Origin: Candidatus Omnitrophota bacterium
Lineage (GTDB): Bacteria > Omnitrophota > Gorgyraeia > Gygaellales > Profunditerraquicolaceae
DNA: 64,000 nt
Reading direction: 5' to 3'
Assembly: GCA_041651035.1 (NCBI GenBank)
Contig: JBAZKC010000001.1
Coordinates: forward strand, 387,244 to 451,243
In this document: positions 1-64,000 of the stretch, piece by piece
How the letters are laid out: each line of letters starts with the position of its first letter
Numbering within the stretch: the stretch's first letter is position 1
Made by a program: the position numbers and the translations under genes
The notes under the pieces: model-generated
Seen by the model: only the letters and a program-made list of their open reading frames with translations
What the model was told of the DNA's origin: nothing
Database searches by the model: none

Positions 1-61
1 AGCGGCTTCTCGGCATACCTAAGGAAAGCCTCGGAATACCTTCTTACAATTATGGCGTCCT

Positions 62-559
62 TCATTCCAGCTTATCTATCCCTTCCAGGAAATCTCCGAT
101 CAATTTCTTATCGTTCTCTTCTGTTAATTTCTCTTTGATTATGTATTCCGTTGCCTGCGCGGTAAGCTCTATGATATCTCCTTTTAATTCTTCCCTGGCC
201 TTAAGCAGCTCGTATTTGATATCACTGCGGGCCCGCTCGACGATTTCCTGGGCCTCCAGATGCGCTTTCTTTCTTATTTCTTCGGTGATCTTTTGCGCTT
301 CGTATCTGGTATAATCAAGCTGGCGCTTTGTTTCCTCTTTAAGCCCCTCTATCTTCTGGTTATAACCCGATTCTAATTCCGCTATTCTTGATTTCTCTTT
401 CTCTATATTTTCCAGCTCAGATAGTATTTTTTCCCGCCTGCGGTCAAGCAGCCTAAGGACGTGCTGCCAAAAGAATTTCCGTAAAAGAAAAAACAGCAGA
501 AGGAAACTGATTATATGCGCGGCGACTTGCCCGGCGTCTAAAAGTTTCAGTAATTCCAT
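62..559 (-). CDS. atpF: F0F1 ATP synthase subunit b
   Basis: 165 aa. N-terminal TM helix followed by a long charged coiled-coil (E/K/R-rich), typical of subunit b. Sits immediately downstream of the subunit c and a genes. Confidence 0.75.
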   Translation of the reverse strand: MELLKLLDAGQVAAHIISFLLLFFLLRKFFWQHVLRLLDRRREKILSELENIEKEKSRIAELESGYNQKIEGLKEETKRQLDYTRYEAQKITEEIRKKAHLEAQEIVERARSDIKYELLKAREELKGDIIELTAQATEYIIKEKLTEENDKKLIGDFLEGIDKLE

Positions 560-571
560 AACAACTCCCTG

Positions 572-802
572 TTATAGTTTACCGGAAAGGACAAAGGCGA
601 ATACCAGCGCGTAAATGGTAATGGCTTCTATAAAAGCGCAGCCTATGGCCATATTAATCAGTATTTTCGTGGCTGCTTCCGGCTGCCTGCTTATTGCCTC
701 CATCGCTGAAGCAACTGCCTTTCCCAGTCCCATCGCTGAACCTAACGCTGCTAAACCTAACATCAAAGGTAATCCTATTGCCAGAGCTACCTGAAGATTC
801 AT
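572..802 (-). CDS. atpE: F0F1 ATP synthase subunit c (proteolipid)
   Basis: 76 aa two-helix hairpin proteolipid. Gly-rich first helix (GLPLMLGLAALGSAMGLG), conserved carboxylate in second helix (AFIEAITIYALV), polar loop RQPE. Confidence 0.85.
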   Translation of the reverse strand: MNLQVALAIGLPLMLGLAALGSAMGLGKAVASAMEAISRQPEAATKILINMAIGCAFIEAITIYALVFAFVLSGKL

Positions 803-848
803 GTTTATCTCCTTTCGTTGGAATGATTGTTATAACCTCAAGCTGTAT

Positions 849-1586
849 TTAATGGCTGCTTTCACTTTCTAAAATAAGAGCGAAATATACCGTGCTTAGT
901 AAAGTAAAGACGAACGCCTGGACCACGGCCGCTACGGCTGCCAGTATAAAATTAAAAAAGAAAAGCGGGAACCCGCTTATACCGAACCCGCCTAAGACCG
1001 CCAGGAGCAAATCATCCCCCCAAATATTACTGCGTAAGCGAAGCGATAAACTCAAAGGCTTAATTAATTCGGTGATCAGATGCAGGATGAGCATTATCAG
1101 GGGTATAACGGCCGAGAATAAAACTATGCCCCTGGGCTTGCCTGCCAAATGGTCAAAATAACCGCGGAAACCAAGTTCTTTGAAAGCGGCATACTGCACA
1201 TATACAAAAACACACAGCGCGATGGCTAAAGTAACAGACCAGTTTGAAGTGGGGGACTTCATAAAAGGGAACAACCCTAAAAGATTCATGCAAAGGACAT
1301 AAATGAAAATGGTCCCCAGGAAAGGGGTAAATCTCCTTCCATTCTCCCCCAGGATACCGCAGATAAAATCATGGATACCGCTGCCTATGGCCTCCGCGGC
1401 ATTCTGGAATTTACCCGGTATAATTTCATTCTTGCGCCAGGCGATAAAAGAAATAAAACACAACAAAAATATTATCAAACAGGAAAATATCAGGCTTTCC
1501 CATTTAAGCAGGAATTTTGAGAAACCGCTGCCTCCGGATATCTCCGCTAAGATCGTAACAATAGTAGGGAATTCATGGTTATTCAT
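849..1586 (-). CDS. atpB: F0F1 ATP synthase subunit a
   Basis: 245 aa polytopic membrane protein with the subunit-a signature LSLSLRLRSNIWGDDLL (essential Arg). Gene order a-c-b. Confidence 0.8.
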   Translation of the reverse strand: MNNHEFPTIVTILAEISGGSGFSKFLLKWESLIFSCLIIFLLCFISFIAWRKNEIIPGKFQNAAEAIGSGIHDFICGILGENGRRFTPFLGTIFIYVLCMNLLGLFPFMKSPTSNWSVTLAIALCVFVYVQYAAFKELGFRGYFDHLAGKPRGIVLFSAVIPLIMLILHLITELIKPLSLSLRLRSNIWGDDLLLAVLGGFGISGFPLFFFNFILAAVAAVVQAFVFTLLSTVYFALILESESSH

Positions 1587-1596
1587 GCCTAAAACG

Positions 1597-1830
1597 CTAT
1601 TCTATCTTTATTTTCGAGGCCGCTTTAATTATAGAAACAGTTTCTAATATCGCTGCCATAAATCCTAACCCTATAGATACGAATTGCACAAAAGGCGGGA
1701 AACGAAATTTATCTATCAGGAGCTTTCCCGCGGCATACCCTAATAAAGGGGCGCTTACTAATAGCAAAGGGATAAACGATAACATACCCCAGAGTTTCAT
1801 TAAGCCGTATATACGCGCTTTTCTCGGCAT
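1597..1830 (-). CDS. small two-TM membrane protein upstream of atpB (AtpZ/AtpI-like)
   Basis: 77 aa, two hydrophobic helices, in the position usually occupied by atpI/atpZ. A hairpin plus T-run abuts the annotated ATG, so the true start may be the internal Met (MKLWGML...). Confidence 0.4.
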   Translation of the reverse strand: MPRKARIYGLMKLWGMLSFIPLLLVSAPLLGYAAGKLLIDKFRFPPFVQFVSIGLGFMAAILETVSIIKAASKIKIE

Positions 1831-1884
1831 AAAATAAAAAATGGCGTCTTTTCTTCCTTGAAAAGCGAAAGAACAAAGGACGCC
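1831..1884 (-). terminator. Rho-independent terminator-like hairpin (GGCGTC...GACGCC) followed by T-run on minus strand
   Basis: Minus strand reads GGCGTCCTTTGTTCTTTCGCTTTTCAAGGAAGAAAAGACGCC then ATTTTTTATTTT, between the stop of the 1995..2297 gene and the atp genes. An inner CTTTTC/GAAAAG stem is also present. Confidence 0.3.
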
Positions 1885-1994
1885 ACTATCCCGCGATGAC
1901 GATTGTTTTATCCTGCGAACATCATTGTTAAAATACCACCCTGCAGGAATACTTTATAAAGATAGCATATTTATTCTGTTTGTCAAGAGGCAAG

Positions 1995-2297
1995 CTATTT
2001 CTTTATCAAGAAACCTCTATTACCCGCGGCGGTTCCTTCTTTATCCCCTTGGCCGGGGCACTTTGACCTCAAAGCTGTAATTTGTTTTTTTAAAGCCATA
2101 TTCTCCGCCTTTAAAGCGGTTATCTTCTCCATGGTTTTATCTAATTCTAAAACTTCTATTCTCTTTATTATTTGCCCAAGATTATCCGATAACGCTTTAT
2201 TTTGCTCCTTTAAAGATGAAACATACCTAAAGACAGTAACGGTATTTATACAAACTAAGACCAGAAAGGCAACCAAAATGATCCTCTCATTCTTCAT
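1995..2297 (-). CDS. FtsB/DivIC-like septum-formation-initiator-type protein (N-terminal TM + coiled-coil)
   Basis: 100 aa with a single N-terminal TM helix then heptad-repeat coiled coil (LKEQNKALSDNLGQIIKRIEVLELDK...ALKAENMALKKQITALR). Architecture only. Confidence 0.3.
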   Translation of the reverse strand: MKNERIILVAFLVLVCINTVTVFRYVSSLKEQNKALSDNLGQIIKRIEVLELDKTMEKITALKAENMALKKQITALRSKCPGQGDKEGTAAGNRGFLIKK

Positions 2298-2365
2298 CTT
2301 CCACCTCTTTTGAGTTAACGGTTCTTTTTATATATGCTATAATAAAAAATACATAAAAGCAAGTT

Positions 2366-2923
2366 TCATTGTTTAATAAGTGCTAGCGTCTCGGAACGGG
2401 TCTTCTGGTTTTCTTTGAATATACCCCGTACCGCGGAAGTAACCGTCAATGTCCCGGGCTTCCTTACTCCGCGCATGGACATACACATATGCTCCATTTC
2501 TATTACTACCATTACGCCCAACGGCTTAAGTTTGGACATAATAATCTCCGCGATCTGAGTAGTCAGCCTTTCCTGGACCTGGGGCCGGCGGGATAAAATA
2601 TCTACCACGCGGGCTAACTTACTTAGCCCTGTGACACGGCCGTTCTTGGGGATGTAAGCGATATGCGCTTTGCCGATGAAAGGCAGGAGATGATGCTCAC
2701 ATATACTGTATAGCGGGATACCTTTTAAGAGGACGATCTCGTGATGTTTCTGATCTAATACCACCTCCAACTCATCCTCAGGATCCTGGCCTATTCCCGC
2801 GAAAATCTCCTCGCACATCTCGGCAACGCGCTTAGGCGTATGCAGGAGGTCTCTTCTTTTTGGGTCTTCTCCGATCGCTTCTAATATATCCTTAACCGCT
2901 CTTTCAATTTTCTTCTTATCCAT
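2366..2923 (-). CDS. folE: GTP cyclohydrolase I
   Basis: 185 aa. Conserved FolE blocks: [47 protein letters not shown]. Confidence 0.85.
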
Positions 2924-2935
2924 TTTCCCTCCGGA

Positions 2936-4330
2936 TTATTTACCTATACAAAATTTACTGAATATCTTATCTAATAAATCCCCTGAAAGCCTCCTGCCCA
3001 GGATTTCGTCTATACACGAAAGGGCGTCCTTAATATCCTGGGCCGTAAACTCTAATGATAATTTATTATTTAATACGGCTGCTTCCGCGACAAATCTCTG
3101 CGCTTCTTTGAGCGCCTCAATATGCCTGAAATTGCTGACTAAGGCCGGCTCCGGGCATACTATTTTACCGTTATAAACCAATTTAACCAGCGCGTCCTCT
3201 AAAAGATCTATATTCTTAAGCCTCTTTGCCGAAATATCAATTACACATTTGAATTTCTTCAGGATCTTTTCTTTATCAAGCTTTTGTTTTAAGTCTATCT
3301 TATTTATAACGGCAATAACCGGCTTCCCTTTAAGCTTCCTGGCAAGGGCGATGTCATCCTTAGACAGCCTCCTGCTGCCGTCAAATAATAAAATTACCAG
3401 GTCGGCAAGCTCCATATATCTTCTTGAACGGCGCACCGCCTCCTTTTCCACCAGGTCCCTTGGTTTGATAATGCCGGCGGTATCCACGATCCTTACGGGA
3501 ATACCTCTTATGTCAATGATCTCCTCTATTGTATCACGGGTTGTGCCGGGAATGGGGCTGACAATAGAACGCTCCTGTTTGAGGAGGGCGTTTAAAAGAG
3601 AGGACTTGCCGACATTGGGCCTGCCGCATACCACCACATGTATGCCCTCGCGCAGGATCCGCCCACGCTTTGAGTCCTTCAGCATCTCTTTGAGCCTGTA
3701 ATCCAGCTGGCATAACTTTTGCGAGATATTTCTAGCAGGATCCAGCCCTTCTTCGGGGAAATCAATATCCGCCTCTAGAATAGAAAGCACATCTAACAAA
3801 ATAACCCTGATCTGATTTATCTGATTAGACAAGACACCTTTTAATTGTTCAGCTCCTGTTCTCAAGGCGGAATCCGTCTTGGCGCGGATTATATCTAAAA
3901 CCGCTTCTGCCTGCGCTAAATCAATCCTGCCGTTTAGGAACGCCCGTTTAGTAAATTCGCCCGGCTCAGCTATCCGCGCGCCATTTTCTAAAACCAGGCC
4001 TAATACGCGGCGCATAGCTACTATCCCGCCATGGCAATTTATTTCCACGACATCTTCTTTAGTGTAAGACTTGGGAGCGCGCATAACCGTAAGAATGACC
4101 TCATCAACAAACCCGGCTTTCAAAGATTGATCTATGATCCATCCGTAATGAGTAGTGTAAGTCTTAAAGGCAGAGGGCTTCTTATTGCTTTTGGAGGTAA
4201 ATATCCTGTCGGCGATAGTTAAGGCATCTTTGCCGCTGATACGGACAATAGCGATACCCGCCTCTCCTATAGGAGTACAGACAGCCGCGATCGTGTCATT
4301 TATATCATATTTTATCATTTCTGAATTCAC
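2936..4330 (-). CDS. mnmE: tRNA uridine-5-carboxymethylaminomethyl modification GTPase MnmE
   Basis: 464 aa. N-terminal THF-binding domain, G domain (GRPNVGKSSLLNAL, DTAG, NKID) and the characteristic C-terminal CIGK motif. Confidence 0.9.
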   Translation of the reverse strand: MNSEMIKYDINDTIAAVCTPIGEAGIAIVRISGKDALTIADRIFTSKSNKKPSAFKTYTTHYGWIIDQSLKAGFVDEVILTVMRAPKSYTKEDVVEINCHGGIVAMRRVLGLVLENGARIAEPGEFTKRAFLNGRIDLAQAEAVLDIIRAKTDSALRTGAEQLKGVLSNQINQIRVILLDVLSILEADIDFPEEGLDPARNISQKLCQLDYRLKEMLKDSKRGRILREGIHVVVCGRPNVGKSSLLNALLKQERSIVSPIPGTTRDTIEEIIDIRGIPVRIVDTAGIIKPRDLVEKEAVRRSRRYMELADLVILLFDGSRRLSKDDIALARKLKGKPVIAVINKIDLKQKLDKEKILKKFKCVIDISAKRLKNIDLLEDALVKLVYNGKIVCPEPALVSNFRHIEALKEAQRFVAEAAVLNNKLSLEFTAQDIKDALSCIDEILGRRLSGDLLDKIFSKFCIGK

Positions 4331-5690
4331 CTACCACAAATAATGAACCGCAAACCAAGATCAGGTCTTCTTTTCCCGCGATACGCCCGGCTAAGGCTTT
4401 TGCTTCCTTAACGCTGCCAGTCATATGCTTATCTTTGCCATTAAAATACCCTGCCAAGGCCTCTGGTTCTTGAGCGCGGGGATTATGGGATTTCGTTAAG
4501 ATAACCTCATCCGCTAAATCATACAATTCCCCGCATATTCCTTTTATATCTTTATCGCTGGAAATACCCAATACTAAAATTAATCTTTTATATCCCTTCC
4601 CGAAAAAAGCTCCTCCCTTAGAAGAAAAATTATCTTTAATTGTTTCTTTCAGCGTTTTCGCGGAAGCGGCATTCTGCGCTCCGTCTAAAACCAGGAAAGG
4701 ATGCTGCGATACGACTTCACACCTTCCCGGCCAGACGGTATTATAAAGGCCCCTTCTTATGGAATCCGCGCCCACATTTATATTATGCAACCGCAATGCC
4801 TCAATTATGCCTACCGCGGCGGCAGCATTGATCAACTGATGGCTTCCTAAAAGATTTATCTTTAAATCCGGGTACTCGCCAAAGATCCCCTTAACGCTGA
4901 ATCCCGTGCCTGTTCCTTGCAATATTATATGCTTGCCCACCTCATATAATATTGCTCCCGTTTCTTTGCATTTATTCCTGATGACTTCTATTGCCTCTGG
5001 TTCCTGAGGAGCGGAAATCACGATTGGCCCCGGGCCCCTGGCCCCTGCTTTTTGTTTTTTTATAATCCCCGCTTTTTCCGTTGCGATAGCCCTTAAGGTA
5101 CCGCCAAGTTTCTGGGTGTGCTCATAACTTAAAGAAGTGATAACGCAGGCATAAGGATTGACTACGTTGGTAGCGTCCAGCCTGCCGCCTAAACCGGTCT
5201 CTAGAACCGCGAAATCAACCTTTTGCTCTTTAAAGTAGACAAATGCCAGAGAGGTATAAACTTCGAAAAAAGAAAGCGGGCCATACTTTGAATTCTTATT
5301 GTATTTCTCTATAGCCGGCTTTAACCTGGAGATTAAACTTGTTACCTCGCATTCCGGGATCATCCCCTCAAAATCGGGGTTCTGATCCCCGGCTTTTGGC
5401 CCCGGGCTTAAAATCCTTATTCTCTCGCGGAAGTCTGATAAATGCGGAGAAGTATATAACCCTGCTTTATAGCCCGATTCTCTTGATATATGGGCAATAA
5501 AAGCGCAGGTTGAGCCTTTGCCTTTTGTGCCTGCGACGTGTAAGCATTTTAAGGATCCCTGAGGATTGCCTATTATATCCAAGAAGCCCTTTATGCGTTC
5601 TAACTTTAAAGACTCTTTATACGGATAGGCGGGTATTCTTTCGTAGTTAATAAATGATCCCAGATATTTGACAGTTTCCAGATAGGACAT
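4305..5690 (-). CDS. folC: bifunctional folylpolyglutamate synthase / dihydrofolate synthase
   Basis: 461 aa Mur-ligase-family protein with P-loop HVAGTKGKGST, LETGLGGRLDATNV and VLDGAQN motifs typical of FolC. Confidence 0.8.
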   Translation of the reverse strand: MSYLETVKYLGSFINYERIPAYPYKESLKLERIKGFLDIIGNPQGSLKCLHVAGTKGKGSTCAFIAHISRESGYKAGLYTSPHLSDFRERIRILSPGPKAGDQNPDFEGMIPECEVTSLISRLKPAIEKYNKNSKYGPLSFFEVYTSLAFVYFKEQKVDFAVLETGLGGRLDATNVVNPYACVITSLSYEHTQKLGGTLRAIATEKAGIIKKQKAGARGPGPIVISAPQEPEAIEVIRNKCKETGAILYEVGKHIILQGTGTGFSVKGIFGEYPDLKINLLGSHQLINAAAAVGIIEALRLHNINVGADSIRRGLYNTVWPGRCEVVSQHPFLVLDGAQNAASAKTLKETIKDNFSSKGGAFFGKGYKRLILVLGISSDKDIKGICGELYDLADEVILTKSHNPRAQEPEALAGYFNGKDKHMTGSVKEAKALAGRIAGKEDLILVCGSLFVVGEFRNDKI

Positions 5691-5693
5691 GCA

Positions 5694-7250
5694 TCAATGC
5701 CTGAAGTGCCTTATTCCCGTAAACACCATGGAAATCTTATATTTATCGCAGGCCTTAATTATATCCGCGTCGGATATTGAGCCTCCGGGCTGGATTATAG
5801 CCGTAATACCTGCCTTGGCCGCTTTGACAATCGCGTCGGTTTTAGGAAAGAACGCGTCTGAAGCTAAACAGGAATTCTTAGTTAAATTTCCCGCTTTGAT
5901 CTTCGCGATCGCCACCGAATCCACCCGGGACATCTGACCTGCTCCGATACCTACGGTTTTGGTCCCGCGGGTAAATACAATAGCGTTGGATTTTACGTGT
6001 TTTGCTACTTTCCACCCGAAAATAAGGCTCTCCATTTCTTTCTTAGTCGGCTTCTTTTTTGTGACTACTTTAAGATTTCCTGGATCCAGCGTGCTTGAAT
6101 CTTTATCCTGAAGCAAGAGGCCGCCGCTTACGCGTTTAAATTCGGGTTCGTTTATAGGCATTAAATCATTTAATTCCAATAAACGCAGGTTCTTTTTATC
6201 TTTAAATAAACCGGCCGCCTCTTTGGCGAATCCGCAAGCGATAATACATTCCAAGAAACCGCTCTTGCTTAAGGCCTTGGCGGTCTTAATATCTAATTCT
6301 CTGTTTAACGCCACAATCCCTCCGAACGCGGAAAGCGGGTCGCACTTACGGGCCGCGATAAAGGCCTTCTCCAATACCTTATCCTCTGCTACGCCGCAGG
6401 GATTATTATGCTTGACGATAACTGCCGCCGGGTTGTTAAATTCCTTAACCAGCTCAAAGGCGGCGTTTAGGTCTAATATATTATTAAAAGAGAGTTCTTT
6501 GCCCTGCAGTTGTTTTAAATTTATTAACCCCCTGGATTTTCCTTTTTCTTTATAGAAAGCCGCTTTCTGATGGGGGTTCTCGCCATAACGCACATCCTGG
6601 ATTTTCTGGAAATTTAAATTTAATTCCACGGGAAAACCAGAGGACGCCGGCATACTCTTAAAATAGCCCTTCAGGTAGTTATGGATTGCCCCGTCGTAGT
6701 GGCTGGTAAGCCCGAATACTTCAATAGCCAGATCACGCAAGGTCCTTCTGGATAACATACCTTTATTATTTTTTAGCTCCTCAATGATCTGGCCGTACCT
6801 ACCGGGATTAGAAACCACGGCCACATCTTTGTGATTCTTAGCGGCGGAACGTAACATAGAAGGCCCGCCGATGTCAATATTCTCGATAATTTCCTCTATG
6901 GTGACATCCGGTTTCTGCGTGGTCTTCTCGAACGGATAGAGATTCACCACTACCATATCAATAAGGCCGATAGCCTGCTCTTCCAATACCTGCATATGCT
7001 CCCTGCTGCCCCTTAACGCCAACAACCCGGCATGTATCTTAGGGTGCAAAGTCTTTACTCGTCCGTCGAGCATCTCGGGAAAGCCCGTATATTTTGAGAC
7101 TTCTTCAACGCCTATATCATTATCCCGTAACAACTTCGCGGTGCCGCCCGTCGAAAGTAACTCAACCCCGAGCTTCCTTAACTCTCCAGCAAATTCCAGG
7201 ATCCCCGCCTTATCTGAAACACTGATTAACGCGCGCTTAATTTTAACCAT
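5694..7250 (-). CDS. purH: bifunctional AICAR formyltransferase / IMP cyclohydrolase
   Basis: 518 aa. N-terminal MGS-like IMP cyclohydrolase domain (RALISVSDKAGILEFA...STGGTAK) and C-terminal AICARFT domain. Ends ...GIRHFRH. Confidence 0.9.
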   Translation of the reverse strand: MVKIKRALISVSDKAGILEFAGELRKLGVELLSTGGTAKLLRDNDIGVEEVSKYTGFPEMLDGRVKTLHPKIHAGLLALRGSREHMQVLEEQAIGLIDMVVVNLYPFEKTTQKPDVTIEEIIENIDIGGPSMLRSAAKNHKDVAVVSNPGRYGQIIEELKNNKGMLSRRTLRDLAIEVFGLTSHYDGAIHNYLKGYFKSMPASSGFPVELNLNFQKIQDVRYGENPHQKAAFYKEKGKSRGLINLKQLQGKELSFNNILDLNAAFELVKEFNNPAAVIVKHNNPCGVAEDKVLEKAFIAARKCDPLSAFGGIVALNRELDIKTAKALSKSGFLECIIACGFAKEAAGLFKDKKNLRLLELNDLMPINEPEFKRVSGGLLLQDKDSSTLDPGNLKVVTKKKPTKKEMESLIFGWKVAKHVKSNAIVFTRGTKTVGIGAGQMSRVDSVAIAKIKAGNLTKNSCLASDAFFPKTDAIVKAAKAGITAIIQPGGSISDADIIKACDKYKISMVFTGIRHFRH

Positions 7251-7273
7251 TTAATTTCCTTTTCTTAATAAGA

Positions 7274-7975
7274 TTACTTATTAAAACGAAAGTTTACCAG
7301 GTCCCCATCCTGCATTATGTAATCTTTTTGTTCCAGCCGGAGTTTCCCGGCCTGTTTAGCCTGATTCTCTCCGCCTGATTGGATAAAATCGTCAAAACTT
7401 ATGATCTCCGCCCGGATAAAACCTCTCTGTATATCGGAATGTATCGCCCCTGCCGCCTCCCAGGCGGTAGCCCCTTTTTTGATCATCCAGGCGCGGGTCT
7501 CTTTTTCTCCTGTGGTAAAAAAACTGATGAACCCGCCCTCCAGAACACATCTTGCCAATAAACTATTTAAATCTTCCAGATCTTTCTCTTCTGCTAGAAT
7601 AACCGGCTTGCTGGTGATCGGGGCATAGCCGGAAACCAGCTTTTGCTCTTCTTCATTAAGCACTATGCTGGAAATAAACTCTTCCTTTTCCAGGGCTGCT
7701 TTCAATTTACCAAGCAGGACTTTTTCTTTCTCCTCTACAGCCCTGGCTAAACGGGTCTCCATAAATTCCAGGTCTTTTAAAATAAAATCGGCCCTTAGGT
7801 CTTTTAAGGCAAGGACCGCGTCGGCATCTACGGAAGCAGTTTCGCTTACCAATTCGACCTGAATGTATGTTTTCTTCTTAGCCTTGGTTATCTTATCGAC
7901 TTCGTCAAGCCGGCTGTTTTTAACATTGTGTTTGCCAAGTGAAATACCGGCAATAGAAAATACGCTTATTTTCAT
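7274..7975 (-). CDS. YchF-like protein lacking the G-domain core (helical + TGS domains only)
   Basis: 233 aa. The C-terminal ~100 aa aligns closely with the YchF TGS region ([13 protein letters not shown]...[23 protein letters not shown]). The N-terminus retains only a scrambled P-loop remnant ([12 protein letters not shown]); switch I, DxxG and NxxD/E are absent. Only 22 bp separate it from the upstream gene, so no missing exon or frame. Confidence 0.6.
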
Positions 7976-7996
7976 TTGATCTCTCCTGAAGGATTA

Positions 7997-9952
7997 TTAT
8001 TCTTGTTTTCTGGTAGCCTGGTATTGGCTACTGATAACCGAGGCAATCTTATGAGGCACTTCTTCGTAATGAGAGAAATGCATGGCATATGCCCCTCGGC
8101 CGCCGGTAATAGAGCGCAGGTCATTAGCGTATTTAAATATCTCCGCTAAGGGGACCTGGGCCTTTACTATTTGTGATTTACTTTTTATATCCATCCCCAT
8201 AATGCGGCCGCGGCGGGAATTCAGGTCTCCCGATATCGCCCCGAGATATTCTTCCGGGATGGTCACTTCTACATCCATCACCGGCTCAAGCAGGACCGGG
8301 CCGGCCTCAATTACCGCCTTCCTTAAAGCCATGGCACCGGCGATCTGGAAAGCCATATCCGAAGAGTCCACTTCATGATAAGAGCCGTCATAAAGGATGA
8401 CCCGGACATCTTCTATGGGGCAGCCTGCTACCGCGCCTTCCAGGCAAGCCTGCCTGATGCCTTTTTCCGCCGAGGGGATAAAGTTTCTCGGGATGGCCCC
8501 GCCAAAAATCTTATCTACGAATTCTATTCCCCGGCCCCGCTCTAAAGGCTGGACCTCTATCCAAACATCTCCGTATTGGCCGCGCCCGCCTGACTGGCGC
8601 TTAAATTTACCCTGGACCTTAGCACTCTTGGTAATTGTTTCTTTATAGGAGACTTTTGGCGTACCCAGCTCTACTGCGACATTAAACCTTTTTTTCATCC
8701 TGCTGACCATCACATCCAAATGCAGGTCCCCTAAGCCGGATATGATCAACTCTTTGGTCTGCGGGTCATGCGTTACTTTAAAAGTCGGGTCTTCTGTAAC
8801 GAGCTTATGCAGGGCCCCGGAAACCTTATCTTCGTCTTCACGGGATTTTGGCTTTACCGATGCCGATATGGCCGGCTCAGGAAAGACAATGGGATCGAAT
8901 AAAAACTGCTCCTTATCCCCGGAAAGAGAATCGGACACAGCAGTCTCTTTTAATTTGGCAATAGCTACAATATCCCCACAGGAAGCAATATCAATATTTC
9001 TCTGTTCTTTCCCTTGCAGAAGATAAACCTGCCCGATCCTCTCCCTGGCTTTTTTATTGACATTAAAGAACCCTGTGTTTGAGGCGAGCGCCCCTGAAAA
9101 AACGCGTAATAAAGTAAGCTGGCCAACATAAGGATCGGATATATTCTTAAAAACAAAAGCGGCAAAGGGAGCGTCTTGCTTAAATATAACTTCTTTCTTG
9201 CCTATAGGATTACCCGGGACGGATGCCTCTATTTTCACCCGTTCTCGCGGGCTGGGCAGATACCTGATAACCGCTTCCAGGAATTCATTTATGCCTTTAT
9301 CGGTTAACGCTGAGCCAGGCAATACCGGAAATATCTTGCGTTTTATTACTGCCTGTGCCAGGCCGCGGCTTATTTCATCCCCGGAAAGCTTAGCGCCTCC
9401 CAGATATTTCTCCAGAAGGTTATCGTCGCTCTCCGCGACGGCCTCTATTAATTCCGCTGAATCCAGGCGGTCTATTAATATCGCCTTCTTAGAAAGCCGG
9501 TCTTGTATATCCGCTAATGCCTTACCGGTATCCACGCCTTCTTTATCTAATTTATTTATGAATATAAGGCCGGGTAGATTGAAGTCTTCCAGTATCTGCC
9601 AGGCTCTCTCGGTCCCTACTTCAACACCACTATTGGCATCAACAACAATAACCGCGCTGTCTACCGCGCGTACACCCGAAATAACCTCACCGAAGAAATC
9701 CGCGTAACCCGGAGTATCGACAATCTGTATACGGATATTCTTGTAATCACAATACAGCAAACTTAAATTTATGGAGCTTTTTCTCTCTATCTCATCAAAA
9801 CTGTAGTCACTAACAGTGGTGCCGGAGGCGGTATTGCCTTTTCTGTTGGTGGAATGGCAGAAATAAAGCAAACTCTCGCTAAGCGTGGTCTTTCCCGATT
9901 GGGCATGGCCTAAGAGAATAAAATTTCTTTTGTTCTCGATATCCATCTGCAT
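7997..9952 (-). CDS. elongation factor G-like GTPase paralog (EF-G2-type), catalytic His replaced by Tyr
   Basis: 651 aa with EF-G domain order (G domain, II, III, IV, V). G1 GHAQSGKTT, NKLD present. Switch II reads DTPGYADF instead of the universal DTPGHVDF. Distinct from the canonical fusA at the 3' end of the window. Confidence 0.75.
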   Translation of the reverse strand: MQMDIENKRNFILLGHAQSGKTTLSESLLYFCHSTNRKGNTASGTTVSDYSFDEIERKSSINLSLLYCDYKNIRIQIVDTPGYADFFGEVISGVRAVDSAVIVVDANSGVEVGTERAWQILEDFNLPGLIFINKLDKEGVDTGKALADIQDRLSKKAILIDRLDSAELIEAVAESDDNLLEKYLGGAKLSGDEISRGLAQAVIKRKIFPVLPGSALTDKGINEFLEAVIRYLPSPRERVKIEASVPGNPIGKKEVIFKQDAPFAAFVFKNISDPYVGQLTLLRVFSGALASNTGFFNVNKKARERIGQVYLLQGKEQRNIDIASCGDIVAIAKLKETAVSDSLSGDKEQFLFDPIVFPEPAISASVKPKSREDEDKVSGALHKLVTEDPTFKVTHDPQTKELIISGLGDLHLDVMVSRMKKRFNVAVELGTPKVSYKETITKSAKVQGKFKRQSGGRGQYGDVWIEVQPLERGRGIEFVDKIFGGAIPRNFIPSAEKGIRQACLEGAVAGCPIEDVRVILYDGSYHEVDSSDMAFQIAGAMALRKAVIEAGPVLLEPVMDVEVTIPEEYLGAISGDLNSRRGRIMGMDIKSKSQIVKAQVPLAEIFKYANDLRSITGGRGAYAMHFSHYEEVPHKIASVISSQYQATRKQE

Positions 9953-9984
9953 AGGCTCATTTCCTATAAAAACAAGGATACCGT

Positions 9985-10012
9985 ATTATATAATATCAAA
10001 TTTTGGGGGTCA
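9985..10012 (-). promoter_or_regulatory. putative sigma70-type promoter (TTGACC-N16-TATAAT) upstream of the EF-G-like gene
   Basis: On the minus strand TTGACC (comp. of 10007-10012) and TATAAT (comp. of 9985-9990) are separated by 16 nt, about 35 nt upstream of the ATG at 9952 with an AGGAAA Shine-Dalgarno in between. Confidence 0.35.
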
Positions 10013-10086
10013 AGGAATAAAACGGCGGGAATCCAGCCGGGGCTAAAAACAAAACAGCTATTGTATCAGGAACACTAAAGGATGGA

Positions 10087-11265
10087 TTACTCCAGATACG
10101 TGTAGATCTTGCCTTTGTAATTGCGTAAGACGTATTTCCCTTTTGCTTCCGAAAGGATATAGTTCGGCCCGATAGGGATTTTGCCGCCGCCGCCGGGGCC
10201 ATCTATTACATAGGTAGGCAGGGCATAGCCTGAGGTGTGGCCCCTTAATTTCTCGATTATATTTATGCCGGTTGCGACCGGAGTCCGGAAATGCTGAGTC
10301 CCTCTTACAGGATCGCACTGATAAATATAATACGGCCTTACCCTTATCTGCAAGAGCTCGTGCATGAGGCGCCTCATAACATAAGGCCTGTCGTTTATGC
10401 CTTTCAATAGGACTGTCTGGCTCCCTAAGGGTATCCCTGAGTCTGCCAACATCTCGCAGGCGCTCTTGCAGCGCTTGGTGATCTCTTTGGGATGATTGAA
10501 ATGTATGCTCACCCAGATAGGAGCGTATTTCTTAAGTATGTTAGCCAGTTTTTCTGTAATTCTCTGCGGCAATGTAACCGGAACCCTGGTACCTATCCTT
10601 AAGAATTCCACATGGGGAATAGAACGTATCTTCTGGATTAGATTTTCTATTTCTTCGTCCTCTAATATAAATGGGTCGCCTCCGGAAATAAGCACATCCC
10701 TTATTTTCCGGTTTGATTTTATATAATCTATCGCCGCGTCGAACCTTGAGGCGGAGTTGGTTTCCTGATGTTCGCCCACCAGCCTTCTCCTGGTGCAGTG
10801 GCGGCAATAAAGAGCGCAATGTTCGGTAGCCAACAGCAGGACCCTGTCCGGATAACGGTGCACAAGATGGGGCGCTGGACTATCCCTGTCTTCGGCGCAG
10901 GGATCAACCATTTCATGCGGCCCTACGATAGATTCAGAAATTACAGGTACGGCCTGGCGCCTCAAAGGGCAATTAGGATCTTCCGGGTCGATCAATGTCG
11001 TCCAGTATGGCGTTATGGCTATGGACAGCCTGCCGCTTGCCTTCTTTATCCCTTCCTCTTCATCGGGGCTTAATTTTATAATTTGAGAGAGTTCTTCCTT
11101 GGTGCGGACCCTATTATTAAGCTGCCAGTGCCAATCCTCCCAGTCCAGGGGATTTACATCTTTATACAGGCTTATCTGCTGGTAATCCTGATGCCTGTGC
11201 TGGGGTTTACGGGATTGCGTTTCCTGCGGTAACTTTTGATTCTCGGCTACGGCAATATTATTCAA
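10087..11265 (-). CDS. kamA: L-lysine 2,3-aminomutase (radical SAM, PLP-dependent)
   Basis: 392 aa. Collinear with clostridial/Bacillus KamA, including the CxxxCxxC cluster in HCALYCRHCTRRR, ISGGDP, IRVRPYYIYQCD, GHTSGYALPTYVIDGPGGGGK. Has a Gln/His-rich ~45 aa N-terminal extension. Confidence 0.85.
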   Translation of the reverse strand: MNNIAVAENQKLPQETQSRKPQHRHQDYQQISLYKDVNPLDWEDWHWQLNNRVRTKEELSQIIKLSPDEEEGIKKASGRLSIAITPYWTTLIDPEDPNCPLRRQAVPVISESIVGPHEMVDPCAEDRDSPAPHLVHRYPDRVLLLATEHCALYCRHCTRRRLVGEHQETNSASRFDAAIDYIKSNRKIRDVLISGGDPFILEDEEIENLIQKIRSIPHVEFLRIGTRVPVTLPQRITEKLANILKKYAPIWVSIHFNHPKEITKRCKSACEMLADSGIPLGSQTVLLKGINDRPYVMRRLMHELLQIRVRPYYIYQCDPVRGTQHFRTPVATGINIIEKLRGHTSGYALPTYVIDGPGGGGKIPIGPNYILSEAKGKYVLRNYKGKIYTYLE

Positions 11266-12266
11266 TTTAGCACCTTTCTTCGTTGGGAGGCGCTTATCAA
11301 TATCGCCTCAATGAGATCTTCGTATTTCATACCCGCGGCATAAGCCATAATGGGAAAATTTGATTCCCGCGGGTCAAGGCCCGGCAAAGGGTTGATCTCT
11401 AAGACGTAAGGTACATTATCCCGGCTTAAGCGTATATCTGTGCGGGAAATATCAAAACAACCTACGGCATGGTGGGTCTTTAGCGCTGTTTCCTTGACCA
11501 GCGCTTCCGTATGCTTGTCAAGCCTGGCCGGACAATAGAATGTCGGCACAAGGCCGAGTTTCCTGTCGCCCTGGAACTCTTTCATCCTCCAGGAATAAAA
11601 ATATTCTCCGCTATCCTTACAAGTTGAGAAATCTATCTCTAAAATCGGCAGTATCGTGGTCTTGCCGTTCTCTAGAATTCCCACGGTCAGTTCTTTCCCG
11701 TCGATAAACTCCTCGACTAAGGCTTCCTGCCTATATGAGCCGATAATTTCTTTGATCTTCCTGAACAACTCATCTTTGGTGTTTACGACATTGGATATAT
11801 TAATGCCTTTGGCCGAACCCTCGCAATTAGGTTTTACTATTAAAGGGAACTTAAGCGCGGAGTCCAATTCCTCATTACCCTTGGTAAAAACCTGGAAGCT
11901 CGGAGTGGGGATATTTTCCGCTTTTAATATCTTCTTGGTTAACGCTTTATTCAGCGCCAAAGCCAAAGAAAATGTGTTAGAGCCGGTATAGGGGATATTT
12001 AAATAATCGAGTATGGCCGGAACCTCTGACTCACGGAACTTGCCGCGTTTGCCTTCGGCAATATTAAAGACCATGTCCACGCGGTTGTTTTTAAAATACG
12101 AGAACAAGCTGGGATATTCCACATCAATGGCCTCAACAGCATGGCCTTTTGTCCTGAGTGCCAGGATAATCGCGTTTATTGTCTCTTCAGAGTCATGCTC
12201 TGAGAAATAGTCCTGGGGTTTTGTCTCGTCTTTTTTCTTAAGATTATAGGTTAAAGCGATCTTCAC
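11262..12266 (-). CDS. ATP-grasp ligase of the D-alanine--D-alanine ligase (Ddl) family
   Basis: 334 aa. Ddl-family blocks: N-domain ...NIAEGKRGKFRESEVPAILDYLNIPYTGS..ALNKALTKKIL, central KPNCEGSAKGI, C-terminal LEINPLPGL...MKYEDLIEAIL. Its stop overlaps the kamA start (ATGA), indicating translational coupling. Confidence 0.7.
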   Translation of the reverse strand: MKIALTYNLKKKDETKPQDYFSEHDSEETINAIILALRTKGHAVEAIDVEYPSLFSYFKNNRVDMVFNIAEGKRGKFRESEVPAILDYLNIPYTGSNTFSLALALNKALTKKILKAENIPTPSFQVFTKGNEELDSALKFPLIVKPNCEGSAKGINISNVVNTKDELFRKIKEIIGSYRQEALVEEFIDGKELTVGILENGKTTILPILEIDFSTCKDSGEYFYSWRMKEFQGDRKLGLVPTFYCPARLDKHTEALVKETALKTHHAVGCFDISRTDIRLSRDNVPYVLEINPLPGLDPRESNFPIMAYAAGMKYEDLIEAILISASQRRKVLN

Positions 12267-12281
12267 CTTGGGGAGTTTCTC

Positions 12282-13271
12282 CTAATTAAGGTTGTGCCTT
12301 TTAAGCGCGCTATCCAAGATCCTGCCGATCATCTCCTCATAAGATATGCCGATAGTATTGGCTACCAGCATAAATACGTCTTCCGTAGATAAGGAAGGCA
12401 GGGGGTTTATTTCCAGTACTTGCGGAGAGCCGGCATTATCTACCCTGAAATCAACCCTTCCGAAATCCCGGCATTCCACCGCCTTGTAAGTCTTTAAAGC
12501 CAGATCGGAGAGCCGTTTCTTTAGATCCTGGCTTATCCGCGCCGGGCATATATATTCCAACCTGTCGGATGTGATGCGGGCGAATGTATAGAATTTATCA
12601 TTTAGTTTGAGCCTTCCATCAATTTTGATCTGTACGGGAGGCAATGCTTCAGGAGGATCGTTACCGATCACAACCACGGTAAATTCCTGGCCGGAAATAA
12701 ACTCTTCTATCAACGCGGGCTGTTTATAAGCGCCCACGATGTATTCAACCTGTTTTCTTAATTGTTCTAAATTCTCTACGCGTGAATCTTCGCTTAGGCC
12801 TTTAGACGAGCCTTCAAACCGCGGCTTGACAATAAGCGGGAATTTGCAATGGTCGATATTCACTAGTTCCGCGGGGTTTTTTACTTCAAAAAATTTCGGG
12901 GTAGGGATCTTTTCGGCGATAAAGATCTTTTTTGCCATGATCTTGTCCAGAGTAAGGCTTAAAGTCAAGGCATCCGCTCCGACAAAAGGTATGCCTACCA
13001 TCTCTAACAGGATCGGGACCTGAGATTCCCTGTTCCTGCCTGATATCCCTTCTGAAATATTAAAAACGATGTCCACGCCAAGGTGGTCTATCTTTTCTAA
13101 AAGGCTGGAAACATTGCCGATCTTTTTTACTTTAAAACCGCAAGACTCGATAGCCTCGGCAATGACGTCTATGGTAGTAGGATGATCGAATTCCGCGTTG
13201 GCGTCAGGGGGATCCCCTTCTTTAAACGCGTAATCTGTTTTTAAATCGTATGTTAAACCGACTGTTTTCAT
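12282..13271 (-). CDS. ATP-grasp ligase of the Ddl family (second tandem paralog)
   Basis: 329 aa. Same Ddl-family blocks (GRNRESQVPILLEMVGIPFVGA, KPRFEGSSKGL, LEINPLPSL...ISYEEMIGRIL). 15 bp upstream of the first ATP-grasp gene. Confidence 0.7.
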   Translation of the reverse strand: MKTVGLTYDLKTDYAFKEGDPPDANAEFDHPTTIDVIAEAIESCGFKVKKIGNVSSLLEKIDHLGVDIVFNISEGISGRNRESQVPILLEMVGIPFVGADALTLSLTLDKIMAKKIFIAEKIPTPKFFEVKNPAELVNIDHCKFPLIVKPRFEGSSKGLSEDSRVENLEQLRKQVEYIVGAYKQPALIEEFISGQEFTVVVIGNDPPEALPPVQIKIDGRLKLNDKFYTFARITSDRLEYICPARISQDLKKRLSDLALKTYKAVECRDFGRVDFRVDNAGSPQVLEINPLPSLSTEDVFMLVANTIGISYEEMIGRILDSALKRHNLN

Positions 13272-13286
13272 ATGAGTATAAAAATT

Positions 13287-13314
13287 AAGGGCTCTTCCCT
13301 TGATTAGAGCCCTT
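13287..13314 (-). promoter_or_regulatory. perfect 9-bp-stem hairpin (AAGGGCTCT-N10-AGAGCCCTT) in the leader 16 nt upstream of the ATP-grasp start codon
   Basis: Inverted repeat read directly from the sequence. On the minus strand it is followed by AATTTTTATACTC and then ATG. Could be a terminator for the upstream GT2 gene or an attenuator/RBS-occluding leader structure. Confidence 0.35.
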
Positions 13315-13424
13315 AGATCTTGCCTAGTTTTTCCAATTTATTTATTTAACCTCCTAAGAATATCCTCAACATATTGTATTTACATTATTTTTTATCACAA
13401 CATGTTGCCCTTGTCAAGAATTTT

Positions 13425-14372
13425 TTATTTTTTAGCGCCCTCCCGGTCTTTTGTTTTATCGACGAGTATGCTGACCAGCCTCCGAAAATATTTTATCAAC
13501 TGCGGCCTGAACAATAAAATATAGCTCCACATAATAAAGTCGTATAAGAATATGCAGGGGAAATGCGATAAAAACCCCGGGCAGGACTCATTTTTAACCA
13601 TACAAAGGTAGCGGTTCTTTATTAGATCAAAATGCAATTCGTCGCTAAGATATCTCCGGGCGAAAGGCTTGCCTATCCCGCGGTTTTTTCTTGCCGTAGC
13701 CCCCCTTTTATGATAGGCGACCGCATAAGGCACATAATACCCCCTCCAGCCGATACGCTGGGCTCTCCAGGCGATATCTAAATCTTCGTAAAAAAAGCGG
13801 AAGCAGGGATCAAAATAGCCGCCTTTTTCTTTAACCGCTTCCAGCATTTCTTTCCGGTAGAAAGCGACCGCTCCGTTTACACCGAATATATACTCTTCTT
13901 TCTCAAACTGACCCCTGTCTTTTACCCCGTATCCTCTTTCTTTAGCTGTGCGGTAAAGGCTTAAGAATAAACCTGCGCTATCTATGGTTTGTTTATCTGC
14001 GCGTAAGATCTTCCCGCTTACCATGCCTACCTTTGGATCAATAAAAAATCCGTTTAAGGCTTTCTCAATAAATTCTTTTTCCAAAACCACATCATCATTA
14101 AGGCAAAGCGCGAATTCCCCCGTGCTTTGCTTTAGGCCCAGATTCAAAGCCTGGCAATAGGAAATATCTTGCTCCTGCGGGTACAACTTTAAGCCGGAAT
14201 AGCGCTTAATAACGCCTTGGCTAAAATTATTATCGAGGGAATTATCAATTACTATGGTTTCAATACTTGGGTAAGTCTGATCCTTTACGGAAACCAGGCA
14301 GGATTCCAGATAGCCGTTTTTTCCGCCGGCTACAATAATAACACTGACTATTTCTTTTGACGTAAGGCCCAT
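13425..14372 (-). CDS. family 2 glycosyltransferase
   Basis: 315 aa. GT-A fold N-terminus (VSVIIVAGGKNGYLESCLVSV..QTYP..ETIVIDNSLDNN) with DxD-type acidic motif (LNDDVV). Confidence 0.7.
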   Translation of the reverse strand: MGLTSKEIVSVIIVAGGKNGYLESCLVSVKDQTYPSIETIVIDNSLDNNFSQGVIKRYSGLKLYPQEQDISYCQALNLGLKQSTGEFALCLNDDVVLEKEFIEKALNGFFIDPKVGMVSGKILRADKQTIDSAGLFLSLYRTAKERGYGVKDRGQFEKEEYIFGVNGAVAFYRKEMLEAVKEKGGYFDPCFRFFYEDLDIAWRAQRIGWRGYYVPYAVAYHKRGATARKNRGIGKPFARRYLSDELHFDLIKNRYLCMVKNESCPGFLSHFPCIFLYDFIMWSYILLFRPQLIKYFRRLVSILVDKTKDREGAKK

Positions 14373-14394
14373 ATTAGGATAAAATTATAACATA

Positions 14395-15534
14395 ATGTTT
14401 GAGGCATTGCTAACCTTAATCTTTTTCCGGCCGTTTGTTTCCTCGCTTACTTTCCTGGTTTTCGCTTATGAAAATCTTGCCTATTCTATTCTGCTCCTTG
14501 GTTTTCTTGTCTTCTGGATACTGATAAAAGGTATTAATTTTAAACAGGTCGCGCCGATAAAATATCCATTAATACTTTTTCCCCTGGCCCTGCTTATCTC
14601 TTTGATGTTCTCTCAAGACAAAATAATCAGCGTAAAAGAATTATATAAATACGTAACCGGGATATCGCTACTCTTGGTCAGCGCCTCTTTAACCTGTAAG
14701 GACCGGAGGCGGCTTATTCTCTGTATAGTCATCTGCGGTTTTTTAGTCAGTCTTTTTGCAATATATCAATATTTCTTTGGTTTTCAGCGCCTTTTAGAAT
14801 ATATTACCGCGCAAGGCATTAGGGATCCATTCGTCTTAGATTATGTAAGCAGAAAACGGGTATTCTTCCCTTTTGTCACTCCCAATATTCTGGGTGGTTA
14901 TTTAGCTATGATTATACCGCTTGCCTTAATACACAAGAATACAAACTGGCTCATCATTCCTTTATCTTTGGCTCTCCTGCTTACAAGATCTTTGGGCGGG
15001 CTGTTAAGCTTATTCTTAGGATTGGCAATATATTTCTATCTGCGGGGAGGATCAAGAAAAAAAGGCGTTTTAATTCTTTCCGGTTTATTGATAATTATCG
15101 CGTTGATCGTAGCCGCAAGAACCTCTGCCTCAAAACAACACATTCAACCTATTTTTTCCGGTATGATGAGATGGGAATACTGGAAGGATACTTTAAAAAT
15201 AATTAAAGCGGCGCCTCTTACCGGAGTGGGATTAGGGAATTTTAACCTCCCGCAGGCCCGTTACGCCCATAATTCTTATTTGCAAATATGGGCAGAGATG
15301 GGCTTCCTGGGGATTCTTTCATTTTTATGGCTGATCGCCGCGGCATATAAATCCGCGTTAAATAATTACGGCAGGATTTCCGATAAGAATATGATTGCGG
15401 GTTTACTCTGCGCGAGCGCTGTTTTCCTTATCCATAATATTATGGACTTTACCTTTTTCCTGCCTGAAACAGCGTTTATCTGGTGGATAATTACTGGCTG
15501 CCTATTTTCTTTCCATTCACAATCGCAGAAATAA
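14395..15534 (+). CDS. O-antigen ligase / Wzy_C-family polytopic membrane protein
   Basis: 379 aa, about 10 TM helices. Wzy_C-type periplasmic loop with HNSYLQIWAEMGFLG motif. The only plus-strand gene in the window, divergent from the GT2 gene 22 bp away. Confidence 0.6.
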   Translation: MFEALLTLIFFRPFVSSLTFLVFAYENLAYSILLLGFLVFWILIKGINFKQVAPIKYPLILFPLALLISLMFSQDKIISVKELYKYVTGISLLLVSASLTCKDRRRLILCIVICGFLVSLFAIYQYFFGFQRLLEYITAQGIRDPFVLDYVSRKRVFFPFVTPNILGGYLAMIIPLALIHKNTNWLIIPLSLALLLTRSLGGLLSLFLGLAIYFYLRGGSRKKGVLILSGLLIIIALIVAARTSASKQHIQPIFSGMMRWEYWKDTLKIIKAAPLTGVGLGNFNLPQARYAHNSYLQIWAEMGFLGILSFLWLIAAAYKSALNNYGRISDKNMIAGLLCASAVFLIHNIMDFTFFLPETAFIWWIITGCLFSFHSQSQK

Positions 15535-16198
15535 GCTCATAGATCTTTATTGAGGTGCTTTCTTTCTTCGTATCTGCCTCATATTCTGTAACAATACAGA
15601 ACGCCTTAACCTTTCCTACCCCAGAAGCAAGCCAGATACTGCAATCCTCGCTGCTATGATTACCATTTTCTTCTTTTGTCTTCAAAGAAGAAGCAAATTT
15701 CAAACAATCAGAAAACTCGCCAGCAGGGACACTGATCTTTTCTTTATTTTCCAGGATTATCCTGCTTGTTATTTGGGCCGATCCTTGCTTGACCGCTTCC
15801 TTATCATAGCTTATAAGGTTGCCTGAATACGCCTTCTCTTCGCTTTCGTTTATGTTCGGGAAAATTACCATGGGAGGGTCATATACATCCGAATAATCGC
15901 CTTCCGCCTCTTTATATATTTTTATTCCTTCCGGATCTATGACGATACAGCTATAATCTTCCGGGGATCCCTGCTTTATTGTGCTGCTATTGTTTATTTT
16001 CTCATCACCCAATATCTCTAGCGTTACTTCTTCCTTTGCGCCATCCCTGATAATAGAATATTCCCAGCTGCTGTTATCGGCTAAAGGGTAATATTCTTCT
16101 AAATTATAAGCATTTGCCAATTTAGCTGTTGGTAGAACTAGCATTATTATGGCGAAAATAGTAGCGCCTTTAATAAATCTTAAATTATTGCTTCCCAT
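15491..16198 (-). CDS. secreted hypothetical protein (signal peptide)
   Basis: 235 aa with N-terminal signal-like segment (IFAIIMLVLPTAKLANA). No recognisable catalytic motifs. Confidence 0.4.
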   Translation of the reverse strand: MGSNNLRFIKGATIFAIIMLVLPTAKLANAYNLEEYYPLADNSSWEYSIIRDGAKEEVTLEILGDEKINNSSTIKQGSPEDYSCIVIDPEGIKIYKEAEGDYSDVYDPPMVIFPNINESEEKAYSGNLISYDKEAVKQGSAQITSRIILENKEKISVPAGEFSDCLKFASSLKTKEENGNHSSEDCSIWLASGVGKVKAFCIVTEYEADTKKESTSIKIYELISAIVNGKKIGSQ

Positions 16199-16334
16199 AT
16201 TTTATGGCCCCTGTTTTCTTAAAAAGCGATGATTAATTGAATATAACACAAAAATTCAGTTTCGGCAAGTAAGTAAAGCACTCTGCCATTTAAGAATTTT
16301 CGGCACACTGAGGCTGGATTTATCAGTAAAATCC

Positions 16335-17642
16335 TCATTGCCTTAAGGTCCTTATACGGCCGTAAAATAATCTTATTCCCCAGAGAATCATCCTGGGATT
16401 CAGCCTAAAGATATAAAAAGGATTTAAGTAATATTTAACAAATGCCCTGCGTATAAATTTATCTATTGTATTTGAATCAACCGTAAAGTTATTTTGATAA
16501 AACCAGGTACCCTTATAAGGCACTATCCTGTGAAACGAAACAAAATCGGGATTTACTTTTTTGACAAACTTAAGGATTCTTTCTCTGTCGCTATTTGTTT
16601 CATTGGGCAATCCAAAAAGGACAAAAGCAAGGATTTTTATACCAAACCGCCTGCACAGCTTTATTGCTTTATCTATCTTGTCCAGCGTAATATTCTTATT
16701 AAGATAATCCAATGATTCTTGTAAGCCTGTCTCTATCCCCGCGTGTATTATTTTACATCCGGCCGCTTTCATTTTCTCTAGAATTTCCGCGTCTAAAAGA
16801 TCCAGGCGGGTCTGGCAGGTCCATCTAAACCTATACTGTTTCTTGATAAGGTATTCGCAAAGTCCTTCTACGATCGGGCGGTTTGCGAGAAAATCCAAAT
16901 CTATGAAGTAACCCGTCCTTACATTATGTTCCTCTATAGCCGTGGTAACCTCCTGTAATACTTGTTCTTTAGATTTAACCCTTAATCCTTCCGCGTACAT
17001 GACTTTATTACAAAATCTGCACGTAAATTTGCAACCCCTGGCTGTTTCAAAAAGCGAGAAATTCCCTCCCAATATTTCATAAAAATATCTTGAGAAATCT
17101 AATAAATGATAGGCGGGAACAGGTAATTTTCTTAAATCTAATAATCCTCCCTGCGGAGTATTAATTATCTTGCCGCCTTCCTTAAACGTTATACTTTTTA
17201 TTTTTGACAAATCGCCCCCCCGGCAGATCTCAAGAACTGGATATTCAGGCTCGCCCCTTATTATTGCTTTTACTTTTGTTAAATCCATGATTCTTTCTGG
17301 CTCAATTGTCCCATGGTAGCCCATTATGTAAACTTCATCGTTTGATTGCCTTACATAATGAACCGTTTCTAGAAAAAACGAGGTGTCAATATTGGGGCAC
17401 TGCCATTTATCTAAAGAAGACGATGTAATAAATATTTTGTTGTAGCCCTTCCCTAAGAAACTGTTTATTTTATTCGGCGCAATACGCCTGGCATGGGCAT
17501 CAAGAATAGTTACCCTATGCCCCTCTTTTTCCAGGAGGGCTGCGCAATTAAGTAAGCAAAGCGGCGGCCAAATACGATTATAAGCGTATTCGCCCTTACT
17601 ATACGGGTATTGCCAATAGGGGTTAATCAAAAGGATATGCAT
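16335..17642 (-). CDS. B12-binding radical SAM protein (class B rSAM)
   Basis: 435 aa. N-terminal Rossmann-like cobalamin-binding region then radical SAM core with CKFTCRFC (CxxxCxxC). Confidence 0.75.
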   Translation of the reverse strand: MHILLINPYWQYPYSKGEYAYNRIWPPLCLLNCAALLEKEGHRVTILDAHARRIAPNKINSFLGKGYNKIFITSSSLDKWQCPNIDTSFFLETVHYVRQSNDEVYIMGYHGTIEPERIMDLTKVKAIIRGEPEYPVLEICRGGDLSKIKSITFKEGGKIINTPQGGLLDLRKLPVPAYHLLDFSRYFYEILGGNFSLFETARGCKFTCRFCNKVMYAEGLRVKSKEQVLQEVTTAIEEHNVRTGYFIDLDFLANRPIVEGLCEYLIKKQYRFRWTCQTRLDLLDAEILEKMKAAGCKIIHAGIETGLQESLDYLNKNITLDKIDKAIKLCRRFGIKILAFVLFGLPNETNSDRERILKFVKKVNPDFVSFHRIVPYKGTWFYQNNFTVDSNTIDKFIRRAFVKYYLNPFYIFRLNPRMILWGIRLFYGRIRTLRQ

Positions 17643-17644
17643 AT

Positions 17645-18541
17645 TTAATATTGCTCCTCAATGAACCCGGATGGATCTTGAGGAATCTTATTAATATTGA
17701 GCGCTCTAAAAGCAGTTAAGAAAAAAATGATCCCCAGGCTAATAAATAACAGACTAAAAATAAAATGATTACGGATTGAAAATAATAACCCTGAAAGAAA
17801 TACAAAAACCCCCGTAAATAAGAAAATGACAATGCCCCTTCTTGATATGAATGCGAGTTCCAAAGCTAGAAGATCAAAAAGCGCTTTAAAAATTCTTGCC
17901 ACTTTATAGTTAGAATAACCGAATACGCGCTGACGATGCCTGATTTCAATTTCGCACATAGAAAACCCCATTTTATCAGCAATAACCGGTATAAATCTAT
18001 GCGCGCCATTAAACAGCTTAGTGCTAATCTTTTTGGCAGGCTCATTTCTGTAGGCTTTAAAAGTACAGCCAAAATCATGCAATTTTATACCGGTTATTCC
18101 TGAAAGGAAGGCATTGCCGAAATATGAAGGCAGCACCTTAGTTAAAAAATTATCTTTCCTGGATCTTCTCCATCCACAAACAATATCATGATTGTCCATA
18201 ATCTTTTCTAGGAATCCAGGAATATCTTTCGGATCATTCTGAAGATCACCATCCAGCGTTATTATGATACTGCCTTTGCTTAACTTAAAACCCATTGATA
18301 TCGCGATTGACTGGCCATATTTCTGTTTAAACTTAACCAGTTTGAAATTATTAAATCCGTTTCTTAACGCGCGTAGTGTGCCGAAGGTATTATCTTTACT
18401 ACCGTCATCTATAAAAATAAGTTCGTAGCTTAAATCCATCCGGGATAAAACCTCTCTTAATTCTAAACAAAGAATCTCCAAGCTCGCTTCTTCATTACGC
18501 AGGGGAATAATAATTGACAGGTCTATCTTTTTATTTACCAT
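17645..18541 (-). CDS. membrane-anchored GT2 polyprenyl-phosphate glycosyltransferase (DPM1/GtrB/ArnC-like)
   Basis: 298 aa. GT-A domain (LSIIIPLRNEEASL...IFIDDGSKDNT...DGDLQNDP) plus two C-terminal TM helices, the classic GtrB/ArnC layout. Confidence 0.7.
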   Translation of the reverse strand: MVNKKIDLSIIIPLRNEEASLEILCLELREVLSRMDLSYELIFIDDGSKDNTFGTLRALRNGFNNFKLVKFKQKYGQSIAISMGFKLSKGSIIITLDGDLQNDPKDIPGFLEKIMDNHDIVCGWRRSRKDNFLTKVLPSYFGNAFLSGITGIKLHDFGCTFKAYRNEPAKKISTKLFNGAHRFIPVIADKMGFSMCEIEIRHRQRVFGYSNYKVARIFKALFDLLALELAFISRRGIVIFLFTGVFVFLSGLLFSIRNHFIFSLLFISLGIIFFLTAFRALNINKIPQDPSGFIEEQY

Positions 18542-18569
18542 AATCTAATCCGGATATTATCTTAATATA

Positions 18570-19655
18570 CTAAAAAGGCAAATTTTGCAATATAGTTATA
18601 TAGGCATCATTGGGATCCCAGCAAGCCGGGCATTCTTTTTGTTTTATCGCTTGCCTGACCCTCTGAGTAGTTGCTCCTTTTAATATCTTGTCCAATTCAA
18701 AATTGTTATCTTTAAGGGAACCCAATATCACCGGCCACATAATGCAGGGTAAAACATTTCCATAAGGGTCGATGCCTACACTGGACCAGGAACTATAACA
18801 TGGCAAAACCTGCTTAGGGGGGCTCTTAAAATATCTCCTGGATAGCCTGATGTAGATTTTTTGTATTAACCAGCGCGGATCCCAGCAGGGAATTGCTTTA
18901 TCGATTAGTTTAAGGGTTTCTAAAATCTTTGGACGGGGAATACAGGAGGCCGCGAGATTGCTTGTTTTGTCGTAATTAAAATGGCCCGATTCTAAAACAA
19001 AACTGGTCATAAATTTTATTTTTTCTTCCCTGGCCTGTTTTAGAAAAGATCCGGCCTCTTCTATATTTTCTGAACTAATGGTCATATTTTTTAAGATTTC
19101 TAAATTCCTGTAGCGCGACTTAAGATCTGAAAGAGCCTTTATGGTTCTAACCACTTTTGCGTAGCTGCCGTTTACCCCTCTGGAATAATCGTGGGCCTGC
19201 TCGCTTCCGTCGCAACTAATGGATACCTGCAGCTTGATATTCTTTCTTACGGACTTTAAAATACTGGCAGTGGAATCGCGTACCTGTTCTGGCAATGTCC
19301 CGTTGGTATTTATATTTATAGCGAATAGACTCTTACAGTGCTTTGAAGCCAAAATTATAAGGTCTTTTAAGTCCTCTCTTAAAAATGGCTCGCCTCCGGA
19401 AATTGATAAAATAGACAGGTTCTTCCCAAGTTTATATAATAGCCTCTCCCAACAGGAAATGCTAAGCTCTTCTTTCCTTTTTAAAGGGTTAGATTGATAA
19501 ATTTTCCAAATGCCGCAGTGCTTACAGCGGCAATTGCATGCATGGGTCAGAAAAATCTTTATCCTGTAGGGCAGCCGGAAAGGCTTATTTAAAGACCTGT
19601 CCAATTTAGAGGCCAAAATATTACCACAAAGCAAAAGGCATCTTTTGATATCCAT
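18570..19655 (-). CDS. radical SAM protein with C-terminal SPASM/twitch-type Cys-rich domain
   Basis: 361 aa. CNCRCKHC (CxxxCxxC) near the N-terminus, GGEP glycine motif, and C-terminal auxiliary-cluster cysteines (CYSSWSS...CIMWP...CPACWDP). Confidence 0.7.
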   Translation of the reverse strand: MDIKRCLLLCGNILASKLDRSLNKPFRLPYRIKIFLTHACNCRCKHCGIWKIYQSNPLKRKEELSISCWERLLYKLGKNLSILSISGGEPFLREDLKDLIILASKHCKSLFAININTNGTLPEQVRDSTASILKSVRKNIKLQVSISCDGSEQAHDYSRGVNGSYAKVVRTIKALSDLKSRYRNLEILKNMTISSENIEEAGSFLKQAREEKIKFMTSFVLESGHFNYDKTSNLAASCIPRPKILETLKLIDKAIPCWDPRWLIQKIYIRLSRRYFKSPPKQVLPCYSSWSSVGIDPYGNVLPCIMWPVILGSLKDNNFELDKILKGATTQRVRQAIKQKECPACWDPNDAYITILQNLPF

Positions 19656-19666
19656 ATTTTATTTCT

Positions 19667-21454
19667 CTAGCCCAACGCATATCTTATCAAGAAAATAAAT
19701 GTAAGAGCGCTGATCGCTAACCCTGCGTAAAAAGATACCGGCGCATATCTAAATTTCACGTTATAGATACCTGTTTTTTTAAGCCCGACTGAAATTAAAC
19801 CGTTAAAATTACTTACTAATCCGTGATCGCATCTCCATCCCCGGTAGTAGCTTTGATTCAGCAGTAAAATGTCTGGCTGCTTTATATTTACCCTGACAGT
19901 AAATTCATTAATCCCGAATTTGACTTCTTCAACACTATTTATTTCTTTCAAAAAATAAGACTCCCCTCGATAGTCATTGTTTAAGATCCCGCTTGCGTCG
20001 GGTAAAAGAGTGGTCTTTGCAGCCGCATTTTCAGGAAGACGCAAGTCTGTTTCCCAGTTTATTGTCCCTACCCCCCGGAAAGTATTTATATATTGCTGGT
20101 ATTCAGGCCAGGGCTCCTTTCCCTTAGCCAGGTTAACCTGATAAAAATTATCCGCCTGGACCAGATTCGAAGGTTCTTTAAAAGATATTCCCTTAAACCA
20201 GTTTCTGTGCAGGAAATAAATATGGAAAATAAAAACCAGGCAAATCGCGTAGATGGGAACCTTTAACAAAAGAGAATATTTTTTTCTTATTACATTAAAG
20301 AAACCCGCGCTGATCAGACAGATCAAAAAGAGCACTACGGGAAAATAATACGCCTTAGGGTCGCCCATAGAGTGAAAAATAGGGGCGCCCCAAATGACCT
20401 TGTTTAAATCTAATGGGCTGTTCGGCCCTAATGACAAAACCAAAAAAATAATTAAAATAAAAAATAATTTAATTACCGGGTTTTTCCGGTTAAAGACCAC
20501 GCTGAATGCAGCCAAAATAACCGGAATAAAACCTATATAATAATAGTTGGGGCTTAGAATATTCTTCTCTGCGGAAGGGATAAAAAGCATTTGCCGTATC
20601 TGGTTGAAAGCCAATGCATTATTAAATACGTTTTGATAATCGGCAGCCCGGTTGTTTACATTGAACAGTTCCCATACCGGTAATATTTTAAGCATGGACA
20701 TTAAAATAGAAAAAATAAATAAAAAGCAGCATCTCTTCAGAGTAGAAATATTAATTCTTCCTGTTTTTATGCTTGATCCCAAAGAATCAATAATTGAAAA
20801 AAGTAATATAAATAAGTAAATTACTGCCCCCTTTAGCGAACCTCTCAATAATATTAAAGAGGCTAAGAAAACAGCTAACACAAATAACTTCTTATTTTCT
20901 TTTGATTTGATGAACAAAGCGAGTAATAAAGGAAGGTAGAAAAAATGCATGGATGTAAAAAGGCCCCCCTCTATGATATTTATGCTATACCCGCCAAAAA
21001 CAAATATTGCTGAAGAGAAAAAACTGCCGAATTTACTAAAACCCAGAACTTTATTAGCCAGATAAAACATTCCCAAGGCGCCAATTAACATATATATGAA
21101 TACCAATACCCTTAGGCCTTCCCAAGTCCCAAAAGTTAAGAAAAGAAAAACCCAGGGAGTAACAGCACTACCTTCAGGATAGGAAATAATAGGATACCCT
21201 CCTCCAAAAAATGGGCACCACAAAGGAAAGGCATGGAACTCCTTAATTGATTTTACGGTGGATAATTCCCAGGCCGCATGTTCTAACCAGTCCTCTTCCA
21301 TATGAATTTTATGGATATTGCCCACTAACGGCCAAAGGAATGTAATTACTAAAATTATCAATACGGCTAAGGCAACATAATTTAAAACGCGTGGCCTTTT
21401 TTCTGATCGCATAATAATATAGAATTTATGTAAGGCTGTTGACGGCATGGGCAA
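19667..21454 (-). CDS. large polytopic membrane protein, YfhO-like putative GT-C glycosyltransferase
   Basis: 595 aa with more than 10 TM helices and a C-terminal soluble domain. N-terminal block FHAFPLWCPFFGGGYP and C-terminal YYRGW..DHG block resemble the YfhO/GT-C layout. Paralog of 32897..34657. Confidence 0.45.
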   Translation of the reverse strand: MPMPSTALHKFYIIMRSEKRPRVLNYVALAVLIILVITFLWPLVGNIHKIHMEEDWLEHAAWELSTVKSIKEFHAFPLWCPFFGGGYPIISYPEGSAVTPWVFLFLTFGTWEGLRVLVFIYMLIGALGMFYLANKVLGFSKFGSFFSSAIFVFGGYSINIIEGGLFTSMHFFYLPLLLALFIKSKENKKLFVLAVFLASLILLRGSLKGAVIYLFILLFSIIDSLGSSIKTGRINISTLKRCCFLFIFSILMSMLKILPVWELFNVNNRAADYQNVFNNALAFNQIRQMLFIPSAEKNILSPNYYYIGFIPVILAAFSVVFNRKNPVIKLFFILIIFLVLSLGPNSPLDLNKVIWGAPIFHSMGDPKAYYFPVVLFLICLISAGFFNVIRKKYSLLLKVPIYAICLVFIFHIYFLHRNWFKGISFKEPSNLVQADNFYQVNLAKGKEPWPEYQQYINTFRGVGTINWETDLRLPENAAAKTTLLPDASGILNNDYRGESYFLKEINSVEEVKFGINEFTVRVNIKQPDILLLNQSYYRGWRCDHGLVSNFNGLISVGLKKTGIYNVKFRYAPVSFYAGLAISALTFIFLIRYALG

Positions 21455-22625
21455 TTATAGTTATTTCCTTGCTACTTAGATCATCGTACATGGGTATCTG
21501 CAGGGCGCATTTGAATACTTGTTCTGTTACAGGGCACGGATAATCATCAATCAAGGTTCCTGAGCAATTATTAGTTATTTCGTCTTCTATCCCGATATCA
21601 ATTCCGTAGCGCAGCATCTTGATCCTTGCCTTATCGGCGTATTTAACAGGCAATCTTAAAATATAATAATAATACACCCTTTTACCTATGGATCTGTCTC
21701 TTTGCGGATAGACATCGGCCTTAAGGCGCCTGGTTATCTCATCTGCGATGTGTTGTCTTTTTGTATTTCTCTGCTCTAAATATTCTAATTGCCTTAATCC
21801 TAATAAAGCCTGTAATTCAGTAAAGCGTAAATAGCCGATCTTGCTTTTAAGCCGCAGGGAAAAATAGATCTTTTTTGCTACCCATTCTACAGGCTTGAAT
21901 CTTAAAAAGAAAAGCAATATAGGATAGGCCGGCGACTTAGTGAAAAGATGCTCTAAGTAAGTAAACAGGGCCTTAACCATAACTTTATTTTTATCAGTCC
22001 GGTATTTATTCAGCTTTTGTCTAATTTTACAGGCTAATTCTTCGTTATCCGTTGTGACCATCCCTCCGTCAAAGGTATTGATGAGCTTTGTGGACTCAAA
22101 ACTGAAGAATCCCGCTTCCCCTAAAGAGCCTACCTTTTTTCCTCCATATTCCGCTCCGCAGGCATGAGCACAGTCCTCGATTACTTTTAAATTATATTTT
22201 CTTGCGATATTTGATATTTTACCCATATTGCACGGGAGCCCAAAGATATGCGTTGCGACAATAACTTTTGTTTTTTCTGTAATTCTGCCTTCTATTAAAT
22301 CCGGATTTATATTAAATGAGTCCCCGTCTATATCAATTAATTTTGCCTTTAACCCCTTATCCGCTATCAAATAAATTAAATTTTTTAAAGTATAAGCGGG
22401 CATGATAATTTCATCTCCGCTATTTAACCCCAGTGAATCTAAAATTAAGCCGAAACCATTCCTGCCTGAACAGGTAGCAACCGCAAATTTGACTCCGACA
22501 TATTGCGCGAATTTCTTCTCAAATAGTTTGACATGGCGCTCTTCTTTGTTTTCCTTAGAAAAATACATCGCCAATATGTCTTTTATTTCCCCTTTATAGA
22601 AACGGCGTATCCTGCGCTTAATCAT
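21426..22625 (-). CDS. DegT/DnrJ/EryC1/StrS-family PLP-dependent sugar aminotransferase
   Basis: 399 aa. Conserved blocks DEIIMPAYT, ATHIFGLPCNM, KVIEDCAHACGAEYGGKKVGSLGEAGFFSF..TKLINT (Schiff-base Lys region). Confidence 0.75.
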   Translation of the reverse strand: MIKRRIRRFYKGEIKDILAMYFSKENKEERHVKLFEKKFAQYVGVKFAVATCSGRNGFGLILDSLGLNSGDEIIMPAYTLKNLIYLIADKGLKAKLIDIDGDSFNINPDLIEGRITEKTKVIVATHIFGLPCNMGKISNIARKYNLKVIEDCAHACGAEYGGKKVGSLGEAGFFSFESTKLINTFDGGMVTTDNEELACKIRQKLNKYRTDKNKVMVKALFTYLEHLFTKSPAYPILLFFLRFKPVEWVAKKIYFSLRLKSKIGYLRFTELQALLGLRQLEYLEQRNTKRQHIADEITRRLKADVYPQRDRSIGKRVYYYYILRLPVKYADKARIKMLRYGIDIGIEDEITNNCSGTLIDDYPCPVTEQVFKCALQIPMYDDLSSKEITIIAHAVNSLT

Positions 22626-22644
22626 AACCTATATATACATCCTA

Positions 22645-23817
22645 TTATAATTTCTCGCACCTGCTACAACCAGGCATATTTATTTCTTTCTTTAAAATAC
22701 GCCTGAAACCCCTGAATTTTTCATTATTCCAAATGCCCTGTATCGTATCCTGATGTATATTCCCCATGCTGACCATAAAACGCGCGCAGGGATAAACTTC
22801 TCCCCGCGGGGAAATCCTAATGACGTTCCAAGGGAAAAAGCATCTTCTTTGGCAATTAAAGCCATCCTCAGACCAAAGGCTTATTTCTTTTTCACTTAAA
22901 TCCGGTTTTAATAACAGTTTCACCTTTTTTCTATTCGCGTATTCTCTTATTTTGCCTAACTCTTCTGACAGGCTTTTTGGATATTTGTTACCGGGCTCAT
23001 AAGAATACGCCTGATACCCGCAGCTTACCTGCGGGAACATTCTTTTAAAATTATCTTCATAGGCGCTTAATTCTTCTTTTCTAAAAAACCTGATGAATTC
23101 TAAACTCATACAGTCAACTCTTAAATTATTTGCTATGTCAACAAGGCCAAGTAAATGTTTAATGTTTTCATCCAATATTACTGTATTTATTATCAGCCTT
23201 GGCCTGATCTTCGGCGGCTTTCCTGATAAATATCTAATATTACTGTAAACCTTTTCAAAAGTTCCTCTTCCTCTGGAAGAATCATGAATGTCTTTCGGCC
23301 CATCCAAAGAAAAGAATATATAATCTAATTTTAATCTAACCAGCTCGTCTGATATAGCTTCATTCAATAATGTCCCATTAGTAAATAATCCACATTTGAA
23401 ATTTCTCCCTTTTATAAGCCCTATGATATCTAACAAATCCTTTGCTAACAACGGCTCGCCTCCTGTCAGAAAAAAGGTTGGGTCATTTTTATCAACATAT
23501 CCCAGCAGCTTCCGCACATCACTTGATTTTAAATACTGCCCGCTATTAGCACTATTGTTGTTTATCGTAGATCTTAAATAACAGTACCCGCAAGAAAGAT
23601 TGCAATTATAATTTAAATCCAGGGTAATGTTGACAGGAAAGGGCGCGCGTCCTTTACTAAAAATATATAAAAATAAGAAGCCGGGCAGATGGGATAAGAA
23701 TTGTTTTAATGAGACCGCTTTAATAATATATATGTTATAAAATTGCCGGTTTATCTTCTTAAGTATATCTTTAAATAAATTCATAATCCCCCGTAAAGGA
23801 ATAACTTGTCTTCCCAA
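22645..23817 (-). CDS. radical SAM protein with SPASM domain
   Basis: 390 aa. CNLSCGYC (CxxxCxxC), GGEP motif, C-terminal Cys cluster (CQRRCFFPW...YPCARF...GCSRCEKL). Confidence 0.7.
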   Translation of the reverse strand: MGRQVIPLRGIMNLFKDILKKINRQFYNIYIIKAVSLKQFLSHLPGFLFLYIFSKGRAPFPVNITLDLNYNCNLSCGYCYLRSTINNNSANSGQYLKSSDVRKLLGYVDKNDPTFFLTGGEPLLAKDLLDIIGLIKGRNFKCGLFTNGTLLNEAISDELVRLKLDYIFFSLDGPKDIHDSSRGRGTFEKVYSNIRYLSGKPPKIRPRLIINTVILDENIKHLLGLVDIANNLRVDCMSLEFIRFFRKEELSAYEDNFKRMFPQVSCGYQAYSYEPGNKYPKSLSEELGKIREYANRKKVKLLLKPDLSEKEISLWSEDGFNCQRRCFFPWNVIRISPRGEVYPCARFMVSMGNIHQDTIQGIWNNEKFRGFRRILKKEINMPGCSRCEKL

Positions 23818-25742
23818 TAATTCCGCCTTAACGTAGTATGTATAATATTTTCTGCCTTCTCGTCGTAATCTCTGGCGAGCTTACTATCGCCTTTTAAAGC
23901 GTATATCTGGCTAAGATATTTATAAGCCAGAGGAGAATCGGGATTTATCTTAATCGCCTTAGTAAGAAGCATTTCGGCCTTACCCAGTTCATTCTTATAT
24001 AAGGATATCCGTGCCAGGTCGACAATCCCTTGCACAAAACCCGGATTTGAATTTATTGCCTCGCTTATTTCGGATTCGGATTTTTGTAAATCTCCTTTTG
24101 AAATATAAATTATACCCGAGTAGTAATGAAACAAAGCCGGGCTAAAATTCTCTACTTTGGCTTCTCTAAGTTCTTTTCTTGCCAGATCGGGAACCTTATT
24201 CTTTAGGAAGCCTAAACTTTTGTTTAGATGGCCCATGCTTTCGTAGAATGGAGATTTTCGATCATTATAAGATAATATTGACTCTAAAGTTTTTGCATAA
24301 AACGGATCAAGTTCTAATGACCTTATCCATGTCTTTTCGGCCGCTTTCTTGAAGCCGGACCTATAAATACCTTCTGCCAGATAATTATGGATTCTTACTT
24401 CATTTGGGCATATGTCCAAGGCGACATAGCATCGCGCCATTGCTTTTTTGTAATCAGGGTATATATTCATCCTCTCTAAAGACCCCTTTAAAAACTTATC
24501 CTGGTATCCTTTATTTAGATACAGCTCTATGAAATAAGCATCATAATCAACAAAAGTAGCAAAACGATGGGGTGGATAGGTTGTTTTATCAGGCAAAGCA
24601 AAGACTATCGCCTCACAAAAAATAATAGTAAGTATTATATATATAAGATACCTAATAACATACCTTGATTTTTTAGCTAATTCATGAAACATCATTGCTG
24701 TTAAGATAATCGCGGGCATGAAACTTAATTTTGACCAATATGCTTCACCCCAGATAAAACTATTTGTCTTAATGAAAGTAAAGATCATTATCTGTGTTCC
24801 GGCAAGTAAAAATAATAATCTCACAAAATATCCTTTTAGGTTCTTAAGAGAATAAATTATGCCTATAAATAAAACTACCCCGCTTAAGGGGCTCATCAAA
24901 GGCGCATCACAATTTACCGTCATACGGTAATCTAAATGTAATATCCGGCTCACGGGTTCTATCAAAAAGAAATTGACTCCCGTAAAAGTCGGAAGGAAAC
25001 TCAATTGGACATACCCGGGCTGAGTAAAGTATTCCAATGAGGTCCCTTTGGTTTTTATAAGGATTAAATGGCTGGCTACAAAAATTATAAATACAAAATA
25101 ACTGAAAGCGATCTCTTTGCTGGATGCCCATTTTCTGTATGGAGGCGCGGTTAAAAGGAATAAGTAGAATACGGGGACAAAAACAACCGCTTGCTCCTGG
25201 GCCATATATGATAGGATCCAAATCAAACCCAAAAACCAAAGCATGCTTCTTTTATAATTAACGCCTTCCCAAAAAACATAGATAGATAATGTAGACAGCA
25301 ACAAAATGATACCGGTATTATCAGCTATGCCGGAATAGGCAATATGGAATTGATTAAATGCCAGGAGGATTAAAGCGTATATGGCAATGCTTCTTGAAGA
25401 TTTCGCGAGGAATTTATAGATAAGGATCAGATTTAGAAAACCCAATACAACAAAAAAGAATCTTATGCCCAACGCGTTTTCTCCGAATAATTTCATACCT
25501 AACAAAACAGGTAAATCGGTAAGAATAATGTGGTTATCAAGTACATTCTCTAAAGGAAAAAAGAACCTCTCTAAAGATAAAGAGATACTTTTAACAAAAA
25601 TTACATGCGCCTCTTCTACCCCCAAAATAGGTAAATATGTCAACGAAAATGACAGCCTAAGAAAAAAACCAATAAACAAAAGTAACGCGATACCGACTTT
25701 AATTTTATTATCGAACAATCTCTTCATAATATCAAATCTCAT
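23781..25742 (-). CDS. GT-C-fold (PMT/ArnT-like, GT39/GT83-type) membrane glycosyltransferase with C-terminal TPR repeats
   Basis: 653 aa. About 12 TM helices in the first ~400 aa, then four to five TPR-like repeats (AKTLESILSY..., ALFHYYSGIIYISKGDLQKSE..., AYKYLSQIYALKGDSKLARDY). Confidence 0.5.
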   Translation of the reverse strand: MRFDIMKRLFDNKIKVGIALLLFIGFFLRLSFSLTYLPILGVEEAHVIFVKSISLSLERFFFPLENVLDNHIILTDLPVLLGMKLFGENALGIRFFFVVLGFLNLILIYKFLAKSSRSIAIYALILLAFNQFHIAYSGIADNTGIILLLSTLSIYVFWEGVNYKRSMLWFLGLIWILSYMAQEQAVVFVPVFYLFLLTAPPYRKWASSKEIAFSYFVFIIFVASHLILIKTKGTSLEYFTQPGYVQLSFLPTFTGVNFFLIEPVSRILHLDYRMTVNCDAPLMSPLSGVVLFIGIIYSLKNLKGYFVRLLFLLAGTQIMIFTFIKTNSFIWGEAYWSKLSFMPAIILTAMMFHELAKKSRYVIRYLIYIILTIIFCEAIVFALPDKTTYPPHRFATFVDYDAYFIELYLNKGYQDKFLKGSLERMNIYPDYKKAMARCYVALDICPNEVRIHNYLAEGIYRSGFKKAAEKTWIRSLELDPFYAKTLESILSYNDRKSPFYESMGHLNKSLGFLKNKVPDLARKELREAKVENFSPALFHYYSGIIYISKGDLQKSESEISEAINSNPGFVQGIVDLARISLYKNELGKAEMLLTKAIKINPDSPLAYKYLSQIYALKGDSKLARDYDEKAENIIHTTLRRNYWEDKLFLYGGL

Positions 25743-27646
25743 TGTAAGCCGCTGGCCCCAAAGATTGGATCATTGCCCAACCAATGGGCCACGGAAGGGA
25801 CCCCTTTTAATCCTAAAGTTAATTCTAAGATAGTCCAAACATGCGAGATCCCTACATAGACGAGGATCAAAGTAAATATTATTTTTGCGGCTGTTCTTCT
25901 TTCCGAAAGCCATTTAAAAACTGCTATTATTAAAGCTGGGGTAATATAAACCAAATGATAGGTCTGCCGAAAGTCAATCCAGGTAAATGCGATCGCTCCA
26001 ATTATAAACCATAGCGAAAATATTGTTTCGTTCCTGTAAGAATTAAATATAAATCTTAAGTAATATACTACCGCGTATAAAGAAAGCAAAAATAAGGGCC
26101 AGCCAAGATAGCCGCCATAAGTTAGCCATAGTTTGCTAACAGATAAATATCCTGTATAGCCAAATTCATTTATATGCAAAACCCTATCAAGAAAATGGTA
26201 AAGGAAATGATCGATAATAAACATTCTTGCGTCTATCATTAATCCGTAGATCCAATAAGCCAATACGCCAAGGATAAATCCAATAAAAATATAATTACCG
26301 AACACACTTTTTAGTATGGGCCTCTTTTCATTATTTTTTACAGCTAATATAAAATCCCTCGCCAAGATAGCCATTATTAAAATAAGGGTTTTATGATCGC
26401 TTACGGCGCACAAAAAACCAGAAATAAATAACGGCAGCCTCATCTCCTTTTTTTTGCCGGCATTATTATTGTAACTATAGTATAAATACGCGGCAGCGAT
26501 GATCGCGAAACTGGTTATTGCTTCGTAATCTGTAATAGAAAGAGATAATAATATCTCTGGGATAGCCAGATAAAGCAGGCTTCCAAATATACTGAGAAAA
26601 TAAGAACCGGTGATTTGCAAAATAAAAATTAATAAAACAATAACTGTTAAAGCGGTAAAAAGGAACTGCGAACTTCTCGTACTAACCAGGTATGGAGATT
26701 GCCAAAACCGCGCGTAGCAATTCTCTGTTATGTTCCAGATTTCCGCTTCTCTAACCCATTTATAATCAATGCCATCTTTTTGTCCAGAGAGCCCTTCTGT
26801 ATAATCGGTTCTGGCCTTTGGGGGAATAAATCTTGCTTTGCCAAGCGTAACTTCTCCGGTAATCTCTGAATTAAGCCTGGCCTTATCACCCTCTAAGCCT
26901 ATAATACTGTATTCCTTGGTCCTGTTATCGGAGAATAAAAGAGTTATTTTTTCTCCTACAAAAGGTTTCCGTCTTTTTATACCGTTAACCTCAAGTGAAG
27001 CATCATAATAATATTTAACTCCTTCCAGATTATCGAAGAATAAAATTGTATTCGCGGCGCAGAAAGCAGGTAACAGGGGATGGGAAAAATTATAAGTGGT
27101 CTTTCTGTCAGTAAGCATGCCCGGGGTAAGGTAATGAACCAAGCTATAGGCAGTGCCTTGTAAGTCCAAATCGCTGTCCGCGTATGGTTGAGCGGCAACA
27201 TAAGTACTAAACATATAAGCGGCGGTATAGGTTAAACAAAAGAGGGGGATCAATATTTTATAGTTTTTGATCTGCGCCTGGTGAAAGCCGCTAAATAGTA
27301 ACCCGATATTAGTAATAACTGCTAAGAAAATAAACAACCCCCAAGAATTTACCGTTAGATTAAAAATTAGATGGCCCAATAACCCAACCAGGGATATAAC
27401 AATTGAAAAACATAAAATAATCAATATATAAGATACCGTGTCATAAAATTTTTGTTTTAAGATACCCGCCCACGCGACTCCGGGGAGAACGAACAAGATA
27501 AGATTGGATACTATTGATAAGAAATAATTATCTAGGCGGATAAAATAATGTAGATAGTATATAAAAAAGCACGCATTAAATAGAAAAATATATATATATT
27601 TCCTCATTCTTATAATCTTATCCCGAGCCTTTCTTTCAAACTCCAT
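25739..27646 (-). CDS. large polytopic membrane protein with central soluble insertion (possible GT-C)
   Basis: 635 aa, more than 12 predicted TM helices, about 130 aa hydrophilic insertion containing DSDLDLQGTAY. No family-specific motif recognised. Confidence 0.4.
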   Translation of the reverse strand: MEFERKARDKIIRMRKYIYIFLFNACFFIYYLHYFIRLDNYFLSIVSNLILFVLPGVAWAGILKQKFYDTVSYILIILCFSIVISLVGLLGHLIFNLTVNSWGLFIFLAVITNIGLLFSGFHQAQIKNYKILIPLFCLTYTAAYMFSTYVAAQPYADSDLDLQGTAYSLVHYLTPGMLTDRKTTYNFSHPLLPAFCAANTILFFDNLEGVKYYYDASLEVNGIKRRKPFVGEKITLLFSDNRTKEYSIIGLEGDKARLNSEITGEVTLGKARFIPPKARTDYTEGLSGQKDGIDYKWVREAEIWNITENCYARFWQSPYLVSTRSSQFLFTALTVIVLLIFILQITGSYFLSIFGSLLYLAIPEILLSLSITDYEAITSFAIIAAAYLYYSYNNNAGKKKEMRLPLFISGFLCAVSDHKTLILIMAILARDFILAVKNNEKRPILKSVFGNYIFIGFILGVLAYWIYGLMIDARMFIIDHFLYHFLDRVLHINEFGYTGYLSVSKLWLTYGGYLGWPLFLLSLYAVVYYLRFIFNSYRNETIFSLWFIIGAIAFTWIDFRQTYHLVYITPALIIAVFKWLSERRTAAKIIFTLILVYVGISHVWTILELTLGLKGVPSVAHWLGNDPIFGASGLQ

Positions 27647-28590
27647 AACGAATTCTTAATTATCGAATGTCCAAACGAGAGGCGCCATTTCCTGTGGCAA
27701 TTGCTGCAAAGAGTTAAATTGCCATACTCCCTGTTTACCAATTTGCTTCTTAAATTAACCATCCTTTGGCCATTCCATAAGCTAGAAAGGTCAGGATTAT
27801 CCTTAAGGTCTCCAATTATATAAGAACCGTTAAAATCATCGCAGCAACCTGTTACTAAACCGCTCGACAAGACTGTAATCTCAGCCCAAGGCACTAAGCA
27901 ATGAATATGGTTATCTTGGTTTTTATGCCATTTATCTCTGGAATCAATCCCCGGCCAGCCGTGTAAGGGAACCCCATTAATATCATCGCAACCCAGCTTT
28001 CTCATTTTCTTAACAAATCTTTTCTTCTCCCCCTTATCATAACCAAGGTCTATAAAATTTATACTTACATACGGCTTAGTTTTCTTAAGAGAACGCCTTA
28101 AGCCCACAAAATAGCCGATATTATCCAGGACACTATTATAAGACGCCCCCTGTTTTATTTCTTCATATTTTTCTTTAACAACGCCATCAAAAGAGATAAC
28201 TATTACATTAAGCCCGGACAGGATAAGCTTTTTTGAATTATCTTCATCGAGCAAAGTACCATTTGTGAAAATCCTTGTCCATATGCCGGCCCTCCCTGCG
28301 TAAGAAATCATTTCTGGCAATTGTGGATGTAAAAGCGGCTCGCCCACCAGATATAGTTCTAGCTGTCTTATAAATCCACTATTAGAATCAATGATTTTTT
28401 TATAAAGCTCAAGAGGCATATAGCTTCTTTCTCTAACCATGGTTTTATTGCAACACATAACACATCCAAGATTACAGGAATTAGTAGGTTCAATCATTAC
28501 CACCAAAGGACGGTAATGGCATAAGGTTTTCTTTCTAAAATAGCTAACTACGAATTTTATACTATCAATTATTCCCAGCCAAAAATTCAT
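27610..28590 (-). CDS. radical SAM protein with SPASM domain
   Basis: 326 aa. CNLGCVMCC (CxxxCxxC), VGEP motif, C-terminal CLVPW...GCCDDF...CSNCHRKW cysteine array. Confidence 0.7.
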   Translation of the reverse strand: MNFWLGIIDSIKFVVSYFRKKTLCHYRPLVVMIEPTNSCNLGCVMCCNKTMVRERSYMPLELYKKIIDSNSGFIRQLELYLVGEPLLHPQLPEMISYAGRAGIWTRIFTNGTLLDEDNSKKLILSGLNVIVISFDGVVKEKYEEIKQGASYNSVLDNIGYFVGLRRSLKKTKPYVSINFIDLGYDKGEKKRFVKKMRKLGCDDINGVPLHGWPGIDSRDKWHKNQDNHIHCLVPWAEITVLSSGLVTGCCDDFNGSYIIGDLKDNPDLSSLWNGQRMVNLRSKLVNREYGNLTLCSNCHRKWRLSFGHSIIKNSLWSLKERLGIRL

Positions 28591-30051
28591 TTATTTTCCC
28601 CGCAAGATTAATCTTGTTATTCCAAGTAATTCTAAAAATACAGTTGGATTGTATAAATAAAAAAACAGGTAATTAAAGATATGCTTTACTACAAAAATGG
28701 GCCTCAATAGAAAACTCGCATAAAAGATACTCTGTGCCTTTTCTAACTCCCCGTTGCTCATGGCACTTAGATTAATCAGGGGTTTATCATAATGATACAT
28801 TTTTGAAAATGGAATGCCCTTGAGCTGGTCCTTAAATAAGCTGTATGCCGAGGAACCGGGAAAAGGTATGAAGTAAGCAACCTGTATTACGTCCGGGGAA
28901 ATGATTTTTGCAAAATTAATACTTTCCAGGAGATCATCTTTTGTTTCGGTGGGGCTGCCGACTATAAAAAGACCGACCGTAGCTATGCCTACAGAACGCG
29001 TTCTGCCTATAACATGGCGGACTCTCTTTAACCAAAGACCGCTGTTTCTTGTTTTAGAGAGAATCTCCAGAACCCTCTTTGAGCCTGTCTCGATTCCAAA
29101 CCTAAGCAATAAACACCCTGCTTTCTTCATTAGCTTAAGAAGCGCGAAATCTACCTCATCAATCCTGGCATGAGCAATCCATTTTATTTTAAGCTGCCTT
29201 GACTCAATCTCATCACATATCGCCTTCACATGGTCTCTTGAGCTGGTGAAATTGTCGTCATCAAACGTGATTACATTTGCGCCAAAATCTGATAAATGCT
29301 CCATTTCATCCACCACGTTTGTCGCCGACCTCCCGCGGAACCTATTGCCGTAACTTTCCCTCATTATTTGGGAACAGAAAATACAATGATGCGGGCAGCC
29401 TCGGCTGCTTAACATATGCCCCCATACCACTTTTTTATTCAATTTTAAAGGATAGACAAAATTATACGCCTCTAAAGAACCGGGGGCGTATATAGGGAAC
29501 GGCAGGCTATCCGGATCAGATACTTCCATTAATTTTGTTTTGAAAATATCCTGATTATAAAAGTTTTTTAATTCCTTGATATCAATGCCGTCATTTATTT
29601 TTCTAATGATAGAGGCGATCTCTATTTCTGCCTCACCTCCTAATAGAATATCAAATAAGGGATTGAAATCCTTATACTTTTCGATATCGGCAGAAATTTC
29701 CTGCCCTACGCCAAATATAAGGATACTCTTACCAATCGTGCCTTCTCTTAATATCCTGCAGAATCTCAAACTCTGCTCCACATCCAATGTTGAAATGGAA
29801 ATTACTACTATATCCGGAGCCCAGGTTTTTATATTTTTAACAATATCCTCAAAAGACAGCCTGGTTATCCTTTGGTCTATCAGTTTGACATCACAGAAAT
29901 CTTCTTTTTTCAAGAATGCTTCAATATATTTGAGGATATAAGGGGGCCTGAAGCCGATAGGATGATAACTATATTCAAAAACAGGGGGTTTTAGACGCAA
30001 AAGCGCAACTTTGCCCATTTTTCTTTTATTTTCGGCTATATTCATTATCAT
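28591..30051 (-). CDS. B12-binding radical SAM protein (HpnJ-like position)
   Basis: 486 aa. N-terminal cobalamin-binding Rossmann region, radical SAM core SSRGCPHHCIFCSQ. Last gene of the GT2/YdjC/B12-rSAM trio. Confidence 0.7.
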   Translation of the reverse strand: MIMNIAENKRKMGKVALLRLKPPVFEYSYHPIGFRPPYILKYIEAFLKKEDFCDVKLIDQRITRLSFEDIVKNIKTWAPDIVVISISTLDVEQSLRFCRILREGTIGKSILIFGVGQEISADIEKYKDFNPLFDILLGGEAEIEIASIIRKINDGIDIKELKNFYNQDIFKTKLMEVSDPDSLPFPIYAPGSLEAYNFVYPLKLNKKVVWGHMLSSRGCPHHCIFCSQIMRESYGNRFRGRSATNVVDEMEHLSDFGANVITFDDDNFTSSRDHVKAICDEIESRQLKIKWIAHARIDEVDFALLKLMKKAGCLLLRFGIETGSKRVLEILSKTRNSGLWLKRVRHVIGRTRSVGIATVGLFIVGSPTETKDDLLESINFAKIISPDVIQVAYFIPFPGSSAYSLFKDQLKGIPFSKMYHYDKPLINLSAMSNGELEKAQSIFYASFLLRPIFVVKHIFNYLFFYLYNPTVFLELLGITRLILRGK

Positions 30052-30070
30052 CTTGTAAGAAATAAAATAT

Positions 30071-30919
30071 TCAAATAAGCGACCTGCGGTTACACAAACT
30101 TATCCCGCCTTCTTGAAGTAATCTTTTTGTTTCCCGGGAAGTAAACAGCCGCGTCTCGTTCTCCCAGTGATAATTCCAGTGTGGATATGCTAGATGGGCT
30201 TGACGGGTACCCGGATGAGAGATCAACTCAAAAGAATTAAAAGGCAGCCCCCTGATTCTTCTTATGATCCCCGAAAAGACTGCCGGATTCAAATTGCCGC
30301 TATTATATATCCCCAGGGCGGAATCAATACAGAAAAGACCATTCCTTTTTATTTTCTTTCTTGCCTTATAACTGAGCAAATTCAAAATCAAGACTTTCAA
30401 GCCTTTTTTATTAAGAATTCTTAGAGGCGCGCAATATTCGGAGGGAATGCGGATAAAATTTATTCTATATTTATTCGCCAATTTAATAATTAAATCGATG
30501 ATGCCGGGCAGCAAATGAATATGGCAATGGCTGTCAATATGGGAGATCTTTATGCCGGAGTGGATCATTTTGGATATCTGCGCTTCAAGCTCTTTGTTTA
30601 TTTCGTAAATTTTTATTTTACCGGTACAAAATAACCCCAAGAAAGAAAACCAATTCCGGGGGAAATAGCCGCCTTTGTCTACTAAGGTAGGTATTTCTTT
30701 CTTATTAAGCAGCGCTTTTTCTTCTGTAAGAACAAAATGAATTCCTGTTTCAAAACCGCTGTTTTTCTCCAGGAGTTTTACCGCTGCCTCAAACTCAGAA
30801 CCATTCGCTACTAAAGACACGCTATTGACTATTCCTGCGTTAATACAATTAATTATACCCTCGTTAATTCCTCTTGATAGCCCGAAATCATCCGCATTAA
30901 TGACTATCTTTTTTGCCAT
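30071..30919 (-). CDS. ChbG/YdjC/HpnK-family carbohydrate deacetylase
   Basis: 282 aa. Starts KIVINADDFGLSRGINEGI...G.VNSVSLVANG with metal-binding His cluster (ISHIDSHCHIH), diagnostic of the YdjC family. Confidence 0.7.
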   Translation of the reverse strand: MAKKIVINADDFGLSRGINEGIINCINAGIVNSVSLVANGSEFEAAVKLLEKNSGFETGIHFVLTEEKALLNKKEIPTLVDKGGYFPRNWFSFLGLFCTGKIKIYEINKELEAQISKMIHSGIKISHIDSHCHIHLLPGIIDLIIKLANKYRINFIRIPSEYCAPLRILNKKGLKVLILNLLSYKARKKIKRNGLFCIDSALGIYNSGNLNPAVFSGIIRRIRGLPFNSFELISHPGTRQAHLAYPHWNYHWENETRLFTSRETKRLLQEGGISLCNRRSLI

Positions 30920-31640
30920 TAGTATTCTTTCTTAACTCGGGATAAGATTTGACCATCTCTAGGATCATCCTGAAAATAGTCCCCACTATTCTTTCAGGGG
31001 AAGCAAACTTAGAACAACCGCATCTTCGTGACATGCTTTTAACTTTAAGCTCTAAGATCCTAAAACCGTTATTTCTCATCTTAAGCACTAACTCCGTGTC
31101 AATAAAGGGGCCGTCGGCATTAAGTTTAATATCATTAATAATACTGCGCCTGAATATTTTCATTGCACAATTAATATCATGCAACTTTATCTTAAACAGC
31201 GATCTTATCATTAAATTAAATATGCCGGTATAAAACCGCCTTAAAAATGATTCTCGCCTTCCCATCCTGTTGCCGATTACCATATCGGCTTCGTTTCTAT
31301 CAATAATAGCCTTGCCTGGCATCAAGACATTGATATCTACTGGCAAATCCGCGTCTGTATAAAAAATTATATCTTTTTTTGCGGAGGCAAAGCCTGTCTT
31401 TAAAGCCCTGCCTATACCTATATTTTTCTTTAGATGTATCGCTCTTAGAAACGGATAAGTTTTAGTTAATTCGTCCAGTAACAAAGACGACCCGTCATTA
31501 CTGCCATCATCAACAACAATAAGTTCGGAATCTAGATTTACTGATTTCGAAAAATCATATACTATTTTTACAAGGTCCCCCGCCAGCTCTTTTTCGTTAA
31601 ACAGAGGGACAACTATAGAAACTGAAGATTGATTAGCCAT
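30897..31640 (-). CDS. family 2 glycosyltransferase (soluble, DPM1/HpnI-like)
   Basis: 247 aa GT-A fold (VSIVVPLFNEKELA...LIVVDDGSNDGS...YTDADLP). Its 3' end overlaps the YdjC gene. Confidence 0.65.
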   Translation of the reverse strand: MANQSSVSIVVPLFNEKELAGDLVKIVYDFSKSVNLDSELIVVDDGSNDGSSLLLDELTKTYPFLRAIHLKKNIGIGRALKTGFASAKKDIIFYTDADLPVDINVLMPGKAIIDRNEADMVIGNRMGRRESFLRRFYTGIFNLMIRSLFKIKLHDINCAMKIFRRSIINDIKLNADGPFIDTELVLKMRNNGFRILELKVKSMSRRCGCSKFASPERIVGTIFRMILEMVKSYPELRKNTNGKKDSH

Positions 31641-32916
31641 GTTTTAAAGACAAAACCTGTTTAATGGATTTTGATATATGCTCGATATCTCTTGCATCAA
31701 GATAATGGTTATTGGGTAATTCTATAAGGTTGTCTTTTATCGCAATGGAATTTGGGTAATCCGAATTAAATTCGGCAAAAGCGCTAAGGCCTGAACAATC
31801 AGACATCTCACTCCTTTTTGAAGTATCAATCCCCTTTCTCAATAACTGTTTCCTAAAAGAACATTTATCTTCAACCCTGACCTTGTAATATAAATAATTG
31901 GATTTATGTCTCTTGGAAGGTAATTTAATCCCGTTAAGACCACTGAGGTTATTAGTTAAAAGAAGCGAATTCTCATATCTTTTACTATCAAGAAAATCAT
32001 TTTTCTTAAAATGTTCCATCCCGACTGCTGCCTGTATATTCAACAGCTTCAAAGGCAGGGTATCAAAATTTGTGATATTCTCCGGAGGCAAAACTTCTTT
32101 TTTCTTAAGATCCATTATGTCTATGCCAAAAATATCCAGAAGCCTGATTAAGGGGAAAACAAAAAAAGTGAATAAAAAAGTGGCGGTTATTAAATACCCG
32201 GCGCTAAATTCAAAGATATTTTTAAACACGCTCTTTAATTGAGGGGCGCCACTCTCATCAATATATTCTTTGAGTGTCTCGTATATTTTCCTATCATTTG
32301 TGGTTATCATGCCTCCGCCAAAACAGGGCATATTCTTACCTAAGCTAAAACTAAAAATGCCCGCATCTCCCATTGTCCCGGTTTTTTTTCCTTTATATTC
32401 TGAGCCTAAAGAATGGGCACAGTCTTCAATCACCTTTATATTGTTTTCTTTGCCCAGAATCAGGATTTCATCCATTTCTGCCGGCTGGCCGAACATATGC
32501 GTAACTATGATGGCTTTTGTTTTCTGGTTAATTTTATTCTTTATCAATACAGGATCAATATTATAAGTATCCGGGTCTATGTCTGCGAAAACCGGGGTCA
32601 AGCCGGATTTTATAATAACTTCCGCTATAATATGAAAATTATACGCGGGGAGTATAACCTCATCTCCTTTTTCAAGCCCCAAGGATTTAAGCACCGCGAT
32701 TAGCCCTAATCTTGCCTGCGATATGCCTATGGCAAAACTGCTTCCAGTATATTTGGAGAATTCTTCCTCAAATCTTTTTATCTGAGGCCCGTTGATAATC
32801 TGTTTTGCCAATACGCAATCAAGCAAGGCCTTAAATGATTCTCCTCTTAAGTTAACTATATGCCTTGGGTATGCTCTCATCATGCCTGTTAATAGGTCAA
32901 ACGAATAAATATACAA
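31633..32916 (-). CDS. DegT/DnrJ/EryC1/StrS-family PLP-dependent sugar aminotransferase (second copy, with ~120 aa insertion)
   Basis: 427 aa. Blocks DEVILPAYNF, VTHMFGQPAEM, KVIEDCAHSLGSEYKGKKTGTMGDAGIFSFSLGKN. Contains an extra hydrophobic segment (LITATFLFTFFVFPLIRLL) absent from the first copy. Confidence 0.75.
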   Translation of the reverse strand: MYIYSFDLLTGMMRAYPRHIVNLRGESFKALLDCVLAKQIINGPQIKRFEEEFSKYTGSSFAIGISQARLGLIAVLKSLGLEKGDEVILPAYNFHIIAEVIIKSGLTPVFADIDPDTYNIDPVLIKNKINQKTKAIIVTHMFGQPAEMDEILILGKENNIKVIEDCAHSLGSEYKGKKTGTMGDAGIFSFSLGKNMPCFGGGMITTNDRKIYETLKEYIDESGAPQLKSVFKNIFEFSAGYLITATFLFTFFVFPLIRLLDIFGIDIMDLKKKEVLPPENITNFDTLPLKLLNIQAAVGMEHFKKNDFLDSKRYENSLLLTNNLSGLNGIKLPSKRHKSNYLYYKVRVEDKCSFRKQLLRKGIDTSKRSEMSDCSGLSAFAEFNSDYPNSIAIKDNLIELPNNHYLDARDIEHISKSIKQVLSLKHG

Positions 32917-34657
32917 TTAAAATAAAAACTGAAGCCGCGCTTAATAAACTTCCAATTATAAATGCCGAAGGCAGATAATAAAAGACAATTCTGTATCTTC
33001 CGGCGGGCAGCTCAGCCGAAATCAAACCATCGTAAGGCTGTACTTCGCTTTTAACTCCTTTTATTTTCCATCCTTTGTAAAAATTTTGGTTTATTACTAC
33101 CCTATCCGGCATTAGGATATTAACGTTGATTTCTATGGAATTTGGGCTAAAGCGCGACATAGCTACCTGCCCGTTATTATTTAATAGATACGCCTCGCCC
33201 TTATAATCCTGGTCGTTGTAAATCCTGACTTTACCTTTTTTTATCCCTACTACCTCGTAAGAGTTAATTACCCCGCTGTTATTAAGAAACGCCGCATACA
33301 TAGAACTCCTGCTCTCCCCGGGAAACAAATTAAAATCCCTGTATCTTTGTTTAAATTCCAGGTTTCTTTTAATTTCAGGCGGTCTTATGGTAAACGTTTG
33401 TTTCCATAAAGGGTAATTCACCAGAAAGAAATCATAAAACAATGCCCCTATCAAGATGATAATCAAATACCTGAGCTTTTTTTTCTCGCATATATCTTCA
33501 AGTTTTGATAATCCAAGCCCGGAAAAAATAGCTGCACAAAATACGAAACCTAAAATAAATCTGGAGGGGGCGTGAAAAGAATCATAAAGCGGCAGCTTAG
33601 TTAATAAGCCCCAGAGATTATAATAAGCGCTTTTGCCCAGGCTTATCCACAGCGACAAAATGCCCATTAGCCATAAAGGCCAATATTGCTTAAAATAAAA
33701 AATTAAACCGGCTATGCCCAAAATCAAAGGTACGATTCCTATATATGCCCCATACTCATGCCAGCCCACAGGGAATTCTTTATCTGCGATTATTACACTG
33801 CGCTCGGGATAGGCCAATTTTGTTTTTTGATAAAGTTGGGCTTGGCCTCTTGAAAGAAAGATATCGGGTAGAAAAGAGATTGGTATAAATTCTCCGGAAG
33901 CAAAAGCCTTACGGGGATTATCTTTTATAAATTCCAGCGCGGGAATCAGTTTAATAGAACACAGCAAGAATGTTCCTACAAATATAACTGCCATCGTCTT
34001 CAAAGGAGCCAGGCTTCTTTGCCGCAAAGATAGAAGAAAACAATAGCTAAGAAACAGTATAATCGCTATGCTAAAAATATGAACGCCGCTGCCAAATAAC
34101 ATTAAAGAAAGGGAAAATATACAGCCTATAACATATTTGAATCTTTTAAAGCTAAGAAAATAAAATAAAAATAGCCATGGTATAAAAGCCATGGCTAACC
34201 ATTCACCATGCCCTTCAGCGAAATGTAATGTGAAAACAGAACTTAACATATACACTAAAGGGGGCAAATAAGCAGAATACCGGCAGGGCAATATGTGCCG
34301 GAAAAGCAAGAAAATACCGAACATCCCGATAAACAAATGAAGAATAAATTCTAGCTTTAAACCGATTACCGGGCCGAAAATAAATACCAAAATATAAAAT
34401 GGCGAAAGGAATAAAGAGTGCGGATGGGCAAGTGAAATGTTGCCTCCGTTGCTATAATTGTTCCATAAAGGAAACTGATGATACTTTAATATCGACTCTC
34501 GGGGTGTGGCATTCCAAAAAGTAAACTGATCCCAATCCATCTGGCCCCAATAATGGATATTCTGCAATATCACTAATCCAACCAATAGGCTAATTATAAA
34601 AAAGACCACGAATGGTATAAAAAATAATTCATAAGAATATTTGCGCTTGATAGACAT
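32897..34657 (-). CDS. large polytopic membrane protein, YfhO-like putative GT-C (paralog of 19667..21454)
   Basis: 586 aa. Shares with 19667..21454 the N-terminal YHQFPLWNNYSNGGN block and the C-terminal NQNFYKGWKI...DGLISAEL block. Confidence 0.45.
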   Translation of the reverse strand: MSIKRKYSYELFFIPFVVFFIISLLVGLVILQNIHYWGQMDWDQFTFWNATPRESILKYHQFPLWNNYSNGGNISLAHPHSLFLSPFYILVFIFGPVIGLKLEFILHLFIGMFGIFLLFRHILPCRYSAYLPPLVYMLSSVFTLHFAEGHGEWLAMAFIPWLFLFYFLSFKRFKYVIGCIFSLSLMLFGSGVHIFSIAIILFLSYCFLLSLRQRSLAPLKTMAVIFVGTFLLCSIKLIPALEFIKDNPRKAFASGEFIPISFLPDIFLSRGQAQLYQKTKLAYPERSVIIADKEFPVGWHEYGAYIGIVPLILGIAGLIFYFKQYWPLWLMGILSLWISLGKSAYYNLWGLLTKLPLYDSFHAPSRFILGFVFCAAIFSGLGLSKLEDICEKKKLRYLIIILIGALFYDFFLVNYPLWKQTFTIRPPEIKRNLEFKQRYRDFNLFPGESRSSMYAAFLNNSGVINSYEVVGIKKGKVRIYNDQDYKGEAYLLNNNGQVAMSRFSPNSIEINVNILMPDRVVINQNFYKGWKIKGVKSEVQPYDGLISAELPAGRYRIVFYYLPSAFIIGSLLSAASVFILIVYLFV

Positions 34658-34687
34658 TATTTTAATAATCCTTAAATGCGTCTTATC

Positions 34688-36037
34688 TTAATTAGCCTGG
34701 GTTAATAAGCCTGAATAGACTTTTTCTAATTCCCGGGCGTTTCCTTCAATCGACGTGACGGCCGGGATATTTTTTATTAATTTTTCTATATAATCAGGAC
34801 TGTCAATTATTAATTTCATCTTATCATATAGGTCATTACAGTCCCCGGGCTTAAATAATAACCCATTAACACCATGGTTGACTAATTCAGGGATGCCCCC
34901 GACCTCAGACGCTATTACTGGTATACCCGCTAAAAAAGCTTCTTGTATTACCAATGGAGAATTCTCCAGCCAGATAGAAGGCACGATAAGCGTGTCTATA
35001 TTTAAGAAGATATCGGCAATATTATCATTGTGGAACCCGCCCAGGAACTTTATGTTTCTGTTTTGCGCTATTTTCTTGATATAGCCGGGATAATATTCAA
35101 AACCTGCGTATGGATAAGACTTGCCATATATTTTTAGTTCCGCCCTTTTGTCTTTAATTTTATTAAACGCCTCTATCATTATATGCACCCCTTTATGGGG
35201 CAGTAGCGTGCCTATAAATCCAAATCTTACCTTGCCATCCAATGTCATTTTTTCACGGTTATTAAATAAGCGTTTATTAAAACCGTAATTTAGCAATAGC
35301 GCCTTAGCAGAAGATACCATACCCGATTCAATAAATTTTGTTAGCAGAAGTCGCGAGGGAGCAATAAAAATATCTACTTTATCACACATATATTTTATAT
35401 GGGTTGCCCTGCCTTTTATTTTTCCCTCTAAAACTCCGGAGGGAAGAGTTTTTTTGGCAATATTAAAGTATAATTTCTTACAGAGAGAGGCCAGCCCTGG
35501 AATTATTCTATAACATTTCTGGTATAGCTTTTTAATATTCCTCCTTAAACTTAAATAGTAAATTTGGCAATCAACGCAATCCACATAATTGTGATTATTG
35601 CAAATAGCCATGCTCCTTCTTAATAATTGCGCCTGGGGACAAATAAGCCAATAATCATGCAGAGTATACACAACAGGTATCCCCCTGGACTTAATTTCTC
35701 TGACAATTGTAGTAGACAAAGAAAGCAGATGCTGGATATGTACAATATCCGGCTTGGTTTTATCTAAAATTTCCGCGAATCTCTTAGTTATTATCTCATT
35801 GTTATAAGTCATCTCGTAAGAATCGCAGAGGCTGAAAGTGTTATTTATGGCGTATATCTCTAACCCGTTAATATTACTACGGACAACTTCGTATTCCTTT
35901 TTATGCGGGTCATTGATCCTATGGAAAACAAACACCTTGTATTTTTTCGCTAATTCCATAGAAAGATTGTAGGTATACACTTCCGAACCGCCTACATTAT
36001 AAGGAGGAAAATTATGGATCACCTGCAATATCTTCAT
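34688..36037 (-). CDS. family 4 glycosyltransferase (GT-B, retaining)
   Basis: 449 aa. N-terminal MKILQVIHNFPPYNVGGSE, C-terminal EAFLAGIPVIASEVGGIPELV..GVNGLLFKPGD (E-x7-E-type GT4 motif). Confidence 0.7.
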   Translation of the reverse strand: MKILQVIHNFPPYNVGGSEVYTYNLSMELAKKYKVFVFHRINDPHKKEYEVVRSNINGLEIYAINNTFSLCDSYEMTYNNEIITKRFAEILDKTKPDIVHIQHLLSLSTTIVREIKSRGIPVVYTLHDYWLICPQAQLLRRSMAICNNHNYVDCVDCQIYYLSLRRNIKKLYQKCYRIIPGLASLCKKLYFNIAKKTLPSGVLEGKIKGRATHIKYMCDKVDIFIAPSRLLLTKFIESGMVSSAKALLLNYGFNKRLFNNREKMTLDGKVRFGFIGTLLPHKGVHIMIEAFNKIKDKRAELKIYGKSYPYAGFEYYPGYIKKIAQNRNIKFLGGFHNDNIADIFLNIDTLIVPSIWLENSPLVIQEAFLAGIPVIASEVGGIPELVNHGVNGLLFKPGDCNDLYDKMKLIIDSPDYIEKLIKNIPAVTSIEGNARELEKVYSGLLTQAN

Positions 36038-37260
36038 ATTATTTCAGCGTATGCCTTAAGTGTTTGTTCTACCATACACTCTCTTGTAAAATATCTTTCA
36101 ACATGTTTACGCGCTGCCTTGCCCATTTCTATTCTGCGTACTTTATCCTTTAGGAGTTGCACTATTGCCATAGCCAATGACTCCTGGTCCTCCGGAGGGA
36201 CAAGCATGCCTGTAGCGCCATCTTGCACGGTTTCAGGTACTCCACCTACCCCGCAACAGACAACCGGCTTACCATATGACATTGCCTCCAGGTATACAAA
36301 CCCGCAAGATTCATAAAGTGAAGGCGCTACGAACAGATCACAGGAACTATAATAAAAATCTAATTTGTGCGGCGGGACATAGTCTAAGAAACTGACTCGA
36401 TCTAGATATTGTTCGGGTAGAAAACGCGTAAGCACGGATTTATATGATATATTTTCTGATACATTAAACAACGCATTCCGATTATTAATAAGTGTGTCTC
36501 TGCCAATAATTATAAATTTTGCCGCGGGAATCTCTTGTAACACCAGGGGAATGGCTTTTATAAGTATGTGGATCCCCTTTCTTTTTTCTAACCGGCCGAC
36601 AAAAAGCACAAGCGGAGAATCAGGTTGTGGCGGGGGCAGAGAATTAATCTCGGGAAGGGGAATGCCCAATGGTATGATTTTAATACCGCCCGGATGGATC
36701 CCCGCTTCATCTGTAATAAGTTCTGCGTGCGCATGGGTAGAACACGTGATCAAATTACTATTTTTAACAGTGGCGTCTTCCAACCAACAACTTAGTTTAC
36801 GGTCGAATGTCACCGGCCACCCACAGAATTTAACCACCTCAGAATATTGAGTGTGCAATCTTGTAACGATCGGCGCCTTCCTGAAAAACCCATGGATGAA
36901 GGTTTCTGCTGATAAATTAGGGCCCTCTATTACGTCAATAGGATATCGCTTAGCTAGTTCATCTATTTTCTTATGTACCCGCTTGCTGTATTCTAACCGC
37001 AAAGCGAATTCCCTTAAGCCTCCTTTATAAGGGAATATCACCGGATGAACAACACGAGAAACATGCACTTTACTATCCATATATTCCCTTTCCCCGCTTA
37101 AGCCCTGGCAAATCACAAAAACTTTATGCCCTTTATCCGCTAATCCATGCGCCAGATGGTAAGTATATGTTCCTATACCGCCCCATCCAGTCTCAGGGGG
37201 ATATTCACGGGAAATAAGGCAGATGTTCAAAGCTGTTTTCATATTAATTTTGTTTGGCAC
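36034..37260 (-). CDS. family 4 glycosyltransferase
   Basis: 408 aa. YPPETGWGGIGTYTYHLAHGLADKGH...EAMSYGKPVVCCGVGGVPETV..GATGMLVPPED. Confidence 0.75.
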   Translation of the reverse strand: MPNKINMKTALNICLISREYPPETGWGGIGTYTYHLAHGLADKGHKVFVICQGLSGEREYMDSKVHVSRVVHPVIFPYKGGLREFALRLEYSKRVHKKIDELAKRYPIDVIEGPNLSAETFIHGFFRKAPIVTRLHTQYSEVVKFCGWPVTFDRKLSCWLEDATVKNSNLITCSTHAHAELITDEAGIHPGGIKIIPLGIPLPEINSLPPPQPDSPLVLFVGRLEKRKGIHILIKAIPLVLQEIPAAKFIIIGRDTLINNRNALFNVSENISYKSVLTRFLPEQYLDRVSFLDYVPPHKLDFYYSSCDLFVAPSLYESCGFVYLEAMSYGKPVVCCGVGGVPETVQDGATGMLVPPEDQESLAMAIVQLLKDKVRRIEMGKAARKHVERYFTRECMVEQTLKAYAEII

Positions 37261-37300
37261 TTTCTAGAAAACTTAAGTACTGAATACCTCAGAGTGATCA

Positions 37301-38263
37301 CTATCTTAGCTCATCCATATAACAGTTGCTGGCACAATTTAGGCATTTATCTGATGCGCGTTTTAAGGCCCCCCCGGATTTATTCCATATCGCCCCGAAA
37401 GATTCCCCATTAAACAAACTACCGATCCTGAATTCTTTAAAATTACCGCATGCGTAAACTTCACCGTCGGGTTCTACGAGAAAGGCCTTTCTCTTTCTAA
37501 AAGCGCAATCGGCAACGCGCCTGCCGGTCCTAAGCCAGGTAAGGATAAATTTTGCATAATGCGGATCGAGCGCTTTATTTTGTAACAAATCTTCCAGAGA
37601 TAGTATGAGCTTGATTTTTTCATTCTGGTCCATTTCAAAGTTTTCTCTTAAGCCCAAGCTCTTCACGCCAATATCAGAAATTGCTGCTAGGGTAAAGTTA
37701 ATACCGACACCTTTTAGTGCCGCGTATTTTCTAACGTCTTCAATCGCCTGATAATTCAGTTTACTTATGGTCATATTAAGGCCTAAAGAAAAAAAGGGAT
37801 ATAACAACATCAATTCTTTTAGTTCCTTTATAGTTTTTTCAATTCCATTAAATATGCCTGAAACTCCTCTTACGCGCTCATGAGCTTCTCCCAGGCCATC
37901 CAAAGAAACAGTTACTGTCAGCTTGACATTGGTAGGCAGGAGAACAGCTAAAATACGTTCTATGTTATCTACCACCCGGCCTGTATTAATGCCATTGGTG
38001 GGGATATCTACCCGGCAAAGCCGACGGCAATTATTTATGAGCACCTTTACGATATCTACCAAATCCTGCCGCATAGTCGGCTCACCGCCTGTTATATTAA
38101 TTATCTCTATATTCCTCCTCAATAGCGCATCTGCGAATATTTTCTCTAGCTGCCATACAGATAACTCAGGATGGTTCCTTTGTTTTGTCCATGCGGCGCA
38201 CATTATACATTTAGAATCGCATCGATAACTTGTAAATAAGACTGCGATCTTGGGGACTGGCAC
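37301..38263 (-). CDS. radical SAM protein with SPASM/twitch-type C-terminal Cys motifs
   Basis: 320 aa. CDSKCIMCAAW (CxxxCxxC), GGEP motif, C-terminal CAFRK...YACGNF...CLNCASNCY. Confidence 0.65.
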   Translation of the reverse strand: MPVPKIAVLFTSYRCDSKCIMCAAWTKQRNHPELSVWQLEKIFADALLRRNIEIINITGGEPTMRQDLVDIVKVLINNCRRLCRVDIPTNGINTGRVVDNIERILAVLLPTNVKLTVTVSLDGLGEAHERVRGVSGIFNGIEKTIKELKELMLLYPFFSLGLNMTISKLNYQAIEDVRKYAALKGVGINFTLAAISDIGVKSLGLRENFEMDQNEKIKLILSLEDLLQNKALDPHYAKFILTWLRTGRRVADCAFRKRKAFLVEPDGEVYACGNFKEFRIGSLFNGESFGAIWNKSGGALKRASDKCLNCASNCYMDELR

Positions 38264-38265
38264 GG

Positions 38266-39441
38266 TTATTTCCCTAGTAGTTTTTCGTAAATAGATACTG
38301 TCTGCTGTATAACCTTCACGGGAGCATAACGCTCTTCTATTGTCTTTCTGGCATTCCTTCCCAGCTTATCGCGCAGGCGCTCATTTGAAATAAGCCCGAC
38401 TATATTATCCGCCAGCCTGCTAGAACTGCCGGCTTCCACAAGAACGCCATTTACGCCATTTTGGATAATCTCTGGAAGCCCCCCTGTCTCTGTGGCAACT
38501 ATTGCTTTACCGCAAGCCATTGCCTCTAGACAACTGTAAGGATGATTTTCCCATAACGAAGGGATAACGCAAATAGTGCTCTTTTGGTAAAAATCCTTCA
38601 GCCGGTACCGTGGGAGAGCGTCAATAAACTCCACATTATCTTGATATCTTAATTGATTAACTTTATTTATTAAATAAGCCCTCATTCCGGAATCTTTGCC
38701 AATAAATATAAATTTTGCCTTGGGTATTTCCTGAAGCACCCGCGGTATAGCACGCATTAAAACATGGACCCCCTTTCTAAGTTCTAAACGCCCCACATAA
38801 AGCACAATCGGGGCCTTATTAAAATTTGAATTGGGAGGATGGGGGCTAAAGAAATCGGCATCAATAGGATTGGGAACAATGGGGATACCATTAAATGCTA
38901 TATTAAAATACCTGGAGGTTAGCTCTACAATCGCCCGGCTTAACCCTACTACTCTATTTGCTCTGCGTAACCACCATTTTTCCAATAGAAACCTGATCCT
39001 ATAATCTAGATCAGGGTAAACATTATCCAATTTAAGCGCGATGGACTCCGGAGTATGAAGTTTTATAAGCAACGGGGGGGTTCTTCCAATAAGAAAATAC
39101 CAAAACCCTTCAGCCCGCGCTTCGCTGCTCTCTATTATATCAATGCCGTATTTACGTACCACCTCTTTAATTTTTCTTGATACCGCATAACTATATTCTA
39201 AGCGCTCTACTGTACCGGGTAATTTATTGCGGATAATACCCAAGAAACGCAGGCGTTCTGGTTTTACCCTAAAAACCGTAACCCCCGAATCCATGTATTT
39301 ACACGGGTATTCGACCGCCTGAGTAAGGACATAAACATTATGCCCCATTTTTGCCAGCAGCCGGCTCATCTCTAATACGTATATACCCACCCCTCCTATC
39401 AGATTTGGGGGATAATCCCTGGAAAGAAAAAGGATATTCAT
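38266..39441 (-). CDS. family 4 glycosyltransferase
   Basis: 391 aa. YPPNLIGGVGIYVLEMSRLLAKMGH...EAMACGKAIVATETGGLPEII..GVNGVLVEAG. Confidence 0.75.
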   Translation of the reverse strand: MNILFLSRDYPPNLIGGVGIYVLEMSRLLAKMGHNVYVLTQAVEYPCKYMDSGVTVFRVKPERLRFLGIIRNKLPGTVERLEYSYAVSRKIKEVVRKYGIDIIESSEARAEGFWYFLIGRTPPLLIKLHTPESIALKLDNVYPDLDYRIRFLLEKWWLRRANRVVGLSRAIVELTSRYFNIAFNGIPIVPNPIDADFFSPHPPNSNFNKAPIVLYVGRLELRKGVHVLMRAIPRVLQEIPKAKFIFIGKDSGMRAYLINKVNQLRYQDNVEFIDALPRYRLKDFYQKSTICVIPSLWENHPYSCLEAMACGKAIVATETGGLPEIIQNGVNGVLVEAGSSSRLADNIVGLISNERLRDKLGRNARKTIEERYAPVKVIQQTVSIYEKLLGK

Positions 39442-39986
39442 CGGTATGTTATTTTTCTGATTTTTAGAGGAAGTACCACAAATAAAAGAAAGGAAACCGC
39501 GATGCTTCCCAATAATATTATCCCCCAGATTAAACCAAACATCTGGCCTAAGGTTAAGGGCAGCATCTTGACTGCCTTATTTCTCTTATCCTCTATGCCG
39601 AAAAGGTCTAAGGTGTTTTCGTTTCCTGAATGTACATCCAGCAACTTGATTTCTTTAGCGCCGCTAAAAAATATTAGTATTTTACCTTTGCGGTAATTTT
39701 CTTCATAGGGCTTGCCCGTAAAAAGAAATGCCTTATCAAATCTCCTCTTGCGCAGATTTAGAAGGAGTTGGATTAATTTAGATTTATTCAATCTTTCTGT
39801 ATGCGGCCCGAATAATATTTTCTCTTGGACATCGATTATCTCTTTAGCCAGGGAATAATCATCCGGGAAAAGATTGGCAACAAGAGTTATTGAAGCGCCG
39901 GGATAAAGTGAATATAAGCGCCCCACCGCTTTCTTTGCTTCGTCTAAAGTTACATAATGTGGTTTTACCGCTAAGATTTTATGCAT
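39438..39986 (-). CDS. hypothetical protein: GT9 (heptosyltransferase)-like N-terminal half plus C-terminal TM anchor
   Basis: 182 aa. KILAVKPHYVTLDEAKKAVGRLYSLYPGASITLVAN...FDKAFLF resembles the N-terminal (acceptor) domain of GT9 enzymes. No donor-binding C-domain. Ends in a TM helix. Overlaps both neighbours. Confidence 0.3.
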   Translation of the reverse strand: MHKILAVKPHYVTLDEAKKAVGRLYSLYPGASITLVANLFPDDYSLAKEIIDVQEKILFGPHTERLNKSKLIQLLLNLRKRRFDKAFLFTGKPYEENYRKGKILIFFSGAKEIKLLDVHSGNENTLDLFGIEDKRNKAVKMLPLTLGQMFGLIWGIILLGSIAVSFLLFVVLPLKIRKITYR

Positions 39987-42229
39987 ATAGAAAATGAAAA
40001 ATAGGGGTATCTGCCAGGCGAAAAACGGGATTTCTCTCGTGGTTCATATCTAAGTAACTGGATTACTCTGGCACTGTATAAGAAATCAGTATTAGACGCT
40101 CTTATAAAGTTATTCTTGTCCTTGTGGTTCCAATAGAGATCAACCTGCGGTAAAGATGACTCTAAAACAGCAGCTACTCCTACAACTATATCTTCGTAAT
40201 CATTATTTAGAATATCGGCCCACTGCCTGCCAAAAACTCTCAGGAAATCACCTTGCTTCTTCCCGCTAAACCATTTTATATATTTATCCGACAACATCAA
40301 TCCCACAGCCCCCTGTTGAATATTTATCTCTTCCTTGACCAAAAGATCTACCTTAACTAAAAAGGACCCCGGAGGCTCTATTTTAATTTCCCATTCCTGC
40401 CCTATCGGCAAATATTCATATTCCCCCCTCAGCAACATTTTTTCTTTGGTTTTCTGCACCTGCCATTCTATTTCTGAAGAAAGGAACCAACGCTCTGCGT
40501 TATATAAAGCGCTGTACAGGCCTATCCCCTTGGTAATCTCTGCGTTGTCCCAGAACAGCCTCATTTTTCCTTCCCAGCAAACAAAACGGAGATTATCATT
40601 TTGAAGGGTGCGCAACAATATTTTTTCTTTTTTTTCTTCTTCTTGGCGAAGGCGCTCTTCTTCTGCTTGACGGCGCATTAATTCCAATTTGCCTTTGATA
40701 AAGCTCCTCACTAAAGGATGGCCTTCGGGCAGCTCTTTTTTATTCCAAAAGACCTTCAATTCCTTCTTTTCCAATACGCAGTTTAATTGATCTTCGCAGG
40801 AAAGGATTTCCTGCATCTTATTATTAAAGATTGTTTCTATGTGCTTACTGATATTGGGCAACCCGAAAGAAACCTGTATTTTAAAAGAACCTTGTGTGTT
40901 ATTAAAATTACTGTTCAAACATTGTAGAACTCGCGCGTTATTCTGGAAATCGCTATTGAATACTTTCATGGTATTATCAGGAGCATCTTCTAACGGGGCA
41001 AAACAAATTGCTGGTAATCTTTTTTCTCCGGCTTCATCGGTATCAATACCGGCGGCTTTTGCAATTGAACCTTCCGGCAAAAGGTCATCCCACATAATAT
41101 TGTTACTTTGGATCTGGGGGAACTTTTCTCTACGATTATCAACGAACCATTCCTGATACCCATCAGAAAGCATTAAATTCAGCTGTTCCTGCCCGCATAA
41201 ACCCCGCTGCTGAACCTCTGTATTTACCTGCCAACAAAGAGAACCATCTTTTGAAACATCTAATTCCCAGGTCTGTTTTACGGGCAGCCTTAACCATTTT
41301 CCTTCCACCACTAATTTATTTTGGTCTTTACTCCTGATATCCCACTCTGCCTGAGTTGAGATATGCCATCTTTTAGATGAGAATACGGCGGTAAATCCTC
41401 CCAGCCCTTTGGTAATCTGCCTGCCCTGCCAGTATAAAGAGAGCCTGCCTTCACTGAATATGATATCCAGCGGTCCTTTTTGCAGCACCGCAACTCCTTT
41501 TTTACCCACCGTATCCAAATAAAACCGCACTACATCAGCTGGGTTGCCGGATTTGAGGATGTGACCGTGCTGTAAAAGAAAAACCTTATCGCAAATATTC
41601 AAAACCATGTCCAGGTTATGCGAGACAAAAATGATTGTTTTCCCTGAATCTTTGAATTCTTTTATTTTATTTATGCATTCCCTTTGAAAGACCTCATCCC
41701 CTACGCTCAATACTTCGTCAATAAGAAGTATATCTGCCGAGGCATGCATTGCCACGGAAAAGCCGAGCCGTAAGAACATTCCGGAAGAATAATTCTTTAA
41801 AGGGGCATCAATAAATTCTTCCAAACCGGAAAATGCTACAATCTCTTTAAACTTCTGGTTAATTTCTTGCCTGCTTAAGCCCAATAAAGAACCATTAAGA
41901 TAAATGTTCTCCCTGCCTGTCAAGTCCGGATGGAATCCTGCCCCCAATTCTAAAAGCGGAGAGACCTTGCCATCTAAATTAACGCTGCCAAGAGAAGGAG
42001 CGGTAACCCCGCTTAATATTTTAAGCAGGGTAGTTTTACCCGATCCGTTCTCCCCTATAATACCGATCACCTCTCCTCTGTTAGCCTCAAAATTTACGCC
42101 TTTTAATGCCCAAAGCGCCTCTTGTTTCTTCCTTTTAAGCCAACCAAATAAAATAACCTTCGATAATACCCTCTTCTCGTGAGAAATGGTATATCTCTTG
42201 CTAATGTTTCGTAAAATAACGTTCTGCAT
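39971..42229 (-). CDS. Wzt/TagH-type polysaccharide ABC transporter ATP-binding protein with ~500 aa C-terminal extension containing a tandemly duplicated domain
   Basis: 752 aa. N-terminal NBD with Walker A GENGSGKTT, signature YSSGMFLRLGF, Walker B ILLIDEVLSVGD, H-loop FVSHN. The C-terminus contains two homologous ~90 aa modules (GRLSLYWQGRQITKGLGGFTAVFSSKRWHISTQAEWDI... and GKMRLFWDNAEITKGIGLYSALYNAERWFLSSEIEWQV...) separated by an E/R/K-rich coiled segment. Confidence 0.75.
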   Translation of the reverse strand: MQNVILRNISKRYTISHEKRVLSKVILFGWLKRKKQEALWALKGVNFEANRGEVIGIIGENGSGKTTLLKILSGVTAPSLGSVNLDGKVSPLLELGAGFHPDLTGRENIYLNGSLLGLSRQEINQKFKEIVAFSGLEEFIDAPLKNYSSGMFLRLGFSVAMHASADILLIDEVLSVGDEVFQRECINKIKEFKDSGKTIIFVSHNLDMVLNICDKVFLLQHGHILKSGNPADVVRFYLDTVGKKGVAVLQKGPLDIIFSEGRLSLYWQGRQITKGLGGFTAVFSSKRWHISTQAEWDIRSKDQNKLVVEGKWLRLPVKQTWELDVSKDGSLCWQVNTEVQQRGLCGQEQLNLMLSDGYQEWFVDNRREKFPQIQSNNIMWDDLLPEGSIAKAAGIDTDEAGEKRLPAICFAPLEDAPDNTMKVFNSDFQNNARVLQCLNSNFNNTQGSFKIQVSFGLPNISKHIETIFNNKMQEILSCEDQLNCVLEKKELKVFWNKKELPEGHPLVRSFIKGKLELMRRQAEEERLRQEEEKKEKILLRTLQNDNLRFVCWEGKMRLFWDNAEITKGIGLYSALYNAERWFLSSEIEWQVQKTKEKMLLRGEYEYLPIGQEWEIKIEPPGSFLVKVDLLVKEEINIQQGAVGLMLSDKYIKWFSGKKQGDFLRVFGRQWADILNNDYEDIVVGVAAVLESSLPQVDLYWNHKDKNNFIRASNTDFLYSARVIQLLRYEPREKSRFSPGRYPYFSFSICIKS

Positions 42230-42244
42230 AATATTTATTCCTGT

Positions 42245-43039
42245 TTATACGTAATCAGCAAATATTTTCTGGTGTTTCTTAAACAACGCCAGGCCAAAAA
42301 CAAAGATAATTACGGAAGACGCTATGGTATACATAATCATTGCTGCGCTTGATATCTTCCCATAAAGAAGCAAATCCCGGTATAAGATGATAAAACATGT
42401 CATGGGGTTGGCTAGATATACACTGCGAACTCCCTCTGGCACCATGCTTAAAGGATAAAAAACCGGCGTGATATAAAAACCGACCAGAAGCATGAGCTCG
42501 ATGATATACTTCGTATCTCTAAAAAATGTGTGCAGGGTAGCCGCTATAAAAGAAATACCGAGGACAAAAAGACATTCCAGTATAATTAAACCAGGCAAAA
42601 ATAAAACTAAGAATGTAACATGTATCTTAAACGCCTGCATAAAAATAAATAAAATTGCCAGGGAAATCAGGAAGTTTATCAGATTCGCGATAACCACTGA
42701 AAAAAGAATTATTTCACGCGGGAAATATATTTTCTTAATCAAATTGGCATTATCAACTACCGAAAGGGTGCCGCTTGATAACGAAAAGCTAAAAAAATAC
42801 CAGGGCAGAAGCCCTGCCAATAGAAATACAGGATATTTTTCTATATCTATTTTTATGATCCAAGAAAACACCAGAGATAATATAAGCATCATTAGCAGCG
42901 GATTCAACAAAGTCCATAAGAAACCTAATACCGCTGTCTTGTATCTTACTTTAAAATCCTTGGCAGCTAGGTTGAATATGAGCTCCCTATAGGAAAAAAT
43001 ATTTTTAAGGTATCTTGGTATCCCGCTAATCTGTGTCAT
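42245..43039 (-). CDS. ABC-2 type polysaccharide exporter permease (Wzm/TagG-like)
   Basis: 264 aa, six TM helices, ABC-2 family layout, directly upstream of the Wzt ATPase. Confidence 0.7.
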   Translation of the reverse strand: MTQISGIPRYLKNIFSYRELIFNLAAKDFKVRYKTAVLGFLWTLLNPLLMMLILSLVFSWIIKIDIEKYPVFLLAGLLPWYFFSFSLSSGTLSVVDNANLIKKIYFPREIILFSVVIANLINFLISLAILFIFMQAFKIHVTFLVLFLPGLIILECLFVLGISFIAATLHTFFRDTKYIIELMLLVGFYITPVFYPLSMVPEGVRSVYLANPMTCFIILYRDLLLYGKISSAAMIMYTIASSVIIFVFGLALFKKHQKIFADYV

Positions 43040-44344
43040 TTATCCTGTTAGTAACCGCGCTGTTTCTTTACCTTGTAAAATTACGTCCTCCATGGACATA
43101 TAACGCCATGAGCCGTAGCGGCCGCAGGCATAAATATTATTTCTGGCAAGAAACTTTAAGATCCTCGCCCTGGCTTCATGGTAATTGATGTCATAAATAG
43201 GATAACCGTATTTTATATCATTTACATCTTCAGCGCAGATACGGCCAAACCCTGTAAGCATGCCCGCCCTTGCTAAATCTTTCCTGACGCGCGCAGCAAT
43301 ATTATTTTTGTCTACCCGCTTATTCTGCGAATAAGATACCTCTATATACATCGAGCCTTTGCCCTCGGGAGCGACAGAAGAAGAAAAGTTATGCGGGAAC
43401 CCGATACGAAAGAAGCATATTTTCTCTTCAGGATAATATACCCAATGGCGCCGGAGACCATCATTCTTCTCCAGCCCTAAATTCAGATTAAAAATAGAAT
43501 TCCACCTTAATTTCCCAAAAAAGTGGGTGACATTGTTTGGCAACGTATTGATTATGTTGGGTATTTCTGGCAGAGGGATCGTGGAGATTAGAAAATCAAA
43601 TCTTTCTTTAGTCTTCGGGCCTATTTTTATCTCTTTTTTAGCAAGGTCTATTTCTGTCACCGGGCAATTAGTATATATATGCCTGGCCTCCTGCGCTAAA
43701 GCCAAAGGAACCTGATTTATGCCGCCTCTCTTGGGATACCAAAACCGGGCATTATAACCAAACTGCCCACGGCTCTCTTTTCTCGCCCCCTGGATTACCT
43801 GTTCCAGTAAGGGCACCGGGATAAAACCATCCAGCCATTCACAAGTCAATTCCTCCGAAGGTACAGTCCAAAACTTGTTATTATAGGGAACCATAAAATG
43901 CCTGGCTATCCCCCGGCCAAAGGTCTGTTGCATCCAACGCAGGAAATTAACATCTTTTTTATCTTTACAATGACTACCTCTAGAGGCTCGAATAAATCCC
44001 AAAAGACATTCTTTAACTACAGCCGGGGGTAAACCATAGAGATTGGCCTGAAAAGGGTAGCGGGTAAACCTGCCTTGAGAGTAAACCCAGGCGTTCCTTT
44101 GGTGCTCTGCTAAATTATCCCCTAATAGCGCCTTAACAAGCTTGAATGCGTAGGGGGATTTAAAATGCAACAGGTGCCCATCGCAATCAAAGGTAAACCC
44201 ATTGATCTGCTTGGAACGGCAAAGGCCCCCAACCTGGGACTCTTTTTCAAAAACCCGGCAGTCACAGCCTTTCTTGCGTAGATGCCAGGCCGCGCTTAAC
44301 CCCGCCAGGCCGGCACCCAAAATAATAACCCTTTTCTTAGGCAT
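43040..44344 (-). CDS. glf: UDP-galactopyranose mutase, eukaryotic/long type (FAD-dependent)
   Basis: 434 aa. N-terminal GAGLAGL FAD fold and blocks shared with long-form UGMs: YPFQANL, FGRGIARHFMVPYNNKFWTVPSEELTCEWL, FWYPKRGG, HWVYYPEE, GRYGSWRY. Confidence 0.6.
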   Translation of the reverse strand: MPKKRVIILGAGLAGLSAAWHLRKKGCDCRVFEKESQVGGLCRSKQINGFTFDCDGHLLHFKSPYAFKLVKALLGDNLAEHQRNAWVYSQGRFTRYPFQANLYGLPPAVVKECLLGFIRASRGSHCKDKKDVNFLRWMQQTFGRGIARHFMVPYNNKFWTVPSEELTCEWLDGFIPVPLLEQVIQGARKESRGQFGYNARFWYPKRGGINQVPLALAQEARHIYTNCPVTEIDLAKKEIKIGPKTKERFDFLISTIPLPEIPNIINTLPNNVTHFFGKLRWNSIFNLNLGLEKNDGLRRHWVYYPEEKICFFRIGFPHNFSSSVAPEGKGSMYIEVSYSQNKRVDKNNIAARVRKDLARAGMLTGFGRICAEDVNDIKYGYPIYDINYHEARARILKFLARNNIYACGRYGSWRYMSMEDVILQGKETARLLTG

Positions 44345-45284
44345 CGACTCTCACCCGGCCCATCTTCCTGGCCAGGCCCAAACTTAACAAAACAATAATT
44401 ACAATAATGGCTATCCCCGGCATATCCGGCAGCCGGCTTAGCAACACTCCGCAAAGAGAGAAAAATAAACTTAAGCAGGCCATAGTAAACAGGGTTTTTT
44501 TCTTAGAATATCCCGCCGCTAAAAATCTTAATGCCAGGTGATCGTTGCTTTTCTTAAAAGGCAGCTTATTCTTACCTATACGCAAAAATACCAGGAACGC
44601 CGTATCAAATATAGGGAACCCTAAAATCAATAGGGGGCTTATCAGCGCGACCTTCCTTTCTACCGGAGCGTAACTTATTAACAGCGCGACAGCAGATAAT
44701 ACAAAACCCAGAAAATGGCTGCCGGAATTCCCCATATATACCTTAGCGGGAGGAAAATTAAATATCAAGAAACCGACCAGGGCCCCGGATAATGATAACG
44801 ATAAGATCGCCGTATGGATATCCCTGTTTAACACAGCCACCGCAAAAAAAGCAAGTGCTGCTATCAACGCTGTACTGCCAGCCACTCCATCCGTTACATC
44901 TAAATGATTGAAGGCGTTGGTAATCGCCAGGATCCAGGCTAAGGTAATGATTATATTCGCTGGACCACCAATATGAATAATTTGTGTCCTGACGCCAAGA
45001 AAAATAAGGAAAGACGCGGCGATAAGTTGTGCTGATAATTTAACAACCACTGATAATTCTCTTAAGTCGTCAATCGCTCCAAAAATAAGCATTAGAAATG
45101 ACGCGGCCATAATACCGCCTATTTCTGACGGCAAGCCGCCATGGAGAAGAAACCCAAAGAGGATTATAAGCAGGAAAACCAAGCCTATAGCCAGGCCGCC
45201 GACAAGAGGGACGCCTTGAGAAACTAATAGCCTGCGCTTTAAGGCCGCCTTCTTCAGCGGTAATAAAAAGATGGTCACGGCCAC
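44337..45284 (-). CDS. WecA/MraY-family polyprenyl-phosphate HexNAc-1-phosphate transferase (initiating enzyme)
   Basis: 315 aa polytopic membrane protein with NAFNHLDVTDGVAG (NxxNxxDGIDGL-type motif) and VYMGNSGSHFLGF. Confidence 0.75.
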   Translation of the reverse strand: MAVTIFLLPLKKAALKRRLLVSQGVPLVGGLAIGLVFLLIILFGFLLHGGLPSEIGGIMAASFLMLIFGAIDDLRELSVVVKLSAQLIAASFLIFLGVRTQIIHIGGPANIIITLAWILAITNAFNHLDVTDGVAGSTALIAALAFFAVAVLNRDIHTAILSLSLSGALVGFLIFNFPPAKVYMGNSGSHFLGFVLSAVALLISYAPVERKVALISPLLILGFPIFDTAFLVFLRIGKNKLPFKKSNDHLALRFLAAGYSKKKTLFTMACLSLFFSLCGVLLSRLPDMPGIAIIVIIVLLSLGLARKMGRVRVDA

Positions 45285-45312
45285 TAAACTATTTAAAAAG
45301 ATAAGAAAATAA

Positions 45313-46470
45313 TTAATTGCCGTGCCCTCCCGTTCCTTTGATTAAATCCTCATACAGCTCTTGAGTTTTATTTACCATATTTTCCAAGCAAAAAACGCTG
45401 CCAAGAGAATCTCTGGCCTCCTGGCCTATCGTCTTTCTTAAATGCCCGTTCTTTATCAGCAAGCTCAGCCTTTCCAGCATTCTGTTTGTGTCTCCAGGAG
45501 GTATAAGGAACCCTGTTTTGCCTTCCACAATTACTTCCCGGATCCCTCCTGTATCAGTAACGATCACGGGGCAAGAGGCGGCCATTGCTTCCAACACCGC
45601 TATCGGCAGGCCTTCCCATAAAGAAGTGAGTATAAAAATATCTATCTGTGGCAATATCCGGCACACATCCCGGCGCCAACCAGCCAAGATCACGCGCTCT
45701 TTGAGGTTAAGCCTGCGGATTAACCTTTGAGTATCTTTGCGCAATATTCCGTCGCCTACCAAGAGGAATTTTACATCCGGGAAAACCTTACTAACCAGGG
45801 AAACAAGCTTAACAAAATCCAGCGGAGACTTCTGAGGCTTAAGACAGGAAACCATGCATACTAAAAGAGCAGTATTATTTATACCCAAGGCTTCTCTTAT
45901 CCCCTGGCCCGTCTTAAGAAATTCCGAGTAGTCAATACCATAACGGATAATAATATACTTATCCTCTCCTCCGATACAGTTAGCGAGTCCTTTTTGCTTG
46001 TCATGATGAGAAACGACGATTAATTTACGGGTAAACTGCGCGGTCAGCCGCTCCAGCCATATAAAAACATAGCGGATAATATTCGGCTGATAATCATTAA
46101 AGCTCCACCCATGCACAGTATGAATGATAAAGTTTATTCCGGCAAGCCTCGCTGCGCAGCGGCCCAAAATACCGGCCTTAGAACTATGGGTATGGACAAT
46201 ATCTATGTTATTCTTTTTTATAAACCTGTGGATCTCAATTAGAGCCAGGATATCCTTAAGCGGGTTTATCGCCCGCTCCAGGAATGCGGACCTCTCCAGG
46301 GTTAAGCCGCTTGCCGCTAAGGCCTCTTCCAGCAACAGGCCGTCCTTGGCGGTAAACAAAAACAGATTGAATCTCCCTTTATCTAACCGGCTGATTATAC
46401 TCAGTAACTGCTTTTGAGCCCCTCCTAACTCTAATTTAGTGATTACATATAGAAGGTTAATTTTCCGCAT
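45313..46470 (-). CDS. family 4 glycosyltransferase
   Basis: 385 aa. LGGAQKQLLSIISRL N-terminus, EAMAASCPVIVTDTGGIREVIVEGKTGFLIPPGD C-terminus. Confidence 0.75.
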   Translation of the reverse strand: MRKINLLYVITKLELGGAQKQLLSIISRLDKGRFNLFLFTAKDGLLLEEALAASGLTLERSAFLERAINPLKDILALIEIHRFIKKNNIDIVHTHSSKAGILGRCAARLAGINFIIHTVHGWSFNDYQPNIIRYVFIWLERLTAQFTRKLIVVSHHDKQKGLANCIGGEDKYIIIRYGIDYSEFLKTGQGIREALGINNTALLVCMVSCLKPQKSPLDFVKLVSLVSKVFPDVKFLLVGDGILRKDTQRLIRRLNLKERVILAGWRRDVCRILPQIDIFILTSLWEGLPIAVLEAMAASCPVIVTDTGGIREVIVEGKTGFLIPPGDTNRMLERLSLLIKNGHLRKTIGQEARDSLGSVFCLENMVNKTQELYEDLIKGTGGHGN

Positions 46471-46509
46471 ATAGCCTTATATTTATTATGGCCCTTCTAA
46501 AGAAAGGGC

Positions 46510-47250
46510 TTAATTTATAACAAATTCGGTTTTACCCCAACTGATGAGATCACCTTTAATTATAATCGCGACCCCGATAACGCCGCGTATAGACTTAGCA
46601 AAATTCAACGCTGTCATTAAATCCCGTCTGGACCGTACAAGATTTCCCGCGGCTGTGGCAACGGCGTCAGCCAAACATGTATTCTTTGATAAAACGATCA
46701 CGCTATCGGCGCAGCCGAAACTTAAAGAATACCCTACTGTCCCTGAAGAGGCGCATACGCCTATGGGCGTATCCGACGGCCTTATTTTCAGGCTGAGCCT
46801 GTTCCATAACTTACGCCTGCCGTTATAAATTCCTATCAGGCGGGGTTTAGTCGTCTTTAAGAATATATCGCCGCCGTTCTCGATAATAACATTTTTGCAT
46901 CCCTTCCTTAATAAATCCCTGCCCAGGAATTCAGCTATGCTGCCTGCCACAGCCGCCATAGGCCCGACACCGGCTTTCCTGGCGCACCGGGCCATTTCTT
47001 TTACAATCATACGGGCGTTTAGCTCTACCGCCAAAGGCTCAAGCGAGGTTAAGAATCTCCTATCCCTGGCTATGTAGTTTTCTATAGCCAAACGATACAA
47101 AAATACCCTCCTCTTAAGGAAGGCCCTGTCAATTACCTTATCTGTAAGAATCTGTAAATCCGTCTCTCTGTCCACAAGGCGCGTCTTATACAGATCACTT
47201 ACATTAACCCAGTCCCGATAAAATCTTCGTTGGTATTTATCAGACTTCAT
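46510..47250 (-). CDS. UPF0280-family protein (ApbE-like superfamily)
   Basis: 246 aa with the UPF0280-type GVGPMAAVAGSIAEF motif and Gly-rich ENGGDIFL segment. No assignable function. Confidence 0.45.
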   Translation of the reverse strand: MKSDKYQRRFYRDWVNVSDLYKTRLVDRETDLQILTDKVIDRAFLKRRVFLYRLAIENYIARDRRFLTSLEPLAVELNARMIVKEMARCARKAGVGPMAAVAGSIAEFLGRDLLRKGCKNVIIENGGDIFLKTTKPRLIGIYNGRRKLWNRLSLKIRPSDTPIGVCASSGTVGYSLSFGCADSVIVLSKNTCLADAVATAAGNLVRSRRDLMTALNFAKSIRGVIGVAIIIKGDLISWGKTEFVIN

Positions 47251-47257
47251 GCCTGTG

Positions 47258-48076
47258 CTATTTTATACTTATACCGGAGGATAGAAGGTCTTCTGTCAGC
47301 TGCTGGACATCCTTAAAGACAAAACCTCTTATGCCCAATCCTTTAGCGCTCTCAACGAGTTCCGGCCTGTCGTCGGCATAGAAACAGCTATCGGGAGACA
47401 CCCCTAAGATTTCCAGGGCTCTATGGTAAATCCGGCTTTGAGGTTTTCTTAGTCCCATTTCAAAGGAGGCCATGATTTGAAAGGCATTAAAAATAGGAAA
47501 GGCTCTCTTTATATATTCAAAGTGTAAAATATTTATATTCGACAGGATGGCTAATTTATAGTGCTTCCCCAGGCTGACTGCCAGATTATACACGGAAAGG
47601 TTTTTCTCGCTGAAAAAGAATATCTCATTCCAAATAGGCAGGAATTCATCATAATCCAATTTCAAGCTGAGCATTTCCTTTACTCTTGAGAAAAATTGCG
47701 GGCCGGAAAGCCTGCCTTCTTCGAAGAGCTCTGTCAGTTCGGAATCAAAGAAAAGGTTGAATATCCCGTCAGGGGATTTATCCATAAATCCAGGGCCTTT
47801 AGATGGCGAGGAACCCTGCTGGAATAATTTTTGCACAGCTATCATGTGGTCAAAATCGATTAGGACATTGCCTAAATCAAATATAACCGCCTTTATTCTG
47901 CCCGGGGAAGCCGCCCCTTCAGATAAGGCGGGGCCTATTGTTTGTGAGCCGGCCCTATCAGCTCCGATAACGCGGCCCATAGCCGGATCCTGGTTATCTT
48001 CCATTAATTCCCTTTCTCCTTCTCTTTCCTGAACAAATCCAGGAACCTGTCTTCGTATTCCTTGTATACATTCCAC
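47258..48076 (-). CDS. HAD-superfamily hydrolase with ~60 aa N-terminal extension
   Basis: 272 aa. HAD motif I (IKAVIFDLGNVLIDFD) and C-terminal motif (FYADDRPELVESAKGLGIRG). Confidence 0.55.
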   Translation of the reverse strand: MECIQGIRRQVPGFVQEREGERELMEDNQDPAMGRVIGADRAGSQTIGPALSEGAASPGRIKAVIFDLGNVLIDFDHMIAVQKLFQQGSSPSKGPGFMDKSPDGIFNLFFDSELTELFEEGRLSGPQFFSRVKEMLSLKLDYDEFLPIWNEIFFFSEKNLSVYNLAVSLGKHYKLAILSNINILHFEYIKRAFPIFNAFQIMASFEMGLRKPQSRIYHRALEILGVSPDSCFYADDRPELVESAKGLGIRGFVFKDVQQLTEDLLSSGISIK

Positions 48077-49017
48077 TTATCCAATTCAGTTTTTAACTCA
48101 GTGGCCTTTGTGATATCAGATTTTGCCTGATCGAATAGTTTTTCGATCTTATCTTTCATGGAAATGGGCAGTTTTGTAAGCTGGCTTAGGGTCTTTTTGA
48201 TCTTCTCTATTTCTTCCTCGCCGATCGGGCCAATTTGGCTGGGAGAGCCTAATTTGAGATACTCCAGGAGTTTATTAATCTCGCTCTCCATGGTTTGCGC
48301 CTGTTCTCTAAGCTTGGTAAAGTCTATCTGGATATTTATTATCTTGGCTAACGCGCCCAGGACCTCTTGCGAAGCCCGAGGGTTTTCGATCTGAATGGTA
48401 TAAAAAGGGATCTCGCCAAGAAGGCAAAACCCCTTTAAGCCTTCTTTTTTAGCCATACCCAAGAACAAGCCGTTCATGCCGCTGATCTGGCCTTCAGGCA
48501 GCGCCTTGAAATTATATTTATTTAAATTAATGTTTATCTCCGGGGAAGTGGAAGCAAACCATACGCCGGGCTCCTGCGTATGATCGATAGGTTGAGGCAT
48601 AGAGGCAAAACTGGCGATTATTTCTACATTAAAACTTTTGGCAAGGTGGATGATTATTTTAGAGTAGGTTTCCGCCTTGGACAGGTCCGGCTGAGCGTTA
48701 CTCAGAAAAATTATCAAGTCGCGGGCATCCTGTTTTCCACCTGGACTCTTAACGGACATGCCGCTCTTTGTGGCAGGATTCTTCCAATAATAAAACTTGC
48801 TCTCCGGTAAATCCGGCACGCTTAATATTCCTTCTTTGATGATACTCCCGGTCAAATAAAAGAACTCTTCCGGGGGTATTGACGCAAACTGTTGGGCTTT
48901 TAACGCCTCCACCAAATAAGAAGCTGCTTTAAATGCCACTTCTCCCATACCGGGCCAGGCAACAATAAGATAAGGTTTCTTGAGCCTGGGCCTTTTAAGA
49001 ATTTTTATTCCTTCCAT
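48004..49017 (-). CDS. PAC2-family (COG1938-type) protein with C-terminal coiled-coil
   Basis: 337 aa. N-terminal PYLIVAWPGMGEVAFKAASYLVEAL block typical of PAC2-family proteins. C-terminal ~90 aa K/E-rich coiled-coil. Confidence 0.45.
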   Translation of the reverse strand: MEGIKILKRPRLKKPYLIVAWPGMGEVAFKAASYLVEALKAQQFASIPPEEFFYLTGSIIKEGILSVPDLPESKFYYWKNPATKSGMSVKSPGGKQDARDLIIFLSNAQPDLSKAETYSKIIIHLAKSFNVEIIASFASMPQPIDHTQEPGVWFASTSPEININLNKYNFKALPEGQISGMNGLFLGMAKKEGLKGFCLLGEIPFYTIQIENPRASQEVLGALAKIINIQIDFTKLREQAQTMESEINKLLEYLKLGSPSQIGPIGEEEIEKIKKTLSQLTKLPISMKDKIEKLFDQAKSDITKATELKTELDKWNVYKEYEDRFLDLFRKEKEKGN

Positions 49018-49028
49018 TATTCCACTCC

Positions 49029-50222
49029 TTATTGATTAATACTTTGGCGATTGTCATTTTGAAACCTGTAATTCTTCAAAAATATTTCCAAAGCAGTTGC
49101 TCCCCTGTAAAGATTATCTATTTCTGCGTATTCATCCGCTATATGCGCGCAACCCTCGGAACCGAAACCACAGGCTACTGCCGGTATATTTTTGTGCTGG
49201 AAAAAAGTCATTACAGTAGCGCCTTCAGAACCCCTGATTGCCGGCCTGCCCCCGGCTTTATGCATTGCTCCCTTAAGGCAGGCTACTAAAGGATATTCTT
49301 TGCTTATATAGTAAGGTTCTTGAATTCCCTCTATCTCTATCTGTATCTTTGCCTTACCCTGTAATGCCTTGCCAGGACGGGAGGTTTTTTTGATGCGCCT
49401 GTCAGTAATACCTTTTAAGATGCTTAAAAAATATTTTGCTGACATGCCCGGCAGAAACCGGAAATCCAATTCGAATTCACACCAATCAGCTACAACATTA
49501 ACCTTGTCCCCGCCTTTTATAGTCCCGATATTAATGGTGGGGGGCTTTAAATACCTGTTTCCAGGAGAAGAAAACTTATGCGCTTTTATCTCCTTGATTA
49601 TATCTAAGGCAATATCTATGGCGTTAATGCCTTGTTCCGGATAAGCACCATGCGCTTTCCTGCCTTGTATCTTTAGCTTAAGATGTATTAATCCTTTCTG
49701 TGTTATAATTATTTCAAAATTATCCGCGTCCAGCACAAGAGCCGCATCCGGCTGCAATATCTTTTTGTTTAATAAAGGCTGGAGGCCAAGATCTGAACCG
49801 GATTCTTCATCCGCGGTAGCCGCGAATATTAAATTATAACCCAGGGTTATATTATCCTCAACAATACTGTTTATCGCTTCTAACGCGCAGGCGAGATTGC
49901 CTTTACAGTCGGTAGCGCCTAAGCCGTAGATCCTGCCTTTTTTTATCTCTCCTGCGAACGGATCAAACTTCCAATTCGCCCCCGCGGGCACGGTATCTAA
50001 ATGCGGGCTGATAAGAAGAGAGCGTTGCCTGTTTATCCCTTCTAAAACCGCTACTACATTAGACCGCCTGCTCTTAAACTCATAAATCCTTGGGCTTAGC
50101 CCTAACGCCTTAAGATAATCTCTTACAAAACAGGCGATTTCAAATTCATTGCCGGGCGGATTCTCCGAATTTATCTTTATTAGCCTTCGAGTCAGGCTTA
50201 TAAGCCTTTTCTTATTTATCAT
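49029..50222 (-). CDS. M20-family metallopeptidase (ArgE/DapE-like deacylase)
   Basis: 397 aa. SPHLDTVPAG, GATDCKGNLACALEA and ADEESG metal-ligand motifs of the M20 family. Confidence 0.7.
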   Translation of the reverse strand: MINKKRLISLTRRLIKINSENPPGNEFEIACFVRDYLKALGLSPRIYEFKSRRSNVVAVLEGINRQRSLLISPHLDTVPAGANWKFDPFAGEIKKGRIYGLGATDCKGNLACALEAINSIVEDNITLGYNLIFAATADEESGSDLGLQPLLNKKILQPDAALVLDADNFEIIITQKGLIHLKLKIQGRKAHGAYPEQGINAIDIALDIIKEIKAHKFSSPGNRYLKPPTINIGTIKGGDKVNVVADWCEFELDFRFLPGMSAKYFLSILKGITDRRIKKTSRPGKALQGKAKIQIEIEGIQEPYYISKEYPLVACLKGAMHKAGGRPAIRGSEGATVMTFFQHKNIPAVACGFGSEGCAHIADEYAEIDNLYRGATALEIFLKNYRFQNDNRQSINQ

Positions 50223-50247
50223 AGCCGGAGCTTACTAAAAAGAGGCG

Positions 50248-50967
50248 CTAAAAACTATAATTAAGGCTGAAGGCGAGGGCTTCGCTGTCAAACGCGCTGC
50301 CTTCCAAGTTAACCCAGATCCTTTCTGCTAAAGGAAGATCAAAGCCATAAATAAGGCCGATGCTCCTGGACGGATCAGACATCTTCCGCTTTCTATCGCC
50401 TCCCTGGTCATGTATGTAATCTACCCTGGACCATCTTGTTCCTAGATAAGGCGCGATCCTCTTAAAATCACGGGAGACCAATAGAGAGGTTTGCCAGTCA
50501 TCCAAGATTGCCTTATTCTTGACATCTCCTGAATGCTTGCTTTTAGGATGGACACTTATATGCTGGAACCCAAATACCACTTTGATGTTTTTCTTATCAT
50601 AGAATTTCAAACGGAACCCGTAGCCGCCGGCAAAATTAGAAGCGTAATCAATCTTATCGCCTCCCGTAGGATACTGTTTTATATTACCGGCGCCCCCTTT
50701 TAAATCTAGAGAAAACCAATCAAAAACCCCGTAGGATAAAAGGACAAAATACTGGGCGCTCTTCATCTTGCCGTAATCATCCTCAAGATACCTTTTAAAA
50801 ATGGAATACGTCTGGGCGCCTGTGAAGAAACCTTTCTGTGGAGGCAATTTTGTTCCGTAACATGGCGCGGCATAGGAAGACGACAACAGGCTAAGGGCCA
50901 AAACCAAAGCCAGTAATAAATTACGCATTAACACTCCCTTAGTGACCCCAACGGGCATATGCCGCAT
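50248..50967 (-). CDS. putative outer-membrane beta-barrel protein (signal peptide, C-terminal Phe)
   Basis: 239 aa. Signal peptide (LLLALVLALSLLSSSYAAPC), alternating amphipathic strands, terminal ...SLNYSF. Confidence 0.4.
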   Translation of the reverse strand: MRHMPVGVTKGVLMRNLLLALVLALSLLSSSYAAPCYGTKLPPQKGFFTGAQTYSIFKRYLEDDYGKMKSAQYFVLLSYGVFDWFSLDLKGGAGNIKQYPTGGDKIDYASNFAGGYGFRLKFYDKKNIKVVFGFQHISVHPKSKHSGDVKNKAILDDWQTSLLVSRDFKRIAPYLGTRWSRVDYIHDQGGDRKRKMSDPSRSIGLIYGFDLPLAERIWVNLEGSAFDSEALAFSLNYSF

Positions 50968-51575
50968 TTTGGTTTTGACTTCAGGCAGAAATCCTTGCCC
51001 AGCCTTACTAATAGCGCGTGGTATTCGTTGAATAATTTTACATCGTTTTTGATATTTTGCATAAATAAATTTTGTACCTCTTCATAAGAAGAATCCGCCC
51101 TGATAATCCGATGCCTTAAAAGCACCCTCTTTGTATAGGCATCGACCACGAATACGGGTTTATTAAGACCATAGAGCAGTATAGAATCCGCGGTTTCCGG
51201 GCCTACACCTTTAACAGAAAGCAGTTGTATGCGCAGGGCTAAAGTATCAATTTTAGATATTTTTTTTATGCTCCCCTTATAAACCCTGAATAAAAACGCG
51301 GCGAATTCCTTAAGCCGCCCCGCCTTAATATTATAATAGCCGGACGGCCTTATAAACGAGGCTAACCTTTTAGGGGACAGCTTATAAAGCGCCTGCGGAG
51401 ATAATAATTTATTTCTTTTAAGATTGCCTACCGCTTTTTCAACGTTACCCCAATTCGTATTCTGGGTAAGGATAGCTCCCACCATGACCTCAAACGGGCT
51501 ATCAGCCGGCCACCAATGCTGCGGGCCGAAATAGAAATAAAGTTTTTGATAAATTAAACCGAGCTTTCTTTTCAA
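50928..51575 (-). CDS. endonuclease III-like HhH-GPD base-excision DNA glycosylase with 4Fe-4S loop
   Basis: 215 aa. ILTQNTNW, helix-hairpin-helix VKGVGPETADSIL, VDAYTKRVL and C-terminal CLKSKPKCGICPL...C cluster. Confidence 0.7.
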   Translation of the reverse strand: MKRKLGLIYQKLYFYFGPQHWWPADSPFEVMVGAILTQNTNWGNVEKAVGNLKRNKLLSPQALYKLSPKRLASFIRPSGYYNIKAGRLKEFAAFLFRVYKGSIKKISKIDTLALRIQLLSVKGVGPETADSILLYGLNKPVFVVDAYTKRVLLRHRIIRADSSYEEVQNLFMQNIKNDVKLFNEYHALLVRLGKDFCLKSKPKCGICPLGSLREC

Positions 51576-53524
51576 TCTCTAAGTTCCAAAGGGTTATAGT
51601 TATAGTAGGCGAAGAGCGTGTAAGTAGTGCCTGCTACCGAACCGGTGGATTTGCCCTTAGGAGTAGACCATCCGTGGCCGGTGTCCGCGGAATCCTGGGT
51701 TGCGTAAGGAAGACAGCTCTCTCCCTGCCCGGAAGGGGAAGGACTGGATATGATCATGTTGCTTAATTCCGATAGATATTCATCGGCTTTACGGGCATAG
51801 GCGCGGGATTTATCGGGCAGGCTGTCTTTATAATAATCCGCCATTATCTTATACGCCATGACCATCTGGCCTGTCCACTCCGAAGAAACAACGCCGCCTC
51901 TGGCCAAATTCCTTTGGCTGGCAAAATCAAAGCCTCTTACTTTAACAGTCTGCCCTTCCGGCCGGAGAAAGGCAACCTCTACGCTGCAATTCTGTTCGGC
52001 AAATTCTACGATCCTGTCGGGATCCATACCTATTTCTTCCAGTTTACGGGGGCCGACAGCCGCTATTGACCAGGCATAAGTATCAGTGGCAATAGTAGAA
52101 TCCCCTTTGCCGCGCTTAATCGGAAGCTCGGCCTTATCATATGTATACCGGACTAACCAGCTCAATACTTTGTTAGCGGCTTCTTGATAGCAGACCCTGC
52201 CTGTAATTTTATATAACATATTAAAGAAAGAATAAGCATCCAGATTATGTTCTGTGGCATACCATTCTATACCAGGCCCTCCGCGGATACCGCCGTCTTT
52301 GTCCTGGCCCTGTAAATCAATTATAGCCTGGGCGATCTCTTCCGCCAGCCGGACATAACTACTATCCCCGGATTTCTGAGTATACTGCATTATCGCAATA
52401 CCCAGCCAGATATTCGGCCCGCTCTGGACTACGTATTCAGAGGGGCTTCCATCGTTAGCGTAATAGGCGTTATAAAATTGCCTGTCCCGCCTTTTCGCCT
52501 TGGTATTAAAAAAATCAAATATTCTTCTGGCGCGTTGGAAATCAGAAAAAAGAGTATACGCCTGGGCGACCAGCGATTGATCATAAATAAACGCCCAGTT
52601 GGCGATATCGTTGTCTCCTTCAAAACTTATGACCAGGCCTGTGCGCGGATTTTGATGCACCTTTAGCCACTGATACATCTTCTCCACATTAGCCTGCTCT
52701 AAACTTACTTTCTCTTCGCTTAAATTTACGATCTCTTTGACAACTGCGTCTTCTTTGCGTTGGACGACAACCAACTGTTCTTCTAAGGCGGCTTTTGCGA
52801 CACTTAATTCTTTGATCAGCCCGCTTAATTCTTCCATCTTCCTGGACTGTTTGTCTGTTGCCAGCCTTGCGTTTGCCTCTACTTCAGATTTCTCCCTCTC
52901 TATAGTCTGGATACGCGGTTCTAATGCCTTTATCCTTGCTTCCAGATCCTCCCGTTCCTTGCTTATCCGGCCTATCTTCTCTTCGGCAATGCTGGATTCC
53001 TGCACAGTCTTAACCAGCTGCTCTACTAAGGCCCGGTTATCTTTAATTAATTTCGCGTTTATCAAGCTATTAACCGCGATCACTGAACCCAGTATAAAAA
53101 TAATGCTTAAGGCCACCGGGATAAATATTTTTTTGGCCCACACATAGCGCATGATCCTGTTATTCTGGAAATGGTCGATTTTTTCGTAACTTAAGCCGAT
53201 AAGATATTTATTGGGGTTTCCTCCAGGGGCTTGGGCAATCCAGACAATCCTTGCCTTGGCAGGCACGGGCTTCCTGGCCAAAGGCATCTCTATATCTAAA
53301 GATATTTTTGCCTGCCCTTCTTTTAACAACCTGGCTAATTCCGGATTTAGATTATTCACGGAAAGGCAGATCCCGCCGCGGCCGACATCATTAGTAAAAC
53401 CCTGCAGCCAATCTGATAAAAAGTGCTCCCCGTCTATCGCCAACAGGCGGAATTGCACGGGAAAAACAGAATCCAAGCGTACGTATTCACGGCGCTCTTT
53501 TCCGGGGTAATCGTGTCTAGCCAT
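51572..53524 (-). CDS. PilZ-domain protein: PilZ / single TM / long coiled-coil / large C-terminal (alpha/alpha)-barrel-like domain
   Basis: 650 aa. N-terminal PilZ motifs (ERREYVRL = RxxxR; NDVGRGGICL = D/NxSxxG), TM helix (IFIPVALSIIFILGSVIAV), about 150 aa heptad-rich segment, then about 350 aa Trp/Tyr-rich domain. Confidence 0.6.
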   Translation of the reverse strand: MARHDYPGKERREYVRLDSVFPVQFRLLAIDGEHFLSDWLQGFTNDVGRGGICLSVNNLNPELARLLKEGQAKISLDIEMPLARKPVPAKARIVWIAQAPGGNPNKYLIGLSYEKIDHFQNNRIMRYVWAKKIFIPVALSIIFILGSVIAVNSLINAKLIKDNRALVEQLVKTVQESSIAEEKIGRISKEREDLEARIKALEPRIQTIEREKSEVEANARLATDKQSRKMEELSGLIKELSVAKAALEEQLVVVQRKEDAVVKEIVNLSEEKVSLEQANVEKMYQWLKVHQNPRTGLVISFEGDNDIANWAFIYDQSLVAQAYTLFSDFQRARRIFDFFNTKAKRRDRQFYNAYYANDGSPSEYVVQSGPNIWLGIAIMQYTQKSGDSSYVRLAEEIAQAIIDLQGQDKDGGIRGGPGIEWYATEHNLDAYSFFNMLYKITGRVCYQEAANKVLSWLVRYTYDKAELPIKRGKGDSTIATDTYAWSIAAVGPRKLEEIGMDPDRIVEFAEQNCSVEVAFLRPEGQTVKVRGFDFASQRNLARGGVVSSEWTGQMVMAYKIMADYYKDSLPDKSRAYARKADEYLSELSNMIISSPSPSGQGESCLPYATQDSADTGHGWSTPKGKSTGSVAGTTYTLFAYYNYNPLELRD

Positions 53525-53527
53525 AAG

Positions 53528-55936
53528 CTATTTTATCTTTTCTGCAACTATCCTTTGTTTGATCTTCTTGGCCAGCCCCTCAAAGAAATATTTAAAATCG
53601 GGGTACTCGGCCCGGGAAATTATATTCTTCTTTAACTCCACTTTTTGCCTGAAGTATATTTTATTATTTTTATATTTATATTCAACCATGAATTTTAACC
53701 AGGGGCTTTCTTCGCTTACGCTGTCAGGTAAATATTTTATGGCCAGGCAAGAGGGCATTTCGATCTCCAATATTGTCTCTTTAATATCCAAAACGCCGAA
53801 ATCAAGGTCATACTTACGCTTATCCTTGGCTACTAAAGACGCGTCAAGGAAAGCTAATTGCGGCGGTATCCTTAAACTACCCGCTGAAGTAAAATATTCA
53901 GCCCCCTGGAAATCGTAATCCAGCGCGATAGGCGCGTTAAGGTTATCTAAATTCTGGATATTGTATTTATTGAGCTTGGCGCCAATAGAGACATCCTGTA
54001 TCTTTTCTTTCAGCATCTCCTGTATTAATTCCGGTTGTGTATACAGCAGCCAATAACGCTGTGCCTGGTCATAGAAACCAAAGGTAAAAATTGTTTTCTG
54101 CGCGGATATGGTCTCATTATTGTTTATTTTTATCCGCAGAGACTGTTTGATCAGGTTATGTTCAGCCGGGTACATAGGGGTATCTTCTATTTTAAACCCG
54201 CTTTCCCGGAATATCAACACCTTACGTCCTTGGTCGTCGCGCGGCAGATCCTTAAAAGAACAGGTTTGCGCGGTAGGGTCAAGAAAAATTATTTTATCTT
54301 CCAGGGACACGGCCGCGATACAATGGTTGAAAAGCACCGCGGGAAAATCTTCGTTTAAATTATAGTATTCCTTTGTGGCGATAAGGACGGGCCAGGCAGA
54401 AAAGCCGGCTTCTTTTAACATAGTAACCAGGAGTATCGCCTGGTCTTTGCAGTCTCCGTACTTATTCTTAAATATATCTTCCGCGCTATGCGGCTGATAG
54501 CCGGCCTTACCGTATTCTACGGCCACATAACGGATCCTTTGCGCGCAAAAATTATAAACCGCCCTTAGCTTCTGTTCTCTGGAAGCCGCATTCCTGGTCA
54601 ACTCTCTTACTTTGTTTTTTATCGCCTCATCCGCCTTTATCTTATCTTTGGCGAGCGCCCACCACCAATCATAGATATCCTGCCAATTATTAAACGTGGA
54701 TATAAGCAACGTGGGGTTTATCTGGACATCCGGGGGCATATTGGACTCCGGAACTATCTGGGGTATGTCTTTAAAGTGCCAATGATATACCAGGTTGCCA
54801 TCCCTCTCTTCGGTAAGAGGTCCCAGCTTTGCCCCGAAATCATTGTATTCATCGTTGATTACCTTGATATTCAACGGCAGGTTTTTGGGCGTGGCAATGC
54901 TAAAATGCGCCGCGATAATCGGTTCATGGGATTGCACGGCATAACTTAAGACAAAATCCTTTTTATTGATAAGTTGGTTATTATATACCTTTAGTTTATA
55001 ATCTATAACCGCGCCCTCAGTAATCTCCGGGAAAGATATTATGTAAACGCGCACATTGCTATAGAGCGGGAAGTTTAAATATTTGGACACGTCGCGTATA
55101 TGGCGCCTGCCCACATCTGTTACTGTGCCGTCGGGCTTTATTATCCTGGCGTATTCTAATTCCACTTTCTCAAAGGTAGAGTCATATTCTATGCGGGTCT
55201 CTGAAAAATCTTCTTTACCTCGCTCATTTAAAATCTTGACTATATAATGCAGCAAGGAAACCTGGGTGCCCTGGGAGCTTACTTCGATATTTTCGTCACA
55301 GGATAAAATAAGCGCTCCGGCCTGAGGATATTCTTTAGCCGCGGGTGCGCCGGCTAAGATATCATAAACTTTCCCGTCTATGTCTTTTATGCGCAGGCGG
55401 TTAGCTTGTTTCTCGATCATGCCTACGCGGGCGAGCGCTTTTGGCTTAAACGCTTTATGGGTAATTTTTTTATAAGCTCCCAGCGCCTGGTCAAATAAAT
55501 TTAATTGTTCGCAGGTTAACCCATGATAGTATAAATATTCGTCATCGGGCATATCCTCTTTGTCGAAGGTCTCTAAGGCGTCGGTAAAATTCCCCAGACG
55601 ATAATAAGAGATGGCCATAAACTTATTTGCCGGGCTAAGCCTGGACTCTTTAAATTCCGCGACCGCTTGTTTAAATTCTCCATGGCTGTAATATAACTGG
55701 CCAAGCTCAAGATGCAGCTTGTCTAAATCTTTGCCGGCGGCGATCAATGCTCTGTAGGCCTTAACCGCGTCTCGATAATAACCTTTAGACTTACTGACAG
55801 CCTCCTGCGCCTGTTTTAAATCTTTATTTTGGCCGCAACCGGAGGATAGGACAAAAAATAGGATAGCCAAAGGCAAGATCATGATCCGAGATTTAAAATA
55901 TGGCTTTGCGTTACGGCCTTTTATAATAGCGCGCAT
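53528..55936 (-). CDS. lipoprotein with N-terminal TPR-like repeats, DUF3857-like region and transglutaminase-like cysteine-protease core
   Basis: 802 aa. Lipobox LSSGC, TPR-like helical repeats in the first ~180 aa, transglutaminase-core motif YGDCKDQAILLVTMLKEAGF (Cys nucleophile). Confidence 0.6.
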   Translation of the reverse strand: MRAIIKGRNAKPYFKSRIMILPLAILFFVLSSGCGQNKDLKQAQEAVSKSKGYYRDAVKAYRALIAAGKDLDKLHLELGQLYYSHGEFKQAVAEFKESRLSPANKFMAISYYRLGNFTDALETFDKEDMPDDEYLYYHGLTCEQLNLFDQALGAYKKITHKAFKPKALARVGMIEKQANRLRIKDIDGKVYDILAGAPAAKEYPQAGALILSCDENIEVSSQGTQVSLLHYIVKILNERGKEDFSETRIEYDSTFEKVELEYARIIKPDGTVTDVGRRHIRDVSKYLNFPLYSNVRVYIISFPEITEGAVIDYKLKVYNNQLINKKDFVLSYAVQSHEPIIAAHFSIATPKNLPLNIKVINDEYNDFGAKLGPLTEERDGNLVYHWHFKDIPQIVPESNMPPDVQINPTLLISTFNNWQDIYDWWWALAKDKIKADEAIKNKVRELTRNAASREQKLRAVYNFCAQRIRYVAVEYGKAGYQPHSAEDIFKNKYGDCKDQAILLVTMLKEAGFSAWPVLIATKEYYNLNEDFPAVLFNHCIAAVSLEDKIIFLDPTAQTCSFKDLPRDDQGRKVLIFRESGFKIEDTPMYPAEHNLIKQSLRIKINNNETISAQKTIFTFGFYDQAQRYWLLYTQPELIQEMLKEKIQDVSIGAKLNKYNIQNLDNLNAPIALDYDFQGAEYFTSAGSLRIPPQLAFLDASLVAKDKRKYDLDFGVLDIKETILEIEMPSCLAIKYLPDSVSEESPWLKFMVEYKYKNNKIYFRQKVELKKNIISRAEYPDFKYFFEGLAKKIKQRIVAEKIK

Positions 55937-55949
55937 TGTGGGCTCCTTC

Positions 55950-56795
55950 TTAAGCCTTTTTCTTCAAGATACGGTTATACTCTCTTATAAAAAACCTGGT
56001 TAGCTTAAAACTACCCGCGCCTCCTGCTATCCGGCGCTTTCCTACGCAGGCAAGCGGCATGACTCCTATCAAAGAATTAGTCAAGAATGCCTCATCCGCT
56101 TTATATAAATCCCCTAGAGTTAAATTAGCCTCATAATTTTTTATATTATGCTTCTCTGCTAAATCAAATACGGCTTTTCGGGTGATGCCGGCTAAGCAGC
56201 CGCTGGATAAAGAAGGACCAAAGACCGCATTATTTTTTATTAGGAATATATTGCTCCTGGAAGCTTCGCTGAGATAGCCGCGGCTGTTTAGAATAATAGC
56301 TTCATCAAAGCCGTTTTTTTTGGCCTTCTCGTAAGCTAAATTGTACAGCATATAGCTTGTTGTCTTTATGCGCGGGGAGAAACAACCCTCGTTTTGGCAA
56401 AATCCAGAAACGCCGGCCTTAAATCCAACTTTATACTTTAAACGGGAGCAAGGATTGTATTTTTTAACTGTTACCAGGACGCCTGTGCCTTTTTCCGCCC
56501 TCCATGCTGTTAATCTTATATAAGAGTCTTTAAAATTATTTATTTTAACCGTCCTGTTGACGGTATCTTCTAACTTAAGCAGGGAATAAGGCAACTTTAT
56601 ATTAACTAACCTTAAGGATCCGGCCATCCTCCTAAGGTGCTGGTGGAAATAGGCTATACTGTTATTATACGAACGCATGGTCTCAAAGACCCCGGCACCC
56701 AGCAAGAACCCCGGGTCAGATACGGGAACATTCGCTTCTTTCGCGGGCAGAAACCTGCCGTTTAGGAAAACGATTTCTTCTCTATTATAGCGCAT
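55950..56795 (-). CDS. pabC: class IV aminotransferase-fold protein, probable aminodeoxychorismate lyase
   Basis: 281 aa with fold-type IV PLP enzyme blocks (FETMRSYNN, RLTAWRAEKGTG, GITRKAVFDLAE). Overlaps the pabB-like gene upstream. Confidence 0.65.
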   Translation of the reverse strand: MRYNREEIVFLNGRFLPAKEANVPVSDPGFLLGAGVFETMRSYNNSIAYFHQHLRRMAGSLRLVNIKLPYSLLKLEDTVNRTVKINNFKDSYIRLTAWRAEKGTGVLVTVKKYNPCSRLKYKVGFKAGVSGFCQNEGCFSPRIKTTSYMLYNLAYEKAKKNGFDEAIILNSRGYLSEASRSNIFLIKNNAVFGPSLSSGCLAGITRKAVFDLAEKHNIKNYEANLTLGDLYKADEAFLTNSLIGVMPLACVGKRRIAGGAGSFKLTRFFIREYNRILKKKA

Positions 56796-58158
56796 TTACC
56801 GCCCCCAGCATTGCTTTTGCTTTTACCAGCGTCTCTTTGTATTCCTCTTGCGGGTTTGAATCCGTGACAATGCCTCCGCCTGCGTTAAAATAAAGTTTAT
56901 CATCTTTTTTTAATATCGTGCGGATTAAAATATTAAAATCCGCCCCCCCGGAAAAACTTAAATAGCCAAGGCTCCCGGTGTAAACCGAGCGCCTTACAGG
57001 CTCCAGCTCTTCAATGATCTCCATGGACCGGATCTTAGGGCAGCCTGTAATTGAGCCTCCGGGGAAACAGGCAGACAATAGATCGATCCTGTCTTTATCC
57101 TGATGCAGGCGCCCGGATACGGTGGCTGTAGTTTGATAAACAGTATTATACTCCTCCAGGTCCCTTAAGGCATCCACCTTTATGGAATCATAGCTGCAGA
57201 CCCTGCCTAAGTCGTTCCTCTCTAAGTCAACGATCATCATAAGCTCCGCGGCATCTTTTGCGCTCTTTAATAACTCAGTCTTGAGCTCCCGGTCTTTTAT
57301 CCTGTTTTGGGAACGCGGCCGTGTGCCCTTCATGGGACGGGTAGTTACTATACCGCCATTTAGATTTAAGAACCTTTCCGGAGAAGAACTTAAGATCTGA
57401 AAATTCTGGCAATCAAGGTAAGCGCTAAAATAAGACGGGCTGATCTGGCGCAGGCGCTTGTAAATCTCGAAAGCAGATAAGCCCGTTACCGCTTTAAATC
57501 TCTGCGAAATATTCACCTGATAAATATCGCCGTTTCTAATATACCCCTTGGCTTTGTTTACTGCCGAAATATATTCTTCGCGCGTAAAATCAGACTCCGG
57601 CTTTGCGGGGAGATCTTTAAGCTTACCTTTCTTATTAACGGTTTTATAAAAATCTACCCTGGAGAGCAGTTTGTGTATTTTCTTCAAGTTGGTTTTACAA
57701 AGAGCTTTTGCTAAATGATAACTTTTTTCGGGAAAGCCTGCCGCGCATATATAAAGCGCCTTTTTTATATTATCGAAGATGACCACCGTATTATAGAACC
57801 CAAAAAAACAATCCGGGGTGCCTAAATCATCCGCGGTAACCTTCCGAAGTTTCTTTTCCAAGAGGAAACCTAAGTCATAGGCGAGATAGCCTACAGCCCC
57901 GCCTAAAAACGGAAGGCTGCCGGCGGGAGCGGGGATCTTGTATTTTTCTAATAACTCTCTTATTTTACCTAATGGATTTTTGTTTTTTGCCTCTAAAATA
58001 TGGAAAGGGGCTATACCCAAAAAAGAGAACCTGCCTAAAGAATGATTGGCAGTAAGGCTGCTGTCTAAGAAAAAACAATTCCTTTCGTTCTTCAGGGCTG
58101 TAAAGGCCTCAAAGGGGCTGATTTTTAATTTATACGAGTTCAATATGTAATATGCCAT
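56785..58158 (-). CDS. pabB: aminodeoxychorismate synthase component I (chorismate-binding, TrpE/PabB family)
   Basis: 457 aa. C-terminal chorismate-binding blocks YTGSLGYLSFSGGADFNILIRT and GGGIVTDSNPQEEYKET. Adjacent class-IV lyase plus folE/folC in the window suggest folate (PABA) context rather than Trp. Confidence 0.7.
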   Translation of the reverse strand: MAYYILNSYKLKISPFEAFTALKNERNCFFLDSSLTANHSLGRFSFLGIAPFHILEAKNKNPLGKIRELLEKYKIPAPAGSLPFLGGAVGYLAYDLGFLLEKKLRKVTADDLGTPDCFFGFYNTVVIFDNIKKALYICAAGFPEKSYHLAKALCKTNLKKIHKLLSRVDFYKTVNKKGKLKDLPAKPESDFTREEYISAVNKAKGYIRNGDIYQVNISQRFKAVTGLSAFEIYKRLRQISPSYFSAYLDCQNFQILSSSPERFLNLNGGIVTTRPMKGTRPRSQNRIKDRELKTELLKSAKDAAELMMIVDLERNDLGRVCSYDSIKVDALRDLEEYNTVYQTTATVSGRLHQDKDRIDLLSACFPGGSITGCPKIRSMEIIEELEPVRRSVYTGSLGYLSFSGGADFNILIRTILKKDDKLYFNAGGGIVTDSNPQEEYKETLVKAKAMLGAVNAL

Positions 58159-58951
58159 CTATATTAAAGATACGTTCATCATTTCTTAAAGAACAAAATC
58201 CTATTAAGTAGCTGCGGCCGTTCTCCTGTTTGATCTGGCGTGGCAGTATTTCTCTCTGGGTAACTTCAAATCCGGAAGAAGAGAGATATTTTATTTTTAA
58301 TTTCGCGCCCAAGCCGATCGCTTCCTGTATACGGGCAAGCTTTTGAGCATTCATATTATTTAAAAAGTCGGGATTAATGGCAAAGATATTTGAGAAATGC
58401 GTAAAATCCAGGATGCCTTTTGCCTCCAGCGTTTCTCTTAGTTTATTAAAGACCTCCCAGGTAAGTTCCACATCGGAAAACGCGCGGTGCGCCTGTTGGA
58501 TTTTAAATCCCAGCCTTTCTGCTACAAACCAAAGCGCGTAGCGCTCTAACCCCGGCAGAAGGCGCCGGGCCATTTTTAATATATCCACGACTATGATGCC
58601 TTCTAGCTTGCCCCGGCCGAGAAGTTTTAATTCATTATTCAAGAATTCCAAGTCAAACCCCGCGTTATAGGAGCAAAGACAGCTGCCCTGGATAAAGGTT
58701 AGGAATCCGGGCATTACTGTTTCAATACCCGGGGCATCTTTAAGCATATCCTGGGTAATCTTGTTTACCTTAAAAGCGGCTTCAGACACCGGCCTTAAGG
58801 GATTGACCAGAGTTTGGAATGCGGCTATTCTTTGCCCATCCTTGAATCTAATGCCCGCGATTTCTATTATCCTGTCGCCTGAGGCAGGCTCAAGGCCGGT
58901 TGTTTCAGTATCAAAGATAGTAAATTCCACCTCATCCATATTTTTATTCAT
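58130..58951 (-). CDS. DEDDh 3'-5' exonuclease (DnaQ/epsilon-like) fused to a C-terminal WYL-like domain
   Basis: 273 aa. Exo I FTIFDTETTGLEP, Exo II YNAGFDLEFL, Exo III HRAFSDVELT. C-terminal ~80 aa RSYLIGFCSLRNDERIFNIDGI resembles the WYL core. Confidence 0.6.
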   Translation of the reverse strand: MNKNMDEVEFTIFDTETTGLEPASGDRIIEIAGIRFKDGQRIAAFQTLVNPLRPVSEAAFKVNKITQDMLKDAPGIETVMPGFLTFIQGSCLCSYNAGFDLEFLNNELKLLGRGKLEGIIVVDILKMARRLLPGLERYALWFVAERLGFKIQQAHRAFSDVELTWEVFNKLRETLEAKGILDFTHFSNIFAINPDFLNNMNAQKLARIQEAIGLGAKLKIKYLSSSGFEVTQREILPRQIKQENGRSYLIGFCSLRNDERIFNIDGILHIELV

Positions 58952-59843
58952 CTTTTTTCTTGGCGATATACGCCGGGACCAACTTTACAGGATGATAAGA
59001 AAGCTTTACCTTTTTAAGATTCTCCAGCCCGGAATCATCCATGATATTTATATATTTATAATCTTTTAATTCCTGGCAAAAAGAACGGAATATAAACTGT
59101 GCCAGGCCCTTAACGGAGAGGTCCGCGACTTCATATAATACGCAGAAGGTATCGGGGTTTAATTCATAGCCAAAAGTAAATGCTTTTAAGTTTTGGCCTA
59201 TCTTTACCAGGCGCCCCGTAATATCCAGCTTCCGGTAATTTTTAAGCAAGGCCGCCAGGCATATTGCCGCGTCATCAAGCATACCGCAAGACAACGGGTC
59301 CGGATTGTTGGCCTTGCGCTTGCCTCTCCAGCAATCATATAACTTAAAACAATCCTCCTTATGCCTTAAGGAGAATGGCAAATATTCGAATTTATTATGC
59401 TTTATAAAATAATTAAAAGAAGAACGCTTTGATTTAAACCTGTTGCCTCCTAAATCAGTTAAATCTTCCCTCCCGCAGAGATAATCGTAAGATTTAATCC
59501 GGCAGTCAAGGCCCAGTCCCTGATAAAAAGAAATATCTTCCTCTTCAATATTTTCTATGCGCGATATCTCTTTGTTCCGGTTAAAGCTGTCCATGATCTT
59601 GAAAACCTCCTCTACAGCTCCCGGGCCTTTATTACTGCCTAACGGCGGAAGATACAGGAAACAGCCGATCTTATCCCTAAAGAATACGCACAGGCTGTCT
59701 TCTATCACTACCCAGCGGATATCAAATAGCTCTTTCCAGATAAAAATATTCTCAAAGGCATAGACAGCTAACCCGCGGGAACTCGCGCCCAGGAAACGGT
59801 TAAATAGTCTTTTATCTTTAAGGCTGATCTTAGTAAGTCGCAC
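58944..59843 (-). CDS. hypothetical protein, possibly DUF2156 / MprF-C-terminal-like (tandem-GNAT, aminoacyl-tRNA transferase fold)
   Basis: 299 aa soluble. Size and N-terminal pattern (KISLKDKRLFNRFL...YAFENIFIW) recall standalone DUF2156 proteins. Tentative. Confidence 0.3.
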   Translation of the reverse strand: MRLTKISLKDKRLFNRFLGASSRGLAVYAFENIFIWKELFDIRWVVIEDSLCVFFRDKIGCFLYLPPLGSNKGPGAVEEVFKIMDSFNRNKEISRIENIEEEDISFYQGLGLDCRIKSYDYLCGREDLTDLGGNRFKSKRSSFNYFIKHNKFEYLPFSLRHKEDCFKLYDCWRGKRKANNPDPLSCGMLDDAAICLAALLKNYRKLDITGRLVKIGQNLKAFTFGYELNPDTFCVLYEVADLSVKGLAQFIFRSFCQELKDYKYINIMDDSGLENLKKVKLSYHPVKLVPAYIAKKKDE

Positions 59844-59846
59844 CGA

Positions 59847-60338
59847 TTAGATCTCTAATTCTAAGATGTCCTGGACATCTTCGTATGCCTGCGTTATTTG
59901 CGGGTTGTTTTTAAGCATGGTTAACTGCTGTTTTGAATTAAGGTGGGCGGTCAAATAATTTATATACTCATCCATTTCCGGGGTGGACATCTTTTCATTC
60001 ACGTACGGGCAATTCAAGTCCACGGTCAAAAGCACTTTTCCGTTACACAATTTAATCAAGAATGGATAAAGCTGGCATTCAAACGGCCGCGAATCATAAA
60101 CCTTGCAGCAATTATCCGCGCTATTCAGGAATGGGCAGATAAAGCCTTCTCCCGCGGAGTTAGGTATGAGTTGCAGCCTGCGGTCAACGGAAATCGAAGC
60201 AGCCGGTATATTTTTATCTAAGAAATCCTGGACCTCCTCATCCAAAAGGCACGGGCTCCAGACAGAATCTTCTTCTTTAAACCGGCAGCAACCCTGGCAT
60301 TTAAGGCAGGCCCGGGAAGGTACAAATTGCTTGATCAT
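59847..60338 (-). CDS. YkgJ-family Cys-cluster (zinc/iron-chelating, CxxCxxCC) protein
   Basis: 163 aa. ACLKCQGCCRF ... FICPFL...NCCKVYDSRPFECQLYPF, the YkgJ/UPF0153 arrangement. Confidence 0.55.
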   Translation of the reverse strand: MIKQFVPSRACLKCQGCCRFKEEDSVWSPCLLDEEVQDFLDKNIPAASISVDRRLQLIPNSAGEGFICPFLNSADNCCKVYDSRPFECQLYPFLIKLCNGKVLLTVDLNCPYVNEKMSTPEMDEYINYLTAHLNSKQQLTMLKNNPQITQAYEDVQDILELEI

Positions 60339-60655
60339 TTAACAATACTCCCGTTGCGGAGCTTTTTTTCCGGGCTGATAATAACAATGCCGTTTTCGTC
60401 AGACCCGGCCAGGACCATCCCCTGGCTTTCTACTCCGCGCAATACCGCCGTATCCAGATTAGCCACAACCACCACCTGTTTACCTATAAGCGTTTCTTTG
60501 GGATATGAAGTTCTAATCCCTGCCACTACTTGTTTAGTACTATCGCCTAGATCCAGGGTTAATACCAATAGTTTATCGGCATTGGCATGCTCAACAGCAT
60601 CCTTAATCTCGGCGACCCTGAATTCCAATTTCCTGAAATCGTCAATTGTAGCCAT
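60335..60655 (-). CDS. tRNA-binding domain protein (CsaA / Trbp111 / MetRS-C-terminal-like OB fold)
   Basis: 106 aa. FRKLEFRVAEIKDAVEHANADKLLVLTLDLGD...QVVAGI...LIGKQVVVVANL matches the EMAP/CsaA tRNA-binding fold. Confidence 0.65.
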   Translation of the reverse strand: MATIDDFRKLEFRVAEIKDAVEHANADKLLVLTLDLGDSTKQVVAGIRTSYPKETLIGKQVVVVANLDTAVLRGVESQGMVLAGSDENGIVIISPEKKLRNGSIVK

Positions 60656-60668
60656 TAGTTTTCTCCTG

Positions 60669-62177
60669 TTAAAACTTTACTTCCACGGATAATTCTAGCT
60701 GGTAAGCGCAATCCGCCGAACCGTCACCCCTGACATAGGGATTAAACAAGCTCCCTTCGGTATCATCGCGTTTTTCTTTATAATATTTACCCGGGATAAA
60801 ATACCCGCCTAATAAGCCGATAGCCATATGTTCATTGACCTTATAATCAACAAATAAATCCGTCTCATAACCTAATTCCCTGGAGAGGAACCTGGCTTTT
60901 CCGTCTAATGTACCCACCGGACGGGTAAACGCGCTCAAATAATAAGCATAAAAACCAATTTTTAGTTTGGGGCAAAGATCATAATCAAACCCTACGGAAG
61001 GCATAATCAAATTTTCAAAGTCTCCCGAGCTAAATGTTTTCGGCCGGGTCACTCCGTAGTTTAAGCCGTAACCGCCGCCCATAGCCACAATCGGCAGCAT
61101 CTCCACATTGCTTGTGCTTATGGCATCACCTAAGTTTCTGTTACTCGGAGAATAATAGCTGAAAGCCCGGTTCCTGCCTCCGGCATACGTTTCCTCTCCA
61201 TTCTCTACCATCTCTAAGGTAGCCTTATTCCCGGAACAGAGCAGGAACTGCAGCGACGGGTTAAATTTATCCATCGCGTAATCCAGGCCTGAATAGAACA
61301 TGTAACCGGCATGCTGCACATCTTTATATTCGGAAGACGCGCTTTGGGCATAACCAAAATTATGCGCCGCCTCTAACTTAAAAGAGAATTTACCTTCTTC
61401 TATCACCCAGGCAGTGCCAAGGGTCCCCAGGAAATCTCTTTTTATCGGCGCGGTAAGAAGGCTATCGCGTTTGCCCGGAGAAGTATAATCTGCCAACACC
61501 CCGACATACGGCCAGAGAGTTTGATTCCCTAAATTTATTTTTGCATCCGTAGCGAAAAAATTTGCCGCGTTAGGCTCGTACTTTTGCCCCTCCTCCTGTT
61601 CCTGAGGGATCTTGGGGCCTAAATGGTTCTTGTAAACCAGGTCCGGCCGGCAATAATAAAACCTCCAAACCATCTTTTCGGATTCCCGGTATAAGGTCAG
61701 GCCGTAATTCTCATAACCGCCATTTAAACTAAACCCATTGCCGACTTCATAAATATAGAGCCCTGCCTTAACCCTGAATTTATCAAAGAACGCGGAATCC
61801 GCCCAGAATTCCTCAACTTGCGGTAAAAGCTGGCTGCCGTGATATTTTTCTATCCCGCCTACGGAACTAGCGGAAGAATTAAAAATAGCCACCGGCGCGC
61901 TGTAATCATAAGGCCCGTTTCTTTCAAGTTTAAGGTAAAGCCGGGGGCCTTGATTCTTGGGATCCGCGCTAAAGGATAAACTATAGTCTACCCCCAGATA
62001 ATTCGCGCGGTCAGCTTTATTGCTATTGTCTAAACCTGTTACATTCCTAAAGTTTATAAAATCCGTGCGTAAATAGGTACTTACTCCTATAAGATAATTA
62101 TCGGTTCCCAGAAGGTTGTAACCATATGCGGGAACAAGAAATAAGATAAAAAGGCAGCTAAGCCACAGCTTATTCAA
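60669..62177 (-). CDS. putative outer-membrane beta-barrel protein (signal peptide, C-terminal Phe)
   Basis: 502 aa. Signal peptide MNKLWLSCLFILFLVPAYG, Gly/Tyr-rich alternating strands, terminal ...VEVKF. Confidence 0.4.
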   Translation of the reverse strand: MNKLWLSCLFILFLVPAYGYNLLGTDNYLIGVSTYLRTDFINFRNVTGLDNSNKADRANYLGVDYSLSFSADPKNQGPRLYLKLERNGPYDYSAPVAIFNSSASSVGGIEKYHGSQLLPQVEEFWADSAFFDKFRVKAGLYIYEVGNGFSLNGGYENYGLTLYRESEKMVWRFYYCRPDLVYKNHLGPKIPQEQEEGQKYEPNAANFFATDAKINLGNQTLWPYVGVLADYTSPGKRDSLLTAPIKRDFLGTLGTAWVIEEGKFSFKLEAAHNFGYAQSASSEYKDVQHAGYMFYSGLDYAMDKFNPSLQFLLCSGNKATLEMVENGEETYAGGRNRAFSYYSPSNRNLGDAISTSNVEMLPIVAMGGGYGLNYGVTRPKTFSSGDFENLIMPSVGFDYDLCPKLKIGFYAYYLSAFTRPVGTLDGKARFLSRELGYETDLFVDYKVNEHMAIGLLGGYFIPGKYYKEKRDDTEGSLFNPYVRGDGSADCAYQLELSVEVKF

Positions 62178-62255
62178 GTTATAGCCTCTTAGGAATTATG
62201 ATAACACGCGGACAGGGGAAACTCAAGTCAAAAATCGTTTAGGTATGGGGGCAGG

Positions 62256-64000
62256 CTAGGCTTCTTTTTTCTTCTTTTCTTCAATCAGTTTCTGGGCGAT
62301 CTCCTGGGGCACCTGAAGATATTTGGAGAATTCCATGGTGGCGTTGGCGCGGCCGCTGGAAAGAGAGCGGAAAGCCGTAGCATAACCGAACATCTCAGCC
62401 AGCGGGACCTCAGCGGAGATTATTTTTTGTTTGCCTTTCGGTTCAGCGTTCAATATTTTCCCGCGGCGCGAACATATATAGCCTATACAGGCGTTGGCAT
62501 ATTCTTCGATCGTAGAGACCTCCAAAGACATATACGGTTCTAATAATATGGGTTTTGCTTTCAGGAAAGCTTCTTTAAACCCGAATATCCCGGCCATTTT
62601 AAAGGCCAGTTCCGAAGAATCTACATCGTGGAACGAACCGTCGTATAGTTCTACTTTTACGTCTACAACAGGATAGCCGACATAAACACCCCTTTCCATG
62701 GCCTCAATTACCCCTTTTTCAATCGCTGGAATAAACGAACGGGGGATCGCGCCTCCTTTTATACTATCAATAAATTCAAATCCTTCTCCGGAGTTGGCGG
62801 GGGACAATTTTAATAAAACATGCCCGTATTGGCCGCGGCCGCCGGACTGCTTTATATATTTGCCTTCGCCCTCGGCTTTATCCAGTATGGTTTCCCGATA
62901 CGCCACTTTGGGCTGGCCCACGATCGCCTCAACCCCGAATTCTTCTTTCAGCCTGTCTACGATTATTTCCAGATGCAGCTCACCCATTCCAGTGAGCACC
63001 ACTTCTTTGGTTTCCTCATCGCTATGCACTAAAAACGTGGGGTCTTCCTCAGTCAATTTAGCCAAGCCCTTACCGAGCTTATCCTGATCCGAGCGGCTTT
63101 TAGGAGCGATGCTTAAGGATACAACCGGTGTCGGGAACTGTATCGCCTCTAAAAGAACTGGATTATCCGGATCGCAAAGCGTGTCTCCAGTAACGGTATT
63201 AGCCAGGCCCGCGACCGCCACGATATCCCCGGCAAAAGCATAATCTATATTTTCCCTCTGGTTGGCGTGCATCTGCACGATACGAGAGACCCTTTCTTTT
63301 TTATTTTTTGTGGAATTCAAGACATATATCCCGGTATCCAGAATTCCGGAATAAACCCGCACATAAACGATCTTGCCCATATGCGGGTCAGCCTGCACCT
63401 TAAAAGCCAGCCCCGAAAACGGTTCGTTAAAATCCGGATGGCGCGGAATTTTCTTATCCTTATCTTCAATATCATGCCCCTCTACAGCCGGCAGATCTAA
63501 AGGCGAAGGCAGATATAAAGTTACCGCGTCAAGCAGGTTCTGCACGCCCTTGTTCTTAAATGCCGCTCCGCATAAAACCGGGACAGCTTTATTGGCAATA
63601 GTGCCGATACGTAAAGCCTTCTTTAATTCTTCGGCGGAGATCTCTTTTTCTCCGGAATCAATATACTTTTTCAACAACGTTTCATCAAAAGCAGCTATCT
63701 TTTCCACCATAATATGGCGGAACTCTTTGGCTTTTTCCAGATACTCCTGCGGGATTTCTTCAACGCGTGTTTGTTTTCCCTGCGACTCTTCTTCATAATA
63801 ACAGGCCTTCATTTCCAGAAGATCAATTACCCCGAGAAAATTATCTTCCGCGCCTATAGGGATCTCCAGCGGCACGGGGTTGCCGCTTAAGTCCACTTCA
63901 ATACCCTTTAATACTCCATAGAAATCCGCTCCGGTACGGTCCATCTTATTTATAAAAGCGATCTTGGGGACATTATATTTATCGGATTGGTGCCAGACAG
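62256..64000 (-). CDS. fusA: elongation factor G (canonical), 5' end beyond window
   Basis: Domains II-V of EF-G with high-conservation blocks (VYSGILDTGIYVLNSTKNKKERVSRI, GMGELHLEIIVDRL, GGRGQYGHV, loop VAYRETI). The ORF's first Met (MDRTGADFYGV) is the internal IMDRIGANF position of EF-G, so the gene continues past 64000. Confidence 0.85.
   Translation of the reverse strand, partial: VWHQSDKYNVPKIAFINKMDRTGADFYGVLKGIEVDLSGNPVPLEIPIGAEDNFLGVIDLLEMKACYYEEESQGKQTRVEEIPQEYLEKAKEFRHIMVEKIAAFDETLLKKYIDSGEKEISAEELKKALRIGTIANKAVPVLCGAAFKNKGVQNLLDAVTLYLPSPLDLPAVEGHDIEDKDKKIPRHPDFNEPFSGLAFKVQADPHMGKIVYVRVYSGILDTGIYVLNSTKNKKERVSRIVQMHANQRENIDYAFAGDIVAVAGLANTVTGDTLCDPDNPVLLEAIQFPTPVVSLSIAPKSRSDQDKLGKGLAKLTEEDPTFLVHSDEETKEVVLTGMGELHLEIIVDRLKEEFGVEAIVGQPKVAYRETILDKAEGEGKYIKQSGGRGQYGHVLLKLSPANSGEGFEFIDSIKGGAIPRSFIPAIEKGVIEAMERGVYVGYPVVDVKVELYDGSFHDVDSSELAFKMAGIFGFKEAFLKAKPILLEPYMSLEVSTIEEYANACIGYICSRRGKILNAEPKGKQKIISAEVPLAEMFGYATAFRSLSSGRANATMEFSKYLQVPQEIAQKLIEEKKKKEA

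Follow-up and report, generated by a model that had tools for sequence, protein, structure and literature searches.

The solved structures nearest to the radical SAM (rSAM) enzymes of the locus described here are AprD4, BtrN and BlsE, the substrates of which are sugars or cyclitols; HpnJ, the nearest curated family for one of them, acts on a lipid-bound glucosamine. In butirosin biosynthesis, the product of BtrN undergoes transamination by a DegT-family enzyme. A literature search found no description of a locus such as the present one, which we regard as likely to be a two-part cell-surface glycan locus of an anaerobic Omnitrophota bacterium, with the rSAM proteins serving as sugar-tailoring enzymes.

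Extent and composition of the locus

Positions 13425-46470 of the window (the whole stretch of 64,000 nucleotides that was analysed) form a single, tightly packed glycan locus of about 33 kb in a Candidatus Omnitrophota MAG. The initial annotation was confirmed in its observations as a whole, with all 28 ORFs found where it had placed them. The minus strand carries 27 of the 28, a Wzy_C gene being the sole plus-strand gene, and adjacent genes abut or overlap; non-coding DNA between genes amounts to 551 of 33,826 nt (1.6%), with the widest gaps measuring 153 nt and 136 nt. The six reported rSAM genes are present at their coordinates, and Pfam matches recovered the Wzm and Wzt genes, the WecA/MraY-family transferase, the Wzy_C-like protein, three GT2 and two DegT genes, and in addition a YdjC gene. 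A GT-C assignment was obtained for all four giant membrane proteins described as GT-C-like, but the GT4-type genes, given as five, number four (34688, 36034, 38266 and 45313).

The GC content of the locus is 0.36-0.39, as against 0.43-0.47, and in the same genome pair identity is 41-57% within the locus but 77-79% for flanking genes. Low GC and low identity are the signature of a variable surface-antigen locus, in agreement with a report of hypervariable polysaccharide cassettes in Omnitrophota (bioRxiv 10.64898/2026.06.07.730766). Two parts are distinguished: a conserved core with WecA-like initiation, Wzm/Wzt export and one rSAM inside, and a low-GC, fast-evolving decoration region in which rSAMs are paired with DegT aminotransferases, accompanied by GT2/YdjC genes and four GT-C transferases.

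Genes of the core and of the decoration region

The first gene of the core (all minus strand) is GT4d (45313..46470; Glycos_transf_1 124 bits), with orthologs in the related loci L090 and L091 (45-62% identity). Beside it lies a gene for a UPF0280/AbpE-like protein (46510..47250, minus strand; NCBIfam PRK04334 246 bits, cut-off 271), the ortholog of which (61% identity, annotated AbpE_bact) directly precedes GT4d in L091; it is a conserved boundary neighbour of uncertain locus membership. The putative initiating enzyme is a WecA/WbpL-like polyprenyl-phosphate HexNAc-1-phosphate transferase (44337..45284; Pfam Glycos_transf_4 116.5 bits; NCBIfam WecA 86.8 bits, cut-off 326). The flavoprotein at 43040..44344 (Pfam Amino_oxidase and NAD_binding_8), initially named a UGM, is indeed homologous over its full length to UDP-galactopyranose mutase of the eukaryote type (query residues 5-427 against PDB 4dsg, E 5e-43). 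With 41 bits vs 304 it fails the bacterial Glf model; its ortholog in L091 shares 61% identity. Export genes encode a Wzm-like ABC-2 permease (42245..43039; ABC2_membrane 57 bits) and a Wzt-like ABC ATPase (39971..42229; ABC_tran 69 bits), which is extended at its C-terminus by about 500 residues and matches NCBIfam TagH and galactan Wzt below their cut-offs; the Wzt of relatives bears a Wzt_C domain. The small protein unk182 (39438..39986), with a C-terminal hydrophobic segment, matched neither Pfam nor NCBIfam and is 38% identical to L091 8213-8707, the C-terminal part of a 576-aa GT2 gene. The remaining core glycosyltransferases are GT4c (38266..39441; Glycos_transf_1 142 bits; orthologs in L090-L092, 39-53% identity), GT4b (36034..37260; Glycos_transf_1 134 bits) and GT4a (34688..36037; Glycos_transf_1 102.6 and Glyco_transf_4 55 bits; ortholog in L091, 48% identity). 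In L090 and L091 the core reads GT4d-WecA-(UGM)-Wzm-Wzt-GT2-GT4c-SPASM_4-(rSAM)-GT4b-GT4a-Wzy_C, and L092 has its central part (Wzt-GT2-GT4c-SPASM_4-rSAM::GT4b-Wzy_C-Wzm).

At the distal locus end stands GT2a, a family-2 glycosyltransferase (13425..14372, minus strand; Pfam Glycos_transf_2 59 bits), followed by the Wzy_C/O-antigen-ligase-like membrane protein (14395..15534, plus strand; Pfam Wzy_C 67.7 bits; about 10 hydrophobic segments), also found in L082, L091 and L092. The decoration genes all lie on the minus strand. A DUF3108-like protein (15491..16198; 26.5 bits, slightly below the Pfam cut-off of 27) has an N-terminal hydrophobic segment, and its orthologs stand at the module end in L082 and L087. 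GT2b (17645..18541; Glycos_transf_2 97 bits; top NCBIfam match ArnC, 134 bits vs cut-off 529) is ArnC/GtrB-like, with C-terminal hydrophobic segments, and is a probable polyprenyl-phosphate sugar synthase; the small, soluble-type GT2c (30897..31640; Glycos_transf_2 86.7 bits; ArnC, AglJ and PpgS models, all under cut-offs) is a probable polyprenyl-phosphate HexNAc synthase. The YdjC-family carbohydrate deacetylase (30071..30919; Pfam YdjC 209 bits) is HpnK/NaxD-like (NCBIfam HpnK 159 bits, cut-off 233). GT2c and YdjC are absent at the orthologous position in L082 and L085, the closest relatives, so that the module need not include an Lgm/NaxD-like step.

Two of the GT-C proteins, MEM_1 (19667..21454; about 13 hydrophobic segments) and MEM_3 (32897..34657), are YfhO-like paralogs (24% identity over 92% of the length of MEM_1). 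Pfam YfhO was matched by three of six members of the MEM_1 family and GT-C_AftD by two of six, and MEM_3 has orthologs of 41-53% identity in L001, L082, L084 and L085, two of which carry a YfhO annotation. PMT_TPR (23781..25742; PMT_2 43.5 bits) belongs to the PMT_2/ArnT family, carries C-terminal TPR repeats and has orthologs in L082 and L085 (50-53% identity). MEM_2 (25739..27646), of a rare family without a sequence-family match, has a predicted GT-C fold of moderate model confidence (pLDDT 65). The PLP sugar aminotransferases are DegT_1 (21426..22625; DegT_DnrJ_EryC1 240 bits; top NCBIfam matches PseC and ArnB, below cut-offs) and DegT_2 (31633..32916; DegT 254 bits in two stretches), which has the PLP lysine motif and top PDB matches including BtrR/BtrS-type enzymes. 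Both have a hydrophobic insertion; that of DegT_2 is about 53 residues long (query residues 216-290 align with chain residues 236-257 of PDB 7b0d), and its residues 242-260 are predicted to be TM-like. The insertion is common to 12 homologous DegT proteins from the rSAM-rich loci of relatives and is kept in 14 paralogs and orthologs, and this conserved insertion suggests that the DegT enzymes work at the membrane.

The six radical SAM enzymes

All six rSAM proteins contain the canonical CxxxCxxC announced by the initial annotation and pass Pfam Radical_SAM (51-83 bits, cut-off 29.5); four also pass SPASM (27.8-55.7 bits, cut-off 21.5). None reaches an NCBIfam cut-off, and every reaction assignment is therefore a distant analogy. 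The motif is absent from the window's 24 other ORFs of at least 150 aa, a flanking KamA-like gene excepted. Assuming an rSAM gene frequency of 1-3%, the chance of at least six among 28 genes is 3e-7 to 1.6e-4; the clustering is not due to chance. The density had been called atypical and likely undescribed. It is apparently undescribed, but since relatives such as L001 and L085 have between four and six rSAMs in 20 kb, it is a recurrent Omnitrophota feature and not unique to this genome.

The auxiliary Cys arrays attributed to all six were found in the four SPASM-type proteins, as a BtrN-like four-Cys twitch pattern (C-X17-18-C ... C-X2-C), but not in the two "B12" enzymes. This is the one-cluster twitch pattern and not the seven-Cys SPASM motif. 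SPASM_1 (18570..19655; CNCRCKHC at residue 40; Radical_SAM 53.8, SPASM 30.1 bits) has C286/C304/C342/C345. SPASM_2 (22645..23817; CNLSCGYC at residue 72; 72.9 and 55.7 bits) has BtrN as top PDB match (E 1e-9, across the auxiliary-cluster region). SPASM_3 (27610..28590; CNLGCVMC at residue 39) is likewise closest to BtrN (E 2e-12), with C231, C249/250, C295 and C298 aligning to the four Cys of that region, and its family is large, with 744 clusters at 50% identity (E<=1e-30). In SPASM_4 (37301..38263; CDSKCIMC at residue 15; 51.5 and 27.8 bits), the twitch rSAM of the core, C15/C19/C22/C253/C272/C314 are invariant and C310 is nearly so in 15 sequences. The public gene model of SPASM_4 is shortened to 257 aa.

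B12rSAM_1 (16335..17642; CKFTCRFC at residue 204; Radical_SAM 83 bits) and B12rSAM_2 (28591..30051; CPHHCIFC at residue 219; Radical_SAM 64 bits) have Rossmann-like N-terminal domains. Described as B12-binding, they do resemble that domain, but B12rSAM_1 scores 26.4 bits, below the Pfam cut-off of 32.1 (B12rSAM_2, 36 bits), and cobalamin binding, suggested by domain resemblance only, is putative; AprD4, the nearest solved structure, binds no cobalamin (PMC12931638). AprD4 is the top PDB match of both (E 3e-22 and 6e-17) and also the nearest fold to B12rSAM_2 (AF2 model pLDDT 92.9; TM 0.73/0.77). The top NCBIfam models of B12rSAM_1 are BchE (159 bits) and HpnJ (148 bits), far under their cut-offs; among curated families, B12rSAM_2 and its orthologs come closest to HpnJ (146 bits vs cut-off 578 for B12rSAM_2). 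B12rSAM_2, with only two Cys after the motif, is conserved more widely than any other rSAM of the locus (>2,300 homologs).

The neighbourhoods of these enzymes bear on whether they belong to the glycan system or to a RiPP cluster inserted into it. Four of the six retain glycan-gene neighbours in relatives (37-63% identity). SPASM_4 invariably sits between GT4c and GT4b orthologs, unchanged in L090, L091 and L092 (44-58% identity). Orthologs of SPASM_3 (46-47% identity) directly follow B12rSAM_2 in L082 and L085, and the order MEM_3-DegT_2-B12rSAM_2-SPASM_3-MEM_2-PMT_TPR is kept in L082/083 and L085/086 (46-57% identity). B12rSAM_1 has orthologs in L082, L085 and L087 (53-59% identity). A DegT gene adjoins the B12rSAM_2 ortholog in six of seven distinct related neighbourhoods, the exception being L087, where other rSAM genes flank it. 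A minimal module (37-40% identity) comprises a flippase-like LPG_synthase_TM, a B12rSAM and a DegT gene, adjoining LptF/G, a heptosyltransferase and three PMT_2 genes in L089. In L092, a single 803-aa ORF (11035-13446) fuses a twitch rSAM (CNLNCKFC at residue 34) to a GT4b ortholog (C-terminal part 45% identical over 99% of the length of GT4b). The expected co-travel with glycan genes holds for four rSAMs; for SPASM_1 and SPASM_2 the relatives examined yielded no clear ortholog, and part of the set is therefore variable. The initial annotation had named sporadic presence as speaking against its reading, and this variability bears in part on that point.

Against a sugar reading, the top PDB match of SPASM_1 and SPASM_4 is the peptide maturase SkfB, although in the rSAM core region only; a further point against it is the L088 ortholog of B12rSAM_2, whose neighbours are not glycan genes but an HpnH-like gene and a squalene-hopene cyclase. 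A RiPP insert is nevertheless not supported. As initially claimed, precursor peptides are lacking: no precursor-sized conserved ORF was found in the locus, the 1.6% of intergenic DNA leaves peptide genes no room, and no RRE, PqqD, ScmC, protease or exporter was matched among the locus genes. An N-terminal RRE domain is absent from the four SPASM-type proteins because their rSAM motif already lies at residues 15-72. A 39-aa ORF (16219..16338, minus strand) within the 136-nt gap gave no significant match among 89 loci compared (best E 0.64); it starts MRILLINP, resembling B12-type rSAM N-termini, and is probably a relic of the 5' end of such a gene and not a precursor peptide. Synteny, the fusion and the lack of peptide hallmarks support the assignment of the rSAMs to the glycan system, and to this extent the initial interpretation stands; the methylation, epimerisation, deoxygenation or carbocycle formation that it proposed, and the product, are putative.

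Proposed pathway and comparison with known systems

Beside the observed domain content, fold assignments, synteny, rSAM-GT4 fusion and absence of peptide-system hallmarks, we infer how each rSAM reacts, which substrates are used (lipid- or nucleotide-linked), in which order the steps run and to which acceptor the sugars go. The product would be an O-antigen-like or other lipid- or protein-anchored glycoconjugate. In Part A (34688-46470), the core conserved across the phylum, the WecA-like enzyme would start a chain on polyprenyl phosphate, and four GT4 enzymes, the UGM-like mutase (supplying furanose) and SPASM_4 would build it in the cytoplasm; Wzm/Wzt would export the chain and the Wzy_C-type ligase (14395-15534) attach it.

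Part B (15491-34657), the low-GC, fast-evolving decoration region, may follow the plan of the Arn, Lgm or NaxD pathways. GT2 enzymes would load HexNAc or hexose onto polyprenyl phosphate, and YdjC would deacetylate the lipid-linked sugar; lipid-linked sugars are probably the rSAM substrates. The rSAMs (two HpnJ/AprD4-like, three BtrN-like twitch) would then remodel the sugar, whether to a carbonyl (through diol dehydration or radical dehydrogenation) or in some other way, and neighbouring DegT aminotransferases would turn the carbonyl into an amine. Outside the membrane, the four GT-C transferases may take the completed amino- or deoxy-sugars off their lipid carrier and attach them to the exported glycan or to some other acceptor in the periplasm. 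Against this scheme, no flippase of GtrA- or ArnE/F-type is recognisable in the window; the modules of relatives contain LPG_synthase_TM.

The linkage or fusion of rSAM and sugar-transfer genes suggests that surface sugars are tailored by a radical route not described so far. In support of the scheme, BtrN is the closest structure to SPASM_2 and SPASM_3, with all four auxiliary Cys aligned in SPASM_3, and the enzyme that transaminates the BtrN product is of the DegT family (PMC9012708).

Layout and gene content of the locus

The locus (window positions 13425-47250) consists of 28 abutting or overlapping ORFs, 27 of which are on the minus strand and one on the plus strand. Intergenic DNA accounts for 551 of the 33,826 nt, with the largest gaps measuring 153 and 136 nt, and the GC content is 0.36-0.39 at approximately 16-36 kb of the window versus 0.43-0.47 in the flanks. 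The Rfam scan of the whole window yielded neither riboswitches nor other RNAs, and promoter and terminator scans of the window showed no excess over shuffled controls. All 28 locus proteins were scanned with Pfam profiles and 20 of them also with NCBIfam profiles.

Pfam assigned four GT4-type glycosyltransferase genes (GT4a at 34688, GT4b at 36034, GT4c at 38266 and GT4d at 45313), one fewer than counted in the initial annotation, along with three GT2 genes (GT2a at 13425, GT2b at 17645 and GT2c at 30897), two DegT aminotransferase genes (DegT_1 at 21426 and DegT_2 at 31633), a YdjC gene (30071), the ABC-transporter genes Wzm (42245) and Wzt (39971), a WecA/MraY-family transferase gene (44337) and, on the plus strand, a Wzy_C gene (14395). 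The Wzm/Wzt pathway set is complete (Pfam scores of 57 bits for ABC2_membrane, 69 bits for ABC_tran, 116.5 bits for Glycos_transf_4 and 67.7 bits for Wzy_C), and Polysacc_synt/Wzx-type Pfam matches, indicative of a Wzx flippase, were not obtained for any locus gene. By gene content the locus belongs to the family of ABC-transporter-dependent (Wzm/Wzt) polysaccharide pathways, with export being predicted. Pfam matches to NAD-dependent sugar dehydrogenases/dehydratases (ArnA- or RmlB-type) or to small flippases of the GtrA or ArnE/F type were likewise not found in the locus. The flavoprotein at 43040 matched the eukaryote-type UDP-galactopyranose mutases 4dsg and 3uka over residues 5-427 (E-values of 5e-43 to 1e-41), whereas its score against the bacterial Glf model TIGR00031 was 41 bits (cut-off 303.75).

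The four large membrane proteins of the locus are GT-C-like. PMT_TPR (23781) combines PMT_2 with TPR repeats according to Pfam, and MEM_1 (19667) and MEM_3 (32897) are paralogs from a family in which three of six members matched YfhO. MEM_2 (25739) was placed in GT-C by fold search alone, with profile-profile comparison to the YfhO-like and PMT_TPR families yielding nothing (probabilities of 11.7% and 0.7%, respectively). The best match of GT2b, which has a hydrophobic C-terminus, was the ArnC model (134 bits). The GT2 and GT-C pair of three-component periplasmic glycosylation appears to be present at the family level, all scores being below the equivalog cut-offs.

Both DegT proteins keep the PLP-lysine motif, and a hydrophobic segment is inserted between their large and small domains. 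This insertion of about 35-55 residues was present in 12 of 12 homologous DegT proteins from rSAM-rich (radical SAM-rich) loci of relatives (L001, L082-L085, L088 and L089), and was absent from 7b0d, the solved DegT structure used for comparison; residues 216-290 of DegT_2, of which 242-260 are TM-like, correspond to residues 236-257 of 7b0d. The insertion is a hint, not proof, that the DegT proteins may act at the membrane on lipid-linked sugars. Enzymes of the BtrR/BtrS type were among the top PDB matches of DegT_2.

Several gene models deserve comment. The window Wzt (39971-42229) has 752 aa, lacks a Wzt_C match and shows an apparent internal repeat by eye; the Wzt proteins of relatives have 566-576 aa and a Wzt_C domain. 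The product of the ORF unk182 (39438-39986) corresponds only to the C-terminal portion of a GT2 protein of 576 aa from the related locus L091, its GT2 domain apparently having been lost in the window. The public model of SPASM_4 (37301-38263), one of the rSAM genes, comprises 257 aa without the CxxxCxxC motif and looks truncated, a GTG start at 38263 being favored by the orthologs and by the invariant C15/C19/C22. Truncation also seems to affect the public model of MEM_2 (25739-27646; 491 aa), given orthologs of 554-603 aa which cover 92-97% of the 635-aa ORF.

A seventh rSAM gene lies outside the locus and encodes a KamA-like (lysine-2,3-aminomutase) protein with LAM_C, following two D-Ala-D-Ala-ligase-like ATP-grasp genes. 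The trio (10087-13271, minus strand) is located directly downstream of the glycan locus and ahead of a 651-aa ORF (7997-9952), and might make or ligate a beta-amino acid. It is kept at 77-79% identity in the related locus L082, where the gene after the KamA-like one is annotated as EF-G.

Radical SAM enzymes and their closest relatives

The six rSAM genes are B12rSAM_1 (16335-17642) and B12rSAM_2 (28591-30051), which are of the B12 type, and SPASM_1 (18570), SPASM_2 (22645), SPASM_3 (27610) and SPASM_4 (37301-38263), which are of the SPASM type. As stated in the initial annotation, all six carry CxxxCxxC; they scored 51.5-83.2 bits with Pfam Radical_SAM (PF04055; cut-off 29.5). The motif is invariant across the B12rSAM_2 family and across the SPASM_4 family. 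With the exception of the flanking KamA-like gene, CxxxCxxC was found in none of the other 24 large ORFs (>=150 aa) of the window, and the probability of observing at least six rSAM genes among 28 is 3e-7 to 1.6e-4 if a background of 1-3% rSAM genes is assumed; the clustering in the locus is therefore not due to chance.

Of the two genes labeled as B12-binding, B12rSAM_2 scored above the cut-off of the B12-binding profile (36.0 bits with PF02310; cut-off 32.1) and B12rSAM_1 below it (26.4 bits). The use of cobalamin by either protein is suggested by domain resemblance only. AprD4 is an rSAM 1,2-diol dehydratase acting on paromamine, and OxsB, TsrM and MgmA are cobalamin enzymes. The AF2 model of B12rSAM_2 (pLDDT 92.9) contains a Rossmann-like domain and has its closest fold in AprD4 (TM 0.73/0.77), with OxsB, TsrM and MgmA close behind. 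Since AprD4 likewise has a Rossmann-like domain and does not bind cobalamin (PMC12931638), B12rSAM_2 may or may not use cobalamin. By sequence, too, AprD4 was the best solved structure for both proteins (E-values of 6e-17 for B12rSAM_2 and 3e-22 for B12rSAM_1), their scores with the AprD4 family model NF033070 being 88.0 and 76.0 bits (cut-off 500). The top NCBIfam model for B12rSAM_2 (146.4 bits) and three of its orthologs was HpnJ, at 124-160 bits and with a cut-off of 577.6. In the NCBIfam profile search as a whole, none of the six reached any curated cut-off.

Auxiliary Cys arrays had been ascribed to all six proteins and were found in the four SPASM-type proteins only; B12rSAM_2 has just two Cys past the motif, both invariant in its family. 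The four SPASM-type proteins exceeded the Pfam SPASM cut-off (27.8-55.7 bits versus 21.5). The seven-Cys SPASM motif, including CX2CX5CX3C, was absent after the core in all four, which instead display the one-cluster twitch pattern of the BtrN type, C-X17-18-C ... C-X2-C. Residues C231, C249/250, C295 and C298 of SPASM_3 line up with the four Cys of the auxiliary-cluster region of BtrN; members of the SPASM_4 family all share C253, C272 and C314 and nearly all share C310, and the Cys spacing of SPASM_1 and SPASM_2 is identical to the twitch pattern. By their Cys pattern the four proteins are assigned to the twitch subfamily, with a putative single auxiliary cluster.

The ketone formed by BtrN is transaminated by a DegT-family enzyme. 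BtrN was the best PDB match of SPASM_3 (E-value 2e-12), which also matched BlsE, and of SPASM_2 (E-value 1e-9); the best PDB match of SPASM_1 and SPASM_4 was SkfB, over the rSAM core only. BtrN oxidizes a cyclitol hydroxyl to the ketone (PMC9012708). These enzyme families are large, with more than 2,300 homologs for B12rSAM_2 and 744 clusters at 50% identity (E<=1e-30) for the SPASM_3 type.

Gene neighborhoods in related and other genomes

Neighborhoods were sampled for 11 loci, of which eight are distinct. SPASM_4 has about 60 orthologous clusters (44-63% identity), and those which carry a taxon name are all annotated as Omnitrophota. In L090 and L091 the gene order is GT4d - WecA - (UGM-like) - Wzm - Wzt - GT2 - GT4c - SPASM_4 - (second rSAM) - GT4b - GT4a - Wzy_C, and in L092, from which GT4d, WecA and GT4a are missing, it is Wzt - GT2 - GT4c - SPASM_4 - rSAM::GT4b - Wzy_C - Wzm. 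In the latter locus the second rSAM gene and the GT4b ortholog are fused into a single ORF of 803 aa (L092 11035-13446), which has CNLNCKFC at residue 34, followed by twitch-type Cys and then by the GT4b part (45% identity over 99% of the length). The corresponding arrangement in L091 (10867-13286) consists of two genes, one for an rSAM of 260 aa and one for a SPASM+GT4 protein of 546 aa, perhaps separated by a frameshift.

The order MEM_3 - DegT_2 - B12rSAM_2 - SPASM_3 - MEM_2 - PMT_TPR is kept in L082/083 and L085/086 at 46-57% identity, with B12rSAM_1 orthologs (56-59%) and further pairs of DegT and rSAM genes nearby; the corresponding position of L082 and L085 has neither GT2c nor YdjC. 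L001 and L084 contain six rSAM genes, two DegT genes, one YfhO-like gene and one PMT gene per about 20 kb. At 37-40% identity a minimal module, LPG_synthase_TM - B12rSAM - DegT, was observed, which in L089 lies beside LptF/G, a heptosyltransferase gene and three PMT_2 genes, and in L088 beside a squalene-hopene cyclase gene and an HpnH-like gene; LPG_synthase_TM adjoins an rSAM gene in L001, L084, L088 and L089. Co-occurrence of rSAM and glycan genes was thus observed for four of the six (SPASM_4, SPASM_3, B12rSAM_1 and B12rSAM_2), whereas SPASM_1 and SPASM_2 are variable, without clear orthologs in the relatives examined. Identity of the window to L082 is 77-79% for the ATP-grasp and KamA-like genes that flank the locus, but drops to 41-57% for the genes within it. 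From this contrast, together with the low GC content, the locus looks like one of the diversifying surface-antigen type, and it fits the hypervariable polysaccharide cassettes described in Omnitrophota genomes (bioRxiv 10.64898/2026.06.07.730766).

The profile search of contigs from other genomes with the B12rSAM_2 alignment returned, among the matches listed, only distant paralogs at 24-33% identity; these loci were unusable as orthologous neighborhoods. They contain multi-copy arrays of B12-type rSAM genes, with GT2 nearby in 27 of the 80 loci listed. L011, L015, L028 and L059, from MAGs of an unclassified bacterium, Bathyarchaeia, Bacteroidetes and Bacteroidales, contain five to nine B12-type rSAM paralogs within 15-21 kb, some of which adjoin Wzm or GT2. 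In the cultured alphaproteobacterium Paramagnetospirillum kuznetsovii LBB-42 (L071 480-15857) a B12-binding rSAM gene (B12-binding domain 58.9 bits) adjoins Wzm/Wzt, with a sulfotransferase, a PseB/Polysacc_synt_2 dehydratase, a polysaccharide deacetylase, an MBOAT and an asparagine-synthase-like gene as further neighbors; this locus could offer an accessible system for studying what an rSAM does beside Wzm/Wzt. In L087 (3358-16017) four GDSL-lipase/SGNH-family genes, part of them with TPR repeats, are interspersed in place of DegT among the orthologs of B12rSAM_2 and B12rSAM_1, which points to O-acyl handling as another form that decoration may take in such regions. A SynChlorMet-like cassette, which is not present in the window, was found in L091 (17188-20861) and comprises a PqqD-like 93-aa gene, a 72-aa ORF, ScmC and three rSAM genes; such cassettes can adjoin glycan loci of this kind, and the window shows no hallmark of them.

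Proposed pathway, alternatives and known systems

The rSAMs are probably sugar-tailoring enzymes of a surface glycan. In the conserved core (34688-46470) a polyprenyl-linked chain would be built in the cytoplasm by the WecA-like initiator, the four GT4 enzymes, the UGM-like mutase and SPASM_4, exported by Wzm/Wzt and ligated by the Wzy_C protein. The low-GC decoration region (15491-34657) may represent an elaborated pathway of the Arn, Lgm or NaxD type, in which a GT2 enzyme would place a sugar onto polyprenyl phosphate, YdjC would deacetylate it, the rSAMs would introduce a carbonyl, either through BtrN-like dehydrogenation or through AprD4-like diol dehydration, or remodel the sugar in some other way, DegT would aminate the carbonyl, and the GT-C enzymes would transfer the product at the membrane's outer face. 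Domain content, folds, synteny and the fusion were observed directly, and on them are built the presumed substrates, reaction types, step order and acceptor. As NAD-dependent enzymes of the sugar dehydrogenase/dehydratase kind are missing from the locus, it would fall to the rSAMs to provide DegT with its carbonyl; that an rSAM does so on a lipid-linked sugar is a tentative proposal, somewhat less likely than not.

A peptide- or protein-modifying (RiPP) rSAM cluster that merely sits inside the glycan locus, with SPASM/twitch enzymes cross-linking or oxidizing a peptide or protein, is essentially excluded. Peptide maturases (ScmE, WgkB, PapB, AlbA) are often among the top NCBIfam matches of the SPASM-type proteins (55-102 bits), SkfB is the closest PDB entry to two of these, and the cassette of L091 directly follows the glycan core; however, the maturase scores are 4- to 14-fold below the cut-offs of 340-850, and neither RRE/PqqD, ScmC, a leader peptidase or other protease nor a peptide exporter was detected among the locus proteins (28 by Pfam, 20 also by NCBIfam). 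CxxxCxxC starts at residues 15, 39, 40 and 72 of the SPASM-type proteins, leaving no room for an RRE-sized N-terminal domain, and the synteny of the rSAM genes with GT4, DegT and GT-C genes and the rSAM-GT4 fusion also speak against a peptide substrate. The absence of precursor peptides noted in the initial annotation was borne out when all ORFs of at least 20 aa were listed and the gaps measured: in the little intergenic DNA present, the sole free small ORF has 39 aa. This ORF (16219-16338) fills part of the 136-nt gap (16199-16334) and had no significant match among 89 comparison loci (best E-value 0.64). Its first residues, MRILLINP, resemble the start of B12-type rSAM proteins, so that it probably represents the remnant of such a gene after a deletion, which would fit rSAM gain and loss in the region. 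With the sugar chemistry unchanged, the acceptor could be a protein (S-layer, pilins or other envelope proteins) instead of LPS or O-polysaccharide, the PMT_2-TPR and YfhO-like GT-C enzymes then performing the transfer in a protein O-glycosylation system. The PMT_2 family includes protein O-mannosyltransferases, and the C-terminal TPR of PMT_TPR suggests a protein-binding module, but scores nearly as high are reached by ArnT (lipid A), by AftA/AftB (polysaccharide) and by ALG enzymes, the locus contains the full Wzm/Wzt export set and a ligase-type Wzy_C gene, and the minimal module of L089 adjoins LptF/G and an LPS heptosyltransferase gene; a protein acceptor is unlikely.

The most serious alternative for B12rSAM_2 is a carbocycle route like that of HpnI/HpnK/HpnJ. 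Ring contraction of glucosamine to a cyclitol has been proposed for bacteriohopanetetrol cyclitol ether; by analogy, GT2c would put GlcNAc on a lipid, YdjC would deacetylate it and B12rSAM_2 would contract the glucosamine to a five-membered cyclitol, so that the glycan or glycolipid would bear a pseudo-sugar and the rSAM would give DegT no carbonyl. The three genes are contiguous in the window, HpnJ is the top model for B12rSAM_2 and three of its orthologs, the best score of YdjC is with HpnK (159.3 bits), and the B12rSAM_2 ortholog P0085 of L088 lies 2-5 kb from squalene-hopene cyclase and HpnH-like rSAM genes. This route is nevertheless rather improbable: the scores are far below the cut-offs (577.6 for HpnJ, 232.6 for HpnK), GT2c does not match the HpnI model, DegT_2 abuts B12rSAM_2 in the closest relatives without GT2/YdjC in between, the most widely conserved partner, DegT, plays no part in the Hpn pathway, and the annotated 10-50 kb of the window show no obvious hopanoid gene. 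The L088 ortholog was ruled out as a true HpnJ (124 versus 578 bits). Lower still is the likelihood that the rSAMs modify a lipid and not a sugar, be it the polyprenyl carrier, the acyl chains of lipid A or membrane-spanning lipids, after the model of Tes/GDGT-MAS, ladderane-type B12 rSAMs and hopanoid methylases. SPASM_3 and SPASM_4 match the model of the tetraether synthase Tes (35-43 bits) and PDB entry 7tol (E-value 5e-8) in the rSAM core, a 'lipid biosynthesis B12-binding/radical SAM' model scores 87-88 bits with both B12-type proteins, Omnitrophota have been discussed as candidate makers of unusual lipids, and the LPG_synthase_TM neighbors and the context of L088 point the same way. Against it, the scores do not exceed those for sugar-acting relatives and cover the common core only, the genes conserved alongside the rSAMs encode sugar aminotransferases and glycosyltransferases, the locus has no fatty-acid or isoprenoid genes, and the fusion partner of the rSAM is a GT4 glycosyltransferase.

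Regarding the reading of the rSAMs as sugar-tailoring enzymes, its most far-reaching form is a guess at somewhat unfavorable odds: Omnitrophota may use a distinct membrane-associated rSAM route to amino-, deoxy- or carbocyclic sugars, in which rSAMs, sometimes fused to a GT, replace NAD-dependent dehydrogenases/dehydratases on polyprenyl-linked sugars and operate with a membrane-dipping DegT. The same might apply to further uncultivated anaerobes, among them CPR bacteria and DPANN archaea, in which related B12-type rSAM arrays adjoin GT2 or Wzm genes. If true, this would imply kinds of surface sugar that bacterial glycans have so far not been known to contain, and an rSAM-supplied carbonyl for transamination would constitute an alternative route to aminosugars. 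New sugar structures are predicted on the surface of Omnitrophota, a phylum of nanobacteria thought to be host-dependent. The rSAM families concerned are large and unnamed; synteny and fusion tie them to a WecA/Wzm-Wzt/GT-C system, by which thousands of "radical SAM protein" annotations gain a testable functional context. Candidates for biochemistry are an rSAM together with an insertion-bearing DegT and the natural rSAM-GT4 fusion.

To our knowledge, rSAMs have been found to act on sugars almost exclusively in antibiotic pathways (BtrN, AprD4, DesII, GenK) and in the making of hopanoid side chains, and we know of no established part for such chemistry in cell-envelope glycan assembly. Full-text searches of the literature on rSAMs with Omnitrophota, O-antigen/Wzt/capsular polysaccharide, DegT, GT-C or undecaprenyl turned up no account of such a locus; two Xanthomonas papers were rejected as precedents because the rSAM genes there are unrelated.

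Periplasmic decoration via polyprenyl-phosphate sugars and GT-C enzymes is known from ArnB/ArnC/ArnD/ArnT of the Arn pathway, Bordetella LgmABC and Francisella FlmF2/NaxD/FlmK. Like Arn/Lgm/NaxD-type O-polysaccharide loci, the present locus has a WecA-type initiator, Wzm/Wzt, a Wzy_C-type ligase, an ArnC-like GT2, an ArnB-like DegT, a YdjC deacylase (cf. NaxD, LgmC), an ArnT/PMT_2 protein and other GT-C proteins. It differs from them in having six rSAMs in place of an ArnA-/RmlB-type NAD-dependent dehydrogenase/dehydratase, four GT-C genes, insertion-bearing DegT proteins and no recognizable GtrA- or ArnE/F-type flippase, and none of its genes reaches an equivalog cut-off. Among the aminoglycoside and deoxysugar pathways, BtrN with BtrS/BtrR is closest to SPASM_3 and SPASM_2, the alignments pairing all four Cys of the auxiliary cluster, and AprD4 (with AprD3) is closest to both B12-type proteins by sequence and to B12rSAM_2 by fold; the rSAM genes lie beside DegT genes, as in the functional pairs BtrN/BtrS and DesI/DesII. 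However, identities are only about 17-25%, the AprD4 NCBIfam scores are 76-88 bits versus 500, no AprD3-like reductase was identified, and the locus is a cell-envelope glycan export locus rather than a secondary-metabolite cluster, with substrates that are probably lipid-linked or glycan-bound. With HpnI/HpnK/HpnJ the locus shares contiguous GT2, YdjC and B12-type rSAM genes, HpnJ and HpnK as top models for two of the three, and a presumed lipid-bound sugar as substrate, whereas the scores amount to 25-70% of the cut-offs, HpnI is not matched, hopanoid genes are not apparent (10-50 kb) and the constant neighbor of the orthologous rSAM is DegT instead of GT2/YdjC. The rSAM core and the C-terminal Cys-rich domain, with Pfam SPASM scores above the cut-off, recall RiPP maturases (AlbA, SkfB, PqqE, SynChlorMet), which differ from the locus enzymes in their seven-Cys motif as opposed to the one-cluster twitch, in the accompanying precursor, RRE/PqqD, ScmC, protease and exporter, all absent here, and in lacking the glycosyltransferase neighbors and, in one relative, the rSAM-GT4 fusion. 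Each of the component classes is known; their combination is undescribed in the literature found, and the rSAMs fall outside the curated families. The two parts of the combination are a Wzm/Wzt glycan core in which a twitch rSAM is embedded, at times fused to a GT, and a decoration region with HpnJ/AprD4-like and BtrN-like rSAMs, insertion-bearing DegT and four GT-C proteins. The combination recurs across Omnitrophota, and B12-type rSAM arrays adjoin GT2/Wzm in other phyla, including that of Paramagnetospirillum kuznetsovii.

Follow-up and report, generated by a model that had tools for sequence, protein, structure and literature searches.

Insertion of a glycosyltransferase–YdjC deacetylase cassette into a conserved module of radical enzymes at an Omnitrophota cell-surface glycan locus

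Loading of HexNAc followed by deacetylation is the known order of steps for Und-P-GalNAc, on which NaxD acts in the FlmF2–NaxD–FlmK systems of Francisella and Acinetobacter; the same order is inferred for LgmA–LgmC–LgmB of Bordetella, and ArnC and ArnD are analogous. In Bordetella, lgmA-C are required, and LgmB adds GlcN. In the three-component Gtr systems and in CsbB–GtcA–YfhO, a GtrB/CsbB-like GT2 makes a C55-P-sugar, which a small flippase translocates and a GT-C protein (GtrII, YfhO) then passes on to a surface polymer. HpnI, HpnK and HpnJ, which serve the synthesis of bacteriohopanetetrol glucosamine and its cyclitol ether, belong to the GT2, YdjC and B12-binding radical SAM superfamilies, respectively. 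NaxD is itself a YdjC-superfamily enzyme working on Und-P-GalNAc (PMC11279074).

In the window, the whole 64-kb stretch of DNA analyzed here, three intact, co-directional minus-strand genes follow one another: a soluble GT2 (GT2sol; 30897..31640, 247 aa; PF00535, 86.7 bits), a YdjC-family de-N-acetylase predicted to be cytoplasmic (30071..30919, 282 aa; PF04794, 208.9 bits, full length) and a B12-binding-domain radical SAM enzyme (B12a; 28591..30051, 486 aa; PF02310, 36.0 bits with a cut-off of 32.1, and PF04055, 64.2 bits). The open reading frames and their Pfam matches confirm the coordinates, the three families and the gene order given in a preliminary description of this DNA, and GT2sol, with no TM segment predicted in its 247 aa, is soluble as described there. 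The GT2sol and YdjC genes share a 23-nt overlap, which suggests translational coupling, and 19 nt separate YdjC from B12a. Upstream, the gene for a DegT/ArnB-family PLP aminotransferase (DegT1; 31633..32916, minus; PF01041, 254 bits in two stretches) overlaps the GT2sol start by 8 nt, and beyond it lies Mem586 (32897..34657, minus), a polytopic membrane protein with ~11 TM segments. Downstream, the gene for a radical SAM/SPASM enzyme (SPASM2; 27610..28590, minus; PF04055 and PF13186) abuts the B12a stop and is followed by Mem635, a rare polytopic membrane protein with ~10 TM segments (25739..27646, minus), and GTC653, an ArnT/PMT-like GT-C glycosyltransferase whose C-terminal part carries TPR repeats (23781..25742, minus; PF13231 PMT_2, 43.5 bits, and TPR).

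The trio lies in one long minus-strand operon, within a cell-surface glycan island of the ABC-transporter type that is unusually rich in radical SAM genes; the bacterium is an uncultured member of the Omnitrophota. A second tailoring module (15491..23817, minus; Pfam, NCBIfam) comprises SPASM3, DegT2, the GT-C-like Mem595, SPASM4, GT2tm, B12b and a DUF3108-like protein. GT2tm is ArnC-like (134 bits with the ArnC model) and has C-terminal TM segments; B12b scores 158.9 bits with the BchE model and 147.9 bits with the HpnJ model (NCBIfam), and its orthologs (50-61%) adjoin small ArnC-like GT2s in six related loci (L019, L020, L023, L024, L030, L031). The glycan backbone block (34688..46470, minus; Pfam, NCBIfam) holds a WecA-like initiating transferase (44337..45284), the export proteins Wzm (42245..43039) and Wzt (39971..42229), the latter extended by 500 aa, as well as four GT4s, SPASM1 and a flavin oxidoreductase, all on the minus strand. 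GC content is 0.36-0.40 over 14-36 kb versus 0.43-0.47 in the flanks, and at the end of this low-GC island Pfam matches identify a GT2 (13425..14372, minus) and a Wzy_C/WaaL-like ligase (14395..15534, plus). Four GT-C-type membrane proteins are encoded in the locus.

A NaxD/LgmC-type gene set (YdjC, an ArnC-like GT2 and an ArnT-like GT-C) is present in one operon, which by its gene context combines the same roles as FlmF2–NaxD–FlmK, LgmA–LgmC–LgmB and ArnC–ArnD–ArnT. As in the Arn pathway, a DegT/ArnB-type aminotransferase is also found at this locus. The systems differ in that the GT2 here has no TM helices and three to four GT-Cs are present, one with TPR repeats. NaxD, Lgm and Arn, moreover, belong to a lipid A setting, whereas the trio sits in an ABC-transporter glycan locus with interleaved radical SAMs, and we know of no NaxD, Lgm or Arn locus with radical SAM enzymes. 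The likeness to CsbB–GtcA–YfhO includes the GT-C component, in that Mem586 orthologs match YfhO, and in a related locus (L033) a YdjC homolog lies within a GT2–GtrA–YdjC–GtrII operon. No GtrA gene was seen in the 64-kb window. Classical Gtr systems move unmodified Glc or GlcNAc, whereas here a deacetylase, aminotransferases and radical SAMs are added.

The best NCBIfam match of GT2sol is ArnC, followed by PpgS, AglJ and dolichyl-P hexose transferase, and its best PDB sequence matches are ArnC (9bhc, 8vxh, 9hwj), DPMS (5mlz) and GtrB (5ekp). The alignment to ArnC/DPMS/GtrB/PpgS-type proteins spans residues 6-224, although the scores fall below the equivalog cut-offs (ArnC, 75.8 versus 529 bits; PpgS, 47 versus 370 bits) and the C-terminal TM helices found in ArnC and GtrB are absent. 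The small GT2s of related cassettes all gave the same polyprenyl-phosphate glycosyltransferase result. Judged from sequence, GT2sol is predicted to be a polyprenyl-phosphate glycosyltransferase of the ArnC/DPMS/GtrB/PpgS type, with a role as a HexNAc/aminosugar synthase; these matches favor the earlier suggestion of a possible polyprenyl-linked acceptor.

The preliminary description had likened the trio to HpnI, HpnK and HpnJ. The formal logic is shared with HpnI and HpnK (HexNAc onto a lipid, then de-N-acetylation), but specific kinship did not hold up. GT2sol comes from a GT2 subfamily other than that of HpnI: it gave no match to HpnI by HMM (NCBIfam, E ≤ 1e-3) or by BLASTP with HpnI of Mycetohabitans, Caballeronia and Methylobacterium, and its 247 aa compare with ~390-410 aa for the HpnI family (TIGR03472; cut-off 310 bits, true HpnI 456 bits). 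YdjC scores 159.3 bits with the HpnK model TIGR03473, below the cut-off of 232.6 (true HpnK, 407.7 bits), and its identity to true HpnK is 25.7%, no higher than that to ChbG, versus 49% between two true HpnK proteins. In a neighbor-joining (NJ) tree, built, like that for B12a, without bootstrap support, it falls in a clade separate from HpnK whose members adjoin GT2 and GT-C genes. B12a scores 146.4 bits with the HpnJ model TIGR03471, tied with BchE (146.1 bits), against a cut-off of 577.6 and 843.9 bits for true HpnJ; other proteins give similar values with this model (B12-radical SAM paralogs with no relation to a YdjC 125-186, true BchE 111 bits). Its identity to true HpnJ is 29-31% over 60-70% of its length, versus 64% among true HpnJ. 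As shares of the Hpn equivalog cut-offs, the trio reaches 0% (GT2), 68% (YdjC) and 25% (B12a), and identities to true HpnI, HpnK and HpnJ are 0, 26 and 29-31%, versus 39-64% among true orthologs across classes. The three proteins were accordingly rejected as HpnI, HpnK and HpnJ, all three equivalog tests having failed, and similarity of the GT2/YdjC pair to HpnI/HpnK beyond family level is absent. Because true hpn operons run hpnI-hpnJ-hpnK, the order here is that of the pathway and not a matter of synteny. Of the earlier interpretation, the families, their order, the hopanoid-free window and the polyprenyl guess stand, and the kinship to HpnI, HpnK and HpnJ falls.

That the trio belongs to a true hopanoid pathway from which it lies apart, the shc and hpn genes being elsewhere in the source genome, is very improbable. 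As first described, the window contains no squalene-hopene cyclase or hpn gene, by Pfam scans that took in ~50 of the 56 ORFs with a length of 150 aa or more and everything between ~850 and ~62,200; the same scans of the 64 kb gave no shc, hpnH or hpnG. SHC is known in Omnitrophota, at low frequency (PMC12324291), but the trio fails TIGR03472, TIGR03473 and TIGR03471, the models by which the field calls HpnI, HpnK and HpnJ (PMC12324291), and it sits inside a polysaccharide locus with which it is predicted to be co-transcribed. HpnI and HpnJ domains are reported solely in genomes with SHC and HpnH (PMC12324291), and the trio stays below the thresholds for both.

Related loci give a different account of how the three genes came together. 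In L002 and L003, related Omnitrophota loci, counterparts of Mem586 (51%), DegT1 (57%), B12a (54%), SPASM2 (46%), Mem635 (49%) and GTC653 (53%) are colinear with the locus here; no GT2 or YdjC gene lies between DegT and B12a, and the flanks are the same. The GT2–YdjC pair recurs in L011/L012 (37-39% and 35% identity) and, with larger GT2s, in L005 and L033. Orthologs of B12a were found in 26 genome loci, nearly all from Omnitrophota. DegT genes make up 5.8% of the genes in such loci, yet 15 of 24 loci have one next to the ortholog of B12a, whereas YdjC is adjacent in none of the 24 and absent within 10 kb in 22. Thus, the conserved partner of B12a is the DegT aminotransferase and not the deacetylase, and the trio is not a conserved evolutionary unit: a two-gene cassette has been inserted into a conserved Omnitrophota module.

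These counts bear on the model of the preliminary description, that the trio repeats the chemistry of HpnI, HpnK and HpnJ on a non-hopanoid lipid, with B12a contracting a hexosamine ring to give an aminocyclitol (cyclitol-ether-like) cap. Among curated models, HpnK fits YdjC best; for B12a, HpnJ shares the top place in NCBIfam with one other model and is matched over nearly the full length; and in the NJ tree (no bootstrap) no characterized outgroup stands closer to the B12a clade than the true HpnJ clade. MprF-flippase-like (LPG_synthase_TM, HpnL-like) genes are found with several YdjC homologs, as they are with true hpnIJK; OxsB, the best structural match of B12a by E-value, is a cobalamin-dependent radical SAM enzyme that contracts a sugar ring; and a GT2–YdjC pair is followed by a B12-radical SAM gene in L005, L011 and L012 as well. 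This nevertheless seems improbable. The equivalog tests fail widely where true HpnI, HpnK and HpnJ score 456, 408 and 844 bits, the HpnJ score of B12a is background among paralogs, and the GT2 subfamily is not that of HpnI. B12-radical SAM genes make up 104 of the 378 genes (28%) in related loci, so that about half of all genes there adjoin one; adjacency of YdjC to such a gene is therefore not above chance and is uninformative. In addition, since 22 of 24 B12a orthologs lack a YdjC gene within 10 kb, these orthologs do not depend on a deacetylase, and the HpnJ reaction is itself a hypothesis (PMC13459092).

The YdjC protein matches PF04794 over profile positions 1-266 of 266, which places it in the YdjC superfamily, and its catalytic and metal-site Asp/His residues (D10, D11, H61, H127, H131, H133 and H135) show little or no variation among 27 clade members. 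A signal peptide and a TM segment were looked for, and neither was found. In all five homolog contexts covered, a GT2 lies beside or near YdjC; four of them also contain a PMT_2 or GtrII GT-C, and three contain GtrA or LPG_synthase_TM. Of 42 metagenome loci of the YdjC clade, 14 have an ArnC-like GT2 close by, 9 have a GT-C and none has a B12-radical SAM or HpnJ gene; about half, as sampled by a limited set of BLAST queries, have no GT2 or GT-C. Within two genes on either side in these 42 loci, PilZ (12) and GT4 (11) are the commonest neighbors, with GT2 (9), PMT_2 (6) and LPG_synthase_TM (6) behind them. PilZ with GT4 is another recurrent context, so that for part of the clade the substrate may be a polymer or a soluble sugar.

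The same could be proposed here, with a ChbG-like or PNAG-deacetylase-like YdjC protein acting on a soluble sugar or on a finished or nascent polysaccharide rather than on the lipid product of GT2sol. ChbG-type YdjC enzymes take soluble chitobiose, ChbG outscores HpnK in BLASTP of YdjC (108 versus 100 bits), and this operon contains GT4s too. We consider such a substrate unlikely, however, because the GT2 and YdjC genes overlap, their pairing recurs in L011/L012, L005, L033 and 14 of the 42 metagenome loci, and YdjC is accompanied by GtrA, LPG_synthase_TM flippase-like and GT-C genes. Moreover, an exported polymer would be out of reach of a protein without a signal peptide or TM segment. By analogy with the systems above, YdjC is predicted to deacetylate the GT2sol product, in a role like that of NaxD and LgmC.

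B12a combines a B12-binding-type domain with a radical SAM core, a class B architecture, and its C219-x3-C223-x2-C226 motif is invariant among 40 orthologs. The best PDB sequence match is AprD4 (6e-17), although the score with the AprD4 family NF033070 (76 bits, radical SAM core only) is below the cut-off of 500, which leaves a resemblance to that family in structure only. The AF2 model (pLDDT 93) aligns with OxsB, AprD4, TsrM, MgmA and TokK; Foldseek gave the best TM-score to AprD4 (0.72/0.76) and the best E-value to OxsB, and it did not separate these two non-methylating enzymes from the methylases TsrM, MgmA, CysS and TokK. AprD4 carries a B12-binding-type domain but is not known to use cobalamin. 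On these matches, B12a may carry out either a radical dehydration/rearrangement or the C-methylation of a sugar.

For the latter, B12a would be a class-B radical SAM C-methyltransferase acting on an unactivated sugar carbon, comparable to GenK and GenD1 of gentamicin biosynthesis, and its paralogs would yield poly-C-methylated surface sugars. The B12-binding radical SAM enzymes characterized so far are mostly methylases, the structural neighbors include TsrM, MgmA, CysS and TokK (for the first two, the E-values differ less than tenfold from those of the best matches), and paralogs from these same loci have P-methyltransferase models first or second (Sden_1168, 177-248 bits). Conversely, the best full-length models (HpnJ, BchE) and the best global structure match (AprD4) of B12a are non-methylating, PhpK-like methylase models, like AprD4-type matches, are limited to the radical SAM core (residues ~211-411), and an aminotransferase as the conserved partner points to a keto intermediate. 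We regard methylation, which would be a variant of the explanation favored below, as a real possibility toward which we do not lean.

Aminoglycoside enzymes are the closest solved structures for several proteins of the module: AprD4, a radical SAM 1,2-diol dehydratase, for B12a; BtrN, a radical SAM dehydrogenase, for SPASM2; and BtrR/BtrS, DegT-family aminotransferases, for DegT1. SPASM2 matches BtrN best (4m7t, 2e-12), followed by GDGT-MAS, BlsE and DesII, making it a possible BtrN-like sugar dehydrogenase. The best PDB matches of DegT1, aminotransferases for inositol/2-deoxy-scyllo-inosose and for NDP-sugars, are Gln:scyllo-inositol transaminase (7b0d), QdtB, BtrR (2c7t) and ArnB, and a hydrophobic insertion of ~60 aa in it is conserved. 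Together, these likenesses suggest oxygen-independent oxidation or dehydration and then transamination of a sugar or cyclitol; for AprD4 and BtrN the similarity is distant (E 1e-12 to 1e-17), and few sugar-acting radical SAMs are in the PDB. Aminoglycoside clusters also belong to secondary metabolism, whereas this locus is one for a cell-envelope glycan, and no 2-deoxy-scyllo-inosose synthase is present at it. Of the membrane proteins, Mem586 is assigned as a YfhO/PTPS_related-like GT-C glycosyltransferase through two orthologs (51%, 43%) whose matches to the Pfam families PTPS_related and YfhO exceed the cut-offs. Mem635, with 6 homologs among 5.8 billion proteins, probably has a GT-C fold: its AF2 model is moderate (pLDDT 65), and its top 13 Foldseek PDB matches are all GT-C, weakly (E 5e-4, TM 0.39). 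GTC653 is a candidate transferase of a lipid-linked aminosugar.

The explanation that we favor, by a modest degree, is a cassette for a lipid-linked aminosugar donor, placed within a conserved radical-enzyme module and feeding GT-C transferases. GT2sol would move HexNAc from a nucleotide sugar onto polyprenyl phosphate at the cytoplasmic face, and YdjC would strip the N-acetyl group from polyprenyl-P-HexNAc. The Omnitrophota module that received the cassette is ordered GT-C – DegT – B12-radical SAM – SPASM-radical SAM – GT-C – GT-C/TPR; in it, B12a, DegT1 and SPASM2 would tailor the sugar, by oxidation or dehydration to a ketone and then transamination, and/or by C-methylation. The polyprenyl-P-aminosugar would be flipped and then transferred outside the cytoplasm by a GT-C enzyme, with, as acceptor, the glycan primed by WecA, built by the GT4s and exported via Wzm/Wzt, or else, as the TPR domain on a GT-C might indicate, a protein.

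A broader idea, which we offer as a speculation that is probably not correct as it stands, is that Omnitrophota envelope sugars on polyprenyl phosphate are tailored at the membrane, before GT-C transfer, by expanded aminoglycoside-type radical enzymes, the GT2 and YdjC cassette supplying the hexosaminyl substrate here. The toolkit would consist of B12-domain radical SAMs, BtrN-like SPASM dehydrogenases and DegT aminotransferases with the conserved hydrophobic insertion. If true, this would be an undescribed radical tailoring of lipid-linked sugars, installing deoxy, amino, C-methyl or even carbocyclic (cyclitol) units.

The three genes are tightly packed on the minus strand, and their coordinates and families are exactly those of the preliminary description: a GT2 glycosyltransferase (30897..31640, 247 aa; PF00535, 86.7 bits), a YdjC-family deacetylase (30071..30919, 282 aa; PF04794, 208.9 bits, with the entire profile covered), and B12a, a radical SAM protein with a B12-binding domain (28591..30051, 486 aa; PF02310, 36 bits, and PF04055, 64 bits). 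No membrane segment is predicted in GT2. The radical SAM motif of B12a, C219-x3-C223-x2-C226, is invariant among 40 orthologs. The upstream aminotransferase gene, DegT1, shares 8 nt with the start of GT2, and GT2 shares 23 nt with YdjC; 19 nt lie between YdjC and B12a, and a SPASM gene abuts the B12a stop. In a consensus scan, promoter- and terminator-like sites were no more frequent than in shuffled sequences, and there was no sign of internal transcription units. The window has 56 ORFs that are 150 aa or longer; Pfam searches of about 50 of them, which together span ~850 to ~62,200, likewise bear out the earlier statement that the window holds no squalene-hopene cyclase or hpn gene.

The trio had been likened to HpnI, HpnK, and HpnJ of hopanoid synthesis. 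These enzymes are called in the field with the models TIGR03472 (HpnI), TIGR03471 (HpnJ), and TIGR03473 (HpnK) (PMC12324291), and all three window proteins fall short of them, with Mycetohabitans proteins as positive controls. GT2 has no hit to the HpnI model at E <= 1e-3 (cut-off 310; true HpnI, 456 bits), YdjC scores 159.3 bits on the HpnK model (cut-off 232.6; true HpnK, 407.7), and B12a scores 146.4 bits on the HpnJ model (cut-off 577.6; true HpnJ, 843.9), a tie with its 146.1 bits on the BchE model. Direct comparison with true hpnI-hpnJ-hpnK operons, taken from plasmid records of Mycetohabitans, Caballeronia, and Methylobacterium, gives the same picture. Between alpha- and betaproteobacteria the true proteins retain 64% (HpnJ), 49% (HpnK), and 39–42% (HpnI) identity by BLASTP. 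The window GT2 has no BLASTP hit to true HpnI; YdjC shares 25.7% identity with HpnK (100 bits) and matches a Bacillus ChbG at least as well (108 bits); and B12a is 29–31% identical to HpnJ over 60–70% of its length (107–112 bits), as against 131 bits to BchE. Thus, the specific kinship to the Hpn enzymes is not upheld for any of the three proteins.

The resemblance of B12a to HpnJ is generic, because other enzymes of the class score similarly on the HpnJ model: B12b, the second B12-binding radical SAM protein of the window, reaches 147.9 bits, seven more (six paralogs in related loci and the B12a ortholog from L002, an Omnitrophota locus partly colinear with the window) reach 125–186, and true BchE reaches 111. 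B12b is itself only ~27% identical to B12a, as judged from cross-matches to each other's L002 ortholog. In neighbor-joining trees, which carry no bootstrap support, true HpnK lies outside the clade of the window YdjC, and true HpnJ forms a separate clade, yet is the nearest characterized neighbor of the B12a clade. True hpn operons run in the order I-J-K, followed by an LPG_synthase_TM gene, so the gene order in the window mirrors the order of the pathway, not synteny. Radical ring contraction to a cyclitol, the chemistry first proposed for B12a, we consider improbable, a minority possibility.

Nor do the three genes form a unit. In L002/L003 the flanks are the same as in the window (a DUF3108-like gene, two ATP-grasp genes, a KamA-like radical SAM gene, and EF-G), and a colinear block is retained that runs from the membrane protein gene Mem586 (51%) through DegT1 (57%), B12a (54%), and the downstream SPASM gene, SPASM2 (46%), to two further membrane protein genes, Mem635 (49%) and GTC653 (53%). 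There, no gene stands between DegT1 and B12a; in the window, therefore, the conserved module carries an insertion of two genes, GT2 and YdjC. The radical SAM gene is a member of that different, separately conserved module. Across 185,579 species genomes scanned, relatives of B12a turned up in 26 loci, nearly all of them from Omnitrophota, although the taxonomic labels of metagenome-assembled genomes may be wrong. Among 24 ortholog loci, YdjC is never directly adjacent to B12a and occurs within ±10 kb in only two, so that in the other 22 B12a is independent of YdjC. A DegT gene, by comparison, is directly adjacent in 15 and within ±10 kb in 18, although DegTs account for just 5.8% of all genes there. 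Another B12-binding radical SAM gene is adjacent in 13 and within ±10 kb in 23; chance alone would place one directly beside about half of all genes in the loci. Such genes account for 104 of 378 genes (28%) called in the loci L002 and L007–L031, up to ~8 per 20 kb; these are greedy ORF calls, and neighbor classes, assigned by BLASTP with a limited query set, are undercounted. The expanded family, seen almost only in Omnitrophota, is accompanied by SPASM radical SAM proteins and GT-C-like membrane proteins. Two of the loci, L015 (PNOQ01000030.1) and L023 (SUPR01000117.1), are labeled "Nanoarchaeum sp." and "Candidatus Helarchaeota" and carry the same bacterial cassette, L023 in an arrangement essentially identical to that of L024 ("uncultured bacterium"); both are probably mis-binned Omnitrophota contigs.

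What, then, is the inserted pair? The best curated families for GT2 are ArnC, PgaC/IcaA, PgfS, AglJ, and PpgS, the last of which is a polyprenyl-P-GalNAc synthase, with dolichyl-P hexose transferase ranking lower. Among solved structures it is closest to ArnC, Pyrococcus DPMS, and GtrB. Loading of a sugar onto polyprenyl phosphate is the role of these solved relatives and of most of the curated families. YdjC retains the conserved Asp-Asp and His positions, and its homologs elsewhere keep similar company: PMT_2, GT2, YdjC, a methyltransferase, and a B12-binding radical SAM gene in the planctomycetotal locus L005; PMT_2, GT2, a FemAB-like acyltransferase, LPG_synthase_TM, and YdjC in L006; GT2, GtrA, YdjC, and GtrII in L033; YdjC, AsnB, GT2, and PMT_2 in L034; and a GT2 followed at some distance by FemAB-like and YdjC genes in L004. 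Forty-two metagenome loci had usable flanks; the YdjC homolog has an ArnC-like GT2 nearby in 14 of them, a GT-C protein in nine, GtrA in four, and a B12-binding radical SAM protein or HpnJ in none. A Pfam census of the two genes on either side of YdjC homologs (148 neighbors) is led by PilZ (12), GT4 (11), GT2 (9), LPG_synthase_TM (6), and PMT_2 (6); the 25 most frequent families include none of the radical SAM type.

Lipid A aminosugar systems have a formyl counterpart in the Arn pathway. In one such system, NaxD, a member of the YdjC superfamily, removes the acetyl group from undecaprenyl-P-GalNAc before the transfer onto lipid A (PMC11279074), and in Bordetella, according to the literature, addition of GlcN requires lgmA-C. 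The NaxD, Lgm, and Arn systems share the gene logic of the window's GT2–YdjC pair and of the homolog contexts. By this analogy, we read the pair as an Arn/Lgm/NaxD-style lipid-linked aminosugar cassette beside a radical SAM gene. The proposed loading of a HexNAc onto a polyprenyl carrier and its de-N-acetylation there are thus well supported by analogy and context, even as the Hpn kinship falls away, and what looked like a hopanoid trio put to another use can mostly be put down to an aminosugar cassette in a locus rich in radical SAM genes.

Two further patterns were seen around YdjC homologs. First, LPG_synthase_TM (MprF flippase-domain-like and HpnL-like) stands beside both true hpnIJK and non-hopanoid GT2/YdjC cassettes (L035, 11066..12127; L004, L006, and L001), which hints at a common flippase for lipid-linked aminosugars. 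Second, a YdjC sub-clade (L098–L101 and similar metagenome loci) shows an apparent recurrent YdjC–PilZ–GT4 arrangement, its order inferred from gene sizes only, which points to a polysaccharide system that is under c-di-GMP control and includes a YdjC deacetylase.

The conserved module into which the cassette is inserted has three soluble enzymes. The closest solved relative of B12a is AprD4 (phmmer, 6e-17), a radical SAM 1,2-diol dehydratase; that of SPASM2 is BtrN (2e-12); and those of DegT1 are Gln:scyllo-inositol transaminase, QdtB, BtrR, and ArnB. The similarities are remote, and the closest solved relatives of all three are sugar/cyclitol tailoring enzymes of aminoglycoside pathways. For the B12a model (pLDDT 93), Foldseek gives the best TM-score to AprD4 (0.72/0.76) and the best E-value to OxsB. 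It does not separate methylases from non-methylating enzymes: TsrM, MgmA, CysS, and TokK are strong matches, the first two with E-values within tenfold of the best. Since the island contains no NDP-sugar 4,6-dehydratase or SDR, radical oxidation or dehydration could plausibly supply the keto sugar that the DegT requires. All DegTs of these loci (31633..32916, 21426..22625, and the L001–L029 homologs) carry a conserved insertion of ~50–65 aa with a hydrophobic helix after the PLP-lysine; in DegT1 (~residues 236–262) it has a conserved [YF]P motif and a TM-like score. It may be a membrane tether for action on lipid-linked sugars. Small ArnC-like GT2s are regular members of the cassette around B12a, and the arrangement Mem586–B12a–DegT1–B12b–GT2–SPASM recurs (L023/L024). 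Other roles have been considered. The top NCBIfam hits of the SPASM enzymes include maturases, but a RiPP or peptide-maturase role was set aside because there is no precursor-like context and the neighbors are all glycan genes. Ladderane-type models hit the B12-binding radical SAM proteins at 87–134 bits, but a lipid-modifying role is less likely given the tight pairing with DegTs.

The trio lies in a low-GC stretch (0.36–0.40 over ~14–36 kb, ~14000..36000, versus 0.43–0.47 in the flanks) whose content differs from that of L002 although the flanks are conserved, and which behaves as a hypervariable surface-glycan island. It encodes a WecA-like initiating transferase, Wzm, a Wzt extended by 500 aa, four GT4s, and a ligase of the WaaL/Wzy_C type. 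To these are added two DegT aminotransferases and two small ArnC-like GT2s, along with two B12-binding radical SAM proteins and four radical SAM/SPASM proteins. Four large polytopic membrane proteins are also encoded. One, GTC653, combines PMT_2 with TPR (GT-C). Orthologs of Mem586 (51% and 43%) score above the PTPS_related and YfhO thresholds of Pfam (GT-C), and Mem595 is probably a distant paralog of it, both matching one L002 protein. Mem635 (25739..27646, 635 aa; the NCBI gene call is 144 residues shorter) has six homologs only among 5.8 billion proteins, probably all from Omnitrophota. The top 13 PDB hits of its AF2 model in Foldseek are all GT-C enzymes, matched weakly, and because the model is only moderate (pLDDT 65) the assignment is tentative. 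Pfam at relaxed thresholds found no match for Mem635, Mem595, or the Wzt extension.

Two features at or near the island deserve separate mention. The Wzt-type ABC ATPase (39971..42229, 752 aa) continues for ~500 residues beyond its ATPase domain. Elsewhere, in ABC-dependent O-antigen systems, it is the C terminus of Wzt that recognizes the chain-terminating cap, and by analogy this extension could be a new glycan-cap-binding domain. At the island flank, two D-Ala-D-Ala-ligase-like ATP-grasp genes and a KamA/lysine-2,3-aminomutase-like radical SAM gene (10087..13271; L002, 18064..21243) are conserved beside EF-G in both genomes, and could form a beta-amino-acid ligation system.

The more unusual object is the Omnitrophota-restricted glycan island itself, in which B12-domain radical SAM proteins take up over a quarter of the genes and are tightly paired with insertion-bearing DegTs, SPASM enzymes, and several GT-C transferases. 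We found no published account of such an island in literature on Omnitrophota radical SAM proteins and glycosyltransferases or on B12-binding radical SAM proteins in O-antigen loci. Should lipid-linked sugars be their substrates, these enzymes would extend what is known of the chemistry of bacterial envelope glycans and offer enzymologists a large natural panel of sugar-acting B12-binding radical SAM proteins. The envelope is, moreover, the interface that bears on the lifestyle of these ultra-small, possibly host-dependent bacteria.
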